A DNA stretch of 64,000 nt from assembly GCA_021791675.1 (NCBI GenBank), contig JAJYWE010000004.1, forward strand, positions 28,054 to 92,053. The letters run 5' to 3'. The position numbers and the translations under genes were made by a program. The notes beneath the pieces are model-generated. The model made no database searches, was not told where the DNA came from, and saw nothing but the letters and a program-made list of their open reading frames with translations. Positions within the stretch are counted from its first letter, which is position 1, and every line of letters starts with the position of its first letter. Below are positions 1 through 64,000 of the stretch, in pieces. The stretch comes from Actinomycetes bacterium. GTDB taxonomy: Bacteria > Actinomycetota > Acidimicrobiia > Acidimicrobiales > JAKAOS01.

Positions 1-789
1 CTGTGGGTGGGCCATCGCCCCGTTGGGCGGTGCGGCGGTGGGCGGTGCGGCGGTGGGTGTCGGTGCCGGGCCGTCGGTGGGGAGGACGAGCGTCCAGCCC
101 GGCCAGATGTCGTTGGGGTCGGTGAGCGCTGCGCCGTCGGGTTGGGGGCGGCCGTCGTTGAGGGCGTAGATCTCCCGCCAGCGCAGCGGGTCGCCGAGTT
201 TGGTGGCGGCGATCCCCCACAGGGTGTCGCCCCGGCGCACGACGTAGAGACGCCCGTTGCTGGTCGTCGCGGCCGATGCCGTGGTCAGCGCAGCGGGGAC
301 ACCGTTGACTGAGGGCGAGGATGTCTGCGCGGCCGGTGGACCAGCGGTCGCCGTGGCGCTGACCGGCGGGTGGGCGGCGCTGAGCAGGACCGCGGATAGC
401 GGCGCCGACGGGCCGGGCGGCCCGGGTCGCAGGCTGAACGAGACCGCGGTGAGGGCAACGGCGGCGACGAGGTGGCCGGCGAAGGGCTGCAGCGCTCCGG
501 CGACTGGTAGGCGCGGGGAGGCGTGGCCACGGACCGCCGCGGCCGCCTCGATGGCCACCGCGGCAGCGAGGATCGCCCAACCGACCCACACCACGCACGC
601 CAGCGCCTTGAGCAGCACGGTGTCGGAGATGGGCGAGGTGAGATCGGCTTGCAGCTGCGCCCAGCCGGGCATGGCATGCGGGAGCGGCCAGCCGATCCCG
701 GCGACGAGGCCGGCGGGGACCCCGACGACGAGGACGGCAAGCACGACGAGGGCGCCGGCGCCGGCGGCGAGGCGGCGGAGGCGGGTCAC
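1..789 (-). CDS. LysM-domain membrane protein, partial (continues past window start)
   Basis: Own minus-strand translation from GTG at 789 (GTGA overlap with the upstream stop at 786-788): VTRLRRLAAGAGALVVLAVLVVG, further hydrophobic segments, then YVVRRGDTLWGIAATKLGDPLRWREIYALN (LysM motif). The frame is open to position 1, so it is absent from the ORF track. Confidence 0.7.
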   Translation of the reverse strand, partial: MTRLRRLAAGAGALVVLAVLVVGVPAGLVAGIGWPLPHAMPGWAQLQADLTSPISDTVLLKALACVVWVGWAILAAAVAIEAAAAVRGHASPRLPVAGALQPFAGHLVAAVALTAVSFSLRPGPPGPSAPLSAVLLSAAHPPVSATATAGPPAAQTSSPSVNGVPAALTTASAATTSNGRLYVVRRGDTLWGIAATKLGDPLRWREIYALNDGRPQPDGAALTDPNDIWPGWTLVLPTDGPAPTPTAAPPTAAPPNGAMAHPQ

Positions 790-1247
790 GGCCCTGCGAC
801 CAGAACGCCGCGCTCCAGTCGGGCTACCCCGGTTCCGGTCACGGTCAGCTGGTTGATCCCGACCAGGTCGAGCAGCTGCATGCGCTGGGTCACCTGCACG
901 GTGACGGTCACCTGGTTGCCGGCGACGCTGACCTGGCCGCTGCTCCCGGCGGCGGCCAGGTAGGCATCGGCGGCGGCTATTGCGGCGGCGGGGTCGACGA
1001 CGACGGTGCCGGTGGCTCGGTAGGTGGTGGTGTCGAGGGCTTGAGCGCCGGCGCGGGCCGCGGCTTGGGCTTCGTCGATGGCTTGGACCTGGGCGGCGAG
1101 GGTGAGGCCGCCGTCGAGGACCAAGCCGGCGAAGGCGAACAGGGCGGCCAGGAAGATGACCACGAACGCGGTGACCTGCCCGGCCTCGTCGTCGCCGCGT
1201 CGCACCCGATTTTCGGGCTCGCGCTCGGAGCAGGGGGAGGGTCTCAC
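786..1247 (-). CDS. TadE/TadG-like pilus assembly protein
   Basis: Track ORF 786..1370 trimmed to GTG at 1247 (GTGA overlap with the stop at 1244). N-terminus DDEAGQVTAFVVIFLAALFAFAGLVLDGG is the TadE/G-type pseudopilin-like helix. Confidence 0.7.
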   Translation of the reverse strand: MRPSPCSEREPENRVRRGDDEAGQVTAFVVIFLAALFAFAGLVLDGGLTLAAQVQAIDEAQAAARAGAQALDTTTYRATGTVVVDPAAAIAAADAYLAAAGSSGQVSVAGNQVTVTVQVTQRMQLLDLVGINQLTVTGTGVARLERGVLVAGP

Positions 1248-1693
1248 TGGGCGGCCCGGTAGACGTCGAGGGGTTCGACGAAGCGGCTGGTGATGGTCTG
1301 GGTTCCCGGTAGGGCCAGCAGGGACAGTCCGGCGAGGCTGGCGGTGCACGAGACGCGCACGGCGACCCACCCGCCGGGGGCGAACGCGGCGGTGTCGGTG
1401 CTCACCGACAGCGGGGCACAGCTCAGGTGGTGGCCGGCGAGGGTGGCGGTGGCGAGTGAGCGTGCGAGGGCGGCGGCGGTGGTCGGGTCGCGGGCCATCG
1501 AGGCGGCCCGGGCTGCTTGGGCGGCGGCGGAGTCGACCTCCAGGCGGGCGCTGGCGAGCCGGCCGAGAGCGACCACGAAGACAAGAACCAAGATGAGCAG
1601 CGGGGTGAGCAGGACCAGCTCGACGGTCGCCCCGCCCCGCTCGTCGGCACGCCAGGGCCAGGCGCGTCGATGACGCTCGTCGGAGGATGTCAT
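1244..1693 (-). CDS. TadE-like protein
   Basis: ERGGATVELVLLTPLLILVLVFVVALGR N-terminal TadE motif; ATGA overlap with the upstream stop at 1690. Confidence 0.75.
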   Translation of the reverse strand: MTSSDERHRRAWPWRADERGGATVELVLLTPLLILVLVFVVALGRLASARLEVDSAAAQAARAASMARDPTTAAALARSLATATLAGHHLSCAPLSVSTDTAAFAPGGWVAVRVSCTASLAGLSLLALPGTQTITSRFVEPLDVYRAAQ

Positions 1694-2187
1694 GGCGTCT
1701 GGCTGGCAGTTCGGAACGCTTCGACGGGGCCGGCCACCGTGGCGTGCACCCCGAGATGCCAGAACGGGATCACCGCTTCGACCTGCGCGGTCACATTCGC
1801 CTGGGCGACCGTGGCGTTGCGGGTGACGGCTACTTGGGGGTGGACGAGCAGGCCGTGGCCGAGCTGGGTGAGCACGCTGGCCGCCTCTGCCTGGCCGGAC
1901 GCCACGCTTCCGCCTTGCAGGCGGGCTGCGGTCATGGCCTGGGTGGCGACGGCTTGGGCGACATGGGCGGCGTGCAGGTAGAGGGCGAACTGGATCACTA
2001 GGACTATGAGCAGCAACAGCAGCGGGGCGGCGATGACCAGCTCGGCGGTCGCCGCCCCCCGCTCGCTCTCACGCCGCCCATGGCGGGCGGTCGTCCCCCG
2101 GTCCCGGGAGTGCCGGCGATCGATGCGCACAGCGGCGTCACAGGGCGGCACGGCGTCACAGGGCGGCACGGTGTCAAAGGGCGGCAC
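1690..2187 (-). CDS. TadE-like protein
   Basis: ERGAATAELVIAAPLLLLLIVLVIQFALYLHA TadE motif. The GTG start lies inside an 18-bp tandem repeat. Confidence 0.7.
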   Translation of the reverse strand: MPPFDTVPPCDAVPPCDAAVRIDRRHSRDRGTTARHGRRESERGAATAELVIAAPLLLLLIVLVIQFALYLHAAHVAQAVATQAMTAARLQGGSVASGQAEAASVLTQLGHGLLVHPQVAVTRNATVAQANVTAQVEAVIPFWHLGVHATVAGPVEAFRTASQTP

Positions 2188-2191
2188 GGTG

Positions 2192-2389
2192 TCAGAGGGT
2201 GATGGAGTGGGCCTTGGCGATGATCAGGGTGACGAGGTAGCCGACGGCTGCCAGGGCGGCGGCGGCGAGCAGCGCGGTGACCAGGATGGTCTCGGTGGTG
2301 TAACCGGCCTCGTCGTGGCGGGCCTCGGCGAGACGGCCACGGATCACGCCGAGCAGGTGGCGGATCACGGCGAATGCTGCGGTGGGCAT
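2192..2389 (-). CDS. Flp-type small pilin-like membrane protein (resembles DUF4244 of actinobacterial Tad loci)
   Basis: Track ORF 2192..2467 trimmed to the internal ATG. The 65-aa product has DEAGYTTETILVTALLAAAALAAVGYLV and sits between tadC and the tadE-like genes, as in the M. tuberculosis Rv3654c-Rv3660c locus. Confidence 0.55.
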   Translation of the reverse strand: MPTAAFAVIRHLLGVIRGRLAEARHDEAGYTTETILVTALLAAAALAAVGYLVTLIIAKAHSITL

Positions 2390-2426
2390 GGTGTTCCTCC
2401 CTTGTGGGTCATAGGGTTTTTGTGGG

Positions 2427-3323
2427 TCACAGGGTTCCGAAGACGTGGGCGAGGGCCGGGAAGGCAAGGAAGACCAAGAAGCCGGCGAAGAGCAGCACCA
2501 CCGGCAGGCTCATGGCCTCGGTGGCGGCCTGGGCTTCGCCTTCGGCGTCGGTGAGGGCGTGGGCGCGCAGGCTGGCGGCTTTGGCGGCGAGGGACTCGCG
2601 GACCTTGGCGCCTTCGCTGCCGGCGAGGGACACCGACGCGGCCAGCTCGGAAAGCTCGGTGATGCCGAGCTCGTCGCCGAGACGGCCGAGCGGCCCCCAG
2701 GGGGCAACCCGGCCCAGGCGGGCGGCGTCGAGGGCTCGTCGGAGGGCGGCGAAGGACTCCCCGGCGCCGACCGCGGCAGCGTCGGACAGGGCGGAGTCGA
2801 CCCCGCCGCCCGCGGCGAGGGCGATGACGACCAGGTCCAAGAAGGCGGACAGGGCGTGGCGGAAGTCGGCTCGGCGGCGGGTGGCCTGGGAGTGCAGGGC
2901 GAGGTCGGGGGCGAAGAACCCGCCGACGGCGAGCAGAATGGCCGCCCAGGCGGGGACCGCCCAGCCAACCTGCGCGCCGTCGAGGGCGAGCAGCCCGGCG
3001 GTGGCGGGCCCGAGGACCAGGCCGATCACCGCCAGCGCCGTCTTCTCGGCCAGGTGGGCTTGGGGGTCGCGGCCGATCACCGCCAGGTCGGCGCGCACAC
3101 CCCCAGGCAGGAGGCGCCGGCCGCCGAGCGGGGCGGCGAGGGGTCGGCCGAGGCGGACCAGCGCGCTGTCGGTGCCGGTGGGGACGACCAGAGGCTGCGG
3201 CGGGGCGACCCGGCGGAGCGCGGCGAGCGAGTCGGCCAGGGACGGCCGGGGCGGGCGCAGCCCGGTGGCCACCGCCAGCAGCCCGGCTCCGAAGCCGGCC
3301 CCCCAGACCAGGGCCACGATCAC
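2427..3323 (-). CDS. tadC: TadC-like (type II secretion system F family) membrane protein
   Basis: Track ORF 2427..3407 trimmed to GTG at 3323 (GTGA overlap with the tadB stop). Polytopic membrane protein with a GspF-like C-terminus: EAMSLPVVLLFAGFLVFLAFPAL. Confidence 0.75.
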   Translation of the reverse strand: MIVALVWGAGFGAGLLAVATGLRPPRPSLADSLAALRRVAPPQPLVVPTGTDSALVRLGRPLAAPLGGRRLLPGGVRADLAVIGRDPQAHLAEKTALAVIGLVLGPATAGLLALDGAQVGWAVPAWAAILLAVGGFFAPDLALHSQATRRRADFRHALSAFLDLVVIALAAGGGVDSALSDAAAVGAGESFAALRRALDAARLGRVAPWGPLGRLGDELGITELSELAASVSLAGSEGAKVRESLAAKAASLRAHALTDAEGEAQAATEAMSLPVVLLFAGFLVFLAFPALAHVFGTL

Positions 3324-4189
3324 GGCGCGTCCCCTGCGCCAGGCGAGTCGACAGGGACGGCAAGCAGCCTTGCGGTCGGTTCGGGCCTGGCCATGCGGGC
3401 CAGCCACCCGAACGCTGCGGTGAAGATGGCGCCGACGCCGGCGAGGACCAGCTGGCCGAGCGCCGAGTCATACGGGGCGAGGTAGCCGCTGTCGAGTAGG
3501 GCGAGCCCGGCGGCCATGGCCAGGGTGGCGCCGATCACGACCCGGACGCTGGTGCGGGTGCGGGCCCGGCCGGCTTGGACCCGGAGGCGCATCCCGGCAT
3601 GCTCCCTGGCCGCGGCAGCCAGCGAGCCGAGCAGCTCGCCGAGGCGCCGCGCCCGGTGCTCCACGGCGAGGAGCAGAGCGGCGACGACCAGATCGGCGGT
3701 GGGGTCGGCCAGCTCGTCGGCGAAGGCCCGTAAGGCGGGGGCCAGACGGTCGTGCTCGGCCCGGGCGGCCAGGTGGGCGACCTCGGCGCGGATCGCAAGC
3801 GGGGCGACCGGGGCGGTGGCGGAGATCGCCTGCTCCAGTCCGGCCGCGCCGGCGAGGGTGTCGCGCAGCATCTCGGTCCAGGTGGCGACCGCCTCGATGC
3901 GCGCCGTCGAGGCCGCCTCGGCACCCCGGCCGGCCCACAGCGCCGGGGTGGCCCAGCCGGCCAGGCCGCCCAGGATGGCGCCGACGGGCCAGCGGGTCAC
4001 CGCCCCGACGACCACAGCCGCGCTCAGCGCACCGGCGAGGCGCGCACCGAGGTGCTCCACCCGCGGCCGCCAACGCCTCGGGGCGGCCACGGTGGCCGCT
4101 GTGTCGGCGTCTGCGCCGCGCAGGCCGGCCGCCACGACCATCAGGCCGAGGCCGACTCCGGCGCCGAGCACGGCGGCGAGGGCGGTCAC
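3320..4189 (-). CDS. tadB: TadB-like membrane protein
   Basis: Track ORF 3320..4573 trimmed to GTG at 4189 (GTGA overlap with the tadA stop at 4186). The upstream part of the ORF is Arg/Pro junk overlapping tadA. Confidence 0.75.
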   Translation of the reverse strand: MTALAAVLGAGVGLGLMVVAAGLRGADADTAATVAAPRRWRPRVEHLGARLAGALSAAVVVGAVTRWPVGAILGGLAGWATPALWAGRGAEAASTARIEAVATWTEMLRDTLAGAAGLEQAISATAPVAPLAIRAEVAHLAARAEHDRLAPALRAFADELADPTADLVVAALLLAVEHRARRLGELLGSLAAAAREHAGMRLRVQAGRARTRTSVRVVIGATLAMAAGLALLDSGYLAPYDSALGQLVLAGVGAIFTAAFGWLARMARPEPTARLLAVPVDSPGAGDAP

Positions 4190-5505
4190 CGATCCCACCA
4201 CCCGCCGGGGCGTTCCAGCAGGCCCGGGTCGAACCCGGCGGCGACGAGCGCCTCGGTGGTCTCCGCCCGCAGCGGGGCGCCGGGGACCGCCCGGTTGTCG
4301 GGGCCGGGGCGGAACACCTCGTTGGAGACGACCATCGGCCCCTCGGCGTCGACGACCTCTCGCACCGAGGTCACCACCCGGCGCCCGGTCGCATCCGCGC
4401 CCAGGTGGACGACGAGGTCGACGGCGGTGGCGACCAGCAGGGCGGTGGCCTCCATGGACAGGTGCTCGGGGGCCTGGATGGCGTACGCGGCGAGCTTGGG
4501 AAACGCCGCCCCCGACGAGGAGGCGTGCAAGGTGGCCATCGACCCGTCGTTGCCCTGGCTCATGGCGTTGCACATCGGCACCACCTCGGCGCCGCGGATC
4601 TCGCCGACGAGCACCCGGTCAGGCGACATGCGCAGCGCCCAGCGGACCAGCTCGGCCTGGGTGATCTCCCCCTCGCCCTCCACGTTCGGCTCCCGGGCCT
4701 CCAAGGCGACCACGTCGGGGTGGGCGTCGACATCGGCGTCCAAGGCGAGCTCGAGGGAGTCCTCGATGGTCACCAGCCGCTCTGCCGGCGCTATCTCGGC
4801 GCACAGGGCGCGAAGCGTGGTGGTCTTGCCCGACCCGGTGCCCCCGACGACCAGGATGTTCTTGCGGGCTCGTACCGCGGCGCCGAGCATCTCGCGCAGT
4901 ACCAGGTCGAGGGTGCCGAGGCCGACCAGGTCGTCGCAGGTGAGCTTGGCGAACCGGTGCCGGCGGATCGACACCGCGGGGCGGCCGGTGACGGCCATCA
5001 CCGCGAACAGCCGGGACCCGTCCGGCAGTTGCAGGGACAGCCGCGGGCAGCCCAGGTCGAAGCGCCGCTCCCCCAACCCGGCGCGGGCGGCGAGGGTGCG
5101 GACCAGGTCGACCAGCTCGGTGTCGGACTCCGCCACCGCGCCGACGCGCTCGCGCTGGCCGTCCGCGTAGCGGACGAAGACCCGGTCCGCGCCGTTGACG
5201 TTGATGTTCTCGATCGAGTCGTCGTCCAGCAGCGGCTGGAGGCCGGCCAGGGCGAACACCGCGTCCATCGCCGCCTTGGCCACCGCCTGCTCCTGTGCCG
5301 GGGAGAGGACCTGGTCGCCTCGGGCGAGGGCGTCGGTGGCGGCCCGGTCGAGCACCTCTGCGATCAGCGCCCGACCGTACGCACGCTGGTCCTCGTCGCC
5401 GAGGCGCGGCCTTCCGGCGTCCTCATCGGCGCGGGCTCTGACGGTGATCGCCTCGGTCACCTCGGCCCGGCAGCGGGCCACCAGCGCCCGCTCGGCCGGT
5501 GTCAT
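4186..5505 (-). CDS. tadA: TadA/CpaF-family secretion ATPase
   Basis: Walker A VVGGTGSGKTTTLRAL, Walker B-like ERLVTIEDSLEL and LVGEIRG motifs, typical of VirB11/CpaF ATPases. Confidence 0.9.
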   Translation of the reverse strand: MTPAERALVARCRAEVTEAITVRARADEDAGRPRLGDEDQRAYGRALIAEVLDRAATDALARGDQVLSPAQEQAVAKAAMDAVFALAGLQPLLDDDSIENINVNGADRVFVRYADGQRERVGAVAESDTELVDLVRTLAARAGLGERRFDLGCPRLSLQLPDGSRLFAVMAVTGRPAVSIRRHRFAKLTCDDLVGLGTLDLVLREMLGAAVRARKNILVVGGTGSGKTTTLRALCAEIAPAERLVTIEDSLELALDADVDAHPDVVALEAREPNVEGEGEITQAELVRWALRMSPDRVLVGEIRGAEVVPMCNAMSQGNDGSMATLHASSSGAAFPKLAAYAIQAPEHLSMEATALLVATAVDLVVHLGADATGRRVVTSVREVVDAEGPMVVSNEVFRPGPDNRAVPGAPLRAETTEALVAAGFDPGLLERPGGWWDR

Positions 5506-6332
5506 CGCCTACCTGCCCGGGCCGGCGCCGAAGCAGCCTCGGTGGCGTGTCTCCTGGTGGCATCAGCGTCGCCGGCATCCTCGCCCGGCCAGCTCGACGG
5601 CTCTCCCGTGCTCGGCGGGGCACCAGCGCTGAGCCGGGCGCAGATCGCTTCGGCGAGGCTGCGCGCTCCGCGCAGCAACGCCAGACGCCCGAGCGCCCGG
5701 GGGTTGGCTGCCCCGCCGGCGAGGAGGGCGGCGCCGCCGGGGTCGTCGGCCAGCACGCCGAGCACCTCGACCTCCAACGCCTCGGCGACCTCGGCGCGCG
5801 GGTAGGCCCCGGCGCCGACCAGCACCACGCCGAGCTGGGCGGCTGCTGGGCGCAGGGCCTCGACCCGGGCGGCGAGGTGGTGCAACTCGGCGAGCACCGG
5901 ACGGGCGCACACGACCAGCAGCTCGCAGCTGGCAACCAGGCCCAGGGTGGCCGAGCGCGGGTCGAGGCGGCCGGCGTCGACGAGCACGTCACCGTCGACG
6001 TCGCAGAGCACGGCGCCGGTGGGTCCGAGCATGCCGAGCGCAGCCTGGGTCTGCTCAGCCGACGCCGGGGCGACCAGCACGGCCAGCCCGCCGGGCAGGT
6101 GCTGGACGTGGCGGGCGGCGAGGGCGCGGGTGGGCTGGTTGCGGGCGGCGGCGGCCAGGGTGAGCAGGCTCGGCTCGGCGGCCAGCCCGTAGCGGGCGGC
6201 GAGGTCCCCGCCGGCCGGGTCGGCCTCCACCAAGGTCACCTGGCGGCCCGCCGGCCACGCCGCGCCGAGCGCCACCGCGGTGGTGGTCACCCCCGGCGAG
6301 GCCTTCACCGAGGCCAGCGCCACCGCGCTCAC
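5502..6332 (-). CDS. ParA/MinD-like protein with degenerate P-loop (Ssd/TadZ-like)
   Basis: Track ORF 5502..6992 trimmed to GTG at 6332 (GTGA overlap with the stop at 6329; ATGA overlap with the tadA start). ASVKASPGVTTTAVALG replaces KGGxGKT, as in Ssd-type proteins of actinobacterial Tad loci. Confidence 0.65.
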   Translation of the reverse strand: MSAVALASVKASPGVTTTAVALGAAWPAGRQVTLVEADPAGGDLAARYGLAAEPSLLTLAAAARNQPTRALAARHVQHLPGGLAVLVAPASAEQTQAALGMLGPTGAVLCDVDGDVLVDAGRLDPRSATLGLVASCELLVVCARPVLAELHHLAARVEALRPAAAQLGVVLVGAGAYPRAEVAEALEVEVLGVLADDPGGAALLAGGAANPRALGRLALLRGARSLAEAICARLSAGAPPSTGEPSSWPGEDAGDADATRRHATEAASAPARAGRR

Positions 6333-7108
6333 GACCCTGCCCCCGACGACCCTGCCCCCGACGACACTGCCCCTGACGACGCTGTCCCCGACATGGGGAC
6401 GACGACCAGGCTGGCCTGGCCGCCGCCCGCGGCGTCGGCCAGGGCGGGGGCGTCGGCGAGGCGCACCTGGAGGCTGACCACGGTGTCGGTGCCCCCGTTG
6501 GCCCCAGGCGCCTGCACGCCGACCACCACCGCCGGGGTCGGCCCGAGCGGAACGATCCCACCCGTCGAGCCGGTCCCGGCACCCGAACCGGCACCTGTGG
6601 CGGTGGCGGGCGCGGTGACGACCAGGACGTGGTCGCCGGCGGCAACATCGGGCGGGAAGCCACCCGGTTTGAGCGCCACCGCCACCTCGGCCTGCCCGGC
6701 CGGCAGAGCCACCGGCGGCCCGAGATCCGCTGGGCTGAGCAGGCTGCCGGCGACAAGCGGCACCGCTGCGGCGCGCCCGACCACGCTGGCCTTCTCGCCT
6801 GCGGGCAGCGTCGCGACCCCCGGCGCGGAGACCTGGACCACGCCCAGGTCGGCGACGGTGATCACCCCGCCGGCGGGCAACGAGGAGCGCAGCTCGAGCA
6901 CCCCGGCGCGCCCACCGACTTGTATCGAGGTGGCGGCGAAACCCAAGGCGCAGCCGACCACCACCACGATCCCGATCCCCACCCGGGGCCACTGGCGGCG
7001 CCGTCTCGCCCCTCCCAGGCGCAACGCCCCATCCGGCCCTCCCGTAGTGGTGGCGGCCGGCGCCTCCTTGGTGCCGTTGGTGGAGGTGGGTGGCGAAAAG
7101 GTGGGCAA
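6329..7108 (-). CDS. CpaB/RcpC-like SAF-domain pilus assembly protein
   Basis: N-terminal RRRRQWPRVGIGIVVVVGCALGF anchor, then a SAF-like segment LPAGGVITVADLGVVQV. TTG at 7108 is preceded by AAAGGAG; the track start at 7258 is an alternative. Confidence 0.6.
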   Translation of the reverse strand: MPTFSPPTSTNGTKEAPAATTTGGPDGALRLGGARRRRQWPRVGIGIVVVVGCALGFAATSIQVGGRAGVLELRSSLPAGGVITVADLGVVQVSAPGVATLPAGEKASVVGRAAAVPLVAGSLLSPADLGPPVALPAGQAEVAVALKPGGFPPDVAAGDHVLVVTAPATATGAGSGAGTGSTGGIVPLGPTPAVVVGVQAPGANGGTDTVVSLQVRLADAPALADAAGGGQASLVVVPMSGTASSGAVSSGAGSSGAGS

Positions 7109-7145
7109 CGCTGGGGCTCCTTTCGATGCACTCGGCCGGATCGGC

Positions 7146-8093
7146 TCAGCCGGCCTGGCCGGGGGTGGTGTTGATCGCCTGCGCCTCGGCCACCGCCACC
7201 GACACCGCCGCCGGCGGCCCCGCGATGCGCCCGAGGCTTCCGCCCCCCGGCGCGCCATGCGCGGACCAGGTGACCTGCCAGTACACAGTGGCGCTGACCG
7301 GGAAGGTCCCCCCGGGCGCCCCGGCCGAGCTTCGGGTCCAGGTGTAGGAGCACGAGGTGCGCTGGGCGGCTGCGGGCGTGCCCGGCTGGTAGGCGGTGCC
7401 CGCCCCGGTACAGGTCACCTGGTGGCCGGCCAGGTCCCAGACCACCTCGGTCGGCGCCGCCCTCACCGTCGCCGACACCGGGCCGGCGCTCGCGCTGGCC
7501 GAGCGGGGCTGCCAGCCGGTCACCCACAGCCAGCTCGCCAGGCCGACCAGCTGGTCGGCGCTGGTCGGGGGGGCCATGTGGATCGACAGCGCCCCCAGCC
7601 CGAGATGCGACACGGCCTGGCGGGCCAACACCACCGGGTTCACCGCCGGCGCGGCCGGGGCGGCGGGCTTTCCGGCAGCCGGCGTCGGCACCCAGATCGG
7701 CGGCATCGGGTTGATCACCCCCGGCCCGGCGCAGATCGGGAACACCCACTGGCCGCCGCCGGGGCCGCCCGGGCCGAGCAAGCTCAACGTGACCGGCGGA
7801 GCCAGCTGGTAGCGGCAGCCGTAGGGGGCGTTCGGGTTCACCGGGCCACCACCGCTGCCACCACCTCCGCTGGTGTGGTCCATCACCGTGGCGGCCTGCC
7901 CGGCCAGCGGGGAGGAGGGCGGCAGCCACGCCTGGTAGCCGGCGCTGACGGTCACACCACCCGAACCGGTGGTAGCCGAGGTGGTGGTGTTCTGTCCCTC
8001 GGTCCCCGACGCCCAGGCAGGACCGGCCCATCCGAGGATGCAAAGGGCTGCGGCGAGCAGAGCAAGGACCGCTTTCAGTATCCCGGTGGGCAT
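7146..8093 (-). CDS. secreted hypothetical protein
   Basis: Signal peptide MPTGILKAVLALLAAALCILGWAGPAWA; Gly/Pro-rich region, then a Trp/Thr-rich beta-type C-terminal half. No family recognised. Confidence 0.55.
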   Translation of the reverse strand: MPTGILKAVLALLAAALCILGWAGPAWASGTEGQNTTTSATTGSGGVTVSAGYQAWLPPSSPLAGQAATVMDHTSGGGGSGGGPVNPNAPYGCRYQLAPPVTLSLLGPGGPGGGQWVFPICAGPGVINPMPPIWVPTPAAGKPAAPAAPAVNPVVLARQAVSHLGLGALSIHMAPPTSADQLVGLASWLWVTGWQPRSASASAGPVSATVRAAPTEVVWDLAGHQVTCTGAGTAYQPGTPAAAQRTSCSYTWTRSSAGAPGGTFPVSATVYWQVTWSAHGAPGGGSLGRIAGPPAAVSVAVAEAQAINTTPGQAG

Positions 8094-8773
8094 GATCCCT
8101 CCGTCACGTGCTGCTGGGCGACCTTCCAGATCCCCGGCGATACCTGTGCAAGCGTCGAGCGGATCCCGACGTGCTCCGGTGGGGTGACCGGGGGGACGGG
8201 CTTACCGGTCTTGGCGTAGATCAGCTCCGAGGCGTCATAGGCGCAGTCCAACACGACGGCCTGGTTGCCGTTGATGGAGGCGACGTGGGGGTGCAGGGTG
8301 ACCGGGCCGCGCCCCACGATGCCCTGTGCTTGGTCGGCGAGGAGGAAGCGGCGCACCGACTGCAGCTGCGCGCCGGTCATGGTCGCCGCCAGCGCGGGCA
8401 GGGCGGCATCTGCGGTGTGCTCGGCGGTCTCGAACGCGGCCTGTTCCGCCCGGTAGGCGGCGAGCACGCCCGCGGCCTGGGCGCTGATGGTGGTGGCGGG
8501 CGTCGCCGTCGTCGCCGCCGTCGTCGTCGAGGGCGCCGTAGACGGCGACGTGGCGGTGCTCGGGTGGCTGCCGCCGCCGCAGCCGGCTAGCGCGACGGCG
8601 AGCGCCCCGACGCCCGCTACCGTCACGGCCGTTCTTGTGGGTGTCGCCCCGCCACAAGCCGGCCCGCTCCGACCTGGGGCCGGCCGACACCGCCTGCGCT
8701 CGCCGGGGCGCTCCGCCCGCTTGACTGCGGTCCGGGCCTTGTCGATCAACACGGTGAACACAGCGTGAGCCAT
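8075..8773 (-). CDS. putative lipoprotein
   Basis: Lipobox ALAVALAGCGGGS followed by a Thr/Ala/Ser-rich linker and a globular C-terminus. Start uncertain (ATG 8773 or 8815). Confidence 0.5.
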   Translation of the reverse strand: MAHAVFTVLIDKARTAVKRAERPGERRRCRPAPGRSGPACGGATPTRTAVTVAGVGALAVALAGCGGGSHPSTATSPSTAPSTTTAATTATPATTISAQAAGVLAAYRAEQAAFETAEHTADAALPALAATMTGAQLQSVRRFLLADQAQGIVGRGPVTLHPHVASINGNQAVVLDCAYDASELIYAKTGKPVPPVTPPEHVGIRSTLAQVSPGIWKVAQQHVTEGSCPPGY

Positions 8774-8902
8774 GCGCCCAGGCTTGCCAACCACCCAGGT
8801 TGCAGCAAGGGGCAACCGCAGTAGCGCTCAGGTGCGACTCAGATCACACAACCCTCCCAGCCCTCGTCCCTCTGCAGCGCTCGGCGCCAGAACCGTTGGT
8901 GG

Positions 8903-9652
8903 TCAGCTGCCGTCCCATCCCTCGGCCCGCAGCGCCTCGGGGTCGACCAGCACGACCCCATGGCGGGTCTGTTCGACCAGGCCGTCGGTGTGCAGCTTTG
9001 CCAGGACCTTCCCGATCGTCTGGCGGACCGAGCCGACGGCGTCGGCCAGCTGCTGGTGGGTGACGGGGGCGAGCAGTTCCCCCGCGTGGCCTCCGGCCTC
9101 GACGTGGTCGGCCTGTTGCTCGGCGGCGAGGTCGAGCAGGTGGCGGGCGACTCGGCTGCGGAGGTCGCCGAAGGTGGCGCCGCGCACCTCGACGATCACC
9201 CGGTAGAGCCGGTCGAGCAGCTGACGGGCCAACGCCAGGGCCAGGGTCGGCTGGGAGGCGGCCACGTCGCGCATCGACGACAGCCCGAAGCGCCACAGAC
9301 GCGTGTCGGTGAACGCCTGGGCCGACACCTGGCTCGGCCCGTCGATGATCCCGGCAACGCCGATCAGCTCTCCGGAGCGTGCGTAGGCGAGGTTGACCTC
9401 CCGGCCCTCGGGGGTGGTGATGAACAGCCGCACCATCCCCGAGACCACCAAAGCCGGTCTCGGCTGGTCGCCGGCGCGGTAGAGGACCCGCCCGGCGGGC
9501 ACCTCGGCGCGCACTGCGTCCAACCTCAGGCGAGCCATCACCGCAGCGGGCAGCGTCGCCAGCTCGCTTGCTTGGAGTGCCGCGTCGAGCGCCAGGTCGA
9601 ACTCGTCGTCGGCGCCAAGCCCGTCCGTGCCGGCGGTGCTCACCGCTGACAA
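8903..9652 (-). CDS. Crp/Fnr-family transcriptional regulator
   Basis: cNMP-binding-like N-terminal domain (GRVLYRAGDQPRPALVVSGMVRLF) and C-terminal HTH (THQQLADAVGSVRQTIGKVLAKL). Confidence 0.85.
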   Translation of the reverse strand: MSAVSTAGTDGLGADDEFDLALDAALQASELATLPAAVMARLRLDAVRAEVPAGRVLYRAGDQPRPALVVSGMVRLFITTPEGREVNLAYARSGELIGVAGIIDGPSQVSAQAFTDTRLWRFGLSSMRDVAASQPTLALALARQLLDRLYRVIVEVRGATFGDLRSRVARHLLDLAAEQQADHVEAGGHAGELLAPVTHQQLADAVGSVRQTIGKVLAKLHTDGLVEQTRHGVVLVDPEALRAEGWDGS

Positions 9653-9908
9653 GCCCCCAGGCGCGACCGGTGGTCGCAGCTGGCGGCGGCCCGGCTGTTA
9701 GCCGGGGTCTGGGGTGCGCCCATCGGCAAGTCGGCTGGTCGAGGGCAAGCCACCTTCACGTCCTTCGGGTCAGGGGCGACTGTGGAGAGGCTTCGCCTCT
9801 ATCGGTATCGGCGGCTCGGGCGGCGACTTGACCCAGCGGCGTGGCCCCTCGCGCACCCCACGTCCGGTCGGGCAGGTCCGCCGGCCAGCCGGGGAGCCGG
9901 AGGTCTGC

Positions 9909-10883
9909 TCAGCCGTGCATGGCGGCGTCGAGGTAGGCGAGCATGGCCGCCCCCGCACCGGAGGCTCCGGGCGGGTAGAAGCCGATCTCGAGGTGCGGGC
10001 CGGTGGAGATCCCCACGATCCCGGCGCCGACCTCGCTGATCGCCTCGCCGGCGGCGACATGGGCGCCGACGCCGACCAGGTCGGGCCCGGCGTGGCCGTA
10101 GTAGACGGCCCGCCCGGCGAGAGGCCCGGCGGTGACGGCTAGGACCGGGGTGTTCGGCCCGAAGCCGGCGACGCCCTCGGCGACGATCACCCCCGGGCCG
10201 ATCGCGTACAGGGGGGTACCTGCGGGGGCGGCGTAGTCGACGCCCTGGTCGACGCTGGGGTGCACCAGGTAGCGGGCCGGCAGGGGCAGCGGCGCCGCCA
10301 CAGGTCCGGCCGACGGGGCCGCCTGGGCGTAGCTGGCAGCGAGGGCCATCACCTTGCGGACATACCAGCCGGCATGGTTGTAGCCCCACACCGCCCGGGG
10401 TATGTCCGCGCCTCCCCGGGCGCCGTTGGCGCAGAGGTCCCGCGCCGCGGCGTAGATGGCGTCGGCCGGGTCGTACGGGTTGGGCGGGTTGGCCCCACCG
10501 GGGGGGACAGGCTCGTCATATTGGGCGAAGGTCGAGGGCATGAACTGCATCGGCCCGAGCGCCCCGGCGACCGACGGCCCCTCGTTCCGGCCGTTACCGG
10601 ACTCGACGGTGCCGATCGCGGCGAGCACCGACCACGGCAGCCCGGGGCAGGTGGTGGCGGCTTGTTGGTAGAGGGCGAGGTAGCTGGCGGGGATCGCCGC
10701 GACCGCAGAGGCGCTGGGCGGCGGCGAGGCGCTGGGCGCCGGCGAGGTGCCACCGCCGATCCCGCCCCCACCGGTCAGGGCGCCGAGGGCGGCGGCGGAG
10801 GCGCCGGCGAGCAGCCCGACGACAAGGACCAAGCCGGCCACGGCGGCCGCGGCGAGGGTGGCGACACCAGGCCGTTCGGTCAC
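9909..10883 (-). CDS. VirB1-like cell-wall hydrolase (lytic transglycosylase + M23 peptidase domains)
   Basis: Track ORF 9909..11312 trimmed to GTG at 10883 (GTGA overlap). AIGTVESGNG...GPMQFMPSTF is an SLT motif; C-terminal DYAAPAGTPLYAIGPG...HLEIGF is M23-like. Confidence 0.8.
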   Translation of the reverse strand: MTERPGVATLAAAAVAGLVLVVGLLAGASAAALGALTGGGGIGGGTSPAPSASPPPSASAVAAIPASYLALYQQAATTCPGLPWSVLAAIGTVESGNGRNEGPSVAGALGPMQFMPSTFAQYDEPVPPGGANPPNPYDPADAIYAAARDLCANGARGGADIPRAVWGYNHAGWYVRKVMALAASYAQAAPSAGPVAAPLPLPARYLVHPSVDQGVDYAAPAGTPLYAIGPGVIVAEGVAGFGPNTPVLAVTAGPLAGRAVYYGHAGPDLVGVGAHVAAGEAISEVGAGIVGISTGPHLEIGFYPPGASGAGAAMLAYLDAAMHG

Positions 10884-11776
10884 GGCCGCCCATCGGAGGG
10901 CAGTCCCGGCCCTGGCAAGAACCCAGGCGGCCGGTCGCGGGGAATGGCGAGCTGGGCGAGGCGCAGCCGCGGCCCTCGGCTCTCCGCGGGCAGCCACACC
11001 GGGCCCGCCGGCGATGCGGCGCCGGTGGGGGCGGCGGTGGCGACGGGCACCGGCGGCCGGCCGAGCGCTCGGCGCAGGCTCGTCTCTCGTGCCGGGGTGG
11101 GCGCCCAGATCAGCATCGGGGTGGCGATCCTGGTGGCCGCGGCGAGCTCGGCGTAGCCGGCGAGCTTGGCCTCGACCCGGGTGGTGGTCTCGGTCCCCCG
11201 GTCGTACTCCAAGAAGAAGTCGACCTCGCTGTCGCCTTCGGCCCAGCGGCCGTAGCCGTCGGGGCGGACCACGCCACCCCATTGGGCGGCGCAGCGCCGC
11301 TCCGCCCACCACTCGACCAGCGCCGCGCCGGGGATGCGCCGGGCGGCGCCCGCCAGGGCGGCGAAGAAGCCGTTCACCCCGACGAGATGCGCCAGGAGGG
11401 GGCTGTGCGCCAGGGCGAGGGCCCGCTCGCGGCGGAAGCCGAGCTCGGAGGGTTCGACGCCGCGGGCGGCGGCGACGACCGCGGCGCCCATCTCATCGAG
11501 CACGTAGTGGAACGGTGCCGACCCGGCCGGGCGCTGCGGGCGGAAGCGGTCGAGCACTCGCAGCCGGTGCAGGATCACCAGGCGATGGCGTGCAGCTCCC
11601 TCGGAGTCGAAGCCGAGCTGGGCTATCTGGGCGGTGGTGAGCACCTGGTGGTCGAACAGCAGAGCGGCTATCCGCCGGTCCCTGTCGGTCAACCGTGAGG
11701 AGAGCATCCCGAGCAGATCGGCCGATGCCCGCACCCGAGGCGCAGACCCGGCCAACAGCGAAGCGGAAGAAGTCAC
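10880..11776 (-). CDS. replication-relaxation family protein (putative relaxase-type function)
   Basis: LTDRDRRIAALLFDHQVLTTAQIAQLGF...HRLVILHRLRVLDRFRP...DFFLEYDRGTE matches the actinobacterial replication-relaxation family as I recall it. Confidence 0.7.
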   Translation of the reverse strand: MTSSASLLAGSAPRVRASADLLGMLSSRLTDRDRRIAALLFDHQVLTTAQIAQLGFDSEGAARHRLVILHRLRVLDRFRPQRPAGSAPFHYVLDEMGAAVVAAARGVEPSELGFRRERALALAHSPLLAHLVGVNGFFAALAGAARRIPGAALVEWWAERRCAAQWGGVVRPDGYGRWAEGDSEVDFFLEYDRGTETTTRVEAKLAGYAELAAATRIATPMLIWAPTPARETSLRRALGRPPVPVATAAPTGAASPAGPVWLPAESRGPRLRLAQLAIPRDRPPGFLPGPGLPSDGRP

Positions 11777-14376
11777 CTATCCCCCCTGGAGTCGGGGGAG
11801 GCACCGGTAGGGCCTCCGGCGCCGCCACCGGCGTGTTCACGGCCCCCTGGCCCTACCGCTCTCAGGCGGTAGGGGGACTGGTAAGCCGACTGGGAGGGGG
11901 ACTGGCAGGCCGACCGGCGCCGGGTGTCTTCCCGGTCGGGGCGGCGGCGGGGATCGCCGTGACCCGTGCGCCGACCGACGACCTCGGCGCGCCGTTGCTC
12001 GGCGCTGCGCCCGTAGGCGGCCCGGGCGCCACGGCGGGCCTCCTCGGCCCGGCCGGGGACCGGCGGTGGGGCCGGGCGGGTGCGCAGCGTGAAGGCGGGG
12101 GTCTCCGCGCCGGCGACGACGAGGCGGGCCGCGGCGACATAGGCGCCGAGATGCGCGAGGTCGTGCTCGGACAGCTCGGGGGCGGTGTGGCGGGCGAGGA
12201 CGTGGGCGTCCTCGGGGGAACAGGAGAAGAACACCTTGTTGCGGGCATTCGCCGAGACCGCCTCGCGCAGGTCGCGGGGCAGCTGGGCGAGGTGCTGGTG
12301 GGCGAGGGTGAGGCAGAGGTGGTAGCCGCGGGCCTCGGCGAGCATCTCGTCGTAGGAGCGGGGCAGGGTCAAGAAGTTCTGTGCCTCGTCGATGTAGAGC
12401 GCGGCGTCGACGCGGGTGGCCCGCCCGGAGCGGGCGCGGGCGGTGGCGGCCTGCCACACCTTGGCGACCACGAAGCTGCCGATGAGCCGGGCGGCGTCGT
12501 CGCCGAGGATGCCTTTGGGCACCCGGACCAGGCACACCCCGCCGTCGAGGACGGCGCCCATGTCGAAGCTGGAGGCGGCAACCCCGACGAGGTTTCGGGC
12601 GAAGTCGCGCAGCAGGAACGCCCGGAGCTTGTTCATGACCGGGCCGATCACCTGGGAGCGGCTGGCCTCGCTCATCGCCTCGTACCAGCTCCAGAACCCG
12701 CCGAGGCCGACCGGGTCGGCGATGCCCGCGAGGTAGGGGCGGCGGAACGCCTCGTCGGAGAGCAGCCGGGGCACGTCGGCGAGGGTGGGAGCCGGGCCGC
12801 CCCGGGCGTGGTGGTTGACCAGGGTGAGGCAGGCGGCGCGCAGCACGTCGTCGGTTCTCGGCCCCCAGAACCGCTCGAAGATGGAGCGGAAGATGCCGAC
12901 CAGGTTGTCCACGGCGAGGTCGCGTTCGGGGCCGTCGAGCACGTTGAGCGAGGGTGGGGCTGCGGTCTCGTCGGGGTCGATGAGCACCGGGGTCACGTGC
13001 GTCGGCAGCCGGTCGAGCAGGTCGACCACGAGGTCGCCTTTGGGGTCGATGACCACCACCCCGCGCCGGGCGTCGATGTCGCCGAGGACCAGGTTGGTGA
13101 GAAGCGTCGATTTGCCCGACCCGGTGGCTCCGAGGAGGTGGAGGTGGTAGCGGGCGTCGGCCGGGGCGAGGGCGACCGGGCGGGCTGGTCCGGCCTCGGC
13201 GTCGCCGAGCACCTTCCCCGCGGCTGGGATGGCCGGGGGCGGGGCGACCGAGCGGGCTCCGGCGCGGGCCAGGCCCGGGACGACGACATCGGAGGGCAGG
13301 TGGGCGATAGCGGCGAGCTCGGGCACCGAGTACAGGTCCCCGTGACCCAGCTTGCGCGCCGCGAGCACCCGGGCGGGGTGGCGCAGGCGGTGGCGGGCGA
13401 GGCGGTTGCGGCCGCTGAACAGCGCGAACGCCGAGGCCAAGGCGTGGGCCCGGCCGCGCAGGCGAGGGCGTGCGGACCGGCGCGGGTCGGTGGTGGCGAC
13501 CGCGTAGCGGACCGCCACCTCCCACGACGGCGAGGCGGCCTTTTCGAGGATGGCTCGGATGTCGCCGGTGACGGCCGGGTCGGCGGACCGCGGCGCCGGG
13601 GTGGCCGGGCCGGGGGTGACCAGATCGAGGGCTCGGGCGAGGCGGCTGACCGGCCGCCCGGAGCGCAGCGCCGCGGCGGCGCGGTGCGCCCGGGACAGGC
13701 GCCGTCCGGTGACCGGCCGGGCCAGGACCTGCACAGCTGCGGCCTCCCCTGTTGCGAGGTCGGCGGCCGCGGCGAGCAGCGCTCGCAGCGGGTCGGCGGG
13801 ATGCTCGCTGCGAAGCGGGAACCACTCGGCGTGAGCGAGGCGCAGGCTCCCGCCTGTGGCCTGGGCGCCGAGGGGAATCGGCGGACCCGGCTCGACGACG
13901 GCGGTGCGCGCTGCGGGCCAGGCGGCCTCGAGGGCCCGTTCGACCAGGCCGGGCGGCACCGCCCCGGGCACCCAGATGCCAACCTGCAAGCCGGCGGCCG
14001 ACCAGCACAGCTCGAAGGCCAGGTGCGGCTGTCCGTCGAGCAGGCGCCGCCAGGCAGGGCGGAGGAGGGCGACGAGGTTCGACCAGAACGCCTCCGCGCC
14101 GCCCGCGTCGACCTCAGGCGGGCAGGCCACCACGACCAGGCGGGCGCCGACGGCCTGGAGCCGGGCGTGGCGGTAGGCGAGGGCCAGCCGGGCGGCGACG
14201 GCAACGACTGCCAGGGCGGCGACGACCGGCCCGACGTGGGCGGCGGTGGTGGTGACCCAGTGGGTGAGGTGGGCCAGCACGGCGTGGGTGGTGGCGCCGG
14301 GGCGGAGCAGGAACCGGGCGAGCGGGCCGAGGCCAGGTGGGGGCGGGACGAGCGGCGGGCTGGCGGCAGGAGTCAT
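11773..14376 (-). CDS. VirD4/TraD-like type IV coupling protein
   Basis: N-terminal TM segments; Walker A LLGATGSGKSTLLTNL, Walker B ALYIDEAQNF, and a TraM-recognition-like C-terminus. Confidence 0.85.
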   Translation of the reverse strand: MTPAASPPLVPPPPGLGPLARFLLRPGATTHAVLAHLTHWVTTTAAHVGPVVAALAVVAVAARLALAYRHARLQAVGARLVVVACPPEVDAGGAEAFWSNLVALLRPAWRRLLDGQPHLAFELCWSAAGLQVGIWVPGAVPPGLVERALEAAWPAARTAVVEPGPPIPLGAQATGGSLRLAHAEWFPLRSEHPADPLRALLAAAADLATGEAAAVQVLARPVTGRRLSRAHRAAAALRSGRPVSRLARALDLVTPGPATPAPRSADPAVTGDIRAILEKAASPSWEVAVRYAVATTDPRRSARPRLRGRAHALASAFALFSGRNRLARHRLRHPARVLAARKLGHGDLYSVPELAAIAHLPSDVVVPGLARAGARSVAPPPAIPAAGKVLGDAEAGPARPVALAPADARYHLHLLGATGSGKSTLLTNLVLGDIDARRGVVVIDPKGDLVVDLLDRLPTHVTPVLIDPDETAAPPSLNVLDGPERDLAVDNLVGIFRSIFERFWGPRTDDVLRAACLTLVNHHARGGPAPTLADVPRLLSDEAFRRPYLAGIADPVGLGGFWSWYEAMSEASRSQVIGPVMNKLRAFLLRDFARNLVGVAASSFDMGAVLDGGVCLVRVPKGILGDDAARLIGSFVVAKVWQAATARARSGRATRVDAALYIDEAQNFLTLPRSYDEMLAEARGYHLCLTLAHQHLAQLPRDLREAVSANARNKVFFSCSPEDAHVLARHTAPELSEHDLAHLGAYVAAARLVVAGAETPAFTLRTRPAPPPVPGRAEEARRGARAAYGRSAEQRRAEVVGRRTGHGDPRRRPDREDTRRRSACQSPSQSAYQSPYRLRAVGPGGREHAGGGAGGPTGASPDSRGDR

Positions 14377-14434
14377 CGATCTCCTCCTTGGAGCGAGGTG
14401 GGCGTAGGAATGCGCTGGCCGACTGAACGGCGGC

Positions 14435-16195
14435 TCAGCCGACGGGGTCAGCCAGCTCGGCCGGGTCGCTGGTGACCGCCTGATGCTCGGCGGGGCTGGC
14501 GAGGGCCGCGAAAGTGGTGCGCTCGGCGCCTGAGGCGAGGATCCCGCTTCCGACGGGGGCGGCGAGCAGGAACGCCCGCTCCCCGGCGGAGAGGGCGAAC
14601 GCGTCGCCGACGGCGTCGATGGCCTGGGGGGCTTGGCGGAGCAGGATCTGGGTGGCGGCGTTGGCCACCACCGCCTGGCCGAGGTCGCTGCCGAGCAGAT
14701 CGGCGGCGTCTTGGGTGACCACGGTGAGCCCGCACCAGTGCTTGCGGGCCGATTTGGCCAGGCGGTGCAGGAACGCGGCGCCGGCCGGGTCGGCCATGAT
14801 CAGCCACGCCTCGTCGACGATCACCAGGCGGCGCCTCCGCGCCGCCTGGTTGGTCACGGCACGCCAGATGTTGTCGACGGCGAGCAGGGTGCCAGCGGCT
14901 TTGAGCTCGTCGGGCAGGGCGGCGAGGGAGAACACCATCAGGTGCCCGGCGGCGGCGGTGGTGGTCGGCCCGTCGAAGAGGCCCTTGTGGCTTCCCGTGA
15001 CGAAAGGGGCCAGCCGGGCGGCGAGCGCCCGGGCGGCCGGGTCGTCCTCGTCGTCGGCAAGCGCCCCGGCGACGTGGACGAGGGTCGGGGCGGGGCGGGC
15101 GAAGGTGCGCGGGTCGGAGCTGATCCCGGCGCCGTGGTAAGCGGCGAGCACCCCACGGTCGAGCGCGGCGCGCGCCGCGGGGTCGAGCGCCTCGCCGAGC
15201 AATACCGGGATGAGGGTGTGGGCGAACAGCGCCCGGCGCACCAGCGCCTCGGCGCCATCCGCGGGGTCGAGGTCGAAGGGGTTGACCCGGACCCCCGCCG
15301 CTCCCAACCGAAGGTGGGTGCCGCCGACCGTGTGGGCGAGGCGGGCGTACTCGTCCTCGGGGTCGATCACCGCCACCTCGATGCCTGCATACAGGCTGCG
15401 CAGCGCTTCGAGCTTGGCGAGGTAGGACTTGCCCGCCCCCGAGCGGGCCAGGATCACCGAGTTGTAGTTCGGTTGGGCGAAGCGGTCCCAGCACACCAGA
15501 GCGCCGCCCCGCCCGGCTCGCCCGTAGAGCACGCCGGTCCCGGTGCCGGCACCGGGTAGGTCGGCGGTGGCGAAGGGGAACGCCGCGGCGAGCGCTGCGG
15601 TGTCGAGGCTGCGAGCCAGCCCGAGGTTGTCGAGCCCGACGGGCAGGGTGGAAACCCAGCCCTGCAGCTGACGCCAGGTGACGGGCTGGGCGTCGAGAAG
15701 CAGCGAGGCGCACAGGGCCCGCACCCGGGAAACCTCGGCGCCGAGCGCTGCTTCGCTCCCGGCGTGCACGGCCAGGTAGAGCCCGACGCGGAACAGCCGG
15801 CCCTCCCCCCGGGCCAGGCGGGCGGCGAGATCCGCGGCGTCTTCGGCGGCGACGTCGACGTCGGGGTCGGCGAGGCGCTCCTTGCTGGCGGTCATCCGCC
15901 GGGCCGACTCCAGCCGAGCCCGCTGGCGGCGCAGCCGATCGGCGGCCACCACAGCGGGGACGGGGTCGATGTGCAGTGCCACGTCGAGACGCCCGGGGTG
16001 GGTGAGCAGCGGGTCGAGCCAGCCGGCGGCGACCTCGCGGGGGTAGCCGGTGACCGCCAGCGTGGCCGCGTAGCCGTCGCCGAGTCGCAGCCGGCGGGCC
16101 CCGACCTCCACCGCGTCGGGGCCGACCAGGCCGCCCGGCGACGCGTCGGCGCTGACCCCGGCTTTGCGCAACAGACGGACGACGGCTTTGGTCAT
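14435..16195 (-). CDS. VirB4-like conjugation ATPase (C-terminal ATPase part)
   Basis: Track ORF 14435..16783 trimmed to ATG at 16195 (ATGA overlap). Walker A ILARSGAGKSYLAK, Walker B RLVIVDEAW. Confidence 0.85.
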   Translation of the reverse strand: MTKAVVRLLRKAGVSADASPGGLVGPDAVEVGARRLRLGDGYAATLAVTGYPREVAAGWLDPLLTHPGRLDVALHIDPVPAVVAADRLRRQRARLESARRMTASKERLADPDVDVAAEDAADLAARLARGEGRLFRVGLYLAVHAGSEAALGAEVSRVRALCASLLLDAQPVTWRQLQGWVSTLPVGLDNLGLARSLDTAALAAAFPFATADLPGAGTGTGVLYGRAGRGGALVCWDRFAQPNYNSVILARSGAGKSYLAKLEALRSLYAGIEVAVIDPEDEYARLAHTVGGTHLRLGAAGVRVNPFDLDPADGAEALVRRALFAHTLIPVLLGEALDPAARAALDRGVLAAYHGAGISSDPRTFARPAPTLVHVAGALADDEDDPAARALAARLAPFVTGSHKGLFDGPTTTAAAGHLMVFSLAALPDELKAAGTLLAVDNIWRAVTNQAARRRRLVIVDEAWLIMADPAGAAFLHRLAKSARKHWCGLTVVTQDAADLLGSDLGQAVVANAATQILLRQAPQAIDAVGDAFALSAGERAFLLAAPVGSGILASGAERTTFAALASPAEHQAVTSDPAELADPVG

Positions 16196-17115
16196 GCCAT
16201 CCTCCCGGTGATGGTCTGGCCCGGCGCGCACAGCCCGGACGGTCGGGTCTCGCCGTTGGGGTCGGCGGCGCGTGCCAGCACGTCCGCCGCCTCGGCGGGG
16301 TCGAGGACGGTGACGGTCACCCCCGCACCGGTGAGTGCGACGGCGCCCTCGGCTGCTCGGCGGGCGAGGCGTTCGGCGGCGCCGGCCGGGACCGGGTCGC
16401 GGAAGACCACCAGCACCTGACGGGACAGGGCCCCCTCGGCGGCGAGGCCGGCGAGGAAGCTGGCGTGCTCGCGCGCCGCGGTCTCCAGCGCCGGGTGAGG
16501 CAGCCCGCCGGCAGCGTCCTCCAAGGCGGCGACGTCGGCGGTGAGGTCGACCGGCTCGGCGCGCACCACGATCTGGGTGGGACCGCTCAGGCTGTTGAGC
16601 CACCGGGCGAACGCCCCGACCAGGGCGATCTGCTCGGCGGGGGTGCGCAGCGCGAAGGTGACCGCCGAGGCCCGGCAGACCAGCGCCGCGCCGTCTTCGC
16701 CGAGGTCGACCAGTCCGCGAGCATCCACCGCAGGCAAACCGAGCGGCGCCGGCACCGGGACCGGGGTGCGCGCTCGGGCCCACGCTGGCGGCGGCGGGAC
16801 CGGCCCCGCCGCGGGTACCAGCCGGTGCGGGGTGGCGGCGTGGCGCAGGGCGGTGAGCACCCAGCGGTCGGCGGGTAGACCGTCTCGGCGGCCCAGGGCC
16901 AGCGCCCCGGCGGCCAGGGCCCCCGGCACCGCCAGGGCGGCGAAGATCGCCGGCGGCAGCACCCGCCGGGTGGCGACATAGCCCGCCCAGATCGCCAGCG
17001 CGGCGACGGCCAAGATGGCGAGCTGGTGGGCGGTCAGCCCGGCCAGGACGGTGTCGGGCCGGTCGACGTCCGCGGGTATCCGAACTCGGGTCTCGGAGCT
17101 CGGGTCGGTGCTCAC
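16192..17115 (-). CDS. PrgI/VirB3-like membrane protein fused to a VirB4 N-terminal-like domain
   Basis: Trimmed to GTG at 17115 (GTGA overlap). RIPADVDRPDTVLAGLTAHQLAILAVAAL plus two TM segments, then a segment like the VirB4 N-terminus: FALRTPAEQIALVGAFARWLNSL. Confidence 0.6.
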   Translation of the reverse strand: MSTDPSSETRVRIPADVDRPDTVLAGLTAHQLAILAVAALAIWAGYVATRRVLPPAIFAALAVPGALAAGALALGRRDGLPADRWVLTALRHAATPHRLVPAAGPVPPPPAWARARTPVPVPAPLGLPAVDARGLVDLGEDGAALVCRASAVTFALRTPAEQIALVGAFARWLNSLSGPTQIVVRAEPVDLTADVAALEDAAGGLPHPALETAAREHASFLAGLAAEGALSRQVLVVFRDPVPAGAAERLARRAAEGAVALTGAGVTVTVLDPAEAADVLARAADPNGETRPSGLCAPGQTITGRMA

Positions 17116-18296
17116 AGTGCGACCATCCCGGCGCGGACCGCCTTGTAGACCACGGCGGTCTTGACCGTGTGGGCGAGCGAGGACCCTCGGTGCCCGGTGC
17201 CGGCGAAGGCGAGGCGCATCCCCCAGGCGGCGATGCGCACCAGCACCCACAGCAGCGTGGCGGCCAGGACCACGTCGACCAGCCCCCCGGTGGTCGACAG
17301 GCCGAGGGCGGCGTGCCCGCCGGTGGCGAGGAACACCCGCAGCGTAGAGACGAGCACCAGGGACTGGGCGACCTGCACCCCCAAGGCCGCGGCCAGGCCC
17401 CTCCACCACAGCCGGGCCAGGCCCTCGGTCTGGGGCAGGGCGTGGCAGGCGAGCAGGATCGGTGCGGCGACCACCAGCAGGATCACCAGCGCCACCCGGA
17501 TGACGTAGACCGCCAGGAGGACCACGGCGAGGATCGCGGTGACCAGGCCGAGCAGCACCAGGAACATCCCCCCGTTGCCGAGCGGGCTGAGCACCAGCTT
17601 GGACAGCACCCCCGCCGCGTCGGTCGGGTTGACCCCACCACCGACGAACGCGCCAGAGAACGCGTCGGCGAGGTGGATCGCCACCCCGGCGACCGCCAGG
17701 CTGGCATTGACGGCGATCACCCCGACCACCAGACGGGGGACGATCTCCTTGAACCCATACCGGGTCTGGAGGGTCTCGTGGCTCATCACCACTGCCCCGC
17801 CCACCAAAGCCAGGAGCACGAAGAACCCATCCGCGATCCCGAGGGTCACCCGCCACAGCTGAGCCACCCGGCCGATCCCGGTCACCGCCGGGGTGGCCAG
17901 CACCGTGCGGCCGAGCAGCGAGAGCACCGGGTTGAGCGCCGAGGTGACCAGGCCGCGGAACCAGCCGTCGATCGCGGCGGTGATGTGGCAGGAGACGCCG
18001 AAGAACCCGCACCCGCCGCTGCCGCCGCTGGCGGTGGTACCGGTCGAGGAGACCGGAGCAGTCGGGGTAGTGACCGGGCCGAGCGACGGGCCGAGAAGGA
18101 TCCCAGGGGGGGCGGTGCTGGGCGGCGCGGTGGTCGCGCCCGCAGCCGGTGCGGGCACGCCCGCCGCCGGATGGGGCGACGGCGTGGTGGCGGCGGCTGG
18201 TGCGGCGAACAGCGCGCTCAAGGCGAGGCCGGCGGCCACGACGAGCACGGCGACCCCGGCGCGGGCCGGGAGGTGATGATGGCGGGGCGGGGTCAT
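17112..18296 (-). CDS. VirB6/TrbL-like polytopic membrane protein
   Basis: Trimmed to ATG at 18296. Signal-like N-terminus followed by at least 6 hydrophobic helices, positioned between the VirB2-like and VirB3/4-like genes. Confidence 0.65.
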   Translation of the reverse strand: MTPPRHHHLPARAGVAVLVVAAGLALSALFAAPAAATTPSPHPAAGVPAPAAGATTAPPSTAPPGILLGPSLGPVTTPTAPVSSTGTTASGGSGGCGFFGVSCHITAAIDGWFRGLVTSALNPVLSLLGRTVLATPAVTGIGRVAQLWRVTLGIADGFFVLLALVGGAVVMSHETLQTRYGFKEIVPRLVVGVIAVNASLAVAGVAIHLADAFSGAFVGGGVNPTDAAGVLSKLVLSPLGNGGMFLVLLGLVTAILAVVLLAVYVIRVALVILLVVAAPILLACHALPQTEGLARLWWRGLAAALGVQVAQSLVLVSTLRVFLATGGHAALGLSTTGGLVDVVLAATLLWVLVRIAAWGMRLAFAGTGHRGSSLAHTVKTAVVYKAVRAGMVAL

Positions 18297-18706
18297 CAGC
18301 CGACCACCGAGGTGAGGATCGACACCAGCAGCGGCGCCAGCGCGGCAAGGGCGTAGCCGATCGCCGCGGACTTCAGCGCCGTCTTGGCCCGCTCCACCTG
18401 CACCGGGTCGCCGCCGGCAGTGAGGTAGCGCAGCCCGCCGATGGTCAAGAACAGCGTGGCGACCGCGGCGAGCAGGCCGACCAGCCAGTTTCGCAGCGCG
18501 TCGATCACCCCGGTCAGGCTCGGTGGACCGGCGACAGCGAGGAAGCCGTGGCCGGTGGCCGCCGCGGCCGGGGCGGCCAAGACCAAGACCGCCAAGCCGG
18601 CCGCGCCCACGCTGGCGGCCAGCACGCTGAGGGCCCGTCGTATCAGCTTCTTTCGGGTCGGTGTCTTTCGAGTCGGTGTGTTTCGGGTCTCGGCTGGTGG
18701 GGTCAT
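18296..18706 (-). CDS. VirB2/TrbC-like conjugative pilin
   Basis: Trimmed to ATG at 18706. 136 aa: basic N-terminus, signal peptide AAPAAAATG, two hydrophobic helices (LVGLLAAVATLFLTIGG, AIGYALAALAPLLVSIL). Confidence 0.6.
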   Translation of the reverse strand: MTPPAETRNTPTRKTPTRKKLIRRALSVLAASVGAAGLAVLVLAAPAAAATGHGFLAVAGPPSLTGVIDALRNWLVGLLAAVATLFLTIGGLRYLTAGGDPVQVERAKTALKSAAIGYALAALAPLLVSILTSVVG

Positions 18707-19644
18707 GGGTTGCACCTCTGCTCGGCGGAAGGGACGGCAGGCCCGGTGCCGGGGACGGGGGCCGGCCGGCGACGGGCGACACCTCCTCGGGTGGCTCGCT
18801 TCGATAGGTGCGTCGGCGCAAACGACGACCCGCCGGCCGGGTCCCCGTCCCCGGTGGACCCGCACTCCTCCAATCCGCGTTTTGGCGCCAAACGCGACAC
18901 CTCCATTTCGAGATTTCTTTGCGCCAGCCAGGAGCGGACCCGGGTCTCGGCTCGCTGGCGCCGCCGGCGCAGGGTGTGGGCGTCGGTCCCGAGCTGAGCG
19001 GCGAGGGCGGGCAGGTAGATCCCGCCGAGGCGGGTGGCGCTGATCAGCTCGGCGTGGAACGCGCCGATAACCCCGGCGGCCACCGCCTCGGCGAGGACCA
19101 GGTCCGGGTGCCCCCACGGGCGGGGCGGGGCGGCGGAGAACACCGAGTGGCCCCGGCGGGCGGCGGCGGCCGCCTCGCGCCTGCAGGCGGCGCGCCCGCC
19201 GCGGTAGGCGGCCCAGCACAACCGACCTGGCAGGTGCCCGGCGGCGGTGTCGAGGTGGGCGAGGGCGTCGAGGAAGCCGGTGAGGATCTCGGCGTCGGCC
19301 TCTACGGTGTCGACGCCCGGGTAGTCGGCGACCAGCCGGGCGGCCACCCGTCGAAGCCCGGGCAGCGCCACCCCCGCCGCGCCGACCGTCCACGACGGCC
19401 CGGCGGAGCGGGACCGGCCGACCAGCTCGCCCCAGGCGGCCTCCCGGGCCGGGTAGCCGGTGGAGGGGTGCAGCAGGATCGACTTCAGCTCCCCGAGGGG
19501 GATCGTCCGGCGGGGCAGGCCGTGACCCAGAGCGGCCCCGTCGAGGAACAGGGGATCGGGGCCGTCGACCAGCATGGCGAACGCGGCGTCGAGGACCTCC
19601 AGCGGGCCGGGCTGCTCTGGCTCGCGGTGACGGTTGTGTGACAT
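18703..19644 (-). CDS. putative regulator with sigma-70 region-4-like HTH
   Basis: ATG at 19644. LPALAAQLGTDAHTLRRRRQRAETRVRSWL is HTH-like. The last 80 or so codons are low-quality and contain a 35-bp regulatory element. Confidence 0.5.
   Translation of the reverse strand: MSHNRHREPEQPGPLEVLDAAFAMLVDGPDPLFLDGAALGHGLPRRTIPLGELKSILLHPSTGYPAREAAWGELVGRSRSAGPSWTVGAAGVALPGLRRVAARLVADYPGVDTVEADAEILTGFLDALAHLDTAAGHLPGRLCWAAYRGGRAACRREAAAAARRGHSVFSAAPPRPWGHPDLVLAEAVAAGVIGAFHAELISATRLGGIYLPALAAQLGTDAHTLRRRRQRAETRVRSWLAQRNLEMEVSRLAPKRGLEECGSTGDGDPAGGSSFAPTHLSKRATRGGVARRRPAPVPGTGPAVPSAEQRCNP
18867..18901 (-). promoter_or_regulatory. 35-bp palindrome-containing element, copy 1 (upstream of the VirB2-like operon)
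   Basis: The reverse complement GGTGTCGCGTTTGGCGCCAAAACGCGGATTGGAGG matches 21267-21301 at 32/35. Core palindrome CGCGTTT-N6-AAACGCG. Confidence 0.6.
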
Positions 19645-19693
19645 GGGCAGCTCCTCATCTGCGTTGGGGAGCCGCCATCGCGCCAGACGCCGC

Positions 19694-19853
19694 GAACAGA
19701 CCATGAACACTCTCCCCGCCCGCCGTGCGTGTTCAAGATGTGTTCGCGGCCGCAGGGAGGCCTGCCGGTCGTGTTCGCGATCTGTTCACGGCGCCAGCGG
19801 GGCGCCTACCAGGTGTTCATACCGGCGCTGACGTGCGTGTTCACGATCTGTTC
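19694..19853. repeat. array of TGTTC/GAACA pentamers (7 direct, 2 inverted)
   Basis: TGTTC at 19730, 19741, 19772, 19783, 19814, 19838 and 19849; GAACA at 19694 and 19705. Three pairs are spaced 11 bp apart. Lies in the 514-bp gap upstream of the 19644 gene. Confidence 0.7.
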
Positions 19854-20158
19854 ATCGGTGTTGACGTTGCTGTCGGCCACGTCGCGAATATCCGGTGGGC
19901 GGCGGGCCACGACGACGTGGGGAGCGCCGACGGCGCCGTCTTCTTCGAGCAGGAGCCGAGTCCCTTTCCGGTGGTCGTTGCGCGTCGCCTCCGGCGCACC
20001 CCATCGCCGACTGGAGCAACCTGCCGGTGTCCGCGGGGCCGTCGAAGAGCTCCGCCGAGGCCGCCGGGCAGCTCGGCGTAGGCAGGCGGGACGACCTCCA
20101 CCCGCCCCGGGCGAGGGTCAGGCGAGGTTGAAGGCCGACCCGACGGGTCTGCTCGGAG

Positions 20159-20593
20159 TCAGCTGTTGAGGTAGTCGCTGATCACCAGGCTGGTCAGCAC
20201 CGCAGCGCCCCGTCGCCGCGGCGATGCCGCCAACGGGAGGACCCGCACGCCCGCCGTCGCCAGGCGCTTCTCGATCCATGCCCGCTGGTTTGGGTCTCGG
20301 CAGAGGCGGTCGAGGTCGTCGACGACCACGATCTCGAACCAGCCGGCTGCGGCGTCGGCGAGCAGGCGGCCCAGGCCCGGCCGGTCGAGCCGGCCGGAGC
20401 CGACATCGGCGTAGCCGGCGACCAGGTGCCAGCCGGGCCGGGCGGCCACCACCGAGGCGAGGTGGGACTGGCGGCGCTCCAGGTTGGACGGGCGGTGCCG
20501 GTCCACGGCGACCACCCGGGTGTAGGCGGCGACCCCGACCGCCGGCCGCGGGTAGACGGCCTCCCCTTGCCCGCGCCCTGGGTTACCTGTCAC
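20159..20593 (-). CDS. stand-alone serine-recombinase catalytic-domain homologue lacking the nucleophile serine
   Basis: GTG at 20593 (GTGA overlap). VAAYTRVVAVD aligns with the YxRVST motif (the LSR at 23761 has VATYTRISTDE); DRPGLGRLLADAAAGWFEIVVVDDLDRLCR is classic resolvase. Confidence 0.65.
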   Translation of the reverse strand: MTGNPGRGQGEAVYPRPAVGVAAYTRVVAVDRHRPSNLERRQSHLASVVAARPGWHLVAGYADVGSGRLDRPGLGRLLADAAAGWFEIVVVDDLDRLCRDPNQRAWIEKRLATAGVRVLPLAASPRRRGAAVLTSLVISDYLNS

Positions 20594-21165
20594 CGTGGCT
20601 CGCCGGTCTGGGCGTGGCGGTAGCGGCGCGGCCCGGCCGTTGTCTGCACGGCGAGCCCGTCTTCGACCATGCGGGCGAGAGCGTTGCCGATCGCCCCGGC
20701 ACTGCGACCCAGCAGGGACCCAAGGCGGCTGGGAGTGAACTCCACCTCGGGCTCCGCGGCGAGGTGTGCGGCGACCAGCGCCCGTAGCTGCCCTCGCCCG
20801 AGGTGCCCCTCGACGCCCCGATCCCCGTCGGGGAGAACTGCGCTCCGGTCCGTTCGAGCGAGCTGTAGCTGATCTGCGGTGGTGAGCGCCGGTTGTGGCA
20901 GGGACCAGCGGTCGGCCAGCCGCCGGCCCCGTTCCCGCCCGCCGGGGCTGCGCGCCACCCGGTGGTCTGCGCCGAGGGCGGCGAGCGCCTTGGTCACCGT
21001 CGAGCGGCCCAGGCCTGTCGCCACCGCCACCTCCTCGGCGGTGGTGCCGGGACTGCCAGCGAGAGCGGCGAGCACCGCCTCGCTGGTAGCGGTGCCGCCC
21101 CCAGGGCGCCCATCCCGGGCGGCGCTGCTCGGGGAACGCTGCGGTGCTGCGGTGGTCACGGTCAT
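20590..21165 (-). CDS. double winged-helix (MarR-like) DNA-binding protein
   Basis: Two wHTH-like units: TTAEEVAVATGLGRSTVTKALAAL and SRLGSLLGRSAGAIGNALARMVEDGL. Confidence 0.6.
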   Translation of the reverse strand: MTVTTAAPQRSPSSAARDGRPGGGTATSEAVLAALAGSPGTTAEEVAVATGLGRSTVTKALAALGADHRVARSPGGRERGRRLADRWSLPQPALTTADQLQLARTDRSAVLPDGDRGVEGHLGRGQLRALVAAHLAAEPEVEFTPSRLGSLLGRSAGAIGNALARMVEDGLAVQTTAGPRRYRHAQTGEPR

Positions 21166-21266
21166 GGTTGTCCTCCCTCGGACGGTGGCTTCTTTCCTTC
21201 CGAGGACCTACCTCCACTGCGGCGGGCACCTCAAGGCCTGCCGCCGAAGAAGTTTCCCGAAGTCGT

Positions 21267-21301
21267 GGTGTCGCGTTTGGGCCGAAAACGCGGATTGGAG
21301 G
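21267..21301 (+). promoter_or_regulatory. 35-bp palindrome-containing element, copy 2 (35 nt upstream of methyltransferase 1)
   Basis: GGTGTCGCGTTTGGGCCGAAAACGCGGATTGGAGG. Same orientation relative to its downstream gene as copy 1. Confidence 0.6.
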
Positions 21302-21335
21302 GTGTCGGCGCAACCGATGGCCCAGGGCCCAGCCC

Positions 21336-22313
21336 ATGCCAATCTCCCCGTCTTCTCCGTCTCCTGTTCCCCCTCCGACCTCGACCGAGGACGAGGCGGT
21401 CCCGCTCACCGTGTGGCCGGTCGCCCAGGTCTCCGCGCAGCACCAGCGCGCCGGGCGCTACCTGCCCAGCTGCGCCGCCCATCCCGGCAAGATGATCCCC
21501 GCCCTCGCCCGGCGCATCATCGAGGCCTACTCGGCGCCCGGAGACCTGGTCCTCGACCCGATGGCAGGGGTCGGCACAACCCTCATCGAGGCCGCCGCGC
21601 TCGGCCGGCGCTGCGTCGGTGTCGAGCTCGAGGACCGCTGGGTGACCCTCGCCCGTGCCAACCTCGACCACGTCCTGCCCTCGCCAGCCCGATCGCTGGC
21701 CGAGGTGCGCCAGGGTGACGCCCGGTCCCTTCCGGGCCTGCTCGGCGACCTCGCCGGCCGGGTCGACCTGATCATCACCTCCCCGCCGTATGCCTGTGAC
21801 GCGGGGGTGATCGACAAGGGCGCATGGCTCGCGGGGGCGAGGCTGTGTGACCGGGAGAGCCTGAACTACTCGACCAGCCGCAACAATCTCGGCCACGCCC
21901 GAGGCGAGGCCTACCTCGCCGAGATGGCCCAGGTGTACGCCGGGTGCTGCACGGTGTTGCGCCCCGGCGGGCTGATGGTCACGGTGACCAAGAACATGCG
22001 CCGCAGCGGCCGCCTCGTCGACCTGGCAGGGATCACCGTGAGTCTCGCCCATGACGCCGGGTTCGCCTACCTCCAGCACGTGATCGCCCTGCTCGGCGCG
22101 GTCCGCGACAGCGAGCTGGTCGCACACCCGAGTTTCTGGCAGCTGCGCCAGACTCGCCTCGCCAGGGCGAACGGCCACCCGGTGCACCTCACCGTGCACG
22201 AGGACGTCCTGGTCTTCCAGACGCCGGCATGTCCCTCGACTTCAGCGCAACCTCACGATCAGCGTGCCGTCGCCGAGGCCGGGCCGGCCGAGGGAGGAGC
22301 GATCCGTGGCTGA
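21336..22313 (+). CDS. SAM-dependent amino-methyltransferase (SPPY motif), paralogue 1
   Basis: Motif I VLDPMAGVGTT and motif IV ITSPPY. The track start at 21144 overlaps the divergent gene, so it is trimmed to ATG at 21336. Confidence 0.8.
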   Translation: MPISPSSPSPVPPPTSTEDEAVPLTVWPVAQVSAQHQRAGRYLPSCAAHPGKMIPALARRIIEAYSAPGDLVLDPMAGVGTTLIEAAALGRRCVGVELEDRWVTLARANLDHVLPSPARSLAEVRQGDARSLPGLLGDLAGRVDLIITSPPYACDAGVIDKGAWLAGARLCDRESLNYSTSRNNLGHARGEAYLAEMAQVYAGCCTVLRPGGLMVTVTKNMRRSGRLVDLAGITVSLAHDAGFAYLQHVIALLGAVRDSELVAHPSFWQLRQTRLARANGHPVHLTVHEDVLVFQTPACPSTSAQPHDQRAVAEAGPAEGGAIRG

Positions 22314-23238
22314 GCCCACCCGCCGCTGCGAGCTGCCGCTGTCGGTGTGGCCGACCGCCCAGCAGACCTCCCGGACCCAGCGGACCGGGCGTTACCTGCC
22401 CGAGTCGACCGCCCATCCGGCCCGGATGCTGCCCGCCACCGCCCGGCGGGCCATCGAGGCCTACACCGCCCCCGGCGAAGTTGTGCTCGACCCGATGTGC
22501 GGGATCGGCACCACCCTGGTCGAAGCCATCCACCTCGGCCGCCAAGCGGTCGGCGTGGAGTACGAGCCCCGCTGGGCCGACCTGGCCAGAGCGAACCTGA
22601 TCGACGCAGAGACCGGCGGCGCCGCGGGCGACTGGCAGGTTCACACCGGCGACGCCCGTAGCCTCCACCACCTGATCGACACGGCGCTCGCCGGCCGGGT
22701 GGCGTTGGTGCTCACCTCCCCGCCCTACGGGTCCTCCCTGCACGGGCAGGTCCGGGCTCGCCCAGGCCAGGGGGTGGCCAAGGCGGACTGCGCTTACTCG
22801 GCCGACCGGGCCAACCTCGCCCACGTCGGCACCGACAAGCTCCTCGCCGGCTTCACCGACATCCTCGCCGCCTGCGTGCCCTTGCTGCGCCCCGGCGGGA
22901 TCGTGGCGGTCACCGCCCGCCCCTGGCGCAGCCGCGGCGCGCTGGTCGACCTGCCCTCCGCCGTGTTCGCCGCCGGTGAGGCCGCCGGACTGCTCCCCTA
23001 CGAACGCCTCGTCGCGCTGCTGGTCGGGCTGCGCGGCGACACCCTGGTGCCCCGGGCGAGCTTCTTCGCTCTCGACCAGGTCCGCAAAGCCCGCCGGCGG
23101 GGCTGCCCACTGCGGGTGATCGCCCACGAGGACGTCCTCGTGCTGCGCAAACCGTCAAAGCACATGGGTTCAGGGGGATCGAAGGAGCTTCGACGCGAGC
23201 CTGGATGCAGGGCGAGCACGTCGGTGGTGGCACCGTGA
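22264..23238 (+). CDS. SAM-dependent amino-methyltransferase (SPPY motif), paralogue 2
   Basis: VLDPMCGIGTT and LTSPPY; co-linear similarity to paralogue 1 throughout. An alternative GTG start at 22306 overlaps the upstream stop. Confidence 0.8.
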   Translation: MPSPRPGRPREERSVAEPTRRCELPLSVWPTAQQTSRTQRTGRYLPESTAHPARMLPATARRAIEAYTAPGEVVLDPMCGIGTTLVEAIHLGRQAVGVEYEPRWADLARANLIDAETGGAAGDWQVHTGDARSLHHLIDTALAGRVALVLTSPPYGSSLHGQVRARPGQGVAKADCAYSADRANLAHVGTDKLLAGFTDILAACVPLLRPGGIVAVTARPWRSRGALVDLPSAVFAAGEAAGLLPYERLVALLVGLRGDTLVPRASFFALDQVRKARRRGCPLRVIAHEDVLVLRKPSKHMGSGGSKELRREPGCRASTSVVAP

Positions 23239-23474
23239 CCGCTGCCGAGGGCGGGATCACCGGCGAAGCGGACCCGAGGGAAGGGACCGTCGCCGGCGCC
23301 GACCACGCCTGCCAGCGGCCGGGGAACCACCGGCACGGTCGGCACCGCGCTGCGCCCGGGATCACTCTGGCGCCGGTCGAGGCGGCCCCCCTCGACGCCG
23401 AGCACGAACGCCTGGCGTTGGTCTACCTGGCCGAGTTGCTCGCACCGCTGTTCGGCTCCGACGGCTCGGCCTGA
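23235..23474 (+). CDS. small hypothetical ORF coupled to methyltransferase 2
   Basis: GTG at 23235 forms a GTGA overlap with the stop at 23236-23238. Only the C-terminal LDAEHERLALVYLAELLAPLF looks protein-like. Confidence 0.3.
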   Translation: MTAAEGGITGEADPREGTVAGADHACQRPGNHRHGRHRAAPGITLAPVEAAPLDAEHERLALVYLAELLAPLFGSDGSA

Positions 23475-23524
23475 ACGAGGGCCGACTGCACGCTCAGCCC
23501 AGAGCCGGCACGGTGATGTCTCGA

Positions 23525-23560
23525 AACGGGGCGAGTGGGCCTTGATCCGCCCGCCCCGTT
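23525..23560 (+). terminator. GC-rich hairpin downstream of the methyltransferase cluster
   Basis: AACGGGGCG (23525-23533) pairs with CGCCCCGTT (23552-23560). No U-tract. Confidence 0.35.
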
Positions 23561-23608
23561 GAGGTCTCCTCGGGTCAGCCATAACCAACAGAGCAGAGGA
23601 GAAACGAC

Positions 23609-23764
23609 ATGCGGCTCGCCACTGACACCCAGGTCGCCATACCCGACCGGTACCGATCGGTCGGAGTGGGCCGCCAAGGCCACCTCGTCGCCCGGCCAGC
23701 GCCGCCCGTCCCCGGCCCCGGTGGGGAGGAGCCGGCCGGCGCGGTCAGCGGGGTGGGGCGGTGA
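23609..23764 (+). CDS. 51-aa ORF translationally coupled to the serine recombinase
   Basis: GAGGAG lies 7 nt upstream of ATG at 23609; the stop forms a GTGA overlap with the recombinase GTG at 23761. Below the ORF-track size cutoff; own translation MRLATDTQVAIPDRYRSVGVGRQGHLV... Confidence 0.35.
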   Translation: MRLATDTQVAIPDRYRSVGVGRQGHLVARPAPPVPGPGGEEPAGAVSGVGR

Positions 23765-25644
23765 GAGTCGCCACCTACACCCGGATCTCCACCGACGAGG
23801 CCCACCAGCCCTACTCCCTCGAAGCCCAGGCCACCCGGCTCGGCTCCTACATCGCCAGCCAGGACGACTGGAGCTTGGTCCGCCAGTTCTCCGACCAGGC
23901 CTCCGGGGCGAGCACCGAGCGCCCCGAGCTCACCCGGGCACTCACCGAGGCCCGAGCCGGACGCTTCGACCTGCTCCTCGTCTACCGGGTGGACCGCTTC
24001 GCCCGCTCGGTGCGCGGCCTGGCCACCCTCCTCGAGCAACTGGACTCTGCTGGGGTGGCGTTCCGCTCGGCCACCGAACCCTTCGACACCGCCACTCCCG
24101 CCGGGCGGATGATGGTCCAGATGCTCGGGGTGTTCGCCGAGTTCGAACGCTCGACGATCATCGACCGGGTCATCGCCGGCATGGAACGCAAAGCCGCCCG
24201 AGGCGAATGGTGCGGAGGGTCCCGCCCCTACGGCTACGCCATCGACCCGGCCAGCGGCCACCTCGTCCCCGTGGAGACCGAGGAGCCTGTCGTCAAGGCC
24301 ATCTTCGACCGCTACACCCGCGGCCGGGCGGGCTTGAAGACCGTCGCCAACTGGCTCAACACCCGAGGCCATCGCACCAAGAGCGGCAGGCCCTGGAACC
24401 ACATGGCCGTGCTCACCGTGCTGAGAAACCGGGCCTACCTGGGTGAGGTGTACTTCCGGGACGCCTACCACCCCGCCCCACACCGCCCGCTGGTCGATCC
24501 CGACACCTTCGATCTCGCGCAGCGTATCCTCGCCACCCGGGGCGAGGACTACTCGCATCGGGCCGCCAACGCCAGCGACTACCTGCTCGCCGGGCTGCTC
24601 ACCTGCGCCAGCTGCGGCAAGCGTTTCGTCGGCACCGCCGCGCATGGCAACCGCTACCGGTACCGCTACTACACCTGCTTCTCCCGCCAGCGCTACGGCA
24701 CCGACACCTGCAACGCCGAACGCCTCCCCGCCGACGCCCTCGACACCGCAGTCCTCAACGCCCTCCTCGACACCTACACCCGAACCGACCTGTTCGAAAC
24801 AGCATTGGCCGCCGGGGCCGAACGCGCCGGGGCGGTACGGGCCCAACACCAAGCCGAGCTCGCCGTCGTCGACGCCGAGGCCGCCCGGACCGAGGAGGCC
24901 ATCGAGCGCTACCTGCTCGCCTTCGAAGCCGGCACCCTGCCCGAAGCCCAATGCGGGCAGCGCATCCGGACCCTCGGCGCCAAAGCTGCCGAGCTGCGCA
25001 CCCGGCGGGCCGAGCTGGTCGATCTGATCGCCGCCGCCAAGGAACCCGAGGCGCAGCGGGCCACCCTCGACGCCATCCGCGACCACCTCGCCGAGACGAT
25101 CCGAAGTGGCGAGGCCGCCACCAAGAAGGGTCTCCTGCAGAACCTCGTCCACGACATCCGCGTCGAAGGCCGCCACAACATCAAGCCGTACTTCCGCCTA
25201 CCCATCGGGCCCACGACGGTGACGAACCCTGACCCCTCCACGCAGGGCCAAAAGGTTCGTACACCGTCAGGACCGGTGCCCCCGGCAGGACTCGAACCTG
25301 CGACCCGCTGCTTAGAAGGCGTCATGCGGGGCATCCACGGACGTCCAGGACCATATTTGGCCTGCCCAAACAGATCTGGAGCGAGCCCCACGACACCCCC
25401 TCTTCGCCCCCGGTGGCTACCGCTGTGGCTACCACCAACTCGACTACCTTCTCGGCTCAAGTCGTCGACCCCCTCGAGGCGGCTCGGTGCCAGTTCTCCC
25501 ACTCGTCGAGCCACCGTCGCTCCGCGGAGCGGCACGCCGCGACCCCGCTCGCCAACCCAGGGGGCCATCCTTCTGCGTAGCCCTGAGGGTCCTGCTCTCG
25601 CCAGCGCTGATAGTTGGCATTGTGGGCCGCTGTTCGTCTCCTGA
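23761..25644 (+). CDS. large serine recombinase (functional 3' end uncertain: the frame reads through the att/tRNA fragment)
   Basis: VATYTRISTDE nucleophile motif, a recombinase domain, a zinc ribbon CASCGKRF...YYTCFSRQRYGTDTC and a coiled coil. No stop occurs before 25642-25644. Confidence 0.9.
   Translation: MRVATYTRISTDEAHQPYSLEAQATRLGSYIASQDDWSLVRQFSDQASGASTERPELTRALTEARAGRFDLLLVYRVDRFARSVRGLATLLEQLDSAGVAFRSATEPFDTATPAGRMMVQMLGVFAEFERSTIIDRVIAGMERKAARGEWCGGSRPYGYAIDPASGHLVPVETEEPVVKAIFDRYTRGRAGLKTVANWLNTRGHRTKSGRPWNHMAVLTVLRNRAYLGEVYFRDAYHPAPHRPLVDPDTFDLAQRILATRGEDYSHRAANASDYLLAGLLTCASCGKRFVGTAAHGNRYRYRYYTCFSRQRYGTDTCNAERLPADALDTAVLNALLDTYTRTDLFETALAAGAERAGAVRAQHQAELAVVDAEAARTEEAIERYLLAFEAGTLPEAQCGQRIRTLGAKAAELRTRRAELVDLIAAAKEPEAQRATLDAIRDHLAETIRSGEAATKKGLLQNLVHDIRVEGRHNIKPYFRLPIGPTTVTNPDPSTQGQKVRTPSGPVPPAGLEPATRCLEGVMRGIHGRPGPYLACPNRSGASPTTPPLRPRWLPLWLPPTRLPSRLKSSTPSRRLGASSPTRRATVAPRSGTPRPRSPTQGAILLRSPEGPALASADSWHCGPLFVS
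25278..25320 (-). repeat. distal att repeat: 43-bp copy of the tRNA-Arg 3' half
   Basis: Identical to 53231-53273. Lacks the 5' half of the tRNA, so it is not a functional tRNA. Confidence 0.9.
25413..25433 (+). promoter_or_regulatory. putative integrase arm-type sites, distal end
   Basis: GTGGCTACC at 25413 and 25425 (12-bp spacing); related CGACTACC at 25441. Confidence 0.45.
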
Positions 25645-26044
25645 GCTCCTTCCAGGCGACGCAGGCCTGGTCCGCCGCGGTCGCGACGCCCGCCACCATT
25701 GTGCGAACGCTGTCCTCGATGGCCCGATGCCGGGTCTCGGGCTCACTTCGGCACCAACCGACCTCATAGCTGAGCATCCGAAGCTGTTCGGAGGCTTCGT
25801 ACAGCCGGTGGTAGTAACGAGTGCTCGCGTCCGCGCGAGCGATGTGGGCGACTCGGGAGATCTCCAGGATCGCTCGGTTCCGAGCAGTCACGACGGTTCG
25901 CGTGAGGATTGCGTTCGGCCACACGAGCTGTCGGTTCGGGCCGTCTTCCTGGTCCCTGATCCACGTCACCGACGCGAAGGAGGCCTCCACGAACGCAGAA
26001 AGCGCGTCGAGCGACTGTCGGTCGAGTTCGAGGGAGTGGGCCAT
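25457..26044 (-). CDS. hypothetical protein (cargo, lower-GC segment)
   Basis: 195-aa ORF with balanced, helix-rich composition (many E/R/W/Y). No family recognised. Confidence 0.55.
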   Translation of the reverse strand: MAHSLELDRQSLDALSAFVEASFASVTWIRDQEDGPNRQLVWPNAILTRTVVTARNRAILEISRVAHIARADASTRYYHRLYEASEQLRMLSYEVGWCRSEPETRHRAIEDSVRTMVAGVATAADQACVAWKELRRRTAAHNANYQRWREQDPQGYAEGWPPGLASGVAACRSAERRWLDEWENWHRAASRGSTT

Positions 26045-26087
26045 GTTCGTGTTCGATCAGACAACAGGGGACTGGAGACACCCCACC

Positions 26088-26780
26088 TCAGGAGACATGC
26101 ATTCGCAGATCCCGAGAGGACCGAGCATCGCTAACCGAGAAGAGGATTACATCTACAGTCGTTTCAGCGGTATTCGACCCCTGCACACCCACTCCATTCA
26201 TCTCGGAGCTACCAAAGGCCCGAAGGGTCCATGTCCCAGCAGCTTCTTCCGGCAAGCCGGTATACGTTCGATTGCAGGAGTTCGAGGTGTCGATGAGATC
26301 CCTGCATGGGGATAGGTTGACTTCATAAAGCGTGCCATGAGGATCGATCAGATCAAGGGTCAGTGTGACTGTTGCGGGTGAAGACTGTTTTCCGACCCAC
26401 GCGTTCGAGGTTATCGCAGCGTTGATCACGTCGATTCCACCCACGAGCCCAAACCTCACATATGCATTGCTGTAGCCTCCTCCTCCGCCACAGCACTCGA
26501 TCTGAGGATGAACAGCAGGCTGCGGGAGAGTGGCGGCACTCGCAAGAGTTGGCTGGGCGAGCAGCAGGATGGCCGACGTCATAAGTGACGTCGCAACCAC
26601 TAGAGACGTTCTTACCAACGCATGCCCTATGGTCTGTAGAGATGCCGGAATGCGCCCGCTCGGCATATGCGCTTGGTGGTTGATTGTACGAACTCCGACC
26701 CCCACGACACTCCTCCTTCTTCCTCTTGGGCGTGTGGTAACAATGGCGCCCATATATGGGCAGCCCCAAAACCAGCTCAA
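26088..26780 (-). CDS. secreted hypothetical protein (cargo, lower-GC segment)
   Basis: Hydrophobic signal LVVATSLMTSAILLLAQPTLASA, Cys-containing beta-rich body. Start ambiguous (26780, or ATG at 26666). Confidence 0.5.
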   Translation of the reverse strand: MSWFWGCPYMGAIVTTRPRGRRRSVVGVGVRTINHQAHMPSGRIPASLQTIGHALVRTSLVVATSLMTSAILLLAQPTLASAATLPQPAVHPQIECCGGGGGYSNAYVRFGLVGGIDVINAAITSNAWVGKQSSPATVTLTLDLIDPHGTLYEVNLSPCRDLIDTSNSCNRTYTGLPEEAAGTWTLRAFGSSEMNGVGVQGSNTAETTVDVILFSVSDARSSRDLRMHVS

Positions 26781-26972
26781 CAGCTCAGTGCAATACTGTT
26801 CCGAAGGTAGCGCTCGTCGGCCGGCAGGTCAAACAAAAAGCGCCCGGGCATGACCAAGCTCGATCAACGCCCTTACCGCAGGGCGGAGTCAAAGTAGCTA
26901 AGGAACTGCTCTGACCTGGACTGACGCGTCGGCACTGGCGCGAGACCCCTCCCGGGTGCTACAAGCTGGGGG

Positions 26973-28544
26973 GTGAGCGACAGACCAGAGCACGACTTCG
27001 GTTCCCTCGTCGTCCGGTTGGTCGCGCCGTCCGAGGTCGCGCGCTTCAACGAGCTGCTCGACCAGCACCACTACCTCGGGCACAACCTCGTAGGTCGCGT
27101 CCTTCGCTACGTCGCCTGCGAGGACGACGAGTGGGTTGCGCTGCTCGGCTTCGGCTCGCCGGCGCTCAGTCTCCGCCCCCGGGAGGACTTCATCGGCTGG
27201 AGCGAGCAGACCAAGAGCCGCCGCCTGCGCTTTGTCTTGAACAACCAGAGATTCTGCGTCCTCGACGACCGGAGGCGGAAGAACCTCGCCTCTGCGGTGC
27301 TCAGCCGCACCTTGAAACGCGTGAGCGAGGACGCACAGGCTGCCTACGGCGATCCGGTGCTCCTGGTCGAGACCTTCACCGATCCCACTCGCCACCGAGG
27401 CACCTGCTACAAGGCCGCCAACTTCGTGCTCGTCGGACAGACCTCTGGCTACGGGCGCAAGGGTGGTTCGTGGGTCCGCCACGACGTCGTGAAGTACGCC
27501 TGGCTCTACCCGCTCGAAAAGCGCGCCCGGGCGATGCTCGCGGCTCCCTTCGACCATCCGCTGCTCCAGTCAGTGATGAAAAGGAGGAAGGACGTGGCTG
27601 ACCTCAACACCGTGGTCATCGACGGCGAGGGTGGGTTGTACACGCGGCTCTCTGCGCTACCTGATCACCGAAAGCCGAAGGGCGTGCGCCACAAGCTCGC
27701 GGCGGTGCTCCTCGTCTGCGCTGCGGCCATCCTCTGCGATTGCAAGGGCCCGGCCGAGATCGCCGAGTGGGCAGGGGACCTCGATGACGATGCACGAGTG
27801 AGACTCCACTGCCGGCGACAGCCGATGACCGGACACCTGGTCGTGCCGAGTGAGTCGACGATCCAGCGCACACTTCGCCGCGTCGACAAAGAGGCGTTCG
27901 ACCGGATCATCAACGAGACGGTCCACCAGGCCCTCACCAAGCGCGCCGCCGATGCGTTGGCGCACAGCCAAGAGGTGACCGAAGACGAGGCGGAGCCAGG
28001 GGCGGCCGGTGACCACGACACCGGCCACGACGCGCTGATCGCCCCGGTCGACCTCGACGAGGCCGACGAGGACGAGGCCGACAACGACGGCGAGGCCGAC
28101 GTGGCCGCACCTCGCTGCCTCGCGGTCGATGGCAAGAGCCTGCGCGGCGCGATCCGAGACGACGGACGCCTCCTGCACCTGCTCTCGGTGCTCACCCAGA
28201 AGGAGCGGGTGGTGATCGGCCAGGAGGAGGTGGACCACAAGACGAACGAGATCAACCACTTCGCGCCGCTGCTCGCCCCGCTCGACATCAAAGGGAACCT
28301 GGTCACCGCCGACTCGTTGCACACCCAGCGCAAGCACGCCCACTTTCTCGTGGACAAGAAGAAGGCCGACTTCCTGTTCTACGCCGACCTGAACCAGCCG
28401 AAGCTCTACGAGGCAATCGCCGGGCTGGAAGAGGAGGACTGGTCGGAGCCCTACACCGAGACCGACAAGGGACACGGCCGGATCGAGACCCGCACGATCT
28501 GGACCTCGACCAAGATCGGCAAGAGCATCACCTTCCCTCACGTC
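26973..28544 (+). pseudogene. ISAs1-family transposase with N-terminal DUF4338-like domain, 5' part (interrupted)
   Basis: LLVETFTDPTRHRGTCYKAANFVLVGQTSGYGRKG is DUF4338-like; CLAVDGKSLRGA is the ISAs1 DDE region. The frame breaks after ...ITFPHV at the IS3 insertion. Confidence 0.75.
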
Positions 28545-28574
28545 TGGGCTTCCCCCCGCAGGCCGGACACCGAT

Positions 28575-29738
28575 CTATGCAGCTTCTTGGTGTTGCAATG
28601 ACTCCTCGTACTCCCTGGGGGACATGTAGTTCAAAGAGCTGTGAAGTCTTTCGGTATTATACCAGCAGATCCACTCAAAGATGGCGAGACGGGCTTGTTC
28701 TCGTGTGGTAAAGTGTTCGTCGTCCACGAGCTCTCGTTTCAACGATGACCAGAGGCTCTCAGCCATGGCATTGTCGTAGGATTCGCCGACGGTCCCCATG
28801 GACTGTGTGATCCCCATCCGTTTGCAGCACTCCCGGAAGAGGCTCGACGTGTACTGGGAGCCGTGGTCGGAGTGGAAGATGGTGCCGGGGAAGCGTTTCT
28901 TGTTCCGGGTGGCTGCTGCGGCGGCGAGGGCGTCCTCGCACAGCTCTGCCCGCATGTGGTCGGCGATCGACCAGCCGATCAGCCCACGGGTGCAACAGTC
29001 GAGGACGGAGGCGACGAAGACCCACCCCTCGTCCGTCGGGACGTAGGTGATGTCGCCCAGCCAGAGCGCATCGGGCCGCTCTGCAGTGAAGTTCCGGCCC
29101 ACCAGGTCCGGTGCTGATGTGGCGTCGGGGTCGCGCCGGGTGGTGCAGAACTTGCGCCGTCCGCTCTTGCCGGCGATCCCGAGCTCGCTCATGAGCCGGG
29201 CCACGCGCTTCTCGTTCAGCTTCCACCCGGCCCTGCGCAGCTCGGCGGTGATCCTCGGGGCCCCGTAACGGCGCCGAGCGTGACGCCAGGCGTCGACGAT
29301 GGCATTCGCCACGACGGCCTCGTCGATCAGCCCCTCGGAGGGTGTCCTCCCCCGGGAGCGCCACGAGTAGTAGGCGGAGGAGGAGACCCTGGTCACGCTG
29401 CAGAGCAACCGGACCGGGAAGTTCGCGGTCTCGGACTCGATGAAGCGGTAGATCCGCTCACGTTCTCCGCCCGGGGACTCGAAGCCAGCCAGGCGACGAG
29501 CGATCTCGGCCTCTGCCTCAAGGGTGCTCACCCGCCGGAGCAGCGCCTCGATCCGGCGTCCCTCGCCGCCACGAGCTCCTTCGCTCATCTCGACTCTCCC
29601 TTCACCCAGTAGCGCGTGAAGCGCTTCAGGATCTCGATCTCGTCCTCGAGCTCGCGGATCCGCTTGCGCAACCGGGCCTCCTCCTTCGCGGCCTCTTGCT
29701 CTCCAGAAGAAGCCTCTTGCTTCGCGGCCCGGATCCAC
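28575..29738 (-). CDS. IS3-family transposase OrfB frame (expressed via -1 frameshift from OrfA)
   Basis: rve/DDE region: [16 protein letters not shown]...[11 protein letters not shown]...DNAMAESLW. The frame is -1 relative to orfA and has no independent start. Confidence 0.8.
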
Positions 29739-29872
29739 GTCCCGAGGGAGGTGTCCGAGACCCCCAACTCGCGCGCCACATCCTTCAGTGGCCGGCCGGA
29801 GCTCCGGTAGAGCGCCACGGCATCTCGCTTGAACTCGTCCGTGTAGCGGCGGGTCGTCGGTCCCTTCCCCAT
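29585..29872 (-). CDS. IS3-family transposase OrfA
   Basis: [43 protein letters not shown], then a leucine-zipper-like tail. Confidence 0.85.
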
Positions 29873-29935
29873 TTCCCTATCCTCCTCCAGCTGTGCTGGT
29901 TCGGGGTGTCCGGGCTATGGGGGGAGGTTCACGTC

Positions 29936-30280
29936 ACCCAGCTGGTGCGCATCATGCGCGAGGTAGACGACGCTCGGACCAGGACCGCACGGCACACCGA
30001 GACCGTCTACGGGGTGACGAGCACCAACGCGGGAAGGCGGGTGCTGCTGGCGGCCAGCAGGGGCCAGTGGCAGATCGAGAACGGCCTGCACTGGGTGCGG
30101 GACGCGACGATGGGAGAGGACGCCTCCAAGGTGCGTTCGGGCTCCGCTCCCCGGGTGCTCGCCACCCTCCGCAACCTGGCGATCGGAATCCTCCGCCTGG
30201 CCGGTGTCGGAAACATCGCCAAGGGCCTGCGTCACCTCTCGCGTCGACCTGCAATCGCGCTCAGCTTGCTCGGGTTGTAG
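29936..30280 (+). pseudogene. ISAs1-family transposase, 3' part
   Basis: [44 protein letters not shown] is the ISAs1 C-terminal signature. It joins in frame to 28544 once the IS3 and one CGTC copy are removed. Confidence 0.75.
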
Positions 30281-30564
30281 CTTCACCGCGGTCAACGACG
30301 CAACGACCGGCACGCGGCGCTTCGTCGCGCGCCTTGGGGCTGACCGCTCCGTTCCATCACCCGTCGGCGGCGTGTCGATCTCTCCGGGATGCGCTCGATG
30401 TGGGGCCTGCGAGATCCCTGGCTCGGCCGCACCACGGCGCGCTATCTACATCCGTGTACTTTGACTGATTCCCTGGCCCTTACCGCCGCTCACCTAGGTG
30501 GAATGCATGATAATACCCCTTCTAACGCACACTGACGTGCATGATAACATGATAGGCTGCCTGC

Positions 30565-31554
30565 ATGAGCGTCACTCCTGTCGACACCACTCGTCCCACC
30601 CTTGCCGTGCCTCTCTTGGCCGCCGACCGCACCGCAGTCGAGGCCGCCTTGGCGGCGGCGCGGAGCCCGGCGACCCGCCGAGCCTACGAGAGCCAGATGG
30701 GTGCATGGACGCGGTGGGCCGGTGAGCGGGGCTATCCGCTCGGCCCGCCGGCCGAGCCCGAGCACCTCGCCGGATGGCTGGTGTGGCTCGCGCAGCAAGG
30801 GCGCTCGGCGAGCAGCATCGGCCAGGCCGCAGCGGCTATCTCCGCCGCCCACGCAGACGCCGGCATCCCCGATCCGACACAGCACCAAGGCGTCCGGCTC
30901 ACCCTCGCCGGCATCCGGCGCCAGGTCGGCACCGCACCCCGCCGGCTGGCGCACCCGCTCACCACAGACGAGATCCGCAGGATCGTGGACGGGATCAACC
31001 GTGACAGCCTGCGTGGCAAGCGGGACAGCGCACTGGTCCTGATCGGCTACGCGGGCGCGCTGCGCCGGAGCGAGCTGGCCGGCCTGAGGACCAGCGACCT
31101 GTCCATCAGGCCCGCTGGCATCGTCGTCACCATCCGCAGGAGTAAGACCGACCAGGTCTCCGCCGGCCAGGTCGTCGGGATCGCCCGTGGGCGATCACCT
31201 GTTACCGATCCCGTCGCCGCCGTGCGCGACTGGATCGGTGCGGCTGGACTGGATGGCGACAGGTGGCTCTACCCGACCATTGCGTGGTCGGACGCGCGGC
31301 CGCTCTGCCGGCCGATCCGTGGCGAGGACGTGTGCCGCATCCTCGTGCGCCGCGCAGCGGCGGTCGGACTCGGCGACCTGCCGATAAGCGGTCACTCACT
31401 CCGGGCCGGGCACGCCACCACGGCCGCCCGGGCGGGAGTGCCCGCCGACCGTCTGGCCCGGACGACGCGGCACCGCAGCCTGTCCAGCCTCGCTCGTTAC
31501 GTCCGACCGGCCGAGGCGCTGGCCGACACCAGCTCGGCCGATCTCGGCCTGTGA
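30565..31554 (+). CDS. tyrosine site-specific recombinase (second one in element B)
   Basis: SAM-like N-terminal domain; catalytic region ...LRRSELAGL...GHSLRAGHATTAA...RHRSLSSLARY (R, HxxR, Y). Confidence 0.8.
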   Translation: MSVTPVDTTRPTLAVPLLAADRTAVEAALAAARSPATRRAYESQMGAWTRWAGERGYPLGPPAEPEHLAGWLVWLAQQGRSASSIGQAAAAISAAHADAGIPDPTQHQGVRLTLAGIRRQVGTAPRRLAHPLTTDEIRRIVDGINRDSLRGKRDSALVLIGYAGALRRSELAGLRTSDLSIRPAGIVVTIRRSKTDQVSAGQVVGIARGRSPVTDPVAAVRDWIGAAGLDGDRWLYPTIAWSDARPLCRPIRGEDVCRILVRRAAAVGLGDLPISGHSLRAGHATTAARAGVPADRLARTTRHRSLSSLARYVRPAEALADTSSADLGL

Positions 31555-32261
31555 GCGACGCCGAGCTCAGCGACGCCGAGAAGCGTCGGGATCGTGCGGT
31601 CGGACTCTGGGTGCCGTGCCTGATCAGCCCGCTCGTTCCTCTCGCGCAGCGCGTTCAGGCCGAGTCGGAGCTGGCGAATCTCGCTGGAGAATCACCGAGC
31701 TGGGCGGCGCTGCTGTGGGGCGGGTTGATCGCTGAGCTCGCCTGCACCCTGCCGGCGGCAGACCCGTGGCGGGACTGCTCCGCACGGGCCGGAGGGGCGA
31801 CCGTTGGCGGCTTCCCGCCCTCAGCCGACGGTGCGGTGCTCGCCGACGGACAGCCACTCGGACACTTTCGCGACTTCGCCGCAGCGGGACTCGAGCTCGA
31901 GCCGGTCCTCGACGACTGCGTCGAGGAGGACCTGGATCTGGCTCCGGTGGCCACGCCGCTCGATCAACAGGCAGCGGCGCTGATCGCCTTTGGTTTCGAC
32001 GGGTGGCGGGCGGGCGTCGCGGCCGCCGGGCATTTCGCCGGCCTCCACGGCGGCGCTCGGTTCGCCCGCTCGGGCATTGACGCGTTCCGCTGGGTGGCGT
32101 TCCGGAGGCAGGTGTGGAAACGGGGGCTGCCCGACCCGTATCCGCCGTCCAGCGTGCTCATGTGGAACGCCCGCTCCGGAAGGGCTGATTTCGGGAGCGC
32201 AGCCGACGACGCTATGGTCACCGAGGACATCCTCGCCCACCGGTTGGTGCGCCGTGATTGA
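31551..32261 (+). CDS. hypothetical protein coupled to the recombinase
   Basis: GTG at 31551 forms a GTGA overlap with the recombinase stop. 236 aa; no family recognised. Confidence 0.45.
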   Translation: MSDAELSDAEKRRDRAVGLWVPCLISPLVPLAQRVQAESELANLAGESPSWAALLWGGLIAELACTLPAADPWRDCSARAGGATVGGFPPSADGAVLADGQPLGHFRDFAAAGLELEPVLDDCVEEDLDLAPVATPLDQQAAALIAFGFDGWRAGVAAAGHFAGLHGGARFARSGIDAFRWVAFRRQVWKRGLPDPYPPSSVLMWNARSGRADFGSAADDAMVTEDILAHRLVRRD

Positions 32262-32272
32262 GCGGCCGGCGA

Positions 32273-32557
32273 TCAGGCGCCGGAGCCGTTGATCCCCGAC
32301 GAGATCTGACTCGAGACGCCGCCGATCTGGCTTGCGATCGAGTGGAGGTCAGCGACGGCGGCAGACGCGGCCCAGATCGCGACGACGACGAGCACGAGGA
32401 CGAGGATCCGTAACATGACGCGAGTCGTCACGTCGGCGAGGTCCACCCATGCGCGAGCGCGCGCCGGATCGAGGCCGTCGAGCCGGGCGACCAACGCGGC
32501 CTGCCAGGACCGCCGCGTGGGCGATCCTGGCAGGCGTGATACGGGCGGTGCCATCAT
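32273..32557 (-). CDS. small membrane protein
   Basis: ATGA overlap with the upstream stop; single TM segment MLRILVLVLVVVAIWAASAAV. Confidence 0.45.
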   Translation of the reverse strand: MMAPPVSRLPGSPTRRSWQAALVARLDGLDPARARAWVDLADVTTRVMLRILVLVLVVVAIWAASAAVADLHSIASQIGGVSSQISSGINGSGA

Positions 32558-32913
32558 GCCGCCGCCGCCTGGCGGAGCCGGATCTGCTGTGCCGCTGCGT
32601 CGCCGTCGTGCACACATCCGGGTGCGCACCCGGCGCCGTAGGTGATCCAGGCGACACGCCACCCCGCCGCTTCGACGCGGCTCACCGCGCGTCGCGGTGA
32701 GCCGAAGTCGCCAGCGGCGCGAGTTGCGAGCCCTCCCGCGGAGGGCCAGATGCCGGCGAGGTCGGGCGACCTGCCGGCGGGGGACGCGCCGAGCAAGTCG
32801 GCGATGTCGTCCCACGGCACGCGGAGCGCGTCGTCCTCGCTGGCGGCGATGAGCTGGAGTCGGTCGCCATCGTGGGACAGGGCAGCGATGAGCTGGGGCT
32901 TGCTGGTGGTCAC
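32554..32913 (-). CDS. hypothetical protein
   Basis: GTG preceded by AAGGAGGAG. The 11-mer CCGCCCTCATA lies 46 nt upstream. Confidence 0.5.
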   Translation of the reverse strand: MTTSKPQLIAALSHDGDRLQLIAASEDDALRVPWDDIADLLGASPAGRSPDLAGIWPSAGGLATRAAGDFGSPRRAVSRVEAAGWRVAWITYGAGCAPGCVHDGDAAAQQIRLRQAAAA

Positions 32914-33009
32914 GTCTCCTCCTTATTGTTGGGCCGGAGGGGCAGTCCCCCCGTGTGTATATGAGGGCGGGGGTGCGCACCTCCGACCACGTGACCATGT
33001 TAGCAGTAA

Positions 33010-33939
33010 TCAACTACTAACCCGTCCGTCCGGCACCCGGACCGCCCCGCGCCCCGCGGTGAGCTCGACGGAGACGCAGTGCTCGCCGCGGAACGTCTCG
33101 GTGACGGAAAGCGGTGCGCCCGCAGCGGCGAGTCGTAGCGCTGCGAGCTGCGGGCCGTGCGCGTCCAGCCAGGCGAGGGCGTCGAGTTGGAGTGCGAGCG
33201 GTTCGGGGGACTCCGCGACGCTCGGCGGCGCACCGCGGAGCGTGAGGGTGCCCATCTGCCAGGTGTCGAGGATTGTCTGCGCACCGGGCGGGACCGGCGC
33301 TGCGCCGGCCGGGGCCCGCGACGGCGACGGTGGCACGCTGGCGGTGTCAACGAGGCGGGCCACGATGAGCAGGCGGTCGGGGGTGAACCAGAGCGCGTTG
33401 GGCGGCCAGCAAGAGTCGAGCACCAGTTCGTGCGAGCCAACCTGCGGGATCGTCTGGCCGGGCTTCGCTACCAGGGAGCGGACGACGGCGAAGGTGGACC
33501 GCTCGCACCCGGCGGTGTAGGAGAGGGTCTGGCCCGGGCGGAGCGAGGCGTTCCGGGCGAAGTAGCCGACGTCGTGTGCCAGTAGCACGCTGGTGCCTGC
33601 CTGGCCGGGCCAGGGAGTGCCGGCGTCGTGACCCACCGCGACGGCGAGCGTCGCGCTGGACGTGCCCTGGACCACCGGCGCGGAGACGCCGCCCGGCAGG
33701 CCGGAGAGCACGCCCCCCGTGGCGGACGACGGCTCGCAGCGAACCGTCTCCACGGTCACGGGGGCGCGGCCGGGCCGCCTCTCGACCTGGCGGCTCTCGA
33801 CCTGGCGCGGGGCGCGTGACGCGGCGAGGGATGCGCCGACGACGGCCTGGTGGTGGGTCCAGAGGGCCGGGTAGGCGATCAGCACGCCGCTCGCAGCAAG
33901 GAGCGTGACGCCGGTGGCGAGTGCGACGGTGCGCAGCAT
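33010..33939 (-). CDS. sortase-family transpeptidase
   Basis: ATG at 33939 preceded by GAGGAGG; N-terminal TM; His region GTSVLLAHDVGYF; Cys region HELVLDSCWP; downstream Arg in RLLIVARLV. Confidence 0.7.
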   Translation of the reverse strand: MLRTVALATGVTLLAASGVLIAYPALWTHHQAVVGASLAASRAPRQVESRQVERRPGRAPVTVETVRCEPSSATGGVLSGLPGGVSAPVVQGTSSATLAVAVGHDAGTPWPGQAGTSVLLAHDVGYFARNASLRPGQTLSYTAGCERSTFAVVRSLVAKPGQTIPQVGSHELVLDSCWPPNALWFTPDRLLIVARLVDTASVPPSPSRAPAGAAPVPPGAQTILDTWQMGTLTLRGAPPSVAESPEPLALQLDALAWLDAHGPQLAALRLAAAGAPLSVTETFRGEHCVSVELTAGRGAVRVPDGRVSS

Positions 33940-33958
33940 GGGCGACCTCCTCGCCTGA

Positions 33959-36900
33959 TCAGGCAAGGTCCTCTGGGCGGGAAGCCACTCGCGCCCAGAG
34001 GACCTTGCCACCTCTCCGCGGGGGCACCACGCCCGCGGAGGGGGAGCTTGGGACGGATCTGCCCGCCCGCCGCCGCGGGGCGACGAGGGCGAGGCCGGCG
34101 AGGCCGAGACCTGCGGCGAGCAGGTAGTAGGTCACCCCGCCGGACCACGGCTCACCGGTGTGGGCCGGGGGGACCTTGGCCGGGGCCGGGGGGACCACCG
34201 GGGCCGGGGGCTTGGCTGGGGCCGGGGGGATCACCGGGGCCGGGGGCTTGGCCGGGGGGGAGGTGACGACGATGGACCAGGTGCCCTGGCCGGTGTAGGG
34301 GTCGCCGTAGTCCGGCGAGGTCGACTCGATCCCCTGCGGGGTCGCGATGAGGTGGCCGGAGGTGGCGGACGACCCTGCCACGAGACCAGGCGAGGTGACC
34401 TGCCCGGCCGAGTTGGTCACACCGTTCGCGGTGCTCGCCCCACCGGCGAACGTGACGCCGCTCGGGGCTGCGAACCGGACTTCCACGCCCGGTGCCGGCG
34501 AGCCGTCCGGCAGCGTGGCGGTGGCCGTCACGCCGGCGTGGCTGCCGCCCGTGGACATGTCCACGGTGCCGGAGCCGGCGAGGGTGACGGTGGGCCGCGC
34601 AGGTGCGCTTACGGCGGTGAGCACGTAACTACCGGCCCCCGACTCGGCCGCTGGCAGCCACGGCGACCACCCGGCATACCCCGCCGGCGTCGCGGTCGCG
34701 ACCAGGCCCGATAAGGCATAGTCGGCCACCAGCGGGGGGCTGGTCGCAACCCCCACCGAGTTGGTCACACCGTTCGCGGTGCTCGCCCCACCCACGAACG
34801 TGACGCCGGCCGGGGCCCGGAAGTCCACGGTGACACCGGACGCCGGGACGCCGGGGTCCGTCGCCACGGCAACCAGTCCACGGAACTGCTGGCCGACCCG
34901 GACAGTCTGGCTGCCGCTCCCCGTGAGCACGACGTGCGGCACCGTGCCGGCGACGAGCAGCTGTTGGGTGGCCGTGGTGGCCGGCTGGGCAGACAGCGCG
35001 AGCGACGAGCTCGACGTGCGCGCTGTGGCCGCCCAGGTGTGCCAGCCGGGCGCGAGCCCAGTGGCTTGGCAGGTCGCCACCGCGGGGACGGGACCGCCGC
35101 CCGTGGGGGGGTTGGACGTCGACACTGCCACCTGCACGTCCTGGCAGCCGTCGACGGGCAACCCGTCGACGCTGAAACCGACCGCCACCGGCAGGGCGGC
35201 GGGGCCGAACGCGTCGCCCATGCCCGGCCATGTCGGTCGGACCGACACGTCCGCGGTGAGCGTCGCGGTCGCCCCGGTCGGCGCCGTAATCGTGGTCCCC
35301 GCCGCGATCAGGTGGGGCAGGCTCTGCGCCGTGCGCGACACGACCGGATGCACCGCCGCGGGCGTGCCGGGACCAGACCAAAGGGCGTCGTAGGCGGTGA
35401 CACCGCCGACCGAGACGTCGTAGCCGAGCTCGGCGATGCTCGCGGCGTCGCTGACCGATACAGGACCGCGCTGGCACGCCGGACCCGACCACCACGATCC
35501 ATAGGGCACGCACACGATCTGGGGGCTGGCAAGTGGCGCGAGCAGCGCCCCCCAGCCGGTCGCTGACGACGACGGCCCCACCCCCCAGGCGGTCGGGGCG
35601 GGAGCGAGCCCGTCGACGATCACCTGGTAGCCGGGGGCGGCAGTAGACGGTGCGTCGATGGGCCTGAGGTGCGGGACGTACTGGTCCATCCCGCCGACCA
35701 TCACGCCCCAGGTCTCGAGGGCCTGGTGGCCCGGCAGGATCACGCTGGCCGCCCCTGCCAGCCACTCGCCGGCAGTAGGTGGGGCGATCTCTGGCGTGGT
35801 GCCAGAGATCGAGGAATCGCCGTGCCACGTGTTTGCCGTCGCGACAGCGACGGCGGACGGCACGGTGACGGCGAGCGGTGTGCCGGTGAAAAACGTCTCG
35901 CCCGCCACGGGCAGGGTCCCCGTGGCCGGCGTGGCGCCGGTGACGCGCCAGGTGGTCGGCCCGGCCGCCCTGACCACCGGCGGTACCCAGGTGGTCAGGC
36001 CGTTGACGGTGGTGGTGGGCGCCGCCGACCAAGAGACTGTCTCCGCGGCGTACGAGACCTCGAGCAGCCCACCCCACAGCGACATGGTCTGGGGCGGGAG
36101 GGTGGCGAGCTCAGTGAGCGCACCGGACGGGCTGGCGGTCACCGTCGCCGTCGGGTGCGCCGACGCCGAGAGCGTCTGGGCGTCGGAGTACCCTGCGCTG
36201 CCGAGCGCGTCTGCGACCGTCGGTGCTCCTGCGGCGGTCGGCCCGAGGATCGGCCCGAGGTCCGACGTCGATCCGGTCGGTGGGGTGGCGACGTAGACGG
36301 TGTGGGGAGCGTCGACCTGCTGTGCCATCTGGCGCTGGCCCGAGGCGGACCACGTTGCGGTCTCGCTGCCGTAGCCGCCGTAGCCGCTTGTAAAGCCGGC
36401 GGCGTCGGACCCCGGCCCCCAGAGCGCGGCGCCCCCCGATCCGGTGATCGGGCTGGCGCCGGATCCAACCTCCGGGAGCTGCGGGCGGATGCCGGTGCCG
36501 GCGGCGCCGTCGAACGCGGTCCCCGGCGGCAAGGCAGATGCCCAGATCGCGGGGACCTGTGTGTAAGAGGTCCCCGCGACCAGCTCAGCGGGGACCTCGG
36601 TCCCATCTCCCCCGCCCGGTATGACGCCGGCTGCTGCTGGCTGGAGGAAGACCGACGACGCCTGTGCGGGATCCAAGGACATCGTGGCCGTCGCTGCCGT
36701 CGGGTAGCCGGTCGGGGCCGAGCTCGGCCGGAGGATGGCGATCTGCCCCGGCGGACCGCTGCCACCGCCGTTGAGCGGCACGATCCGGGCATAGGTGTCA
36801 CTGCCGATCGCTAGGCCCGAGACGGTGTAGGTGGTAGCGGTGCCCGGCAGCGTCGTCACGACCGACCACGGCCCGGTCGGGACCGGAGAGGTCTCGACCC

Positions 36901-38227
36901 GCACGGTGGTCGCAGACGCGTCGGCAGACCAGGTGAGTGTGCTGGTCCCGCGACCGCCGGTGGACTGGCGGACCGCCAGCCCCGCGACGGCGGGCGGCGG
37001 ACTGGCGGTCGGTGTGGCGGTCGCACTGCTCGACGGTCCGGCCCCGACCGCGTCGACCGCGGTGACGGTCACGCCGACGGCCCGGCCGGGCGACAGGGCG
37101 GTGATCGTGTGTCGCAGCCCGGTGATCGTGGCAGTGCCGGTGGCACTGCCCTGCGTCCAGGTGATCCGGTAGCCAGTCGGCGCGGGCCCGCCTCCTGGTG
37201 TCCACGCCAGCGCGACCGACGTCGTGCCGGCGGCCACGGTGAGCCCCGCGACTGCGGCGGGCGGCGCAGTCGCCGCCGCGAGCTGCCAGACGGTCGTGCT
37301 GCTGCCGTACGACACGGACAGGATCTGGCCCGTGGCGGGGTCGGCGACGAGGGCCGTGGCGCTCCCGCTCGGCACCAAAGGCGCTGTGCCCGGGAGTGGG
37401 GTGAGCGCGCCGGTCCGCGTATCGACGGTGCCGAGGCCCGTGGTGGAGCTCGTCGCAGTCTCGGTGGTATAGCTCGCGACGAGCCCGACGCCCGGCACGG
37501 TCATCGCTCCGGTGAGGAGGGTGCCGGCAGGCGCGATGACCGGGAGTGAGGTCCATGCCGATCCGGTCCACGTGTCGATCTCGGTGGGATCGGACAGGGG
37601 GATCACCCCGAGCTGCCCGGTCGGGAGGGCGATGTACCCGTCCTGCGGCCAGCTCGGTTGCCCGCCGACCGTCGGGAGTGGGATGTGCAGCGTTGACCAG
37701 GTCGCGGGCGCCGTCGGGGACTGGCCAACGAGCGCGGAGCTTGAGGCCAGGGTCGCGGCCGAGTTGGGCGCGACGACCTGGCCGAGGGCCGGGACCCAGA
37801 CGGCCTGATTGGGGCTGTAGCCGGTATGCGGGACGTCTTGGACGCCGGGCAACGTGACCCAGGTGTTTTGGGGACCGAGCACCGCCTCCTCGGTCGCGCT
37901 CCCCCCGAGCACAGAACCGATCGCCAGGAGCCCTACGCCGGGCTCGTACGCGAGCTGGATCGGGCTCGCCAGCTCCGGGCCGGCGCTGGCCGGGATCGCC
38001 ATCGCCCACCTGGCGCCGGACCACTCGTACGTGGCGTAGCCAGCGAGCACCACGACAGTCCCGATGGCCGGGTCGTAGACCGCAGAGACGTTGGATCCGC
38101 TCGACCACGGGTTAGGCGTCGTCGTGACGACGCCGGGCGAGGCCGCTCGGGTGGCCGCTTGTGCTGGCGGGATGGCGACGGCGATGGCCAGCCCGGCAGC
38201 GGCGATGGCGGTGAGCAGTCGTCTCAT
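33959..38227 (-). CDS. 1422-aa surface protein with sortase-type C-terminal signal
   Basis: Signal peptide MRRLLTAIAAAGLAIAVAIPPAQA; FN3-like units (LAWTPGGGPAPTGYRITW); two Ig-like repeats (GVTF.GGASTANGVTNS.G); Pro-rich stalk; PAHTG + TM + RRR. Confidence 0.8.
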   Translation of the reverse strand: MRRLLTAIAAAGLAIAVAIPPAQAATRAASPGVVTTTPNPWSSGSNVSAVYDPAIGTVVVLAGYATYEWSGARWAMAIPASAGPELASPIQLAYEPGVGLLAIGSVLGGSATEEAVLGPQNTWVTLPGVQDVPHTGYSPNQAVWVPALGQVVAPNSAATLASSSALVGQSPTAPATWSTLHIPLPTVGGQPSWPQDGYIALPTGQLGVIPLSDPTEIDTWTGSAWTSLPVIAPAGTLLTGAMTVPGVGLVASYTTETATSSTTGLGTVDTRTGALTPLPGTAPLVPSGSATALVADPATGQILSVSYGSSTTVWQLAAATAPPAAVAGLTVAAGTTSVALAWTPGGGPAPTGYRITWTQGSATGTATITGLRHTITALSPGRAVGVTVTAVDAVGAGPSSSATATPTASPPPAVAGLAVRQSTGGRGTSTLTWSADASATTVRVETSPVPTGPWSVVTTLPGTATTYTVSGLAIGSDTYARIVPLNGGGSGPPGQIAILRPSSAPTGYPTAATATMSLDPAQASSVFLQPAAAGVIPGGGDGTEVPAELVAGTSYTQVPAIWASALPPGTAFDGAAGTGIRPQLPEVGSGASPITGSGGAALWGPGSDAAGFTSGYGGYGSETATWSASGQRQMAQQVDAPHTVYVATPPTGSTSDLGPILGPTAAGAPTVADALGSAGYSDAQTLSASAHPTATVTASPSGALTELATLPPQTMSLWGGLLEVSYAAETVSWSAAPTTTVNGLTTWVPPVVRAAGPTTWRVTGATPATGTLPVAGETFFTGTPLAVTVPSAVAVATANTWHGDSSISGTTPEIAPPTAGEWLAGAASVILPGHQALETWGVMVGGMDQYVPHLRPIDAPSTAAPGYQVIVDGLAPAPTAWGVGPSSSATGWGALLAPLASPQIVCVPYGSWWSGPACQRGPVSVSDAASIAELGYDVSVGGVTAYDALWSGPGTPAAVHPVVSRTAQSLPHLIAAGTTITAPTGATATLTADVSVRPTWPGMGDAFGPAALPVAVGFSVDGLPVDGCQDVQVAVSTSNPPTGGGPVPAVATCQATGLAPGWHTWAATARTSSSSLALSAQPATTATQQLLVAGTVPHVVLTGSGSQTVRVGQQFRGLVAVATDPGVPASGVTVDFRAPAGVTFVGGASTANGVTNSVGVATSPPLVADYALSGLVATATPAGYAGWSPWLPAAESGAGSYVLTAVSAPARPTVTLAGSGTVDMSTGGSHAGVTATATLPDGSPAPGVEVRFAAPSGVTFAGGASTANGVTNSAGQVTSPGLVAGSSATSGHLIATPQGIESTSPDYGDPYTGQGTWSIVVTSPPAKPPAPVIPPAPAKPPAPVVPPAPAKVPPAHTGEPWSGGVTYYLLAAGLGLAGLALVAPRRRAGRSVPSSPSAGVVPPRRGGKVLWARVASRPEDLA
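34150..34262 (-). repeat. coding tandem repeat (Pro-rich stalk PPAPAKPPAPV)
   Basis: Reiterated ggggccgggggcttggc / ggggggaccacc units visible in the sequence. Encodes PPAKPPAPVIPPAPAKPPAPVVPPAPAKVPP. Confidence 0.7.
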
Positions 38228-38231
38228 GATC

Positions 38232-39977
38232 TCAGTCCTCCCACGTGTCGGGTGGTGGCGGTGGTGGCGTCGGTGGTGGCGTCAGGTCGGTGGTGGGGCA
38301 GGCTCCCCGCGGCACCCCGATCGCGTCGAGGCGGTCGGGGAGCGTCGATGGCGGCGCCCAGGCGACGCGGAGGCCGCAGACTTGGCCGCCCTCGGATGCG
38401 ACGACGCCGAGCCCTCGGCTGCGGCCATCATCCAGGAGTGCCAGCTCGGCCTGGGCCTGGCTCGGCTGGTCGCCGTCAAAGACCATCTCGAGTGCGATGC
38501 GAGACGGCAGCTGTCCCGGCGGACAGAGCTGCACCCTGGACGTGAGGTTGGAGCGCAGCTCACCATCGAGATATCGCGCATCAGGCCGCTGGGCGGCCAG
38601 GACCAGGTGGATCCCGACATAACGCGCCTCGCGGGCGAGCTTGCCGACGACGAGAGCGATGCCCGCCCGCTGGGCGTTGGCCGCCTCGAGCTCCTCGCGG
38701 CGCGGGTCGTCACGGGCGAGGGCCGGTGGGACGCGGGCCTCGATCACCGTCGAGACGTACTCGTCGATGATCACGAGCGTCGGAGCGACCCGCTCGCGCC
38801 GGCGCACATCCGCCGGCAGGTCTGACCACTTGCCGGCCTCGTAGGCCCTCAGCACACTCTTGCGTCGCTGGGCCTCGGCGTATATGTCGTCGAGGAGGGC
38901 GGCTGCCGGAGCTATGTCATCGGCCCACCCCGCCGCCGCGTAAGGGCGGAGCCGGATAAAATCGACCCCCCCCTTGATCCCATCCACGATCGCAAGACGG
39001 TGGCCACGCGCGAGTGCCTGGGCGGCGAGGGCGAGCAGCGCCACCGTCTTACCCGAGCCGGTGGCGCCCACGGCGAGGACGTGCGGGCCCGCGGTGAGGT
39101 CGAGCGCGACGGGCTCGCCGCTGGCGTCTCGCCCGAGCGGTAGCGATGCCCAGTCGCTGCTCATCGTGTCCGGCAGCTCCGCGAGTAGATCGACGGTCTC
39201 CGGCAGCCGAGCGGGCGGTCGGTAGACGGCGAGCCACCTGCCCGCCAGTGCGTCGTCCAACACGTCCCACCGCTCGTGGCCGCCGGGGAGCAGCGACGCG
39301 ACGAGTGCCCGGATCAGCTCGTCGCGCTTGACGCTAGGTGGTGTCCACGCCGGGCAACCCACGTCGATCGCTGCTACCGGCGCGCCCGGGTCGGGCGCCC
39401 AGGTCACCGCGACCTCTACCTCCCAGGGCGCCAGTCGCATCGCCGCAGCGATCCGATCGCGCAGCGTGGCTGTCCAAGGCCATATGCGCGCTGCCGACGC
39501 GCTGCCCGCGGGCACGTCCGCCCGGACGAGTCGCAGCCCTTGCATCAGCAGATGGGCGTCGAGCTCCTGTAGGTCCCGGTCGGACGTCCGGGCGGCGAGT
39601 GTGAGTGTACGACCGTCCCAGTGCGGTGCGGGGGTGGCCGAGCAGACGGCCTCCCGCGTCGCGTCCAGCCAGGCCACGGGGTGCATCTGGGCGCCGGTGT
39701 GCGAGGCGAGACGGGCGACGAGGCGAGCGGTGTCCTCTGGATCGCCGCGGAATCCCGGGGGCACGCGCACGCGCAGCGATGCCGGCGGCTCGGGGGCGGG
39801 CGGCGTGGCGTGATCTCGCCACGCGTCGAGCGCCTCGAACGCCTGCTCTTGCCCGCCGGTGAGGTGCTCCAGCTCGTCGATTGCCGCCGTGGCAGTCTGG
39901 TCGTCGTGCGCGTTGAGCGCGGCGTGGAGGCGAGCGCAGGCCGCCCAGATCACGGTCTCGGGCCGGGTGCGCATCAC
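38232..39977 (-). CDS. FtsK/SpoIIIE-family DNA translocase (TraB-like)
   Basis: Walker A AVGATGSGKTVAL, Walker B TLVIIDEY, and the LVLAAQRPD motif. No N-terminal TM. Confidence 0.85.
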   Translation of the reverse strand: MMRTRPETVIWAACARLHAALNAHDDQTATAAIDELEHLTGGQEQAFEALDAWRDHATPPAPEPPASLRVRVPPGFRGDPEDTARLVARLASHTGAQMHPVAWLDATREAVCSATPAPHWDGRTLTLAARTSDRDLQELDAHLLMQGLRLVRADVPAGSASAARIWPWTATLRDRIAAAMRLAPWEVEVAVTWAPDPGAPVAAIDVGCPAWTPPSVKRDELIRALVASLLPGGHERWDVLDDALAGRWLAVYRPPARLPETVDLLAELPDTMSSDWASLPLGRDASGEPVALDLTAGPHVLAVGATGSGKTVALLALAAQALARGHRLAIVDGIKGGVDFIRLRPYAAAGWADDIAPAAALLDDIYAEAQRRKSVLRAYEAGKWSDLPADVRRRERVAPTLVIIDEYVSTVIEARVPPALARDDPRREELEAANAQRAGIALVVGKLAREARYVGIHLVLAAQRPDARYLDGELRSNLTSRVQLCPPGQLPSRIALEMVFDGDQPSQAQAELALLDDGRSRGLGVVASEGGQVCGLRVAWAPPSTLPDRLDAIGVPRGACPTTDLTPPPTPPPPPPDTWED

Positions 39978-40831
39978 AGCTCCTCCTCCGACAGGTCGAT
40001 TGTTTCCTCCTGTGCCGGCGAGCCGCCGCCGGCGGCCTCCTCGGCCGCCAGGCCGCCCAAGGACTCGGACGACTCTCGCCGGGCGGCCTCCGCGACGCTC
40101 ACGGGCTCGAGCCGGAGCGTGCCCCGCCCGGAGGGGACGAGCTGGTACTCGGGCATGTGGGCAGCGACACGCGCGGCGAGATCATCCCACTCGGCTGCGA
40201 CAGCAGTCCTCGGCAGCGGTGGACCGATCACGATCGAGTCGCCGTCGACCCCCCACGGCACGGCGCCGCCCTCCAGATCGGCCTGGCTGCACCCGAGGAC
40301 GACCGAGAGCGTCACGTCGAGCCCGGCCCGGCGCTGGCGCTGCGCTGCGAGGACGCGCACGCCAGAGATGCCCGCTCCCATGCCCGCTCCGACCACCGCG
40401 CCGTAGATCAGTCCTGCTGGGGTGAGCCCGACGACGACCCCCACGACGGCGAGCCCGACGACGAGGCCGGCGGCGGGCCAGCGCGGATCCAGCCGGGCCG
40501 CACGGATCCGATCCCGCAGCGGCATCGGTCCACCGGCGAGGAGGCGATCCGTGAGCTCGTGGCCGGAGGTGGCTCCGAGCAGGATCCCGAGCGGTACGGC
40601 GTCGATCCAGCTCCGGCTGATCGCGAGGTAGCCCGTGACCAGGGCTAGGCCCCCGGCCACGGGCGCGATGATGCCGGCGGCGCGCCGGAGGAGGCCGACG
40701 TGCACTCCGAGCGCCTCGCCGCCGGCGCCGGCGGGGACGGTCACGCCCACGATCCCGGCACGTCCAGCCCCGCGGCGCACACGACTGGCCGCCACGAGGA
40801 CCAGTGTCACGACCACAAGACCTGCCGTCAT
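39974..40831 (-). CDS. polytopic membrane protein coupled to the translocase
   Basis: ATGA overlaps at both ends; at least 5 hydrophobic segments; acidic C-terminal tail. Confidence 0.55.
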   Translation of the reverse strand: MTAGLVVVTLVLVAASRVRRGAGRAGIVGVTVPAGAGGEALGVHVGLLRRAAGIIAPVAGGLALVTGYLAISRSWIDAVPLGILLGATSGHELTDRLLAGGPMPLRDRIRAARLDPRWPAAGLVVGLAVVGVVVGLTPAGLIYGAVVGAGMGAGISGVRVLAAQRQRRAGLDVTLSVVLGCSQADLEGGAVPWGVDGDSIVIGPPLPRTAVAAEWDDLAARVAAHMPEYQLVPSGRGTLRLEPVSVAEAARRESSESLGGLAAEEAAGGGSPAQEETIDLSEEEL

Positions 40832-41634
40832 GCCGTCAGCTCCAGCTCCAGGCCGAAGCGCTCGACGAAGACCGTGCGTGCCTTGTCGAGTCGGCGGGAG
40901 CAAGTGGTCGCTGGCAAGCCGAGCCGGCGAGAGAGCTCGCCGACCCCCACCGGCTCGCCGTCGGGGTACCAGGAGATCCACTCGGCGGCAACGCGCCAGA
41001 CGTCGTCGGAAATGTCCCGACACTCGGAGAGGCACCGGGCGATCACCGCTGCGGCCTCGTGCGGGTACAGCTCAGGTTGGTCGTCGACGTAGGCGGCGTA
41101 CTCGGCGGCGACTCGCTTGCGATCCAGCCGAGCTGGATCGCACGGGGCGATCGTGTGGGGGGCGAGGTCGTCGGTGCTAGCGAGCGCCCCCTGGCGCGCT
41201 GCGTCGGTCCTGGAGGCACTACGAGCAGTGTTATGGGCAGCGACGAGCTCGTTGTCGGTTGGCTCGCGACCGAGGCGGGCGGTGAGTTGTGCACGGGTCC
41301 GGGACATGCCGCGCTGGCGGCGCATCGAACCCGTGTATCCGCCGAACCCGGTAGCCGCCCCGGACTCGAGCTCGTCGCGGAGCAGCGAGTGTGCGCGCAC
41401 GTACACCGCGGACGGCCAGGTCGGGCTGCCGGGGTGCCGGCCGTCCTCGAGAGCCCTGAGGGTGGCCAGGCGGACGAGCTGGCGGGCGTCGTCGAGGGAG
41501 ACGCGCTGGCGGGCTCGGCGGACGAGGATGGACGCGATCCGCTCGAGCACGACTGCTTGCGCGGTGAGCACGTCGGTGAGCGGGTCCGGGATGCGCGGTG
41601 CCATGCCTTTAACCATGCGGAGACTGGTGCTCAT
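40828..41634 (-). CDS. sigma-70-family-like protein
   Basis: Region-2-like VRLATLRALEDGR...YVRAHSLLRDEL, region-3-like TRAQLTARLGREPTDNELVAAH, region-4 HTH VGELSRRLGLPATTCSRRLDKART. Confidence 0.6.
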   Translation of the reverse strand: MSTSLRMVKGMAPRIPDPLTDVLTAQAVVLERIASILVRRARQRVSLDDARQLVRLATLRALEDGRHPGSPTWPSAVYVRAHSLLRDELESGAATGFGGYTGSMRRQRGMSRTRAQLTARLGREPTDNELVAAHNTARSASRTDAARQGALASTDDLAPHTIAPCDPARLDRKRVAAEYAAYVDDQPELYPHEAAAVIARCLSECRDISDDVWRVAAEWISWYPDGEPVGVGELSRRLGLPATTCSRRLDKARTVFVERFGLELELTA

Positions 41635-41999
41635 CGCTCGCTCTCCTGTCGTACGGAGGTCCCGATCTCGCTGCTCGGCCAGGTGCTATAGGCGCGCAGC
41701 GCGACTCTCGTCGCCGGGAGCATCCCAGCGCCGAGTGCGCAGCCAGGCAACGGCTCGACCGGCAGATCGTCGACCTCAGCGTCGGTGATCCCGGCCTCTA
41801 CCAGAGCGAGCCGGAGGCTGTCGGGCCTCCAGCCGGGCTCGACGAGCAGGATCGCCTCGACCTCCCACGGCGAGTAGGCGGTGAGCAGCACCTCCGGGCG
41901 CCCGCTCAGCTCCTGGTCGATCTCCTCGACCTCAGCCTCCCAGCTCCGGACCGCTATCACACGGATCCGTTTCGGAATCCGATCTTGGTGCCTGGCCAT
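41631..41999 (-). CDS. hypothetical protein (first gene of the sigma/translocase/adhesin operon)
   Basis: ATG at 41999 preceded by AGGAGA and by the 11-mer CCGCCCTCATA; ATGA overlap downstream. Confidence 0.5.
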   Translation of the reverse strand: MARHQDRIPKRIRVIAVRSWEAEVEEIDQELSGRPEVLLTAYSPWEVEAILLVEPGWRPDSLRLALVEAGITDAEVDDLPVEPLPGCALGAGMLPATRVALRAYSTWPSSEIGTSVRQESER

Positions 42000-42053
42000 C
42001 GTGTCTCCTATGAGGGCGGGCGATCTGCCCGCCAACCGGTTTTTTGGAGATTT

Positions 42054-42098
42054 CTTGCACAGACGGCCTCGCCCGATTGGCGAGGCCGTCTGTGCAAG
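42054..42098 (-). terminator. perfect 20-bp-stem hairpin starting 1 nt after the pilin-like gene stop
   Basis: CTTGCACAGACGGCCTCGCC-cgatt-GGCGAGGCCGTCTGTGCAAG. No U-tract on the minus-strand transcript. Confidence 0.6.
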
Positions 42099-42099
42099 A

Positions 42100-42702
42100 T
42101 CAGCTGGCTGCCGCAAAGCTGCTGGTCGACCAGCCTGATGTTGGGGTGGTGGATGCCGAGCAACCGCCGGCCGCAACGTTCGTTGCGCTGGCGAAGAAGG
42201 TCCCGGGGTGGGGCAAGAAACCGGACGAAACGTTGCCCAAACCGTTGATCTGCTGGACCAGCGAGCTGCTTGGCGACTCGACGTCGAGCGCCAGGTAGCA
42301 CGTCTTCGTCGCCGGCACATAGCTGGCCATCTTGAGGCTCAACCCGTTGGTCCCGGGGGCAAAGCTGATTGCCTTCGGCCCGCTGGACGGTCCAGAGTCC
42401 GTCCAGCTCAAAGCGGGCTCCGCGCCCTTGAGCGCCGTAACGCCGCTCGTTCCCACCAAGCCGCCATAGGGGCTGGCGGCCCCTGCGTCCTGCGTGTAGA
42501 TGGTCTTCGCTGCGACCACCGCCGTCGAGAGGTTGTGCTGGGCTGCGGCGTTTTGAGTCCCGCTGATCGCTCCGAGGAACGTCGGGACGGCGAAGAACGC
42601 GATGATCAGGCCGGCGAGGAGAAGACCGGCGAGAACGGTGAGCAGGCTCGTGCCGTCCTCGTCAAGATCGATGATCCTCGGCTCCCCAGTGATGGTTGGC
42701 AT
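42100..42702 (-). CDS. type IV pilin-like / pseudopilin-like protein
   Basis: ATG at 42702 preceded by GGAAAGGA. DEDG-TSLLTVLAGLLLAGLIIAFFAVPTFLGAISGTQNAAAQHNLSTAVVAAKTIY resembles a prepilin N-terminal helix but lacks Glu5. Confidence 0.45.
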   Translation of the reverse strand: MPTITGEPRIIDLDEDGTSLLTVLAGLLLAGLIIAFFAVPTFLGAISGTQNAAAQHNLSTAVVAAKTIYTQDAGAASPYGGLVGTSGVTALKGAEPALSWTDSGPSSGPKAISFAPGTNGLSLKMASYVPATKTCYLALDVESPSSSLVQQINGLGNVSSGFLPHPGTFFASATNVAAGGCSASTTPTSGWSTSSFAAAS

Positions 42703-42797
42703 GTCGGTGGTCCTTTCCTGTTCGCCGTCCCCGACGGGGCCGGTCATATAGAGATCGGAACGGGCCAGTGCGACACACTGTCGCACCGCCTGAGCTG

Positions 42798-45700
42798 CTA
42801 GAACTCCCGGCGATCAAGCTGCTCGGGCTCGACCTCGATGTCATCGAGGTCGAACGCCGAGGCAGGAAACACCCAGCACCGCCGCGCATCGCGGACGCCC
42901 AGGGCTGCCGGGGCCCGACCCGTTGGCGTCGTGCCGGGCACCACGAGCGCCGCCAGGCTCCGCGCAACCTGCCGATCCGCAAGACCTCGCATACCAGCAG
43001 TTTCCCGAGCGGCTCTCACGCCCGTCGGGGTCAACAGGACGTGCCGCCCGTCCCGCGAGAGCCACCCGAGGTGCCGCCCGCACGCGTCCCAGCGGTACGT
43101 GGTGCCGCTCGGCCCGTCGGACTCGCTGAGCCGCCAGCCGAGGCGGAGCGGCCTGCTCTCCCGAGCAGACTGCTCCTCACCGGCGAGTGGGCAGCGCCCA
43201 TCGGCGCCGAGGAGGTGTCCTTGCTTGCCGGCGAGCATGTCGCGGACCGCAGCCAACACCCGGCGGCCCGGATCAGCGTCTTGGTGAGCCGCCGCCTGGG
43301 ATCTCGCAAGCGCAGCGCACAGCTCGCGCACTCGAGCGGACGGCGGCAGCACGTCCTCGCCGACCCCCATCTCTGCCAGGCACCGGCGCAAGGCGCCGAT
43401 GCCAGCGGAGATTGCGGCCACGGTCTCTCCCGAGCGACCGTGGCCAAGAGCTGCGTACGCAGGGCGCCACAGGCCGTCTCCGATGGCACTGATGGCGTCC
43501 AGGCCGCCACCCGCGTCGGCCTGGGCCGCCAGCCAGGCCAGGTAGTGCCCGATGAGCGACCGGGCCAGGCCCGGCACGGCCCAACGCGCTCTCCAAGCGT
43601 CGATTGGCGGGTTATCGCTCGCGAGCCGCAGATCGCCAGGGCCGATCTCGATCAAGACCGTGCGCTGTAGGACAGCGGCGTCCGACGGCGTGATCTCGCC
43701 CGTCCAGACCACCGTGGTGCGGGGCTCTCGCCCCGAGCGGAGCCCGCCCCGCCGAGTCCCCTTGGCCCCCGTCGTACCGCCGTAGGCGGCCTGTAGGAGC
43801 CCACTGAGGACCTCCGTGGTGGTCTCGTTGGCACGACCGTCGTGGTCGGTCAGTCGGTAGTCGTCCGCATAGACCACGCCGTCGCGGTGCCAGCCCGCGA
43901 GGACGAGCGCGCCGATTGTCGAGCTCGACTGGATCGATAGCGTGGCGACGCCCTTTTGGACCGCGACGGCGGCGGTCCAGGCCGCGGTCGCGGCCAGGAG
44001 GAGCGACTTGCCCGAGTCCGGCTCGCCGATGAGGCCGATCGAGGGACGGGTGGCGAGCCGGAGCGGCGCCGCAAAGACGGCCCCGAGGAGAGCGAGACCA
44101 ACCTCCGGCCGGTCCGGAGCGATCCCGAGCCAGGCGGGGATCGCCAGGACTGCCTCGTCGAGCGGGGCCAAGGCGGGGGGCATCCCGGTTGCCGCTGCGA
44201 CGCCCGCAAGGGCGTCGTCGTCCGAGCCCACGGGCGGAGCCACCGCGGTGTCGTGGTCGACACCGCGTGCGTTGATCGATCCTCCGGGCGCCGCCCAGGT
44301 GGCGTGGTCGTCCTGCCATAGCCAGCCATTGAGCGCAGCGCGGGTCGTTACCGCCTGCTCTGCGTGCCCGAGGACGCGGAGCATATTGCCGACCCGCTGA
44401 GCATCCTGAGGCATAACGGGCAGCGCAACGCCAGCATTGAGCGCATCGACGACCCTGGCAGGAGACACACTGTCGGCCGCAGACAGGCCGTCGCGCCAAT
44501 ACCTACGACCGTCCCGACGGATCAGCTCGACCGCGTACTCGTCGATGCCGATCTGCGGTCGGCCCTGCTCGTCCACGCCGGCGGTCGTGCGGTGCTCCGG
44601 CCGCCACGCGATCCAGTCGGCCACAAGGTCGTCGGTCGGGATCGACTTGCCGTCGAGCCCGCGGGACCACGACCGGTGCCACAGGCCGTGCCGAGCCGAG
44701 CCGACCACGGCGATGCAGTCGCCGGGGAGCGCGATAGCAGTGCCGTCCGGGGCGCCGAGTGCCTCACCGAGAGCCGCGTCGGCGACGGGACTCTCCGCCT
44801 CGGCCAGGACGATCGGCGGGAGCCGATCCGGGACAGCGAGGACTGCTCGCAGATCTGCCGGCGAGCAGTCGGCGTGGTCGGCGAGCAGGCGGACGAGTGT
44901 GTCCTCGTCCGGGGCGAAACGTGCGACCTGGGCGGCGAGCCGGTAGTCGCCGCCGCAATAGGCGGCGGCGACGAAGGCAAACGAGTCGAGTGAGCTGCTG
45001 GGCTCGAGACCTAGGCGCTCGCAGGCGCTCGCCGAAAAAACGGTGAGCCGCTCGATGCCATCAGGATCCTCGTACGTCGCGGCTTGTACGGCTGAGCCGT
45101 GCGGCTCGGCCGGCTCGGCCCAGTGGCTCTGGCCGTCGGCTCCACCCACGCGCTCCCAGCCCAGGACACGCTCGAGGAGTACCGATACGGGGACGGCGGC
45201 GGCAAGCCGGTCTCCGGGCCGGTCGTTGTCCGCGTGGGCGACTCGGCGCTCTGGGAGGCGGCGAGTGGCCTGTCGAGCCGGTCGGGGCTGGAGCGGCGGC
45301 AGCCAAGCATCGAGCTCGTCGAGCGAGATGCGGCCGCCGGGGGCAGCGACGATCTCGACGGGCAGCGAATCGCATCCGGGCTTTCGCCGCGTGGTGCCCG
45401 CGACACGCAGCACCCGCGCGGGATCGGCAAGCACCCCCGCATCCAGATGGCGGCCGGCCACCTGGAAGGCGGCCACCCAGGCGGCCTTCCAGCGCTGCGC
45501 GAGCTGGCGTGGATCGTCGCTCGCGAGTGGCTCCGCGAGCGGCAGCCAGATGTGGCATCCGCCGCCGGTCTCGACGCGCATCCGCGGCCGGTCGCCGAGC
45601 AGGGCGGCGATGAGCTCGTCGGCCTCCTCCCGTGTCGGGAGGTTTTGAGCTGCATGGCCGGGGGCGGCCACGTCGACATCGGCAACGAGCGCGGGGTAGC

Positions 45701-45980
45701 CGAGAGCGCTCTGCTTACGTCCACGCCCGGGAGCGTCGCGCTCGCTCCCGGGCGTGGGGCAGATGCCGACGTAGACGTTCTCACCGCCGAGGTGCGCCAC
45801 CTCGGCGGTGAAGCGCTCAACGTCCGCCAGGGGCACGCGGTGGCCGCGTGCCGAGAACCCGGTGGCCGCGGAGCACAGAGCGATAAGCGCGTCGGCTGGA
45901 TAGGCCGACGCGAGCGGTGCCCAGATGTGGGCGTGGTGGTCGGCAGCGGTGCGCAGGTCGAGTGCAGTGCGGGTGGCCAT
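42798..45980 (-). CDS. primase-polymerase fused to P-loop helicase-type domain (replication initiator)
   Basis: Trimmed to ATG at 45980. Prim-pol motifs VYVGICP, LVADVDV and GGGCHIWLPL; Walker A GLIGEPDSGKSLLL in the centre. Confidence 0.75.
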   Translation of the reverse strand: MATRTALDLRTAADHHAHIWAPLASAYPADALIALCSAATGFSARGHRVPLADVERFTAEVAHLGGENVYVGICPTPGSERDAPGRGRKQSALGYPALVADVDVAAPGHAAQNLPTREEADELIAALLGDRPRMRVETGGGCHIWLPLAEPLASDDPRQLAQRWKAAWVAAFQVAGRHLDAGVLADPARVLRVAGTTRRKPGCDSLPVEIVAAPGGRISLDELDAWLPPLQPRPARQATRRLPERRVAHADNDRPGDRLAAAVPVSVLLERVLGWERVGGADGQSHWAEPAEPHGSAVQAATYEDPDGIERLTVFSASACERLGLEPSSSLDSFAFVAAAYCGGDYRLAAQVARFAPDEDTLVRLLADHADCSPADLRAVLAVPDRLPPIVLAEAESPVADAALGEALGAPDGTAIALPGDCIAVVGSARHGLWHRSWSRGLDGKSIPTDDLVADWIAWRPEHRTTAGVDEQGRPQIGIDEYAVELIRRDGRRYWRDGLSAADSVSPARVVDALNAGVALPVMPQDAQRVGNMLRVLGHAEQAVTTRAALNGWLWQDDHATWAAPGGSINARGVDHDTAVAPPVGSDDDALAGVAAATGMPPALAPLDEAVLAIPAWLGIAPDRPEVGLALLGAVFAAPLRLATRPSIGLIGEPDSGKSLLLAATAAWTAAVAVQKGVATLSIQSSSTIGALVLAGWHRDGVVYADDYRLTDHDGRANETTTEVLSGLLQAAYGGTTGAKGTRRGGLRSGREPRTTVVWTGEITPSDAAVLQRTVLIEIGPGDLRLASDNPPIDAWRARWAVPGLARSLIGHYLAWLAAQADAGGGLDAISAIGDGLWRPAYAALGHGRSGETVAAISAGIGALRRCLAEMGVGEDVLPPSARVRELCAALARSQAAAHQDADPGRRVLAAVRDMLAGKQGHLLGADGRCPLAGEEQSARESRPLRLGWRLSESDGPSGTTYRWDACGRHLGWLSRDGRHVLLTPTGVRAARETAGMRGLADRQVARSLAALVVPGTTPTGRAPAALGVRDARRCWVFPASAFDLDDIEVEPEQLDRREF

Positions 45981-46053
45981 GTGCACTATGAGGGCGGCGA
46001 GACGGCGCCTCACCCACCACGCGGCGAAAAAACACCCTACCTGACCTGCTGCC

Positions 46054-46530
46054 CCACGCAAAACCGCAGGTCAGACTATACGTTTTTTGGGTTTGGGACG
46101 GTTTGGACGAGTTGGGGCAAGACCCGTCCCAAGGTTTTTTGCCCTCTGAGCTGGGCGTCTATAAGGATAAATGTGTGTTGGGACAAGATCTCCTGTAGTA
46201 GAGAGGTCGCGTATAGAGACTCTCTCTCGATCACGATCCGCGATCCGCGATCTCCCCTATATACCCCCCCCTCTACCCCCAGAATCCGTCCCAACGTCCA
46301 AAACCCCCAAAACGTATAGTCTGACCTGCGGTTTTTGCGTGGACGGCCCTTGTCCCAACTCGTCCAAAAAGCGTCCCAGGAGCTCCCGATGCAGCAGTTT
46401 TTTGGCGGATCAACCAGGCTGTCCCAAAACCCCAAAACGTATAGTCTGACCTGCGGTTTTGCGTGGGACGGCCCTTGTCCCAACTCGTCCCAAAACGCCC
46501 AGATCCGTCCCAAAAGCTCCTGGTGCCCAG
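46054..46530. repeat. ori/clt-like region: GTCCCAA iterons, 33-bp repeat in three copies, AT-rich GATC-rich core
   Basis: AAAACGTATAGTCTGACCTGCGGTTTT(T)GCGTGG at 46309-46342 and 46434-46466, inverted at 46054-46088. At least 11 GTCCCAA/TTGGGAC copies. AT-rich core at 46158-46280. Confidence 0.7.
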
Positions 46531-46537
46531 TTTTGAG

Positions 46538-46785
46538 CGACCCCCTGTTTTTTTGCTGAGACAGCTGAGACAGGCAAAAAGGGCACTTGACCTGGGGTGC
46601 AGTGCCCGAGGGGTGTCACACCCGGCACGGAGAGCCGGGGCACCTCAACCGCCCCGCGCGTTTTCCGACGCGACCCCCCTGTTTTTTGCTGAGACAGCTG
46701 AGACAGGCAAAAAGGGCACTTGACCTGGGGTGCAGTGCCCGAGGGGTGTCACACCCGGCACGGAGAGCCGGGGCACCTCAACCGC
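46538..46785 (+). repeat. two near-identical 115-bp direct repeats (46538-46652, 46671-46785)
   Basis: The copies differ only in C/T homopolymer lengths. Each contains GCTGAGACA x2 and the palindromes GGGCACT..AGTGCCC, GGGTGT-C-ACACCC and CCGGC..GCCGG. Confidence 0.85.
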
Positions 46786-47166
46786 TCAGGCCCGCCCGAA
46801 TAGCCGCACCGCGAGCGTCTGCCGGGCGACCCCGAGGAGCGACGCGATGGCGAGTAGCCGCCCGGAGCGGCCCGGCGCTCCGGGCGGACCGACAACCTCG
46901 CGCGCCCGCGCCTCCGCTGCCCGGCTGAGGCGATCTGCGGCCGCCAGCGCGACCGCCGCTTGGACGAGCTCGTCGTCCAAGGCAGCGGGGGTGTTGTGCT
47001 CACCGCCTCGGTGTCGGGCGCCCGCCGCCGCGGCGGTGAGCGCCTCGGGCGGCACGACGGACGCAGCACTGTGGGCGGCGTCCGTGAGAGCGCGTTCGGC
47101 AGCGTCAGCCGCCTGGGCGACGGCGGGCTCGATCACGGGGTGTGGCGGTCGTCGGGATGGTGGCAC
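46786..47166 (-). CDS. putative HTH regulator
   Basis: C-terminal RLLAIASLLGVARQTLAVRLFG is HTH-like. Divergent from the small-protein genes across an operator-rich gap. Confidence 0.4.
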   Translation of the reverse strand: MPPSRRPPHPVIEPAVAQAADAAERALTDAAHSAASVVPPEALTAAAAGARHRGGEHNTPAALDDELVQAAVALAAADRLSRAAEARAREVVGPPGAPGRSGRLLAIASLLGVARQTLAVRLFGRA

Positions 47167-47173
47167 GGTTCAA

Positions 47174-47258
47174 TAGTAGCAGATGCCTACTACCGGGTGC
47201 AGGGCGTTGGTAGTTCTCTGCTACTATGGCGTTGACACCGTAGTAGTAGAGTGCTACT
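47174..47258. promoter_or_regulatory. TAGTAG/CTACTA inverted-repeat operator array
   Basis: TAGTAGCAGATGCCTACTA (47174-47192), GGTAGTTCTCTGCTACTA (47209-47226), GTAGTAGTAGAGTGCTACT (47240-47258). Confidence 0.55.
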
Positions 47259-47279
47259 CGTACAGAAGGAGGCCACGAG

Positions 47280-47606
47280 ATGAAGACGTTGGTTGCAATC
47301 CTGCTCGCCAGCGCTGGCTCGGGATGGGCGGCGTTCCAGCTCCTGCACGGCCAACTCGAGGCAGCCGTCGCGCATGCGGCGCTCGTCTCCGACGCTCGCA
47401 ACGCAGCGCTGTCGCTCGCCGGCGCTCAGCTCTCGACCGCCGCGGCGGCGTCGGCGCTGGCGGCCAGGGCCATGCCGTCGGCGGCCGGTCGCGTGGACTT
47501 CAGCGCTGCGCCTGACACCAACGCGGTGGTCCCCTGGGCGATCACCGCGTGCGAGGTCGGCACCCGCGTGTGCGCCACCTGGTCGCCCGCAGCAGCCAAC
47601 AGTTGA
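47280..47606 (+). CDS. small secreted/membrane protein, paralogue 1
   Basis: AGAAGGAGG RBS, N-terminal hydrophobic segment, conserved C-terminal WAITACEVGTRVCATWSP. Confidence 0.6.
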   Translation: MKTLVAILLASAGSGWAAFQLLHGQLEAAVAHAALVSDARNAALSLAGAQLSTAAAASALAARAMPSAAGRVDFSAAPDTNAVVPWAITACEVGTRVCATWSPAAANS

Positions 47607-47669
47607 TCCGTCCGCTTTGGAGGGGCGGGCGAGGTGCCGCCCTCATAGGTAGTAGAAGGAGGCCACAAC

Positions 47670-48002
47670 ATGAAGTACCTGATCTGGATCCTCGGGATCA
47701 CGATGGCGCTGGTCTGGATCTCGCTCTGGCTCGTACGGGCGGCGCTCGGGTCGCAGACCTTGGCGACGCCCGCTCTCGTCACCGACGCGCAGCAGGTGAG
47801 CTACGCGGTCGCCGGCGCGCAGGCGCAGACCGCGACCGCCGCGACCGCCCTCGCCAACGCCGCGGAGCCGGGGCTGCGCGGGATCATCTCCTTCCGGGCA
47901 TCGCCCGATGCGGGCGGCGTGGCGGCGTGGGCGATCACCGCGTGCGAGGTCGCTCATCCCACCGTGTGCGCCACCTACTCGCCCACCGAGGCGATCGGCT
48001 GA
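47670..48002 (+). CDS. small secreted/membrane protein, paralogue 2
   Basis: Same RBS context (GTAGTAGAAGGAGGCCACAAC-ATG); C-terminal WAITACEVAHPTVCATYSP. 11-mer CCGCCCTCATA at 47637-47647. Confidence 0.6.
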   Translation: MKYLIWILGITMALVWISLWLVRAALGSQTLATPALVTDAQQVSYAVAGAQAQTATAATALANAAEPGLRGIISFRASPDAGGVAAWAITACEVAHPTVCATYSPTEAIG

Positions 48003-48525
48003 AGTCCCCACCGACCCTGGTACCTGCACATCACCCCCAACCCCCTGCACCCAGCTCCGCTGTGACGACGGGGCGTCTCGTTCCACTGCGCCCACTGCGA
48101 GACCGGTTCGGTGCCGGTTGCCGCCCTGTCTGGCACCGCTGATCGCCGGGGCTCGGCTGTGGTGTGCACGCTGTGACGGAGGTGCGTGATAAGCTCTCGC
48201 GCGGAGCTACCGCGTGAGCGCGAGAGCTTGTCCAGCACCCCTCGCCCGCGCTGCCGGCCCCGCACCGAGAGCATCACGGGATCCGAGCGCTGCCCGGTCC
48301 GAGGGGCGTCAGACCTCACCGATCCGTTGCCAACGCTGTGTCGCGCTGCGGGCTCGTGCCGCCTCGTGGCGACCCCGCTGCGGTCGCTGCGTGACAGGTC
48401 GGGCTGTTGGTCCCCTCGGGGATGTACGGGTTTGCGGGGTGGGCCTGCGCCTCGCTGACACCCGGCCGTCGCTCCGAGCAGACGGCTCAAAGCACTGGTT
48501 GCGGGCGGGGTGCGGGTTGGCCGCG

Positions 48526-49461
48526 CTACCGCGGCGCTGTGGCGAGCGCGGCGAGGCGCTCGCGGACGGAGGGCGGCGTCGCCGGATCGAGCACGACGGC
48601 GGCGCGCATCGCGATGTCAACGATCTCGCCCGGCTGGGCGAGCGGCCCTGCAAGATCACTCGCCGCGGCGAGCAGCGCCGACAGCGAGCGCCGGGTGTCC
48701 GCGAGTGCGAGCGCAGCGGCACCAGCGCGCCAACGCTGGCGGTCCTCAAGGCCGGCCGCCAGCACCGACCACGCAGCGCGCTGGTGTTGGCGGGCGTTGC
48801 CGCCGGGCGACCATGACCGCGGCCTCCGGCCGCGCAGCTCCGGTGGCCAGTCCCCGCGGTGATCTGCGTCCGCGGGAGCCGAGAGCCATGCGTCCGGCCA
48901 GGCCCCGGCGACCGCACCGAGCGTGATGGCGGCATCCACTGCGTGCCCGGCGACGCGCGCGCTCACGGCACCGCGTTGCGCGCCCGGCAGCCGCACCGGG
49001 CTCGGCCCGACCAAGCTCTCGACGGCGACTAGGGAGGGGCAGCGCTCGCTGTGGCGGTCGAGCAGCGCCGTGATCTCGGCGACGACCCGCCGAGCATAGA
49101 GAGGGGCACCTGCGTGCCAGCCGACTCGCTCGGCGGGTCGTCGATCGATTGTCACTCCGTCGGCGACGGCGAGCGACGGCACTCCGTCGCTCGACCAGGC
49201 GAGGCGAGCGAGGACGACGCCGGTGTGGCTCGCTCCGGGGTCGACGCCGACGGCGGCGGCGGCGCGGTCCGGACCGGCCTTGCGCCTCGCCTCGCTCTCG
49301 GCCGAGGCGAGCAGCGCGGTCGCTGCGTCGCGCATCCGCTCCGACGCGCCGGGCGTCGACAGGACCAGGCGCGCGTAGTCGGCCAGCGCCCCCGTCGGGG
49401 GCGCTGGGAGGCCGGCGGCCCCGGCCTCCCCCTCGAAGACACTGCGCGCAAACCCGGTCAC
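48526..49461 (-). CDS. RuvC-like (RNase H fold) protein, putative
   Basis: GTG at 49461 with the 11-mer 4 nt upstream. VGVDPGASHTGVVLARL and LVAVESLVG resemble RuvC Asp/Glu motifs. Confidence 0.45.
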   Translation of the reverse strand: MTGFARSVFEGEAGAAGLPAPPTGALADYARLVLSTPGASERMRDAATALLASAESEARRKAGPDRAAAAVGVDPGASHTGVVLARLAWSSDGVPSLAVADGVTIDRRPAERVGWHAGAPLYARRVVAEITALLDRHSERCPSLVAVESLVGPSPVRLPGAQRGAVSARVAGHAVDAAITLGAVAGAWPDAWLSAPADADHRGDWPPELRGRRPRSWSPGGNARQHQRAAWSVLAAGLEDRQRWRAGAAALALADTRRSLSALLAAASDLAGPLAQPGEIVDIAMRAAVVLDPATPPSVRERLAALATAPR

Positions 49462-49491
49462 ACCGTCTATGAGGGCGGCGGCAGTCGCCCC

Positions 49492-49817
49492 TCAACCACT
49501 GGCTCCCCAGAGCGCCGTCCCGACGCGGGCCGCTGCGTCGGAACGCACCTCGCCAACAAGGTGCTGGTAACGCCGCGTGGCGGTGGGCGAGGTGTGCCCG
49601 AGGAGGAGTCCCGCCGTCGTAGTCGTCACCCCCAAGGCGAGCAGCAGCGTGGCCGCCGTGTGCCGAGCGTCGTGCAGGCGCCGCGGCTCGACCCCGGCCT
49701 CCAAAAGCAGCGCCTGCCAGCGCTGCCAGTCCCACCGCGCGCCGGCGGGGCCCCCCAAGGGACCCGGAAAGACCAGGTCCCAACCCGTGCGGGACGGGTC
49801 CCACCGGGACCCGAGCG
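49492..49817 (-). pseudogene. int: tyrosine integrase of element B, 3' (catalytic) fragment
   Basis: LHDARHTAATLLLALGV...LLGHTSPTATRRYQH carries the HxxR, H and Y motifs. It joins in frame to 51898 when the IS and one CTAG copy are removed. Confidence 0.85.
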
Positions 49818-51897
49818 CTAGGTGGGCGGTGTCTTTCGCGAGCCCGGAGACTCGCGATCCAAAGCCCCGCGTGAGAGAATGACAGGCATGGAGTTCTCCT
49901 GGTCGAAGGCCCTTCGGTGAGCCTCGGGGTGGCGAGCCGCCAGGGCAGCCTGCTCGACGACATCGAGGCGTTCTGCGATCGGACGCTGCCCGTGAACTCG
50001 ATCTACTCGCTGTTGCATCGCGAACGCGATCGGCTCTTCCCCGACGAGCTGTTCGCGGATCTCTTCTCCGATCGGGGCCGGCGCAGTGTGCCGCCGTCGG
50101 TGGTGGCGACGGTGATGGTGCTCCAGCGCCTGGAGGGACTCTCCGATCGTGAGGCGGTCGAGCGCTACGCCTTCGACACCCGCTGGCGCTACGCCGCGGG
50201 GGTGGGTGGCTACGACGGCGACGGGTGGACGAGCTTCGCGCACACGGTGCTGGTCGACTTCCGCGCCCGGCTCGCGGCCTCCGACGATCCCCGGCGGATC
50301 TTCGCGGTGACGCTGGACGCGGCGAGCGAAGCGGGCCTCGTCGGCGCGAAGAGGGTGTTGGACTCGACGCCGCTCTACGACGCGGTGGCGACCATGGACA
50401 CCGTCACCCTGATCCGCTCGGCGATCCGCTCGGTGCTGAAGGCCGCCGAGGGCTCCTTGGAGGCGGAGCTGTCTTCGCTGATCCGAAGCGGGGACGACGA
50501 CGCGAGCGCGGCGAAGCCCCGGATCGACTGGGACGACGAGAAAGCCCGCGAGGCACTGATCGACGCGGTCGCGAAGGACGGCCGTGCCATCCTGACCCAC
50601 TTCGACGGAGCGCACCTCGAGGGGCCACTCGCCGAGGCGGTCGAGCTGTTGGCCACGGTCTTGGGCCAGGACGTCGACGTCGGCGACGACGGGGTGTTCC
50701 GCATCGCGAGGCGGGTGGCGCCTGACCGGGTGATCTCGACGGTCGATCCCGAGACCCGCCACGGCCACAAGACGCAAGCGAAGGGCTTCGACGGCTACAA
50801 GGGCCACGCGGCCATCGATCCCGACAGCGAGCTCATCACCGCGACCACCGTCACGGCCGGCAACGTCGGCGATGCTGCGGCGGCAGCCGAGCTGATCGAG
50901 GATCTCACCGGCACCGACGAGGCGGACAGCGACACCGGCACCGCTTCGGACAACCCCGAGGCGCCGAGCACGGGACAGCTGGACGGGGAGCCCGCCCAGG
51001 CCCGACCGAACCGCCAGGGCGGTGGCGGTGGCCGGCGCCGGGCGAAGTCGGCCAAGAACGCTGCGGCAGCCCGGACCGCTCGGGCAGCAGCGCGCGAGGC
51101 ACGCCGCCGAGCACGAGCGAAGCGTCGCAGGGACGCATCGTCCCGGCTCGGCGACGATGCCCCGAAGGTCTACGGTGACGGCGCGTACGGCTCGGGGGAG
51201 TTCCTCGACCACCTCGCCCGAGCGGGCATCGAGCACCGCTGCAAGACCCAGCGGCCGGTCAACGCCACCGGGCTCTTCGCGAAGGACCGCTTCGCGATCG
51301 ACCTCGCCGCCGAGACGGTCACCTGCCCCGCCGGCGAGGTGGCCCCCATCCGCCGCAACCGCAGAGGCGACGGCGTCGCCCGCTTCGCCTCCGCGTGTCG
51401 CAGCTGTCCCCTGCGAGAAGAGTGCACCACATCTCCCGGCGGGCGGAGCATCACCGTGGGACGCTACGAGGCCCACCTCGCCGAAGCCCGAGCGAAGGCC
51501 GCGGATCCCGCATGGCTCGAGGACTACCGAGCCACCCGCCCGAAGGTCGAGCGCAAGCTCGCACACCTCATGCGACGCCACCACGGCGGACGGCGTGCCC
51601 GGGTGCGCGGCAGCGCCAAGGTCGGTGCCGACTTCAACCTCCTCGCTGCCGCGGTGAACCTCGCCCGACTCGCCGTGCTCGAGCTCACCTCCACTCCGAA
51701 GGGATGGGCGGCGGCGATGGACTGAGAGACCCGAGGGATGGAGCAGGGAAGGAGCCCACGTCCATGGGGCTCCGTCCTCGCAGCCCTCGACGCCACTTGT
51801 CACCAGAGCCCACCCCCTCCCAGCATCGAAGCCACCAGGAGCTGCCATGACCGTGACACCGTGTTCACCAGCCAGCCGTTTCACACCGCCCACCTAG
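49818..51897 (+). mobile_element. IS1182-family insertion sequence (coordinates include both flanking CTAG copies)
   Basis: Perfect 15-bp inverted termini CTAGGTGGGCGGTGT (49818-49832) and ACACCGCCCACCTAG (51883-51897), with CTAG at both junctions. Confidence 0.85.
49917..51725 (+). CDS. IS1182-family DDE transposase
   Basis: N-terminal LLDDIEAFCDRTLPVNSIYSLL...VMVLQRLEGLSDREAVERYAFDTRWRYA and the DDE region STVDPETRHGHKT..GYKGHAAID. Confidence 0.85.
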   Translation: MSLGVASRQGSLLDDIEAFCDRTLPVNSIYSLLHRERDRLFPDELFADLFSDRGRRSVPPSVVATVMVLQRLEGLSDREAVERYAFDTRWRYAAGVGGYDGDGWTSFAHTVLVDFRARLAASDDPRRIFAVTLDAASEAGLVGAKRVLDSTPLYDAVATMDTVTLIRSAIRSVLKAAEGSLEAELSSLIRSGDDDASAAKPRIDWDDEKAREALIDAVAKDGRAILTHFDGAHLEGPLAEAVELLATVLGQDVDVGDDGVFRIARRVAPDRVISTVDPETRHGHKTQAKGFDGYKGHAAIDPDSELITATTVTAGNVGDAAAAAELIEDLTGTDEADSDTGTASDNPEAPSTGQLDGEPAQARPNRQGGGGGRRRAKSAKNAAAARTARAAAREARRRARAKRRRDASSRLGDDAPKVYGDGAYGSGEFLDHLARAGIEHRCKTQRPVNATGLFAKDRFAIDLAAETVTCPAGEVAPIRRNRRGDGVARFASACRSCPLREECTTSPGGRSITVGRYEAHLAEARAKAADPAWLEDYRATRPKVERKLAHLMRRHHGGRRARVRGSAKVGADFNLLAAAVNLARLAVLELTSTPKGWAAAMD

Positions 51898-52809
51898 GCG
51901 GGCCGCTGCCTGCTCGGCCCGGTGCTGGGCGAGCTCCACCACGAGCGGACCGGGTAACCCGAGCAGGCGGTGCCCGGCTGCGGATTTCGGCTCGGCAAGG
52001 TCTGGGCCGCCGCCCCATCGGGCGGGGCAGTGGCTGGCTCCGGGGCCAGGCGCCCTGCAGCTCGGCGTCCCGAGCGCCGCCCCCGCACAGCCGTGCCTCC
52101 ATGGGCGCCACTGCAACTGACATCGCACGGCCACGGTCTCACGGTCGAGGTCGAGGTCTTGCCAACGCAACCCAAGCGCCTCCCCCTGGCGGAGCCCGAG
52201 TGCCAAGGCGACCGACCAGCGAGCGCCTTGCGGACCACGGCGGGCCGCAGCAAGCACACGGCGGGCCTCGTCGACGGTGAGCGGCTGGGGCTCTCGCGGT
52301 GGCGGCGTGCGTGGCAGGCGTGCCCGCGCGACAGCGTGCGGTGCCGGGAGCAGGCCGTCGCGCACGGCCGCCGAGAGAGCGGCAGAGAGCGTCCGACGGA
52401 TGTGCGTGATGCTCGCTCCGCCGAGGCCATCCGCCAGTAGGCGTCCGTATAACTGCTCGACGTCGCTGGGACTGAGGCGGTCCAGGCGTCCGCCCGACGC
52501 CCCGAGACGCCGGGCGTCCAAACGGTAGCCGCGCATCGTCGTTGGGCGGACGCGCTGCTCCTGCCCGGCAATCCAGTGCTCCAACCACTCGGCGACGGTC
52601 GGCATCCGGCCGTCCCGGCGGCAGCCCGCGTCGCGCGACTGCTCAATCTCCCGGACCTTGGCCGCAACAGCCGAGCGCGTGCGCCCCCGGACGTGCTTCC
52701 GACGGCGCCGCCCGTCGGGACCGACACCGAGGGAGATCCACCCCTCCCAGCCTCCATCCACCGAGCGGTGGATGGAGGACCGCCCATCGGCCCCTTTCGC
52801 GGAGCTCAT
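51898..52809 (-). pseudogene. int: tyrosine integrase of element B, 5' fragment
   Basis: ATG at 52809 (1-nt overlap with the xis stop). Arm-binding-like and SAM-like N-terminal domains, then the Arg region ALALGLRQGEALGLRW. Truncated by the IS. Confidence 0.85.
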
Positions 52810-53099
52810 CAGGCAGCGCCGTCGGTGAGCTCCGCGACCAAGGCATCGACTGCTGCCCGCGGGACCAAACGCCGGCGCCCCGGTCGCGTCGAGGCGAGGC
52901 AGCCAGCCGCAATGAGCTCCCACACGCGGCTCCGGCTGACGCGCAGCTCCGCCGCAGCCTCCTCGACGGTGAGCAGGGTGTGGGCGGCTACCGGCGGTGC
53001 CTCGCCGGCAGCCTCCAGCGCAGCTTGGGCAGCCTCCAGCGCCGCCTGGGCGGCGGCGACGGCCCGGCGGGCGGACTCGACAGCATTCGGAGAAACCAT
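52809..53099 (-). CDS. xis: excisionase-family DNA-binding protein
   Basis: LLTVEEAAAELRVSRSRVWELIAAGCLASTRPGRRRLV is the MerR-type excisionase HTH. ATG at 53099. Confidence 0.75.
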   Translation of the reverse strand: MVSPNAVESARRAVAAAQAALEAAQAALEAAGEAPPVAAHTLLTVEEAAAELRVSRSRVWELIAAGCLASTRPGRRRLVPRAAVDALVAELTDGAA

Positions 53100-53148
53100 G
53101 TCACCCCTGTGCCGCGCGGTGCTGCTCGACAGTCTACGGGGCGGGGCG

Positions 53149-53168
53149 GTGGCTACCACGTGGCTGCC
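53149..53168 (+). promoter_or_regulatory. putative integrase arm-type sites, tRNA-proximal end
   Basis: GTGGCTACC at 53149 and GTGGCTGCC at 53160. Same motif and orientation as at 25413/25425. Confidence 0.45.
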
Positions 53169-53229
53169 AACGACGGAGCTTCGGACCGTCTCAGGAGCAC
53201 CACACCGGCACTGACCTGCCCTTGGTGAG

Positions 53230-53303
53230 CGCCCCCGGCAGGACTCGAACCTGCGACCCGCTGCTTAGAAGGCAGCCGCTCTGTCCAGCTGAGCTACAGG
53301 GGC
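53230..53303 (-). tRNA. tRNA-Arg (anticodon UCU)
   Basis: Hand-folded cloverleaf: acceptor GCCCCTG/CGGGGGC, D arm GCTC/GAGC, anticodon arm GCTGC-CTTCTAA-GCAGC, T arm GCAGG-TTCGAGT-CCTGC. No encoded CCA. Confidence 0.9.
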
Positions 53304-53592
53304 GGGCTCCGTCACGCTACTGCCGCCCGTCCGGTTTTCCAGGGCACCCCCTCTGGCGCTTCGGCCGGCGTACAGAGGGACCAGCGGGAGGGAAGGGGTC
53401 GCCGGGCACGCCGGGGGGCGACGGTCGGCGGCGCTCCCCCAGCGGGCACACCCTCCCGCCGGCACACCCCGCGCCGGCGTCTCCGCCGCTGCAGAGGCGC
53501 TCGGGCAGGCATCTTGCCTCCCGGCACCCGTCCCGGGTAACGAACGCGGAGCCCGCCGCCGGCACGCCTTGCTAGCCTGAGTGCTCGCACAT

Positions 53593-53667
53593 GGTGGCCG
53601 TAGCTCAGTCGGTTAGAGCGCCAGGTTGTGGCCCTGGAGGTCGGGGGTTCAAGTCCCCTCGGTCACC
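53593..53667 (+). tRNA. tRNA-His (anticodon GUG) with encoded G-1
   Basis: Acceptor GTGGCCG/CGGTCAC, anticodon loop TTGTGGC, T loop TTCAAGT, extra 5' G. Confidence 0.9.
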
Positions 53668-53715
53668 CCGACTCCGCGGAGCCGGCGCGCGCTGCGCTGG
53701 GTAGGCTCCCCGCTG

Positions 53716-53787
53716 GCGCCTCTAGCTCAACGGCAGAGCAACGGACTCTTAATCCGCAGGTTCTGGGTTCGAATCCCAGGGGGCGCA
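53716..53787 (+). tRNA. tRNA-Lys (anticodon CUU)
   Basis: Acceptor GCGCCTC/GGGGCGC, anticodon loop CTCTTAA, T arm CTGGG-TTCGAAT-CCCAG. Confidence 0.9.
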
Positions 53788-54231
53788 CCGAGGCTTCGAC
53801 CGGGCCGGTCGTTCGCTGCAGCTCGTTCCACGCTTCGGGCCCCGTCGGTGAAGCGCGCGGAGCGCACACGTGACGCTGTCCCCCAGACCAGAGCACCCCA
53901 ACGAGATCCCGATGGTGCCGGGGGCGTCGGACCGGAATGAGGAGGAACAGGCTCGGTCGGCGCGCTGGCCCGTAACCCGGCGGGAGAGTGCCCTCCGACG
54001 CGGCGCCGCTCGAGGTAAGGCACCGGGTCGAGCAACAGGAGCCAGGGCCGCCGCCGGGTCGGCCTCGAAGCGCCAGCTCGGCCATACGGTCGGGCCAGAG
54101 GCTCGGGAACGGGCAAGCGGAGCCCGCCCCACCGCCGGGGCCGCCCTCCGGTGACGCAGAGCCGGACCAGAGACGCGAGGCTGGGCCTGTCGGGCAAGAG
54201 CTGGTGAGGACGAGAGAGGAGACGGTCACCG

Positions 54232-55452
54232 GTGGACCACCAAGAGACGCTCGCACCGACCGCCGGCCCGGCTGCTGCCACGGCCACAGCCAGCCAGTTG
54301 CGATTCGAACCGCCCGGTCGCGTCGTCATGATCGGCGCCGGACAGCTCGCCCGCATGAGCCACCAGGCAGCGGTCGACTACGGGCTCGACTTCCACGTGC
54401 TGGCCGGGGCTCCCGACGAGCCGGCGGCAGCCGCTGGCGCACCCTTCACGCTCGGTGACCACGCCTCCTTCGACGATCTCCTCCGTGCGGCTAGCCAAGG
54501 GGATGTCGTCACCTTCGACCACGAGCTGGTCCCCCAGGACCTCCTCCGTCGCCTGGAGGCGGCGGGGCACAGCGTGCGCCCCGGTGCGGACGCACTCGCC
54601 TTCGCCCAGGACAAGCTGCACAGCCGCCACCAGCTCGCAGCGCTCGCATCCCCCCGGGTGCCCCTTCCCGCCTTCACGGCCGTCCGCCGGCTTGCCGATG
54701 TCGACGCCTTTGCCGCGGACCACGGTTGGCCGCTCGTGCTCAAGGCACGCGGCGGCGGCTACGACGGCCGGGGTGTCCACCTGCTGACATCTCGACGCGC
54801 CGCAGAGGCGATCCTCGGCGACCCCGAGGGGAGCGCCGAGCCCTCGTGGGTCCTGGAGGAGCACCTCGACCTCGCGGCCGAGCTCGCCGTGGTCGTCGCC
54901 CGGCGTCCCTCGGGCGAGACTGCGACCTACCCCCCGATCGAGACGCGCCAGGAGAACGGGATGTGCCACGAGCTCGTGATGCCGGCGCGGCTGCCCGAGG
55001 CCGTTGCGAGCGAAGCGGTCCGCCTCGCGGAGTCGATCGCCGTCCACATCGGCGCAACCGGCCTGTGCGCCGTCGAGCTCTTCTGGACCACCGACGGCCG
55101 GCTGCTCCTCAACGAGCTCGCGCTCCGGCCGCACAACTCGGGCCACGCCACCATCGAGGGCTGCGCCACCTCCCAGTTCCACCAGCACCTACGGGCCGTG
55201 CTGGACTGGCCGCTCGGCTCGACGGCGCTCGTCCGTCCCGCCGCCATGGTCAACGTCGTCGGCGGCGCCGGCCCGTCGGAGCTCGCCAGCAGGCTGCCCC
55301 GAGCGCTCGCCGTGCCCGGCGCCCACGTCCACCTCTACGGAAAGGCCCCCCGGCCCGGGAGGAAGCTCGGGCACGTCACGGCACTCGGCTCGGACGCCGA
55401 CGAGGCACTCGACACTGCAAGGGCAGCTGCATCCCTGCTCAGCGCCCCCTGA
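54232..55452 (+). CDS. purK: N5-carboxyaminoimidazole ribonucleotide synthase
   Basis: [13 protein letters not shown]-terminus, ATP-grasp body, C-terminal [11 protein letters not shown]. Start codon uncertain. Confidence 0.85.
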
Positions 55453-55639
55453 CGCGACCGCCGGCCACCCTCGACTCTCGCCGTCCTCCAGGCGCGCGCC
55501 CCCTATCCCCCACCTGCCACCCCGACCCGCCATCCAGCCTCGCTCCCCCACGCCGACCAGCCACCGCCACCTCGGCGCCCGGCCGAACGGCAGCGGTGCC
55601 ACCCTGCCCCACCAGCCCACCACGGCTAACATCCGGCGG

Positions 55640-56188
55640 GTGCATCCCTCCCGACGCCTGCCCGCCGGGCCGCCCCGAGTCGGTGTCGTGATGGGGAGCG
55701 ACTCCGATCTCCAGGTCATGCATGCGGCAGCGGAGACACTCGACGAGCTCGGCATCCGACACGAGGTCCGCGTGGTCTCGGCCCACCGGACGCCGGACGA
55801 CATGCTGGCCTACGGCCGGAGCGCCCGGGATCGCGGCCTCGAGGTGATCGTCGCCGGCGCTGGCGGTGCCGCCCACCTGCCGGGGATGCTCGCAGCCACC
55901 ACCACCCTCCCGGTGATCGGCGTCCCGATCCCACTTCGCTACCTGGACGGGCTCGACTCCCTGCTCTCGATCGTGCAGATGCCGAACGGGGTGCCCGTCG
56001 CCACCGTCGCGATCGGTGGCGCCCGCAACGCCGCCCTCCTCGCAGCCCGCATCCTCGCGCTCGGAGACCCCGCACTCGCAGCCGCCCTCACCGAGCTCTC
56101 CGGCACGATGGCGGCCACCTCACGAGCCAAGAACGAGCACCTCACCGTGCCGACGCCCGGCGCCAGCAAGACCGGCGAGCCCGGCTGA
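55640..56188 (+). CDS. purE: N5-CAIR mutase
   Basis: [14 protein letters not shown]...[10 protein letters not shown]...[13 protein letters not shown]...PVIGVP signature. Embedded in track ORF 55004..56188; GTG at 55640 or ATG at 55691. Confidence 0.85.
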
Positions 56189-56312
56189 CCGCCTGCCTGT
56201 CGGCCCCTACCAGCACCTTGGTCAGTCGATCCGCAGCTGGCGAGCGGACCTGTCCCGGCTGCCCGCCTCCGCTCCGCTTGCCGACCCTGTCCCGGCTGCC
56301 CCCCCTACCTGG

Positions 56313-58142
56313 TCAGTCGTAACTGGCCTCGACGGCCCACTGCCCTCGCTCCAGCACCAGCAGGTGCGCGCTCCCGTCCTCCAAGAGCACCTGGAGCCGG
56401 GCGACCCGACGACGCCCCGTTGCGTCCCACCACCGCTCGTCGACCGGCCAGGGACCCGCCCACCAGGTGATCGCTGCTGACTGGCCTGCCCCGAGCTTCC
56501 CGGTGTCAGACCGGCCTGCCCCGAGCTTCCCGGTGTCAGACCGGCCTGCCCCGAGCTTCCCGGTGTCGGACCGCTCCGGCTGGATCCCGCCCACCTCAGG
56601 CTGCCCCGCCCCCGCCCCCGCTCCCGGCGGGGGACCCCCCCGTCGGAGGGTCGCAGGCTGCCCGCAGAGCTGTCCCCGGCCATCCACACCCACCGCTACG
56701 CCCTGGCTCCCGAGGAGCTCGACCGGGAGTGGGGTCGGGTGGACGAGCGCCGGCGAGGGAGGAGGGAGCTCGCCCGGCCAGGGCCGATTGGGGGGTTGCG
56801 CCGGCTCGCGCGGCTCCCCCCAGGGCACCAGGCGAACCTGTTCGGCAGGCCCCCTCCCGCCCGAGCGCACGGCCGTGCAGACCGCCTCCGGTCCGAGCAT
56901 CCCCTGGACCCGAGCCAGTGCTCGCTCGGCACGGCGATCCGCCTCGGCGTCGCCTCCCCAGAGCCCGGGCTGGCGTCCTCCCGACCGCTCGAGCTCTTCT
57001 GCCGCGAGGCGGAGGAGGACGAGGCCCGCCGTCGGCGAGGCGGGGCCCGATCCTGTGAGCCAGCTCTCCAGCTGCCAGCGCACCCGCTCCACCAGTGGCT
57101 CCACCGAGAACGGACGATCGTGCCGCCAGCGCCGGACACATCGCTCGGCGTTGTCGGTCTCGACCTCGACCCGCACCCCCCGACAGGCGAGCCCGTGCTC
57201 GGACAGGCGACCGTACAGCTCGACGGCGAGCGAGCGCGCCACGAACGCCGCCCGGTCGACCTGGTCCACGGGAGGGTCCAGCTCGGTCCACACCTCCAGA
57301 TCCGGCGGGATCGCCGCTGGAGCCAGGCCAGCTCGATCCTCACCACGAGCGAGGCGCCGGGCAGTCTCCCCGTCAGGGCCGAACCGTTCCCGTACCGCAC
57401 GCTCGTCCAGTGCCGCCAGCTGGCCGAGCGTACGGATGCCGAGACGCTCGAGGACGTCGCAGAGCTCCGGGCGCTCGAGCGAGCGAACCGGGAGTGGGGC
57501 GAGGAAGCGAGCGGCTGCGCCCGGTGGGACGACCAGACTCCCCGGCCCGCCGTCCCCCGCCAGCTCGGCGTTCGCCACCGGCCCACCAACCCTCACCGAG
57601 CCGGCACCGCCCTTCACCGAGCCGGCACCGCCCTTCACCGAGCTACCAGCATCCCTCGCTGACTTGCCGTCCCCCGCCAGCGTGGCCGCCAGCCGAGCGG
57701 CGAACGGCCCTTCGGCCACGCCGATCCGCCACCAGGGTGGCTCCTCGATCCAACCCTGCCGTCGTCCGACGGCCCGGAGGATCTCACCGACCCGAACGAC
57801 CAGCGCATGGTCCCCGCCGAAGTACCGGGACGGGCCTCTCGTGGCGAAGGCGGCGAGGCCGGGGTGGCTCACCTCGACCTCGGGGCAGATCTCCCCGAGC
57901 GCAGCGACCACCCGCTCGAAGGCAGCCAGCTCCATGGTCAGGTTGCGGCGGAGCAGCTGCGCGCCCGGACTGCGGCGTTGGGCCTCGCGCCGGCGCTGGC
58001 CCTCCGTCACCCCGTCCGCTCGCGCCGCAGCCGAGGCCGCGACGACCCGGTTCCCCACCAGCACGATGGCCGGGACTGCGGGGGCGACGCCAGCAACGGT
58101 CACCGCCCAGTCGGGACACCAGACGGTGAGGGTCCGCACCAC
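56313..58142 (-). CDS. imuB: Y-family polymerase-like protein (ImuB-like)
   Basis: VRTLTVWCPDWAVT N-terminus and overall ImuB-like architecture. A Cheo-type LexA box lies 15 nt upstream. Confidence 0.75.
   Translation of the reverse strand: MVRTLTVWCPDWAVTVAGVAPAVPAIVLVGNRVVAASAAARADGVTEGQRRREAQRRSPGAQLLRRNLTMELAAFERVVAALGEICPEVEVSHPGLAAFATRGPSRYFGGDHALVVRVGEILRAVGRRQGWIEEPPWWRIGVAEGPFAARLAATLAGDGKSARDAGSSVKGGAGSVKGGAGSVRVGGPVANAELAGDGGPGSLVVPPGAAARFLAPLPVRSLERPELCDVLERLGIRTLGQLAALDERAVRERFGPDGETARRLARGEDRAGLAPAAIPPDLEVWTELDPPVDQVDRAAFVARSLAVELYGRLSEHGLACRGVRVEVETDNAERCVRRWRHDRPFSVEPLVERVRWQLESWLTGSGPASPTAGLVLLRLAAEELERSGGRQPGLWGGDAEADRRAERALARVQGMLGPEAVCTAVRSGGRGPAEQVRLVPWGEPREPAQPPNRPWPGELPPPSPALVHPTPLPVELLGSQGVAVGVDGRGQLCGQPATLRRGGPPPGAGAGAGQPEVGGIQPERSDTGKLGAGRSDTGKLGAGRSDTGKLGAGQSAAITWWAGPWPVDERWWDATGRRRVARLQVLLEDGSAHLLVLERGQWAVEASYD
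56483..56572 (-). repeat. 30-bp x3 in-frame tandem repeat inside the imuB-like gene
   Basis: GGCCTGCCCCGAGCTTCCCGGTGTCAGACC x3 (one mismatch); encodes the repeated SDTGKLGAGR. Confidence 0.85.
57594..57642 (-). repeat. 21-bp x2.3 in-frame tandem repeat inside the imuB-like gene
   Basis: CACCGAGCCGGCACCGCCCTT repeated; encodes SVKGGAG units. Confidence 0.8.
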
Positions 58143-58156
58143 AGCCCCATGCTATG

Positions 58157-58171
58157 CGAACACCTGTTCGA
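58157..58171 (-). promoter_or_regulatory. LexA (SOS/Cheo) box
   Basis: CGAACACCTGTTCGA fits the Gram-positive/actinobacterial consensus CGAAC-N4-GTTCG. It lies immediately upstream of the imuB-like start. Confidence 0.7.
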
Positions 58172-58233
58172 CTGCATTCGGCCAGACGCTCGTTTGGTTC
58201 CACCCGAAACGTCGGGCGAGCTGCACTCCAGGC

Positions 58234-58600
58234 TCAGATGGGTTGCGATCGAGAGGTCGCGAGCGCTGCCACGAACGCCCGCACCCAGTCGGGCTCAGTG
58301 CGCGCGTAGTCGCGGAGGGCCCAGCCCATGGCCTTGCGGATGAAGAAGCCCCCGCCGGAGCCGGCGGGTGCGTCCTGGCTGACGCCCTCGTCACGGCCCG
58401 AACCGAGGGGACCGGGACACCGAGGTACGGCATGTCCGACTTCATGTAGTCCTGCATCCTCGGCGCGCGGACCGGTTCCGCGGCGCGCTGCAGGCCTGCC
58501 CGGACGGCCTCGACCAACCGGGCGCTTTCCTCCGCGGAAGCTGCTGACGATGGAGATGACGACCGCCGCACCTGCCGACTCCTCACGACCCAGCAATCGA
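58234..58600 (-). pseudogene. remnant of a DNA alkylation repair (AlkD-like HEAT) gene
   Basis: N-terminal-like RAPRMQDYMKSDMPYLGVPVPSVRAV in one frame and C-terminal-like FFIRKAMGWALRDYARTEPDWVRAFV in another. The central region is missing. Confidence 0.45.
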
Positions 58601-58683
58601 CGCGACGACTACGAGCAGGTGCTCTCCGACCACTCCCTGCTGCACTCACCCTCGGAGGGCAGCCGTGGTGATCACCGGAGTGC

Positions 58684-58900
58684 TCATCTCGCTCGCAGGC
58701 CCAGGCCGATCCCGAAACCGAAGAGAACGGCAGCCGTGATGCCGTCGATCAGGCGTCGGGCCGAGCGGCGGTCGACCCAGTGACGAAGGGACCGGGCGCC
58801 GAAGATGACCCCGCTGAACCAGACGATGCTCTCGCCGTCGTGGACGAGTGCGAGGAGGAGCCCGACCGCAAGGTGCGGCGCGTGGACGGGGATGAACTGG
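58684..58900 (-). pseudogene. LysE-family translocator, 3' fragment
   Basis: FIPVHAPHLAVGLLLALVHDGESIVWF...IDGITAAVLFGFGIGLGL. It joins in frame to 63445 after removal of the transposon and one ACTGG copy. Confidence 0.8.
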
Positions 58901-59152
58901 TGTTGAGCGCCAGCCTGTTTGAAGATGGCGACGGCGCCCGGGGTGAGCACGGGGGTTGCGCACGACCGAACGACCGAAGTGGGTTGGGGCGAGAGGCGCA
59001 AGGCGCGTTGAAGGACCGGGTGGCGGTGCCGCCCGGTTCGGGGGTCGACTGGGGGGGTCGGTGACGGGCTGTGCGGCGTCGGCCTCGAGTCCGAGCGCCG
59101 CGCGTCGGTCCGTGAGGGACGGGCCTGCGGGCCGCCCTTCGCCCCGCCTCGT

Positions 59153-60481
59153 TCAGCTGGGGGCGAGAGGCGGTGCTGCGGTCCAGGTCCGCGCCGGGCG
59201 TCCACCGGTGGCGGTGTCGACGTGGAGGTGGGCTCGGCCGCCGGAGGCGAGCTCGGCGAGCGCGCGGTCGATGTCGGCGCCGGGGGCGTTGCGTCCGAGG
59301 GTGTCTCGGATCTGGGTCCGGGTGAGGCCTCGGGCTCCGGCGGCGGTGAGGGCGTCGGCGATGCGATCTGCGATGGGTCCGGCGTTCGCCCGCTCACCGG
59401 CCCAGGTGGCTGAGCGCGCTGCGTAGGCCCACAGGGCGAGCCCGGCGCGCAGGTGGGTCGTCGCGATCGTGCGGGCGCCGTCGGTGAGGGCGTAGAGCAG
59501 CGCCAGGCGCACGCTGTGGGCTTCGCCTCTGGCGACGAGTGCACCGCCAGGTCCGGGGGAGGCGGCCGAGAGGGTCGGGTAGATGTCCCACCATGTCTTT
59601 CGTGCGGCGGGGCTGAATCGCAGGCGTCCGGCACTTCTCGCGGTGGCGAGGTTGATCGCGAGCCGCTCGGGCAGGCCGGTGCCGGCAAGGGGGTTGGGGT
59701 GGCCGCCTTCGGGCAGGAGTCGAGCCCGTCGGCACGCGATGAGCAAGAACCGGTTCAACAGCCCGTTCGCGGTCTCGAGGCCGGCGACGTGGTGGGCGAG
59801 CTCGGCTGCGGTGATGTGGCCGATGACCGCGAGGTGGGCCGCTCGGGCCCGGGCGGGGGCGGTGCGGGTGAGCAGGGCGAGAGGTCGCCCGTCCCAGGCG
59901 GAGCGCAGCACCGGCGAGAGGGTGTTGACGTCTCTGGCGGTCATCTTGAGCACCGACGCGAACTCGGCCTCGACGACGAGCAGGCGGGGATCGGGAGCGC
60001 CGGGGTCTGTGCCGTCGGGATCGCGGAGTGCCCATACGAGCCCCTCGCCTGAGCTCAGCCCCGTCGAGGTCCGGGTGACAAAGCCGGGGTCGGCGCCGTC
60101 CATGAGCCGGGCGACGTGGTCCCACGAGGACCCTTTGCGCGCCTTCGCGGACTCGCCGACGAGCAGCAGGTACTCGTTCGGGTGATGCAGCGTCGCTTCG
60201 ACGGCGAAGTGGGCGCCGCGGCCGATCGTGGCACCGGCGGCGACGAGGGTCTGGGCCAAGATGGCGACGGGGTCGGCCTCGGTGTGAGGAGCGAGAGCGG
60301 CGACGATGTCGCCCATCAGACCGCTGTAGGCATCGGGCCCGGGAGCCTCGGGCCATCCCGGCGGTGGTGGCTCCACCGCCAGGGAGGCGGGGAGCTCGAC
60401 CCCCCGCGCTGGCTTCGGTGGTCGGGGATCGCCCTCGGGGGCGAACAGGCCGGCCTGGTCCTGCCTCGCAGCGCTCAGCAC
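59153..60481 (-). CDS. transposon third gene; resembles the DUF3987/YfjI family as I recall it
   Basis: Track ORF 59153..61357 trimmed to GTG at 60481. HHPNEYLLLVGESAKARKGSSWDHV and LLVVEAEFASVLK motifs. Confidence 0.5.
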   Translation of the reverse strand: MLSAARQDQAGLFAPEGDPRPPKPARGVELPASLAVEPPPPGWPEAPGPDAYSGLMGDIVAALAPHTEADPVAILAQTLVAAGATIGRGAHFAVEATLHHPNEYLLLVGESAKARKGSSWDHVARLMDGADPGFVTRTSTGLSSGEGLVWALRDPDGTDPGAPDPRLLVVEAEFASVLKMTARDVNTLSPVLRSAWDGRPLALLTRTAPARARAAHLAVIGHITAAELAHHVAGLETANGLLNRFLLIACRRARLLPEGGHPNPLAGTGLPERLAINLATARSAGRLRFSPAARKTWWDIYPTLSAASPGPGGALVARGEAHSVRLALLYALTDGARTIATTHLRAGLALWAYAARSATWAGERANAGPIADRIADALTAAGARGLTRTQIRDTLGRNAPGADIDRALAELASGGRAHLHVDTATGGRPARTWTAAPPLAPS

Positions 60482-61296
60482 TCGGTCACCTCCGCGACCG
60501 CCGCCCGCACGGCGGACTCGTCGACGATGGCCTTGTGCTCGGCCCACGCGGCGATGAGCGCCTGGACGGCCAGGTTGTTCACCATCCGGGGAAGTCCCCG
60601 GCTCACCTGGTGGGCCAACGCGATCGCGTCGTCGGAGAACAAGGTGTCGGCGCGCCCGGCGAGGGCCAGGTGATGGGCGACATAAGCCCCGGTTTCGCTC
60701 GCCTCGAGGCCCGACATGGCGTAGCGCAGCCCCACGCGCTGATCGAGCGCGGCGAAAGCCCCGAGTCGCAGACGCCGTCGCAGGGCCGGCTGACCCAACA
60801 GGATGAGCGCGAAGGGAGCGACCGAGTCCATGTGGGCGTTCGACAGGCAGCGCAGCCCTTCGAGGGTCTCCGCGTCGAGCAGGTGTGCCTCGTCGATCAC
60901 GACCGTGACCTTCTTCCCCCGCTCCTCGGACTCCGCGGCCAAGAGGTCCTGGGTCTGGGGGATCAGCGACGCGGAGTGGAACCTGGGGGTGGCGCCGAGA
61001 GCGGCGGTGATCGCCGCGTACATGCCCCGCAGGCCAACTCCGGGGGTGCCGAGGTAGATGGTGGTGTGGCGTGACCCGTCCAAGGCAGCGAGCGCGGCCC
61101 GCGCCGCGACGGTCTTGCCCGATCCGCACTCGCCGGTGACCACGCCGATGGCGGACTCCGCGACGCACCAACCGATGCGGGCCGTGGCCTCTGCGTGGCA
61201 GCGATAGCCGTGCAGCATGCCCGGCGCCAGGTCCTTGCCGAAGGGCATGCGGGTTCCGAAGCCATAGTGGGCTCGCAGCCCGTCGATCCCGCTCAC
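60475..61296 (-). CDS. TniB/ExeA-like AAA+ ATPase
   Basis: GTG at 61296 (GTGA overlap). Walker A VTGECGSGKTVAA, Walker B VTVVIDEAHLL. Confidence 0.8.
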   Translation of the reverse strand: MSGIDGLRAHYGFGTRMPFGKDLAPGMLHGYRCHAEATARIGWCVAESAIGVVTGECGSGKTVAARAALAALDGSRHTTIYLGTPGVGLRGMYAAITAALGATPRFHSASLIPQTQDLLAAESEERGKKVTVVIDEAHLLDAETLEGLRCLSNAHMDSVAPFALILLGQPALRRRLRLGAFAALDQRVGLRYAMSGLEASETGAYVAHHLALAGRADTLFSDDAIALAHQVSRGLPRMVNNLAVQALIAAWAEHKAIVDESAVRAAVAEVTEC

Positions 61297-62621
61297 GAGC
61301 TGACCTCCTCGGTGTCGTCGCCGCGGGTGAGGTCGGCGAAGTGGACGCGTCTGGCACCGGTCTCGGCCGCCCTGCGGGCAGCGACGAGGCTCAGGTAGTC
61401 GATCCCGGTCGGCACCGCCACCGGGGGAGCTTCTGCGCGGGCCTTCGGGTGGGTGTGGCGGGAGATGCGCACCGGGACCGCGGCGCCCATCGACCGGTTC
61501 TCGAAGCGGACCTCGATGCTGGTGAGGTCGAACGGGTTGAAGACGAGATCGACGCGCCGGCCGACGAGCGCGGCGTCGACCTCGAAGCAGTTCCCGTGCA
61601 GCGACACGGTCGCGGTCTTGGTCACCGTGCGCGTCTCTGCCCACAGGAACGCCTCGTGGAGCTGGTCGCGCGACGGCAGCGCCGGGGGGCCGCCGGCCTC
61701 GAAGCGTTCCAGGGGGCTCTGGCCGGTCTCCGAGTGCACCCGGCGGTGATAGACCACCTCCACCCAGGCGCTGAAGAGGCTGTTCAACTCGGCCAGGCTG
61801 GCAACACCACGGGCCTCGACCTCGACGACGAACTGCGACCGCACGGTCCGGAAGAACCTCTCGATCTTGCCCTTCGTGGTGGCCGCTCGGGGCCGGGCGT
61901 GGATCAAGCGAACGCCGAGCACCGCGCACGCCCGGAGGAACGGCGCGGACACGAACGCGCTGCCGTTGTCGACAAGCACCGCCTTCGGCACGCCCCGGGC
62001 GGCGAGGCCAGGACGCAACGCCGACTCCAGACGGACCGTGTCCTCCGCGACCGTCCACAGGTAACCGGCCAGCAACCTCGAGTGATCGTCGATGAACGCC
62101 AGCAGATAGGACTTGCGGCCGGCGACGACCGGGCCGTGCATGGCATCGCCGGTCCAGAGATCGTTGCGGGCGGCCGCCTCGAAGCGCCCGTAGACCTTGG
62201 CAGGGGCGCCATCGGGGCGGGTGTTCAACCCGAGTCGGGCGAAGTGGCGCTGGATCGTCCGCTTCGAGCAGCCCCCCCGGCCGGACTCGGCCAGGATCTG
62301 GGCCACCAGGACCGCACTGCGCGCCGGTGCCTCGGTCTTCAGCGCCACCGCCAGATCGAGCACCTCGCCCGGCACACGGCGCACGCCCCTTCGAGGGGCC
62401 GGGACCAACGCGTCGAAGCCGCCCCGCCGATAGGCCCGGACCCAGCGATCCAGCGTGGAGCGCCCCACCCGGACCGTCTCGCCGCCCGGCCTGGCGTGGT
62501 CCATGGCTGCGAGCTCGCGCACCAGCGCACCCCGCTCCGCGGCGGACAGCCCCGGGTCCGCGGCCTCACGTATCAGCGAGTAGCGGAACAACCCGACGTC
62601 TCTTCGATGGCCATCTTCCAC
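61293..62621 (-). CDS. Mu/TniA-type DDE transposase (rve core)
   Basis: HTH region STLDRWVRAYRRGGFDAL; DDE core LWTGDAMHGP...VLVDNGSAF...KGKIERFF. Likely GTG at 62621 after AGGAGGAG; the track start is 62651. Confidence 0.8.
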   Translation of the reverse strand: MEDGHRRDVGLFRYSLIREAADPGLSAAERGALVRELAAMDHARPGGETVRVGRSTLDRWVRAYRRGGFDALVPAPRRGVRRVPGEVLDLAVALKTEAPARSAVLVAQILAESGRGGCSKRTIQRHFARLGLNTRPDGAPAKVYGRFEAAARNDLWTGDAMHGPVVAGRKSYLLAFIDDHSRLLAGYLWTVAEDTVRLESALRPGLAARGVPKAVLVDNGSAFVSAPFLRACAVLGVRLIHARPRAATTKGKIERFFRTVRSQFVVEVEARGVASLAELNSLFSAWVEVVYHRRVHSETGQSPLERFEAGGPPALPSRDQLHEAFLWAETRTVTKTATVSLHGNCFEVDAALVGRRVDLVFNPFDLTSIEVRFENRSMGAAVPVRISRHTHPKARAEAPPVAVPTGIDYLSLVAARRAAETGARRVHFADLTRGDDTEEVSS

Positions 62622-62663
62622 AGCTCCTCCTGTCCGAACGGTGAGGAGCACAGCCTCTCCGGC

Positions 62664-63251
62664 TCAGCGGAGCGCCGGCAGAGGGCATCTCGTGTTGGCA
62701 AGCAGCACCCCGCCCGAAGCGAAGCTCGCCCAGCACCACGCCGGGCGCGGACCGTGCGCCAACACTGCGGCCCGAGCCGCCACCCCGATCGCCTCCACCG
62801 CGTCGACGAAGGCGCCCTGGCCCGGGCCGGCCGGAGCCAACGACACATCGAGAGCGAACGCCCAGCGCCAGAAGTGCTCCCGAATCGCGCTCGCCCGCTC
62901 GGAGAAGCGGCGCAGCCACCGCCGGACCCTCCACGCCGGCACCCCGAGACGGACAGCGATCGAGCGGTGCCCCGCCCCGGCCGCCTTGGCCTCGATCGCC
63001 TCGCCGATCACCGCCGCCTCGTCGCGACGGCGGAGGAAGCCCTCGTCTGGCAGCAGCACGTGGGTTCTCGCGCATCCCCGGCACCTCCCCCGGCGGGGCC
63101 GGAGCCTGTCCTCCTCTCCATCTCGCCGCCGGATCACCCGGACTCGGGCATGGCTCCACGGGCGGAGCACCCCGTCGCAGTCCGGGCAGGCCAGCAGCCC
63201 TCCGAGCAGGTCCGTCTCGACGGCCGCGTGATCGGTCCCTACGATGAGCAT
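62664..63251 (-). CDS. zinc-ribbon plus HTH protein (transposon first gene)
   Basis: ATG at 63251 after GGAGG. CPDCDG...CRGCARTH zinc ribbon; GHRSIAVRLGVPAWRVRRWLRRF HTH. Confidence 0.55.
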   Translation of the reverse strand: MLIVGTDHAAVETDLLGGLLACPDCDGVLRPWSHARVRVIRRRDGEEDRLRPRRGRCRGCARTHVLLPDEGFLRRRDEAAVIGEAIEAKAAGAGHRSIAVRLGVPAWRVRRWLRRFSERASAIREHFWRWAFALDVSLAPAGPGQGAFVDAVEAIGVAARAAVLAHGPRPAWCWASFASGGVLLANTRCPLPALR

Positions 63252-63444
63252 CGGTGCCTCCGGCATCGTCAGCAGGGACCCTCCCGACGTTCCGGCAAGA
63301 ATCAGCGGGAGGGTCCTTGCGCGTCCAAGAACACCCCCAGCCTCGCGCCCCAACTACTCGCCGTCCGCTCCCGCCACCAACGCCGTCCTCACCGTCAGCG
63401 GCGCAGCGACACCCGGCCATCCCCATTCCGGTTGGCGCTCAACA

Positions 63445-63877
63445 ACTGGGGCAGGACTGCAACATAGAACGCACCGATCTTGGGGTTGAGGAGATTCGTG
63501 AGCAACCCGCGGCGCCACGACCGCCAAAGGGTCGGAGCAGCCGGTTTGCACGCGACGGTCCGAGCGGTACCGAGAGCGCTGCCACCCCGGGCAGCCGCGA
63601 CCGCCAGTTTGAGACCGAGCCAGATCATGTAGCCCGCCCCGGCAAGCCGGAGGGCCGTGTAGGCGCTCGCGGAGGCGATCAGGAGACTCGACACGCCGAC
63701 GGCCGCACCCGCTCCCCAGACCAGGAGGCCGGCGTCGACACCCAAGGCGGTGGCGAAGGCGTACTTCTTCCCGTGAACGACCGCCGCCCGCAGGACCTGT
63801 GCAGTGTCCAGACCGGGGACAATCGTCAGGAGCCCCGCTACCAGAGCGAAGGACAGCACGGCCGTTGTCAGCGACAT
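63445..63877 (-). pseudogene. LysE-family translocator, 5' fragment
   Basis: MSLTTAVLSFALVAGLLTIVPGLD...LLNPKIGAFYVAVLPQ, then the transposon end. Confidence 0.8.
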
Positions 63878-64000
63878 CCTGGCCCTGCGGCGTCGGTCAC
63901 GCGGGGGGATCGGCACACGGCCGTCAGACGAGCGCTGCACACGGTCCGCGGACGAGCCCTGCGCACGACCAGGGGGCGGCCGGTCACACACGTTCCCCCA

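What the first reader, a model, noticed from the sequence alone, without database searches (positions are those of the whole stretch)
1..25277. Tad/Flp pilus operon co-linear with a T4SS-type conjugative module next to a large serine recombinase
Seen: every supported gene from position 1 to 21165 is on the minus strand. At least 14 junctions are 4-nt GTGA/ATGA start-stop overlaps: 789, 1247, 1693, 3323, 4189, 5505, 6332, 10883, 11776, 16195, 17115, 20593, plus 1-nt overlaps.
The Tad set (SAF/CpaB-like, Ssd-like ParA, TadA/B/C, Flp-like, three TadE/G-like, LysM) is separated from the T4SS set only by a secreted protein, a lipoprotein and a Crp/Fnr regulator. The T4SS set comprises VirB1, relaxation protein, VirD4, split VirB4, VirB6 and VirB2.
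Established: T4SS-type ICEs exist in Actinobacteria, but Tad loci are normally described as chromosomal adhesion/colonisation loci.
Inference: if the ICE left end lies beyond position 1, this ICE carries a complete Tad pilus. That pilus could serve as a mating or adhesion organelle alongside a VirB2-like pilin.
Basis: partly seen in the sequence, partly recalled or inferred. Interest (0 to 1): 0.75.

Follow-up and report, generated by a model that had tools for sequence, protein, structure and literature searches.

The report
Conjugative element carrying a Tad pilus
An integrated conjugative element in an Acidimicrobiales-like chromosome carries a Gram-positive-type DNA-transfer machine and a Tad/Flp pilus gene set as one inherited block, and the same pairing recurs on Streptomyces-family plasmids, so the pilus belongs to the element, though its role in transfer is untested.

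Summary
Window 1-21165 is one minus-strand array. It holds a Tad/Flp module (Crp regulator to LysM-BTAD) directly downstream of a Gram-positive-type T4SS module. Two DNA methylases and a large serine recombinase (LSR) follow on the plus strand.

The T4SS-Tad block behaves as one unit. Two Acidimicrobiales relatives carry it in one unbroken alignment at 86% nucleotide identity, with a different flank beyond BTAD. Three independent assemblies span the T4SS/Tad junction. The pairing recurs in Embleya (twice, one on a 325-kb linear plasmid), Streptomyces, Jatrophihabitans and further metagenome contigs, either co-linear or convergent.

The link is asymmetric. Of 11 loci found through TadA, 6 sit beside this T4SS. 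Only 1 of 20 metagenome loci found through the relaxase has Tad within 10 kb. Tad is therefore an accessory module, not core transfer machinery.

The LSR family sits on tRNA-Arg. The 43-bp repeat belongs to a second element inserted later. The left end of the first element was not found.

The mating-pilus role is plausible by analogy with R64 and PAPI-1 but untested. Cutibacterium acnes plasmids are a published precedent. I rate it a new variant of a known kind, of moderate interest.

The parts
1..789 (-). N-terminal part of the terminal Tad-module gene, a membrane LysM-BTAD protein (941 aa in full; it continues left of the window)
   Evidence: Pfam LysM. The full gene with BTAD is seen in L001. 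It is the last gene of the Tad module in L010, L012, L014, L102, L108 and L111.
786..1247 (-). TadG-like pseudopilin
   Evidence: Weak Pfam Tad hit and NCBIfam TadE_Rv3655c hit. It is 50% identical to the Embleya 'TadG-related' protein.
1244..1693 (-). TadE pseudopilin
   Evidence: Pfam TadE, E 7.5e-11; G/GATVE motif.
1690..2187 (-). TadE pseudopilin
   Evidence: Pfam TadE, E 4.3e-09; G/AATAE motif.
2192..2389 (-). Flp-like prepilin (65 aa)
   Evidence: No model hit. It has the expected position and size, a G/YTTET motif and a hydrophobic tail. It matches the Embleya and Streptomyces counterparts by tblastn.
2427..3323 (-). TadC platform protein
   Evidence: Pfam T2SSF.
3320..4189 (-). TadB platform protein
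   Evidence: No Pfam hit. It is 53% identical to an annotated T2SS-F protein in L010 and has 4 hydrophobic segments.
4186..5505 (-). TadA/CpaF ATPase
   Evidence: Pfam T2SSE, E 7e-35. Homologues are named CpaF.
5502..6332 (-). ParA/MinD-like protein (TadZ/Ssd position)
   Evidence: Only a weak MinD hit, E 8e-4. The gene is conserved at this position in all relatives.
6329..7108 (-). SAF/CpaB-like protein
   Evidence: Pfam SAF and a weak NCBIfam CpaB hit.
7146..8093 (-). Secreted protein of the Tad module
   Evidence: Signal-peptide-like N-terminus. It is conserved upstream of Tad in L010, L012, L014 and L102.
8075..8626 (-). Lipoprotein of the Tad module
   Evidence: LAGC lipobox and a weak LpqN hit. 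It is conserved in L010 and L012.
8903..9643 (-). Crp/Fnr regulator, first gene of the Tad module
   Evidence: Pfam cNMP_binding and HTH_Crp_2. A Crp gene heads Tad loci that have no T4SS on that side: L107, L110 and L111.
9909..10883 (-). Cell-wall hydrolase (SLT + M23) in the VirB1 role
   Evidence: Pfam SLT and Peptidase_M23. In other relatives the C-terminal domain is NlpC/P60 instead.
10880..11776 (-). Replic_Relax putative relaxase
   Evidence: Pfam PF13814, E 2.4e-49.
11773..14376 (-). VirD4-like coupling protein
   Evidence: Pfam TraG-D_C, TrwB_AAD_bind and T4SS-DNA_transf.
14435..16195 (-). VirB4 ATPase
   Evidence: Pfam P-loop_TraG and AAA_10; PDB 4AG5, E 9e-35.
16192..17115 (-). PrgI (VirB3-like) protein with a 200-aa extension
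   Evidence: Pfam PrgI, E 2.5e-17. The extension is unassigned.
17112..18296 (-). VirB6-like polytopic membrane protein
   Evidence: Precomputed Pfam TrbL_3; 8 hydrophobic segments.
18296..18706 (-). VirB2-like T4SS pilin
   Evidence: Pfam T4SS_pilin, E 3e-17.
18703..19644 (-). Conserved first gene of the T4SS module, function unknown
   Evidence: No family hit. It is conserved upstream of the pilin gene in 15 or more loci.
20159..21165 (-). MarR-like double wHTH ORF overlapping a small ORF that has only the resolvase catalytic domain
   Evidence: Pfam. The pair travels with the LSR block in L104.
21411..23238 (+). Two N6/N4 DNA methyltransferases
   Evidence: Pfam. They lie next to the T4SS in L006, L012, L048, L065, L088 and L093, and next to the LSR in L104 and L105.
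23761..25277 (+). Large serine recombinase (the ORF reads on to 25644 through the tRNA fragment)
   Evidence: Pfam Resolvase, Recombinase and Zn_ribbon_recom. Homologues are 505-560 aa. Its arm into tRNA-Arg is shared with L104 and L105.
25278..25320 (.). Displaced 3' fragment of tRNA-Arg: junction between the LSR element and the second element
   Evidence: Exact 43-bp repeat of 53231-53273.
53229..53303 (-). Intact tRNA-Arg(tct), chromosomal anchor of both elements; purK and purE follow
   Evidence: ARAGORN; Pfam for purK and purE.

Best explanation
Window 1-25277 is the right-hand part of an integrated conjugative element in an Acidimicrobiales-like chromosome.

Transfer core (shown by domain content). 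It is a Gram-positive-type T4SS: VirB2-like pilin, VirB6-like protein, PrgI/VirB3, VirB4, a VirD4 coupling protein, a Replic_Relax relaxase and an SLT+M23 wall hydrolase.

Tad module (shown). It lies directly downstream on the same strand as a self-contained unit: Crp regulator, lipoprotein, secreted protein, CpaB-like, ParA-like, TadA/B/C, Flp, three pseudopilins and a membrane LysM-BTAD protein.

One unit (shown by comparison). The roughly 22-kb T4SS-Tad block is inherited and moved as one piece.

Integration (inferred from three junctions). A large serine recombinase at the right end placed the element at the T-arm of tRNA-Arg. A second element of the FtsK/TraB type, carrying a tyrosine integrase, later entered the same tRNA and created the 43-bp repeat.

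Role of Tad (inferred, not shown). The T4SS moves the DNA. The Tad pilus is an accessory that the element brings along and its Crp regulator controls. It most likely makes or stabilises contact with recipient cells or surfaces where mating happens, as the thin type IVb pilus of IncI plasmids does. It depends on a host prepilin peptidase.
For: Domain content.

One unit:
- L102 (TadA 92% identical; named Acidimicrobiales MAG) and L103 align to the window and its left extension in a single 86% HSP from -1894 to 15585. Per-500-nt identity is 79-93%, similar in both modules.
- Beyond the BTAD 3' end the flanks are unrelated: an Hma defence system in one genome, Pyr_redox_2 and UbiE genes in the other.
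- Independent assemblies L097, L098 and L100 span the T4SS/Tad junction.

Recurrence:
- Same order and strand in the Embleya NBC_00896 linear plasmid and in Embleya NBC_00888.
- Convergent arrangement in Streptomyces BHT-5-2, Jatrophihabitans, L111 and L057.
- All 3 PLSDB records with this relaxase carry Tad.
- TadA-anchored sampling: 6 of 11 loci lie next to this T4SS, and 2 more lie next to other conjugation-type ATPase clusters.

Chromosomal site: three tRNAs plus purK and purE.

LSR at tRNA-Arg:
- In L105 the LSR stop lies inside an intact tRNA-Arg(ccg), which is followed by argS.
- The same element-side arm is present in the window, L104 and L105.

Analogy: the R64/TP114 type IV pilus aids mating, and the PAPI-1 pilus is essential for transfer (PMC12857230, PMC9045228).
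Against: - From the T4SS side Tad is dispensable. Only 1 of 20 relaxase-anchored metagenome loci with at least 6 kb downstream has any Tad gene within 10 kb, and Lentzea L005 has none. Tad-linked members are scattered in a VirD4 tree.
- Tad loci of the same lineage exist with no T4SS in the flank I could see: L013, L107 and L110.
- The left end of the element was not found.
- A 93%-identical LSR block (L104) lies next to ECF-sigma and ABC genes instead of a T4SS, so the LSR and the T4SS-Tad block are separable.
- No prepilin peptidase is present.
- No expression, excision or transfer data exist.
- The element already encodes a VirB2-like pilin, which may be enough for contact (bioRxiv 10.64898/2025.12.18.695078).
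Confidence: 0.6

Rival explanations
1. Tad is cargo. The element carries the pilus as a host-benefit trait for surface, particle or host colonisation and biofilm formation. The pilus has no role in DNA transfer.
For: - The module has its own Crp regulator and occurs without a T4SS in the flank I could see (L107, L110, L013).
- Most relatives of this T4SS lack it.
- Tad is the classic horizontally moved colonisation island and the type IV filament most often on plasmids (PMC6668835).
- Defence cargo (Hma) lies right beside it.
Against: - The pairing recurs across two actinobacterial classes in two different arrangements, which points to selection for linkage.
- At least two other conjugation gene sets also sit beside Tad: the Kitasatospora plasmid and the C. 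acnes plasmids (PMC5696575).
- This rival and the best explanation are not mutually exclusive.
Confidence: 0.3
2. The Tad pilus serves DNA uptake (natural transformation), as in Micrococcus luteus, or works on the recipient side, rather than in donor adhesion.
For: In M. luteus the Flp/Tad pilus is required for transformation and showed no adhesion phenotype (PMC4322843, as also cited in PMC5696575).
Against: No ComEA, ComEC or DprA genes lie in the block. The linkage is to a donor-side T4SS and relaxase.
Confidence: 0.05
3. The adjacency is chance. A resident chromosomal Tad locus happens to lie beside an inserted T4SS element, or the assembly made a chimeric join.
For: - Two assemblies break at window 9967-10107.
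- Identity to L102 dips to 73% at 9543-10037.
- Many Acidimicrobiales carry TadA proteins 65-72% identical.
Against: - Three other assemblies span the junction at 99.8-100% identity.
- L102 and L103 keep the same junction, with similar divergence on both sides.
- The same junction order is present in two complete Embleya replicons.
Confidence: 0.05

Closest known systems
Cutibacterium acnes linear plasmids p15.1.R1 / pIMPLE-HL096PA1 (PMC5696575)
   Same: An actinobacterial mobile element with a tad locus directly downstream of conjugation genes. The authors also asked whether the Flp pili are linked to conjugation.
   Different: It is a plasmid, not an integrated element. The paper describes an FtsK-like translocase, VirB4 and TcpC. 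No C. acnes record appears among the 3 PLSDB hits to this relaxase, so it is a different conjugation lineage. I could not fetch its sequence.
IncI1/IncI2 plasmids (R64, TP114): T4SS plus an accessory type IVb thin pilus (PMC12857230, PMC9045228)
   Same: A conjugative element that encodes, beside its T4SS, a separate type IV filament that helps donor-recipient contact. The T4SS works without it under some conditions.
   Different: Those are Gram-negative, with a Dot/Icm-like T4SS and a T4b pilus carrying PilV adhesins, not Tad. There is no homology beyond the superfamily level.
PAPI-1 / ICEclc-type islands of Pseudomonas (PMC12857230)
   Same: An integrated element at a tRNA gene that needs a type IV pilus for transfer.
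   Different: They are proteobacterial. Few T4SS homologues were recognised, a tyrosine integrase is used, and the pilus is essential rather than facultative.
T4SS-type ICEs of Actinobacteria (Ghinet et al. 2011, PMC3218068) and monoderm conjugation systems (PMC3548315)
   Same: VirB4 plus a coupling protein in an integrated actinobacterial element. The VirB4 resembles Firmicutes CD1110-type ATPases.
   Different: That survey required a MOBF relaxase, whereas this element has Replic_Relax. It did not report Tad. It called serine-recombinase integration into tRNA genes rare.
Embleya sp. NBC_00896 plasmid unnamed2 (NZ_CP108778.1), region 274-300 kb
   Same: Gene-for-gene synteny from the pilin gene to BTAD on one strand, with 40-59% protein identity.
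   Different: It is a linear plasmid. Four other genes stand in place of the Crp gene, and the hydrolase has an NlpC/P60 domain. It is only annotated, not described as far as I could find, and is typed 'non-mobilizable'.

Membership tests
Tad/Flp pilus system | TadA/CpaF secretion ATPase | tested here: met
   Pfam T2SSE, E 7e-35. Homologues are named CpaF.
Tad/Flp pilus system | Two platform proteins, TadB and TadC | tested here: met
   TadC hits Pfam T2SSF. TadB is assigned only by 53% identity to an annotated T2SS-F protein.
Tad/Flp pilus system | Small Flp prepilin plus TadE/F-type pseudopilins with a G/xxxxE-type processing motif | tested here: met
   Two Pfam TadE proteins with G/xxxxE. 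The Flp candidate has G/YTTET, with the Glu at +4 rather than +5.
Tad/Flp pilus system | Dedicated prepilin peptidase (TadV/CpaA, peptidase A24) | tested here: not met
   No A24 hit in any window protein. tblastn with the Kitasatospora A24 protein finds nothing in the window or the fetched loci. A host copy elsewhere cannot be excluded.
Tad/Flp pilus system | CpaB-like and TadZ/CpaE-like accessory proteins | tested here: inconclusive
   SAF with a weak CpaB hit (E 1.8e-5) and a weak MinD hit (E 8e-4), both below the curated cut-offs.
T4SS-type integrative conjugative element | Relaxase, coupling protein and VirB4 together | tested here: met
   Replic_Relax, a VirD4-like protein and VirB4 in one array. 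The relaxase activity of Replic_Relax is assumed from the family name.
T4SS-type integrative conjugative element | Site-specific recombinase at one end, next to a chromosomal attachment site | tested here: met
   An LSR at 23761-25277 abuts the tRNA-Arg fragment. In L105 a homologue overlaps an intact tRNA-Arg.
T4SS-type integrative conjugative element | Both ends defined (attL and attR) | tested here: not met
   No tRNA-end remnant lies between -8757 and 25277. The left end lies further out or has decayed.
T4SS-type integrative conjugative element | Excision and transfer | not testable with these tools
   This needs reads or an experiment.
Gram-positive (monoderm) T4SS | VirB4 of the monoderm type, VirB3/PrgI, VirB6-like protein, wall hydrolase, small two-helix pilin | tested here: met
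Gram-positive (monoderm) T4SS | VirB8/TcpC-like channel protein | tested here: not met
   No Pfam or NCBIfam hit. The only unassigned T4SS-module gene is 18703-19644. Structure was not compared.
IncI-type 'T4SS plus accessory type IV pilus' plasmids | T4b pilus genes (PilQ/R/S/V) with a shufflon adhesin | tested here: not met
   The filament here is Tad, and there are no PilV or shufflon features. The resemblance is functional only.
Actinomycete ICE of the FtsK/TraB type (AICE) | A single FtsK/SpoIIIE-like TraB as translocase | tested here: not met
   Region 1-25277 has none. The neighbouring element has one at 38235-39977.

The most novel reading that the evidence does not exclude
Across Actinomycetota, from Acidimicrobiia to Streptomycetaceae, a lineage of Tad pili with a terminal membrane LysM-BTAD protein has become a dedicated mating organelle of Gram-positive-type conjugative elements. 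It finds or holds recipients for a T4SS that has its own VirB2-like pilin. Tad 'colonisation islands' in these bacteria would then be, in large part, conjugation accessories.
Probability: 0.25. Interest if true: 0.7.

Novelty: new variant of a known kind. Interest (0 to 1): 0.5.

Why it matters
How Gram-positive conjugation systems find and hold recipients is still open. Adhesins were assumed to do this, and VirB2-like pilins were proposed only recently. A Tad pilus that travels with a T4SS in several actinobacterial lineages gives a concrete hypothesis that can be tested genetically.

It also names a vehicle for the long-noted horizontal spread of tad islands.

The analysis exposes a gap in current typing. 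Replicons with this T4SS and a Replic_Relax relaxase are scored 'non-mobilizable', so surveys under-count them.

It adds a further case of a serine recombinase that targets a tRNA gene.

Tried and rejected
- Third 43-bp repeat: absent from the 8.7-kb left extension, and shorter tRNA-end motifs are absent too. The repeat belongs to the second element.
- Walking further left failed.
- Inverted or direct repeats between the BTAD end and the LSR end: only 11-nt chance matches.
- tRNA genes at the left breakpoints of L001, L102 and L103: none.
- Promoter and terminator scan of 7900-10200: nothing found, which is uninformative at 74% G+C.
- 'Split VirB4': the PrgI extension has no sequence match in the PDB.
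- C. acnes plasmid sequences are not in the collections.
- Chimeric assembly was considered because two assemblies break at 9967-10107. I rejected it because three assemblies span the junction.
- Single acquisition of Tad within the T4SS family: the VirD4 tree shows Tad-linked members scattered.

Full report
**Observation**

The window is 72-78% G+C over the first 24 kb. A GC3-based gene call places every gene from 1 to 20593 on the minus strand. The MarR-like ORF 20590-21165 is supported by Pfam and by an independent gene call. All 12 listed junctions are GTGA or ATGA start-stop overlaps, and each coincides with an ORF end. One 1-nt overlap lies at 18296.

Pfam, NCBIfam and PDB comparisons confirm both gene sets.

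- Tad module, read along the minus strand from 9643 down to position 1 and beyond: Crp/Fnr, lipoprotein, secreted protein, SAF/CpaB-like, ParA/MinD-like, TadA, TadB, TadC, a Flp-like 65-aa prepilin, TadE, TadE, TadG-like, and a LysM-BTAD membrane protein. The last gene is 941 aa in full and is truncated by the window edge.
- T4SS module (19644 down to 9909): a conserved unknown, T4SS_pilin, a TrbL_3/VirB6-like protein, PrgI, VirB4, a VirD4-like protein, Replic_Relax, and SLT+M23.
- Upstream: a MarR-like ORF coupled to a resolvase-domain ORF, then two N6/N4 methylases and a large serine recombinase (LSR) on the plus strand.

- 'Split VirB4' is unproven.
- No prepilin peptidase is present.
- The three 'spacer' genes belong to the Tad module, because Crp and its neighbours head Tad loci that have no T4SS on that side.

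**Source and integrity of the sequence**

TadA homologues at 91-92% identity come from contigs named Acidimicrobiales MAG. tRNA-Arg, tRNA-His, tRNA-Lys, purK and purE at 53-56 kb indicate a chromosome.

In the JGI assembly of sample 3300039716 the region is split into two contigs that overlap by 127 nt at window 9967-10093. An ENA assembly breaks at 10107. Three other assemblies span the point: L097 covers 6135-11052, L098 covers 8205-10630 and L100 covers 8556-10337, at 99.8-100% identity. The T4SS/Tad join is therefore real.

**Is Tad inside the mobile unit?**

The closest relatives are L102 (NCBI MAG GCA_054610895.1) and L103. Both carry VirB4, VirD4, relaxase, SLT/M23, Crp, the Tad genes and BTAD in the same order.

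L102 aligns to the window and its left extension as a single 86% HSP from -1894 to 15585. Identity per 500 nt is 79-93% in both modules. The only dip, to 73%, is at 9543-10037, which covers the spacer between the hydrolase and Crp genes and the hydrolase 3' end.

Homology stops about 140 nt before the BTAD stop codon. Beyond that point the window strain has a complete Hma defence system (HmaC, HmaB, HmaA). L102 has Pyr_redox_2, DUF7712 and UbiE-type genes instead.

So there is no boundary between 8.1 and 9.9 kb, and the block from BTAD to the T4SS behaves as one unit set in different surroundings.

**Recurrence elsewhere**

In PLSDB the best VirB4 hits and the best TadA hits fall in the same three records.

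- Embleya sp. NBC_00896, 325-kb linear plasmid: the whole array from pilin to BTAD is co-linear on one strand.
- Embleya sp. NBC_00888: likewise co-linear.
- Streptomyces sp. BHT-5-2, Jatrophihabitans lederbergiae, metagenome locus L111 and probably L057: Tad-BTAD converges on the T4SS from 2-15 kb away.
- All three PLSDB records with this relaxase carry Tad.
- A Kitasatospora linear plasmid pairs a related Tad (TadA 48%, with its own A24 peptidase) with a more divergent conjugation cluster.
- L108 pairs Tad-BTAD with a 1488-aa DUF87/TrwB-like ATPase.

**The link is asymmetric**

A relaxase-profile scan of metagenomes returned 80 loci with the same T4SS backbone. Of the 20 loci with at least 6 kb downstream of the relaxase, only L057 has any Tad gene, by tblastn. 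A Pfam family count over 130 downstream proteins listed no Tad family. What follows instead is a wall hydrolase, a MarR gene, often an LSR of another lineage, and then unrelated genes.

In a VirD4 neighbour-joining tree the Tad-linked members are scattered.

From the Tad side, sampling anchored on TadA gives 6 of 11 loci beside this T4SS and 2 more beside other conjugation-type ATPases.

Tad is thus an accessory module that keeps company with these elements. It is not a core part of the transfer machine.

**Integration**

LSR homologues are 505-560 aa. The window ORF of 627 aa is a read-through into a tRNA fragment.

In L105 (LSR 78% identical) the LSR stop lies inside an intact tRNA-Arg(ccg), which is followed by argS and lysA. 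The window, L104 and L105 share the element-side arm AAAAGGTTCGTACACCGTCAGGAYCGGTGCCCCCGGCAGG. In the window and in L105 this arm runs into the tRNA T-arm. In L104 it diverges right after GGCAGG.

I infer that this LSR family integrates at tRNA-Arg and supplies the 3' end of the tRNA.

The exact 43-bp repeat (25278-25320 and 53231-53273) flanks a second element. That element carries an FtsK/TraB-like gene, a tyrosine integrase, a sortase, a large surface protein and IS copies. It would have entered the rebuilt tRNA later.

No tRNA-end remnant occurs between -8757 and 25277, so the left end of the first element is unknown.

L104 (LSR 93% identical) has the small resolvase, MarR, two methylases and the LSR, but ECF-sigma and ABC genes stand where the window has the T4SS. 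The methylase pair lies beside the T4SS in six other loci. Together these support one composite element whose modules can be exchanged.

**Mechanism**

- Shown: domain content, synteny, junctions and distribution.
- Inferred: the T4SS transfers relaxase-bound DNA, the LSR integrates the element at tRNA-Arg, and the Tad module, under its own Crp regulator and dependent on a host prepilin peptidase, builds a pilus.

I favour an accessory contact or adhesion role that benefits transfer. The reasoning is by analogy with the R64/TP114 thin pilus and with PAPI-1 (PMC12857230, PMC9045228). The main rival is pure cargo for colonisation. A DNA-uptake role as in M. luteus (PMC4322843) is a minor rival.

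**Comparison with what is known**

Tad is the type IV filament most often found on plasmids and most often transferred (PMC6668835). C. acnes linear plasmids carry tad just downstream of VirB4, TcpC and FtsK-like genes, and the authors left the link to conjugation open (PMC5696575).

A 2025 T4SS review lists hybrids with type IV pili and ESX systems but does not mention Tad. The 2011 actinobacterial ICE survey required MOBF relaxases and did not report Tad. I found no description of the T4SS-Tad-BTAD block or of this LSR's tRNA-Arg site in five full-text searches.

**Verdict**

- The inference that the element carries Tad is supported.
- The mating role is untested.
- The claim that Tad loci are normally chromosomal is overstated.

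I rate it a new variant of a known kind, with interest 0.5.

Noticed in passing
window 25321-53230: A second integrated element, bounded by the exact 43-bp tRNA-Arg repeat. It carries an FtsK/SpoIIIE TraB-like gene (38235-39977), a sortase (33010-33939) next to a 1364-aa fn3 surface protein (33959-38053), a tyrosine integrase (30616-31554) and several IS copies. G+C falls to 0.58-0.68 at 25-30 kb.
   Followed up: partly
window 23761-25320; L105 10001-11586; L104 10001-11581: The large serine recombinase family sits on tRNA-Arg genes (tct here, ccg in L105). It has a conserved element-side arm that supplies the tRNA 3' end. The literature calls serine-recombinase integration into tRNA genes rare (PMC3218068).
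   Followed up: partly
L001 12109-18850 (window about -2016 to -8757): A complete Hma defence system (HmaC, HmaB and the HmaA C-terminus; PADLOC E = 0 for two of them) converges on the BTAD gene and overlaps its last 21 nt. The 86%-identical relative L102 lacks it.
   Followed up: partly
window 26973-28601: One ORF combines a Druantia DruA-like domain with DDE_Tnp_1_assoc and DDE transposase domains. It has no PADLOC hit.
   Followed up: no
window 9909-10250 and the same gene in L010 and L111: The wall hydrolase keeps its SLT domain but swaps the C-terminal endopeptidase domain: M23 here, NlpC/P60 in Embleya, L111 and seven metagenome loci. Two assemblies break inside this domain, and identity to L102 dips to 73% there.
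   Followed up: partly
window 20159-21165; L104 6456-7450; L105 9615-10004: A small ORF with only the resolvase catalytic domain overlaps by 4 nt a MarR-like ORF with two wHTH domains. This could be a two-piece recombinase or regulator. The pair travels with the LSR block, and in L105 the small ORF sits directly upstream of the LSR.
   Followed up: no
L010, L012, L014 (PLSDB records NZ_CP108778.1, NZ_CP081497.1, NZ_CP108785.1): Two of these replicons, which carry a full T4SS with a Replic_Relax gene, are typed 'non-mobilizable' by MOB-suite. The third is typed 'mobilizable' with a MOBP relaxase. The Replic_Relax relaxase family appears to be invisible to that typing scheme.
   Followed up: no
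window 46048-46785: A dense cluster of direct and inverted repeats (116-nt pair at 97%, 75-nt pair at 89%, 59-nt inverted pair) lies in a lower-G+C stretch (0.63) inside the second element. No gene was called there.
   Followed up: no
window 56449-56598: Tandem copies of a 30-nt unit lie inside ORF 56313-58142 (weak impB/mucB/samB hit).
   Followed up: no
L012 5038-5123: In Streptomyces sp. BHT-5-2 a tRNA-Leu(gag) lies about 2 kb beyond the methylase end of the T4SS-Tad region. It may be that element's integration site.
   Followed up: no

What the first reader, a model, noticed from the sequence alone, without database searches (positions are those of the whole stretch)
20159..21165. Nucleophile-less resolvase domain translationally coupled to a double winged-helix protein
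Seen: the 144-aa product of 20159-20593 aligns with the serine-recombinase catalytic domain (DRPGLGRLLADAAAGWFEIVVVDDLDRLCR). At the nucleophile motif it has YTRVVAVD, where the bona fide LSR 3 kb away has YTRISTDE. It has no DNA-binding domain. It starts in a GTGA overlap with a protein made of two wHTH units.
Inference: a catalytically dead resolvase fold paired with a separate DNA binder could act as a regulator or recombination directionality/accessory factor for the neighbouring LSR, rather than as a recombinase.
Basis: partly seen in the sequence, partly recalled or inferred. Interest (0 to 1): 0.6.

Follow-up and report, generated by a model that had tools for sequence, protein, structure and literature searches.

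The report
Serine-less resolvase domain in conjugative element
A small, conserved protein that copies only the cutting domain of a DNA recombinase, but lacks the cutting serine, is made together with a two-headed DNA-binding regulator at the head of the transfer genes of an actinobacterial conjugative element. It most likely works as a non-enzymatic partner in controlling that element.

Summary
ORF 20159-20593 (-) encodes a 144-aa protein that is only a serine-recombinase catalytic domain plus the first half of helix E. Val28 sits where the nucleophile Ser should be. Its GTG start overlaps (GTGA) the stop of a 191-aa protein with two winged-helix units.

It is neither a sequencing error nor a decaying fragment. 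The identical protein occurs in independent assemblies. It belongs to a family of more than 130 protein clusters, mostly 127-144 aa. On the clade of 136 that these form in my tree, none has Ser at that position. The R8, D36, R45 and R68 equivalents are mostly kept; the D67 and R71 equivalents are often lost.

Every context I read lies in one type of actinobacterial conjugative element (T4SS, Replic_Relax relaxase, often a Tad pilus locus). The gene is either coupled to the double-wHTH gene, as here, or stands alone beside the Tad genes. In the one stand-alone element where I could see them, the wHTH gene and the LSR lie 11-14 kb away.

Downstream of the pair lies a conserved array of pentamer pairs at 11-bp spacing. 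This fits a two-headed binder.

The partnership with the wHTH regulator is inferred, not shown, and a link to the LSR is not excluded. I found no published description. This scan noted serine-less partners beside LSRs in other genomes.

The parts
20159..20593 (-). Serine-less resolvase-domain protein (144 aa). It consists of the catalytic-domain core plus the N-terminal half of helix E. Val28 sits at the nucleophile position. The R8, D36, R45, D67, R68 and R71 equivalents are present in this copy.
   Evidence: sequence and alignments. (AlphaFold2 model, pLDDT 69.5). (Foldseek best matches: IS607-like TnpA catalytic domain 6dgc and TP901-1 integrase 3bvp).
20590..21165 (-). Double winged-helix protein (191 aa). 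The two wHTH units have similar recognition helices (LGRSTVTKAL and LGRSAGAIGNAL) and are joined by a variable, disordered linker.
   Evidence: Pfam MarR_2, TrmB, HTH_24. (alignment of 30 homologues). (AlphaFold2, both units at pLDDT above 90). (Foldseek: tandem-WH proteins and MarR regulators).
20590..20593 (-). GTGA start/stop overlap between the wHTH gene and the serine-less resolvase gene.
   Evidence: The same GTGA junction is present in L001, L002, L005, L009 and L048.
19694..19853 (-). Array of four GAACA-N6-GAACA sites. Read on the minus strand, three are direct (19853-19838, 19787-19772, 19745-19730) and one is inverted (19709-19694), 50 nt upstream of the ATG of the first T4SS-operon gene. 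Proposed operator for the double-wHTH protein.
   Evidence: five such pairs in the 64-kb window, four of them here. The sites are conserved in L001 and L009 while the surrounding intergenic DNA differs. Arrays in the same position but with a different word (CTACT/GTAG type, also 11-bp spaced) occur in L031, L032 and L048.
18703..19644 (-). 313-aa protein of unknown family, the first gene of the T4SS operon. It is followed by the T4SS pilin, TrbL_3, PrgI, VirB4-like, VirD4-like and Replic_Relax genes.
   Evidence: Gene order. No Pfam, PHROG or PDB match.
21336..23238 (+). Two tandem DNA methyltransferase genes, transcribed divergently from the wHTH gene.
   Evidence: N6_N4_Mtase. Gene calls of 325 and 310 aa in near-identical contigs.
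23761..25644 (+). Large serine recombinase with Resolvase, Recombinase and Zn_ribbon_recom domains and an intact nucleophile motif (YTRISTDE). It is the only recombinase seen for this element on the contig. The frame runs into a tRNA-like att fragment.
   Evidence: The composition of the last 324 nt is non-coding-like.

Best explanation
The 144-aa protein is a non-catalytic descendant of a serine-recombinase catalytic domain. It is kept as an accessory gene of one family of actinobacterial conjugative elements.

In this element it is made in fixed proportion with the element's double winged-helix regulator, through the GTGA overlap. I propose that it acts as that regulator's protein-protein interaction subunit.

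Proposed mechanism:
- Each wHTH protein binds one pentamer pair (GAACA-N6-GAACA, one helical turn apart) in the four-site array upstream of the first T4SS-operon gene.
- The resolvase-like subunit uses the dimer-forming surface that this fold provides in real recombinases. It bridges the bound regulators into a higher-order repressing or looping complex. This resembles resolvase dimers that act only architecturally at accessory sites.
- The complex would set whether the transfer operon is expressed, and possibly also the divergent methylase-LSR operon.

Shown: loss of the nucleophile, the fold, family-wide conservation, restriction to this element type, the conserved coupling and the conserved site array.

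Inferred: that the wHTH protein binds the array, that the two proteins interact, and that the outcome is transcriptional control.
For: - Catalytically dead, and anciently so. With the tree rooted on the window's LSR, the short serine-less proteins form a clade of 136 tips (support 0.898) with no Ser at the nucleophile column: E 75, A 23, V 9, G 7 and others.
- The active site erodes unevenly. R8-eq is kept in 102 of 133, D36-eq in 131, R45-eq in 120 and R68-eq in 123. D67-eq is kept in only 41 and R71-eq in only 36.
- Under constraint. Length and motifs are conserved across 55-94% identity. dN/dS between the window and L001 is 0.49, like its neighbours at 0.41 and 0.45.
- Coupling to the wHTH gene. 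The GTGA overlap recurs in L001, L009 and L048, which lie on both sides of the deepest split in my family tree. Eleven member pairs share the same longest-contig length.
- The wHTH gene holds the same position, at the head of the T4SS operon and divergent from the methylases and LSR, even in elements where the resolvase-like gene is elsewhere.
- The site array fits a two-headed binder. It has an 11-bp internal period, four copies clustered here out of five in 64 kb, and is conserved in L001 and L009. Diverged elements have an array with a different word in the same place, as expected if operator and regulator co-vary.
- The tail aligns with the first half of helix E. From knowledge of gamma-delta/Tn3 resolvase structures, that part packs in the dimer. 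The protein stops before the part that forms the tetramer interface and contacts DNA.
Against: - No interaction has been tested. I could not co-fold two chains.
- In most family members I looked at, the gene stands alone next to the Tad pilus genes, in either orientation; on G401:C63, the one such element where I could locate the wHTH gene, it is about 11 kb away. Physical coupling is therefore not required for function, and the partner could be something else.
- Retention of the phosphate-binding arginines (R8, R45, R68 equivalents) is not explained by a pure bridging role.
- The AlphaFold2 model is only moderate (pLDDT 69.5).
- dN/dS between the window and L009 is 0.93, although L009 looks like a decaying element.
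- The array could be an oriT or a replication-type iteron set rather than an operator.
Confidence: 0.4

Rival explanations
1. LSR modulator. The serine-less domain pairs with the catalytic domain of the element's large serine recombinase as a decoy subunit. Because it lacks the nucleophile and the second half of helix E, mixed dimers could not form an active tetramer. The protein would therefore hold integration or excision in check, or bias its direction, like a recombination directionality factor of a new kind.
For: - It is 37% identical to its own LSR's catalytic domain, and its nearest serine-bearing relatives are LSR-type domains.
- An LSR is present in the same element in both arrangements: the window, L001, L005, G401:C63 and G401:C131.
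- The LSR is the only recombinase seen for this element on the contig.
- Earlier notes of this scan describe serine-less catalytic-domain genes directly beside LSRs in other genomes. These are unverified leads.
Against: - In the elements I read it is never adjacent to the LSR. It lies 3 kb away in a divergent operon here and about 14.5 kb away on G401:C63.
- Where it is coupled to a gene, that gene is the wHTH gene.
- From my own knowledge, the described directionality factors of large serine integrases act on the C-terminal DNA-binding and coiled-coil region, not on the catalytic domain.
- The helix-E part is only loosely similar to the LSR's.
Confidence: 0.27
2. DNA-processing accessory of conjugation. 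The protein keeps a phosphate-binding pocket and binds DNA or a nicked intermediate at oriT, or at an iteron-type origin lying in the 514-bp gap. It helps the relaxase or the replication of the excised element rather than controlling transcription.
For: - The arginines that hold the scissile phosphate in real recombinases are retained.
- A conserved basic RRR motif precedes the terminal helix.
- In the stand-alone arrangement the gene lies near the relaxase and cell-wall hydrolase genes.
- Two-winged-helix proteins binding direct repeats as monomers and inverted repeats as dimers is the logic of iteron plasmids (from my own knowledge).
Against: - Foldseek did not place the wHTH protein near iteron Rep proteins.
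- Site spacings of 66, 42 and 36 bp are irregular.
- No oriT evidence was obtained.
Confidence: 0.13
3. Still an enzyme. The protein uses another nucleophile, for example the invariant Tyr24, or works as a recombinase only together with the wHTH protein as a split enzyme.
For: - Tyr24 and Tyr61 are invariant across the wider family.
- This copy keeps all the other catalytic residues.
- The gene order, DNA binder first and catalytic domain second, mimics IS607-type transposases. IS607 TnpA is the best NCBIfam and Foldseek match.
Against: - Tyr24 corresponds to a tyrosine conserved in all serine recombinases that is not the nucleophile (from my own knowledge).
- D67-eq and R71-eq are lost in most members.
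- The second half of helix E, needed for the rotating tetramer, is absent.
- The wider family is usually not next to any DNA-binding gene.
Confidence: 0.04
4. Non-functional remnant of a duplicated recombinase gene.
For: - dN/dS between the window and L009 is 0.93.
- Truncated copies exist in decayed elements (L003 and L004, 96 aa).
Against: - There are more than 130 clusters of constant length and motif pattern, with no frameshifts.
- The start overlap is conserved.
- Codon-position GC is coding-like.
- dN/dS of 0.49 equals that of neighbouring genes.
- The clade has 0.898 support and spans deep divergence.
Confidence: 0.03

Closest known systems
Catalytic (N-terminal) domain of large serine recombinases, e.g. 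TP901-1 integrase (PDB 3bvp) and the element's own LSR
   Same: Same fold and motif order: YxR..., RPGL..LL and vvvDxlDRLxR. The tail is homologous to the start of helix E.
   Different: There is no nucleophile serine. The recombinase domain, zinc ribbon and coiled coil are absent, and the protein ends halfway through helix E. Across the family the D67 and R71 equivalents are often lost.
IS607-family transposases (ISC1926 TnpA, PDB 6dgc; NCBIfam NF033518)
   Same: Best Foldseek match and best NCBIfam match. The catalytic domain is C-terminal to a winged-helix DNA binder and ends soon after a short helix E. The gene order wHTH then catalytic domain mimics this layout.
   Different: Here there are two separate polypeptides. 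The binder is a double MarR/TrmB-like wHTH, not a MerR-like domain. The serine is absent. The NCBIfam score of 26 bits is far below the 110-bit cut-off. Most family members have no adjacent DNA-binding gene.
Resolvase dimers at accessory sites II and III of Tn3/gamma-delta res (architectural, non-cleaving use of the same protein; cf. PMC9943657)
   Same: A serine-recombinase catalytic domain used for protein-protein contacts that organise several DNA sites without cutting. This is the working model proposed here.
   Different: There the same active enzyme plays both roles and carries its own HTH. Here the protein is a dedicated dead subunit and DNA binding would be supplied by another protein. 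This is an analogy only; nothing was tested.
Recombination directionality factors of large serine integrases (phiC31 gp3, Bxb1 gp47, SPbeta SprB)
   Same: Small accessory proteins encoded by the same mobile element as an LSR.
   Different: From my own knowledge, none of these has a resolvase fold, and they act on the integrase's C-terminal region. The present gene is not adjacent to the LSR in the elements I read.
Serine-less catalytic-domain genes next to LSRs noted earlier in this scan (e1-1566995, e1-1130496, e1-1084400)
   Same: The same idea: a catalytic-domain-only paralogue, without the serine, on an element that has an LSR.
   Different: Those sit directly upstream of the LSR. They share no detectable word-level similarity with this protein. 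They are unverified AI notes. Here the coupling is to a wHTH regulator or to the Tad module.

Membership tests
Serine recombinases (resolvase/invertase/LSR; Pfam PF00239 as a functional enzyme family) | Catalytic-domain fold and sequence match | tested here: met
   PF00239 at E=4.8e-13 and 49.9 bits, against a cut-off of 23.3. The top 41 Foldseek PDB matches (16 of them at E <= 0.001) are all serine-recombinase catalytic domains or close structural homologues.
Serine recombinases (resolvase/invertase/LSR; Pfam PF00239 as a functional enzyme family) | Nucleophilic serine in the YxRVSTxxQ motif | tested here: not met
   Val28 aligns with the serine of the window's LSR and of TP901-1 integrase. 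None of the 136 family-clade members has Ser there.
Serine recombinases (resolvase/invertase/LSR; Pfam PF00239 as a functional enzyme family) | Full helix E (tetramer interface, DNA contact) and an attached DNA-binding domain | tested here: not met
   The Pfam match stops at profile position 99 of 145. Only 23 residues follow, and no other domain is present.
Serine recombinases (resolvase/invertase/LSR; Pfam PF00239 as a functional enzyme family) | Remaining active-site residues (R8, D36, R45, D67, R68, R71 equivalents) | tested here: inconclusive
   All are present in this copy (R26, D63, R71, D95, R96, R99). Across the family D67-eq is kept in 41 of 133 and R71-eq in 36 of 133.
IS607-family transposase (NCBIfam NF033518) | Score above the curated cut-off, with a MerR-like N-terminal domain fused to the catalytic domain | tested here: not met
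   26.4 bits against a cut-off of 110. The match covers the catalytic part only, and the upstream gene is a separate MarR/TrmB-like double wHTH.
MarR/TrmB-type winged-helix regulators (for the partner protein) | Winged helix-turn-helix fold | tested here: met
   MarR_2 at E=6.5e-11 (42.7 bits, cut-off 27). Two wHTH units are modelled at pLDDT above 90.
MarR/TrmB-type winged-helix regulators (for the partner protein) | One wHTH per chain with a helical dimerisation domain (classical MarR architecture) | tested here: not met
   Two wHTH units lie in one chain, joined by a disordered linker. No MarR-type dimerisation helices are present.
Recombination directionality factor of a large serine integrase | Changes the direction of the LSR reaction and binds the integrase | not testable with these tools
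   This needs in vitro recombination or binding assays. The only genomic evidence is co-residence in the same element.

The most novel reading that the evidence does not exclude
The serine-less resolvase domain and the double-wHTH protein form a split, dead 'recombinase-like' complex. It reads a multi-site array and also docks onto the element's large serine recombinase. In this way it would couple the decision to express the conjugation machinery directly to the decision to excise. This would be a new class of control factor for serine integrases and for conjugative-element activation, built from a pseudo-enzyme copy of the integrase's own catalytic domain.
Probability: 0.15. Interest if true: 0.8.

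Novelty: new variant of a known kind. Interest (0 to 1): 0.55.

Why it matters
- Function of an unstudied family. Serine recombinases are studied as enzymes. A whole family that keeps only the catalytic-domain fold, has lost the nucleophile for a long evolutionary time and is retained by one lineage of conjugative elements implies a non-enzymatic job for this fold. I found no description of such a job.
- Control of poorly known elements. If the protein controls transfer-gene expression or the element's integrase, it is a handle on how these actinobacterial T4SS/Tad elements decide to move.
- Possible tools. It could also provide a natural inhibitor or modulator for serine integrases, which are used as genome-engineering tools.
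- Annotation. Genes of this family are currently labelled 'recombinase family protein' or 'DNA invertase Pin-like', which is misleading because they cannot be recombinases of the usual kind.

Tried and rejected
- Sequencing error or single-base slip restoring Ser: rejected. The same protein occurs on contigs from several samples, Val28 (GTC) is two changes from any Ser codon, and the whole family lacks Ser.
- Decaying fragment: rejected on conservation. Clearly decayed copies do exist (L003 and L004, 96 aa; the L009 element).
- Recent duplicate of the neighbouring LSR's N-terminus: rejected. Identity is only 37%, and the LSR falls outside the family clade.
- Wider distribution in genomes: no other full-length member in 400 genomes of the class or 400 of the phylum. 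The genome-contig scan returned only an unrelated Bacillota hit.
- Specific curated family: none. Pfam gives PF00239 only (21 of 22 members). NCBIfam hits are far below cut-off. PADLOC gives nothing for the resolvase-like protein.
- Promoter, terminator and Rfam scans of the region gave nothing usable.
- Identity of the 313-aa first operon gene: no Pfam, PHROG or PDB match.
- Literature: four full-text searches found no paper on serine-less, catalytic-domain-only resolvase proteins. Ghinet et al. 2011 (PMC3218068) does not mention them.
- Walking upstream from L024 failed because the exact product was not on record.
I did not build an artificial fusion.

Full report
**1.

The minus-strand ORF 20159-20593 gives a 144-aa protein. 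Its only family match is the serine-recombinase catalytic domain: PF00239, E=4.8e-13, residues 21-121 on profile positions 1-99 of 145.

- A gapless alignment with the window's own large serine recombinase (LSR, 23761-25644) shows 37% identity over residues 21-116. It places YTRVVAVD opposite YTRISTDE, so Val28 replaces the nucleophile.
- A family profile aligned to TP901-1 integrase (3bvp) puts that enzyme's nucleophile serine on the same column.
- After the last core strand only 23 residues remain. AlphaFold2 (mean pLDDT 69.5) models the usual strand-helix core and one terminal helix.
- The top 41 Foldseek PDB matches are all serine-recombinase catalytic domains or close structural homologues, led by the IS607-like TnpA domain 6dgc and by 3bvp.
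- By alignment the tail (SPRRRGAAVLTSLVISDYL) corresponds to the first half of helix E. It stops just before the ExER stretch of real recombinases. The meaning of that stretch comes from general knowledge of gamma-delta/Tn3 resolvase.
- The GTG start overlaps the TGA of the upstream gene 20590-21165.
- That upstream gene's 191-aa product has two winged-helix units. Pfam finds them at residues 27-75 and 129-179. AlphaFold2 models residues 23-88 and 126-184 at pLDDT above 90, with a disordered linker.
- Foldseek finds tandem winged-helix proteins and MarR regulators, nothing more specific.
- Codon-position GC (0.79/0.55/0.91) is that of a real gene in this 72% GC genome.

**2. It is neither an error nor a wreck**

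The identical protein is encoded on contigs from several independent samples. Val28 is GTC, two changes away from any serine codon.

A first search found 24 relatives, mostly exactly 144 aa and 55-94% identical. All have A or V at that position, and all share a conserved C-terminal helix.

A profile search of 1.84 billion representatives, followed by a second word-indexed search, widened this to a family of mostly 127-144-aa proteins. Of 133 short full-length proteins in that census, only two have Ser at the nucleophile column. Both look like truncated true recombinases. The rest have E (71), A (25), V (10), G (7) and other residues.

Other active-site residues erode unevenly:

| Residue equivalent | Kept in (of 133) |
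|---|---|
| R8 | 102 |
| D36 | 131 |
| R45 | 120 |
| R68 | 123 |
| D67 | 41 |
| R71 | 36 |

In a FastTree of 277 domains rooted on the window's LSR, the serine-less short proteins form one clade of 136 tips (support 0.898) with no serine at that column. The LSR lies outside it. The loss is therefore old.

Nei-Gojobori dN/dS between the window and L001 is 0.49. This is close to the wHTH gene (0.41) and the next gene (0.45). The value against L009 is 0.93. L009 has lost its LSR and has shortened methylase and pilin genes, so it looks like a decaying element.

**3. Where the gene lives**

Every context I could read is the same kind of actinobacterial conjugative element. Its modules are: T4SS pilin, TrbL_3, PrgI, a VirB4-like ATPase, a DUF8128/VirD4-like coupling protein, a Replic_Relax relaxase, a cell-wall hydrolase and usually a Tad pilus locus. 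Source names point to Acidimicrobiales, other Actinomycetota and one Dormibacteraceae MAG.

I found no other full-length member in 400 sampled genomes of the class or 400 of the phylum.

Two arrangements exist:

- **(a) Coupled, as in the window.** LSR, methylase and methylase lie on one strand. Divergently lie the wHTH gene, the serine-less gene with a GTGA overlap, a gap of roughly 360-590 bp, the 313-aa gene and the T4SS operon. I saw this in L001, L005, L006, L009 and L048. Eleven protein pairs also share the same longest-contig length.
- **(b) Stand-alone.** The serine-less gene stands alone, in either orientation, at the edge of the Tad locus next to the prepilin-peptidase gene. I saw this in L024, L025 and L049, and in L023 with cargo genes between.

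In an element of type (b) (G401:C63) the wHTH gene and the LSR are still present, in exactly the positions they hold in the window. They lie 11 and 14.5 kb from the serine-less gene.

All three genes therefore belong to the element family. The serine-less gene is never beside the LSR in the elements I read, and when it is coupled to a gene, that gene is the wHTH gene.

The two coupled groups I could place (the 22-tip clade containing the window's protein, and the 6-tip P0024 group) fall on opposite sides of the deepest split of the family tree. This hints that the coupling is ancestral or arose twice. The tree rests on 114 columns, so this is weak.

**4. A likely target site**

In the 514-bp gap below the pair lie four GAACA-N6-GAACA units. 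In operon orientation three are direct and one is inverted, the last 50 nt before the ATG of the 313-aa gene.

- Only five such pairs exist in the 64-kb window.
- The units are conserved in L001 and L009, while the surrounding intergenic DNA has diverged.
- In the more distant elements (L031, L032, L048) the same gap carries several direct and inverted copies of a different unit built on CTACT/GTAG words, again with an 11-bp period.
- Their wHTH proteins are only 44-51% identical to the window's.

A protein with two similar winged-helix heads (recognition helices LGRSTVTKAL and LGRSAGAIGNAL) is a natural reader of two identical pentamers one helical turn apart. That the wHTH protein binds these sites is an inference from this fit and from the co-variation.

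**5. How it most likely works**

My best reading (about 0.4) is that the serine-less domain is the protein-protein interaction subunit of the wHTH regulator. It is made in step with the regulator through the start/stop overlap. It would use the dimer-forming surface of the resolvase fold to tie wHTH proteins bound at several sites into a repressing or looping complex. That complex would control the T4SS operon and perhaps the divergent methylase-LSR operon. The nearest known analogy is the purely architectural role of resolvase dimers at the accessory sites of res (cf. PMC9943657).

Rivals:

- **LSR decoy (about 0.27).** The protein docks on the LSR's catalytic domain as a decoy subunit that cannot proceed to an active tetramer. 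Homology, co-residence with an LSR, and earlier unverified notes of this scan on serine-less genes directly beside LSRs elsewhere speak for it. The lack of adjacency in this family speaks against it.
- **Conjugation accessory (about 0.13).** The retained phosphate-binding arginines and the conserved RRR motif before the last helix keep open a DNA-end or oriT/iteron accessory role.
- **Residual catalysis (0.04) and a dead remnant (0.03)** are unlikely, for the reasons in section 2.

**6. Comparison with known families**

The protein passes the fold test for serine recombinases. It fails the defining tests of nucleophile, full helix E and DNA-binding domain, so it should not be annotated as a recombinase.

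It is not an IS607 transposase: it scores 26 bits against a cut-off of 110. The order 'DNA binder, then catalytic domain ending in a short helix E' does resemble that family.

From my own knowledge, none of the described directionality factors of serine integrases has this fold.

Four full-text literature searches and the actinobacterial ICE survey PMC3218068 gave no description of such proteins.

**7. Limits**

- No interaction, binding or expression data exist.
- Most family members come from short metagenomic contigs.
- Gene contexts were read for about a dozen elements only.

Noticed in passing
window 25200-25644; L001 5457-5600: The LSR reading frame runs into a sequence that translates as GLEPATRCLEG, the antisense of a tRNA 3' end. 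It continues with non-coding-like composition (GC3 0.60). The 52%-identical LSR of L001 ends in the same GLEPLTPCLQ motif. This LSR lineage therefore appears to sit flush against a tRNA-type attachment site, which is rare for serine integrases (compare PMC3218068).
   Followed up: partly
window 18852-18913 and 21255-21316: A 62-nt element, 77% complementary between the two copies, lies in the same orientation ahead of the T4SS pilin gene and ahead of the first methyltransferase gene. It could be a shared promoter or leader for the two divergent operons.
   Followed up: no
window 1690-11776; L024, L025, L049: This element family joins a VirB4/VirD4 T4SS and a Replic_Relax relaxase to a full Tad pilus locus (CpaF-like ATPase, TadB/C-like, TadE, SAF-domain protein; in relatives also a prepilin peptidase and a BTAD/LysM protein). 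This suggests Tad pili are part of the conjugation apparatus.
   Followed up: partly
window 18703-19644: The 313-aa first gene of the T4SS operon is conserved in all the elements but has no Pfam, PHROG or PDB match. Its C-terminal part contains a conserved RRRRQRAE stretch.
   Followed up: partly
proteins P0040, P0054, P0056, P0065, P0070, P0072, P0174 (representative library): These proteins of 1,100-1,330 aa carry two resolvase domains. The first domain often lacks the serine (for example YCRLIVINE, YCRVSVVSS), while the second keeps YCRVSTxxE. This is another apparent pairing of a dead and a live recombinase domain, here within one chain.
   Followed up: no
G401 (genome of L025): One 4.2-Mb genome holds five full-length serine-less resolvase genes, four double-wHTH genes and several LSRs. 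It therefore carries multiple copies of this element family.
   Followed up: partly
L009 5283-12232: This near relative of the window's element lacks the LSR and has shortened methylase and pilin genes. It also has substitutions at otherwise conserved positions of the serine-less protein (W85R, L94H, G129D, Y141C). It looks like an element in decay.
   Followed up: partly
L048 205-603: In the P0024 group the coupled DNA-binding protein is only 132 aa. The first unit has lost its beta-wing and the linker, giving a compact two-HTH protein.
   Followed up: no

What the first reader, a model, noticed from the sequence alone, without database searches (positions are those of the whole stretch)
23761..25644. 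Large serine recombinase frame has no stop before the att/tRNA fragment, so its C-terminus depends on what lies across the junction
Seen: after the coiled-coil region the frame reads ...NIKPYFRLPIGPTTVTNPDPSTQGQKVRTPSGPVPPAGLEPATRCLEG. The last 14 residues are the antisense tRNA fragment. The frame then continues 107 codons into element B before the stop at 25642-25644. If element B is deleted in silico, the same frame continues 88 codons across antisense tRNA-Arg to TAA at 53538-53540.
Established: placing an att site inside a coding region, so that integration alters the gene's 3' end, is known for repressor genes of integration-dependent-immunity mycobacteriophages.
Inference: the native C-terminus may exist only in the excised circular form. 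The integrated form would then make an extended, possibly unstable or inactive, recombinase.
Basis: partly seen in the sequence, partly recalled or inferred. Interest (0 to 1): 0.6.

Follow-up and report, generated by a model that had tools for sequence, protein, structure and literature searches.

The report
Serine integrase gene split by integration
A 53-kb conjugative element's serine integrase gene contains the element's own recombination site, so insertion next to a tRNA-Arg gene replaced the enzyme's conserved last 37 amino acids with unrelated read-through sequence; a large, little-described family of actinobacterial integrases does the same at tRNA genes.

Summary
The frame 23761-25644 (627 aa) is a complete large serine recombinase (LSR). 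It has no stop before the 43-nt tRNA-Arg fragment at 25278-25320, and homologues match only to about residue 515.

I found the left end of element A 53 kb away, at the start of the contig and outside the window. It carries the missing 3' end of the gene in the same codon register. Joining the two ends in silico gives a 543-aa protein ending HPALHNTNLLPLVDGPTLSLAGAHAKVRRDGYLRSSV*. Ten independent copies in relatives encode the same 32-35-aa tail, and their differences fall mostly on third codon positions.

Three independent lines place the crossover at about 25278|25279, the last bases of the tRNA. In 62 of 80 species-representative relatives the LSR gene runs antisense into a whole tRNA (51) or a tRNA fragment (11). 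The tRNAs are Arg, Ala, Val, Glu, Lys and Ile.

Element B (25321-53230) entered the same tRNA later by a tyrosine integrase, and only changed which unrelated tail is read.

Precedents exist for an integrase gene that spans its own site: Mx8 IntP/IntX, SSV, Dehalococcoides DsiB and streptococcal rumA elements. I found no description of serine integrases targeting tRNAs. This scan has noted the same layout on other genomes. What the tail does is untested.

The parts
23761..25278 (+). Element-borne (P-side) part of the large serine recombinase gene, residues 1-506 (MRVATYTRISTDE...KVRTPSGPV)
   Evidence: ORF. Pfam Resolvase 4-150, Recombinase 173-260 and Zn_ribbon_recom 275-335. All invariant family residues are present. 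DNA homology to the closest relative L001 runs through this stretch and ends at 25289.
25254..25278 (+). P half-site of the element's attP, lying inside the coding sequence; outer word GGTTCG at 25254-25259
   Evidence: This DNA is conserved among recombinases only 50-60% identical in protein. GGTTCG lies exactly 38 nt before the T-loop word TCGAA in 62 of 66 loci. It forms a dyad with the P' arm in 18 of 26 positions.
25277..25289 (.). Crossover region; best estimate of the centre is 25278|25279, tRNA positions 72|71
   Evidence: It is the dyad centre of six attP sequences. It corresponds to the branch point C36:127|128 between contigs C36 and C80. L026 diverges from L021 and L027 at the same nucleotide. 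Homology to L001 ends at 25289.
25279..25320 (+). Retained antisense 3' part of tRNA-Arg: the B' half-site of element A's right junction (T-loop word TCGAACC at 25292-25298). Read as PPAGLEPATRCLEG.
   Evidence: It belongs to the 43-nt exact repeat with 53231-53273. The T-loop word lies 5 nt closer to the centre than the same word in P and P'. This fits the zinc-ribbon-motif shift described in PMC3783163.
25321..25644 (+). Read-through of the recombinase frame into the left end of element B (107 codons, stop at 25642-25644); not conserved
   Evidence: No homologue shares it.
25321..53230 (.). Element B, a later insertion into the same tRNA-Arg. It carries an FtsK/SpoIIIE-type gene, insertion sequences, a sortase with a surface protein, and tyrosine integrases.
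   Evidence: 43-nt direct repeats. Pfam results.
51865..53100 (-). N-terminal part of element B's tyrosine integrase, next to the tRNA. The C-terminal part (RLHDARHTAAT...GH...Y) lies at about 49492-49810, beyond an IS1182-type insertion sequence (transposase 49875-51725).
   Evidence: Pfam Phage_integrase profile positions 3-58 only. C-terminal motifs appear in the frame 49492..50403. DDE transposase domains.
53229..53303 (-). Intact tRNA-Arg(TCT), the shared target. Its 3' part now comes from element B.
   Evidence: ARAGORN. Sequence.
20152..23760 (.). Conserved module upstream of the recombinase: a 144-aa resolvase-domain protein, a double winged-helix protein (both minus strand), two N6/N4 DNA methyltransferases and small ORFs
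   Evidence: 80-88% DNA identity to L001 over 20152-25289. Pfam results.
1..20151 (-). Conjugation part of element A: Tad/T2SS-type ATPase and membrane protein, Replic_Relax relaxase, coupling protein, VirB4/TraG-like ATPase. The element continues 27.9 kb to the left of the window, to contig position C36:128.
   Evidence: Pfam results. Left end located.

Best explanation
**Structure (shown).** Element A is a conjugative element of about 53.2 kb. It spans contig C36 positions 128 to 53331, which ends at window position 25278. Its integrase is the large serine recombinase at 23761. The element's attachment site (attP) lies inside that gene, 37 codons before its true stop.

**Integration (inferred).** Recombination with the extreme 3' end of tRNA-Arg(TCT), around tRNA positions 71-73, split the gene.
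- Codons 1-506 stayed at the right end of the element. There they now read antisense into the tRNA.
- The last 37 codons (HPALHNTN...KVRRDGYLRSSV, then a stop) went to the left end, 53 kb away.
- Excision would rejoin the two pieces in frame and give a 543-aa protein.

**Site recognition (inferred).** The enzyme family probably reads the conserved tRNA T-loop word (GGTTCGA, antisense TCGAACC) with its zinc-ribbon domain. The same word lies 5 bp further out in both arms of attP than in the tRNA. That shift is the known signature distinguishing attB from attP for this enzyme class.

**Element B (shown).** It later inserted into the rebuilt tRNA by a tyrosine integrase. It left 42 nt of tRNA (25279-25320) attached to the recombinase gene, which is enough to keep element A's right junction whole. 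Its arrival changed the unrelated tail from 102 to 121 residues.

**Function (inferred, not shown).** The full-length enzyme is made only from the circular form, or from a tandem array. The tail-less chromosomal form may therefore behave differently in activity, direction or stability, as Mx8 IntX does.
For: **The gene and the family**
- The frame and its domains are as described.
- Homologues align only to about residue 515 and their tails then diverge.
- Among 80 species-representative loci, 51 have a whole antisense tRNA under the ORF end and 11 have a tRNA 3' fragment. The tRNAs are Arg (5 anticodons), Ala, Val, Glu, Lys and Ile.
- Where the alignment anchors cleanly, ARAGORN places the tRNA 3' end 2-3 nt after the KVRxxSG anchor.

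**The left end of element A**
- Contig C36 positions 128-241 read in the same codon register as the recombinase. They encode a tail homologous to the one that directly follows the recombinase in L024, L025 and L027 (tblastx E about 1e-11 to 1e-12).
- Reconstruction gives 543 aa.

**Replicates in other genomes**
- Detached tail-coding arms sit upstream of integrated recombinases in L021, L026, L027, L029, L030 and L024.
- L021 is a clean 5.9-kb element with a 14-nt direct repeat (TCGGCGCCCCCGGC) and an intact tRNA-Arg.

**The tail is a selected coding sequence**
- Ten copies share the frame, have similar lengths (stop after 32-35 codons where it was read) and share the motif NxN...LAxxHAKVRRxGY.
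- Beyond the half-site, differences by codon position are 300, 276 and 552.

**The crossover**
- The dyad centre is the same in six attP sequences, with 18 of 26 positions paired for element A.
- Chromosomal contig C80 and contig C36 share 127 nt and diverge exactly there.
- L026 diverges from L021 and L027 at the same nucleotide.

**Geometry**
- GGTTCG lies 38 nt before TCGAA in 62 of 66 loci.
- The 5-bp motif shift matches PMC3783163.

**Element B**
- 43-nt repeats and a split tyrosine integrase next to the tRNA.
Against: - No read-level or experimental evidence of excision was obtainable.
- No non-palindromic 2-nt core is shared by the two junctions at the inferred centre. The spanning dinucleotide is GC. 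The one to its left is TG at the right junction but CG at the left.
- The chromosomal flank is also joined, in contig C80, to a different sequence ('X'). The population is therefore heterogeneous at this site, and C36 could in principle be a path through mixed strains.
- The closest recombinase (L001, 94% identical) is followed by a third, unexplained sequence.
- The tail is predicted to be disordered (pLDDT about 30) with a shallow alignment, so there is no structural hint to its role.
Confidence: 0.85

Rival explanations
1. The overlap is only site economy. The attachment site happens to sit at the end of the integrase gene, and neither the 37-residue tail nor the read-through sequence affects the enzyme. 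Both forms would work alike.
For: - Integrated tails in relatives are arbitrary, from 12 to more than 100 codons.
- All folded domains end about 30 residues before the crossover, and the tail is modelled as disordered.
- The first 8 or so tail codons are constrained anyway, because they are also the P' binding site.
Against: Beyond the half-site the tail is conserved in ten copies. They share one frame, a similar stop position, and twice as many third-position changes as first- or second-position changes. This indicates selection on the peptide. Another subfamily has a tail of about 100 residues that looks like a folded winged-helix domain.
Confidence: 0.3
2. The recombinase is not element A's integrase. 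The tRNA fragment at 25.3 kb would belong only to element B's tyrosine-integrase repeat, and the open frame would be a coincidence of GC-rich DNA that lacks stops.
For: - The 43-nt repeat is typical of tyrosine-integrase islands.
- High-GC DNA has long spurious open frames.
Against: - 62 of 80 relatives abut a tRNA or a tRNA fragment in the same register, most of them without a second element.
- Homology to L001 and the dyad symmetry place the junction 31-42 nt to the left of element B's boundary.
- The detached tail at the far end of element A is in frame.
- L021 shows the same architecture with no tyrosine integrase involved.
Confidence: 0.03
3. Contig C36 is a chimeric assembly path. Element A would sit at two sites in different strains: at the locus where contig C80 continues with sequence 'X', and at tRNA-Arg. 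The left and right junctions seen here would then come from different genomes.
For: - C80 and C36 share one 127-mer and then branch.
- C80 stops 124 nt later, about one k-mer length, as expected for a junction-spanning edge in a mixed population.
- The X sequence also follows a recombinase P arm in L026.
Against: The last two bases of the flank (CG) fit the native end of the tRNA (G73, C72). Even if this rival were true, the gene-splitting conclusion would be unchanged, because P' is still detached from the recombinase at the same nucleotide.
Confidence: 0.15

Closest known systems
Dehalococcoides ssrA genomic-island integrase DsiB (McMurdie et al. 2011, PMC3146451)
   Same: - It is a large serine recombinase whose gene overlaps attP/attL, leaving its stop codon undefined.
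- Its target is the tRNA-like 3' end of a stable RNA gene.
- Its islands form tandem arrays.
- A small second resolvase-domain protein without a DNA-binding domain (DsiA) sits in the integration module; here the counterpart is the 144-aa product of 20159-20593.
- The authors already suggested the gene may be fully functional only on the circle, or when it lies next to another island.
   Different: [quoted passage not shown] Here the targets are true tRNAs of six amino-acid types, and the crossover is at the acceptor tip.
- No conserved excised-form tail was shown for DsiB.
- I did not test sequence relatedness to DsiB.
Myxococcus phage Mx8 IntP/IntX and fusellovirus SSV integrases (cited in Hudson et al. 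2015, PMC4383910)
   Same: attP lies inside the integrase gene, so integration alters or splits its C-terminal coding part.
   Different: These are tyrosine recombinases with a different chemistry and site architecture. The same paper states that serine-family integrases were not known to target tRNA genes.
rumA-targeting single serine integrases of Streptococcus conjugative elements (Ambroset et al. 2016, PMC4701971)
   Same: Direct repeats of 2-21 bp lie in the target gene at one end and in the serine integrase gene at the other. Integration exchanges the 3' parts and changes the integrase C-terminus.
   Different: The target is a protein-coding gene (rumA) in Firmicutes, not a tRNA. There is no antisense tRNA read-through.
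Phage-type large serine integrases (A118/LI, Bxb1, phiC31, SPbeta SprA)
   Same: - The domain set is the same, and they match by sequence in the PDB search.
- The attP is palindromic, and its outer motif lies 5 bp further from the centre than in attB.
   Different: - Protein identity to anything in the phage or plasmid collections is below 30%.
- From memory, I know of no description of the att sites of these enzymes lying inside their own genes or in tRNAs.
Integration-dependent immunity of mycobacteriophages
   Same: attP lies inside a coding region, so integration changes the C-terminus of the product.
   Different: There the gene is the repressor and the integrase is a tyrosine recombinase. 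Here it is the serine integrase itself. No immunity function is implied.

Membership tests
Large serine recombinases (serine integrases) | N-terminal resolvase catalytic domain with serine nucleophile | tested here: met
   PF00239, E 7e-41, residues 4-150; YTRISTDE motif with S10.
Large serine recombinases (serine integrases) | Recombinase domain plus zinc-ribbon domain with an inserted coiled coil | tested here: met
   PF07508 and PF13408. The AlphaFold2 model of the full-length relative L025 has long helices at 342-462 followed by a closing beta-hairpin.
Large serine recombinases (serine integrases) | Attachment sites of about 40-50 bp with dyad symmetry, the outer motif shifted 5 bp inward in attB relative to attP | tested here: met
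   18 of 26 dyad positions pair in the reconstructed attP. CGAACC lies at positions 20-25 in P and P' and at 15-20 in the tRNA arm. The rule comes from PMC3783163. The chromosomal B arm shows no clear motif.
Large serine recombinases (serine integrases) | Non-palindromic 2-bp crossover core shared by all four sites | tested here: inconclusive
   At the inferred centre the shared dinucleotide is GC, which is palindromic. The neighbouring dinucleotides differ between the left and right junctions.
Large serine recombinases (serine integrases) | Separate recombination directionality factor needed for excision | not tested
   No candidate was identified. The small ORFs at 23205-23474 and 23609-23764 have no Pfam match (for the first).
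Integrase genes that span their own attP (Mx8 IntP, SSV Int, DsiB, rumA-element serine integrases) | Crossover lies inside the integrase ORF, so the two junctions each carry part of the gene | tested here: met
   Codons 1-506 are at window 23761-25278 and codons 507-543 at C36:128-238, in the same register. Replicated in L021, L026, L027, L029 and L030.
Integrase genes that span their own attP (Mx8 IntP, SSV Int, DsiB, rumA-element serine integrases) | The integrated-form protein differs in activity from the excised-form protein | not testable with these tools
   This needs biochemistry or genetics.
Classical tRNA-integrated islands (Islander signature: intact tRNA gene plus a displaced tRNA fragment) | Direct repeat of a substantial 3' tRNA segment at the far end of the element | tested here: not met
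   This row concerns element A. No third copy of the tRNA segment exists in the contig or the genome. Its left junction shares only about 9 of 12 bases with the tRNA end. Element B does meet the signature, with 43 nt.
Integration-dependent immunity systems | attP inside the repressor gene, with integration removing a degradation tag | tested here: not met
   The split gene is the integrase, not a repressor. No tag was examined.

The most novel reading that the evidence does not exclude
This actinobacterial family of serine integrases is a natural tRNA-end integrase family. It would recognise the universally conserved T-loop as the zinc-ribbon motif of attB, which lets different members use at least six tRNA types. 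It would also use the split of its own gene as a switch. Only the circular element, or an upstream copy in a tandem array, would make the full-length enzyme, whose conserved basic tail is needed for integration or for controlling direction. The chromosomal, tail-swapped form would be attenuated and so stabilise the insertion.
Probability: 0.35. Interest if true: 0.7.

Novelty: new variant of a known kind. Interest (0 to 1): 0.55.

Why it matters
Serine integrases are the main tools for inserting large DNA into genomes. How they choose targets and how their direction is controlled are active questions.

- **Targets.** This family targets the 3' tip of many different tRNA genes. The geometry suggests that it reads the conserved T-loop. 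That would be a portable, ubiquitous class of landing site. A 2015 reference work stated that serine integrases were not known to use tRNA genes (PMC4383910).
- **Regulation.** Because the gene is split by integration, the enzyme's form reports whether the element is in or out of the chromosome. This is a simple state-dependent control. It has been documented for tyrosine integrases (Mx8, SSV), but only hinted at for serine integrases (DsiB, rumA elements).
- **Annotation.** The stop codons and lengths given for hundreds of 'recombinase family proteins' in actinobacterial MAGs are junction artefacts. Island finders that look for displaced tRNA fragments will miss these elements.

Tried and rejected
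- **Third tRNA-fragment copy.** I looked for one to mark element A's left end. None exists in the window, the contig or the genome.
- **Empty site in relatives.** The relatives held are too distant. Synteny to the left of tRNA-Arg is lost, and one relative's contig ends at the tRNA.
- **L001 as a model for the circular junction.** Its downstream sequence is absent from this genome and belongs to a different, unexplained tail class.
- **Block X (ECF sigma plus ABC transporter) as chromosomal flank.** It is absent from relatives, so it is cargo.
- **Metagenome scans.** Scans for the empty site and for the circular junction of element A each found 0 hits.
- **Plasmid and phage collections.** I searched them for non-integrated relatives; nothing above 30% identity was found.
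- **Tail-only protein search.** It returned only 4 hits at the database-wide E-value.
- **Rfam.** A search on the odd downstream sequences found only a group II intron in L058.
- **Pattern search for sequence X in 400 genomes.** It gave one chance hit in a coding region.
- **AlphaFold2 of a full-length relative.** The tail is modelled as disordered, so it gives no structural clue.
- **Remnant recombinase gene left of the left junction.** I considered and rejected this. Only the tRNA-like bases match, and the flank is ordinary chromosome.
Full report
**1. The observation**

The frame 23761-25644 (+, 627 aa, GTG start) is real. It is a complete large serine recombinase (LSR), with Resolvase, Recombinase and Zn_ribbon_recom domains. 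It carries all residues that are invariant in a 46-member family alignment.

ARAGORN finds tRNA-Arg(TCT) at 53229-53303 on the minus strand, followed by tRNA-His and tRNA-Lys. The 43 nt at 25278-25320 are identical to 53231-53273, which is the acceptor-to-anticodon-loop part of that tRNA. A 22-mer from this repeat occurs at only these two places in the window, against none expected by chance.

The LSR frame reads ...KVRTPSGPVPPAGLEPATRCLEG through the fragment. It then runs 107 more codons into the next element.

**2. The surroundings**

The window is G000:C36:28054-92053, from a 3.1-Mb, 149-contig, high-GC genome.

*Element B, 25321-53230.* It carries an FtsK/SpoIIIE-type gene, a sortase with a large surface protein, insertion sequences and tyrosine recombinases. 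Next to the tRNA lies a tyrosine integrase whose N-terminal part (51865-53100, minus strand) is separated from its C-terminal motifs (about 49492-49810) by an IS1182-type insertion sequence. Element B is an ordinary tRNA-integrated island with a 43-nt repeat.

*Left of the LSR.* There are two DNA methyltransferases, a double winged-helix protein and a 144-aa resolvase-domain protein. Further left come a type IV secretion set (relaxase, coupling protein, VirB4-like ATPase) and Tad-type genes. Outside the window the element continues with a CBASS-like set, other defence genes, an ECF sigma/ABC transporter block and an MFS transporter. This is element A.

**3. The family**

A protein search gave 1728 relatives. 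The best 120 align to only 81-83% of the query, about residue 515, and range from 441 to 679 aa. After a shared KVRxxSGSxPPAG, their tails diverge.
- 89 of the 120 contain the antisense T-arm signature G(L/F/I/V)EP.
- The rest fall into a few other classes.

I also fetched 80 species-representative genomic loci, from Acidimicrobiia, Thermoleophilia, Actinomycetes and a few others. Their ORF ends sort as follows:
- 51 have a whole antisense tRNA under the ORF end.
- 11 have only a tRNA 3' fragment there. Five of these show a second copy of the fragment up to 8.6 kb downstream, and in three it lies in a whole tRNA, as in tandem insertions like ours.
- 3 have the LHNAN tail class described in section 4.
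- 6 have other tails.
- 9 are truncated.

The tRNAs are Arg (five anticodons), Ala, Val, Glu, Lys and Ile. Where the alignment anchors cleanly, ARAGORN places the tRNA 3' end 2-3 nt after the KVRxxSG anchor. In 42 of the 51 the frame stops inside the tRNA after 12-23 codons. Running into a tRNA is therefore a family trait, and the integrated tails are arbitrary.

**4. The left end of element A and the circular junction**

No third copy of the tRNA segment exists in the genome. However, the first 240 nt of contig C36 contain GCC TTA CAC AAT ACG AAC.... This reads, in the same codon register as the LSR's GTG CCC CCG GCA, as ALHNTNLLPLVDGPTLSLAGAHAKVRRDGYLRSSV followed by a stop.

The same tail follows the LSR directly in L024, L025 and L027 (tblastx E about 1e-11 to 1e-12). 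Joining the LSR to this arm in silico gives a 543-aa protein.

The pattern repeats in other genomes. Detached tail-coding arms lie upstream of integrated LSRs in L021, L026, L027, L029, L030 and L024.
- L021 is the cleanest case: a 5.9-kb element. Its left junction is ...TCGGCGCCCCCGGC|C-TCCCAGAATGCGAAC.... Its right junction is LSR...TCGGCGCCCCCGGC|AGGAGTCGAACC..., continuing into an intact tRNA-Arg(TCT).
- In L027 another LSR gene ends just before the upstream arm. An LSR directly followed by a tail can therefore also arise in tandem arrays.

Ten tail copies share the frame, have similar lengths (stop after 32-35 codons where it was read) and share the motif NxN..L..G....LA..HAKVRRxGY. Beyond the first nine codons, which double as the binding site, pairwise differences by codon position are 300, 276 and 552. 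That is the pattern of a translated, selected sequence.

**5. Where the strands cross**

Three independent lines point to window 25278|25279, which corresponds to tRNA positions 72|71.
- The best dyad axis of four contiguous and two reconstructed attP sequences falls there. For element A, 18 of 26 positions pair.
- Contig C80 ends in ordinary chromosomal genes for TMEM164, a P450, DUF190 and a hydrolase. It shares its 127-mer with the start of C36 and diverges exactly at C36:127|128.
- L026, whose P arm is identical to those of L021 and L027, diverges from them at the same nucleotide.

Homology with the closest relative L001 (94% protein, 88% DNA identity) ends 11 nt further right, at 25289. 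That sets an outer bound.

The swap therefore begins at codon 507. The excised form reads ...GPV-HPALHNTN.... The integrated form reads ...GPV-PPAGLEPATRCLEG....

One problem remains. The only dinucleotide shared by both junctions at the centre is GC, which is palindromic, whereas known serine integrases use asymmetric cores. This needs wet mapping.

**6. A likely recognition rule (inference)**

The P arm carries GGTTCG at positions 20-25 from the centre, and the P' arm carries its complement CGAACC at 20-25. In the tRNA arm the same word is the T-loop (TCGAACC, window 25292-25298), at positions 15-20.

GGTTCG lies exactly 38 nt before the T-loop TCGAA in 62 of 66 loci, whatever the tRNA. A 5-bp inward shift of the zinc-ribbon motif in attB relative to attP is the published rule for this enzyme class (PMC3783163).

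So the family plausibly reads the universal T-loop. That would explain how its members have spread over many tRNAs. The chromosomal arm downstream of the tRNA shows no clear motif.

**7. History of this locus**

The chromosomal flank (C80) ends in ...GTCGCG. Its last two bases fit C72 and G73 of the native tRNA.
- Element A entered at the tRNA tip. Almost the whole tRNA stayed chromosomal.
- Element B then entered the same tRNA further inside, bringing its own 3' half.
- This left 42 nt of the old tRNA (25279-25320) attached to the LSR gene. That stretch still contains the full B' half-site.

Element A's two junctions and both gene pieces are intact, so it could in principle still excise on its own.

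**8. What the split may do**

An AlphaFold2 model of the full-length relative L025 (mean pLDDT 81.6) folds up to the closing beta-hairpin at residue 478. Residues 483-529 are modelled as disordered. These include the P-arm-encoded KVR...PPG segment and the tail.

The chromosomal form therefore keeps every folded domain and is probably still a DNA-binding, catalytically competent protein.

The conserved basic tail exists only when P and P' are joined. I consider a state-dependent change in activity, direction or stability the most likely meaning, by analogy with Mx8 IntP/IntX. It is an inference, and the neutral alternative keeps about 0.3.

**9. Comparison with what is known**

Integrase genes that extend across attP are known for Mx8 and SSV, both tyrosine recombinases. 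The same paper says that serine integrases were not known to target tRNA genes (PMC4383910).

Two serine-recombinase precedents exist.
- DsiB of the Dehalococcoides ssrA islands has the tmRNA repeat embedded in its gene. Its stop codon is described as 'unclear', and the authors suggest it may be fully functional only on the circle (PMC3146451).
- The rumA-targeting integrases of streptococcal conjugative elements exchange 3' ends with the target gene (PMC4701971).

Nothing closer than 30% identity is in the phage or plasmid collections. My literature searches found no description of tRNA-tip-targeting serine integrases.

Earlier notes of this scan describe the same layout on other genomes, including an actinobacterial family (e1-2554867). 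I reached the present conclusions from my own tests.

**10. Verdict**

This is a new variant of a known kind: an attP inside the integrase gene, here for serine integrases at tRNA tips. It is a well-supported example with both ends, and it yields a testable recognition model.

**Limits.** There is no read or wet evidence. The crossover core is unresolved. The population is heterogeneous at the left flank (sequence 'X'). The downstream sequence of L001 is unexplained.

Noticed in passing
G000:C36:1-127 and G000:C80:76447-76697 (outside the window): Chromosomal contig C80 shares a 127-mer with the start of C36. It then continues for 124 nt with AGGTCTTCACGTTTGCGGCTGACC.... This sequence is homologous to what follows the recombinase P arm in L026, from another MAG. 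A second partner sequence is thus joined at the same nucleotide: either another element's left end (strain polymorphism) or a second target site.
   Followed up: partly
L083:11537-11767, 14840-15058, 18019-18237; L085 and L086:11480-11707: Solirubrobacterales members of the recombinase family have a different P'-encoded tail of about 100 residues that looks like a winged-helix domain (...RRPGWVLKAVVQVLxDRxEPMRAKDIHxAVExLI...RGxYVL). L083 carries two extra copies of that arm downstream.
   Followed up: partly
window 20159-21165 (minus strand): A 144-aa resolvase-domain protein without a DNA-binding domain and a double winged-helix protein are conserved next to the recombinase module in L001. 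The pair resembles the DsiA/DsiB and CcrA/CcrB pairs described in PMC3146451.
   Followed up: partly
G000:C36:9993-26038 (left of the window): Element A carries defence cargo. One set is CBASS-like: JAB, ThiF/E1, SMODS cyclase and TIR-SAVED. There is also an HTH protein with an M78 peptidase domain. A further set comprises an SNF2/NOV_C helicase, a DUF1156 methylase and a HEPN_Swt1-DUF499 protein.
   Followed up: no
G000:C36:2678-7826 and L001:1012-6167: A five-gene ECF-sigma/ABC-transporter block is 78% identical between this element and L001. In L001 it lies directly beside the recombinase module, inverted; here it is 40 kb away. It was not found in 30 relatives, so it is mobile cargo.
   Followed up: partly
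L001:11525-11581 and L058:11540-11596: A third class of sequence follows the recombinase, giving the tails NHADGKPHDLRFRGEY* and HHKDGTWCDLRKRRLE*. It is shared by recombinases only 57% identical to each other. It is neither tRNA nor the LHNAN arm, and Rfam finds nothing there.
   Followed up: partly
L058:12590-12709: A group II intron (RF01999, 96.5 bits) lies about 1 kb downstream of a family member's recombinase gene.
   Followed up: no
L048, L053, L060, L072, L088: Other family members also have later insertions between the recombinase and its tRNA. The tRNA fragments are repeated 2-8.6 kb downstream, so stacking of elements at the same tRNA is common.
   Followed up: partly
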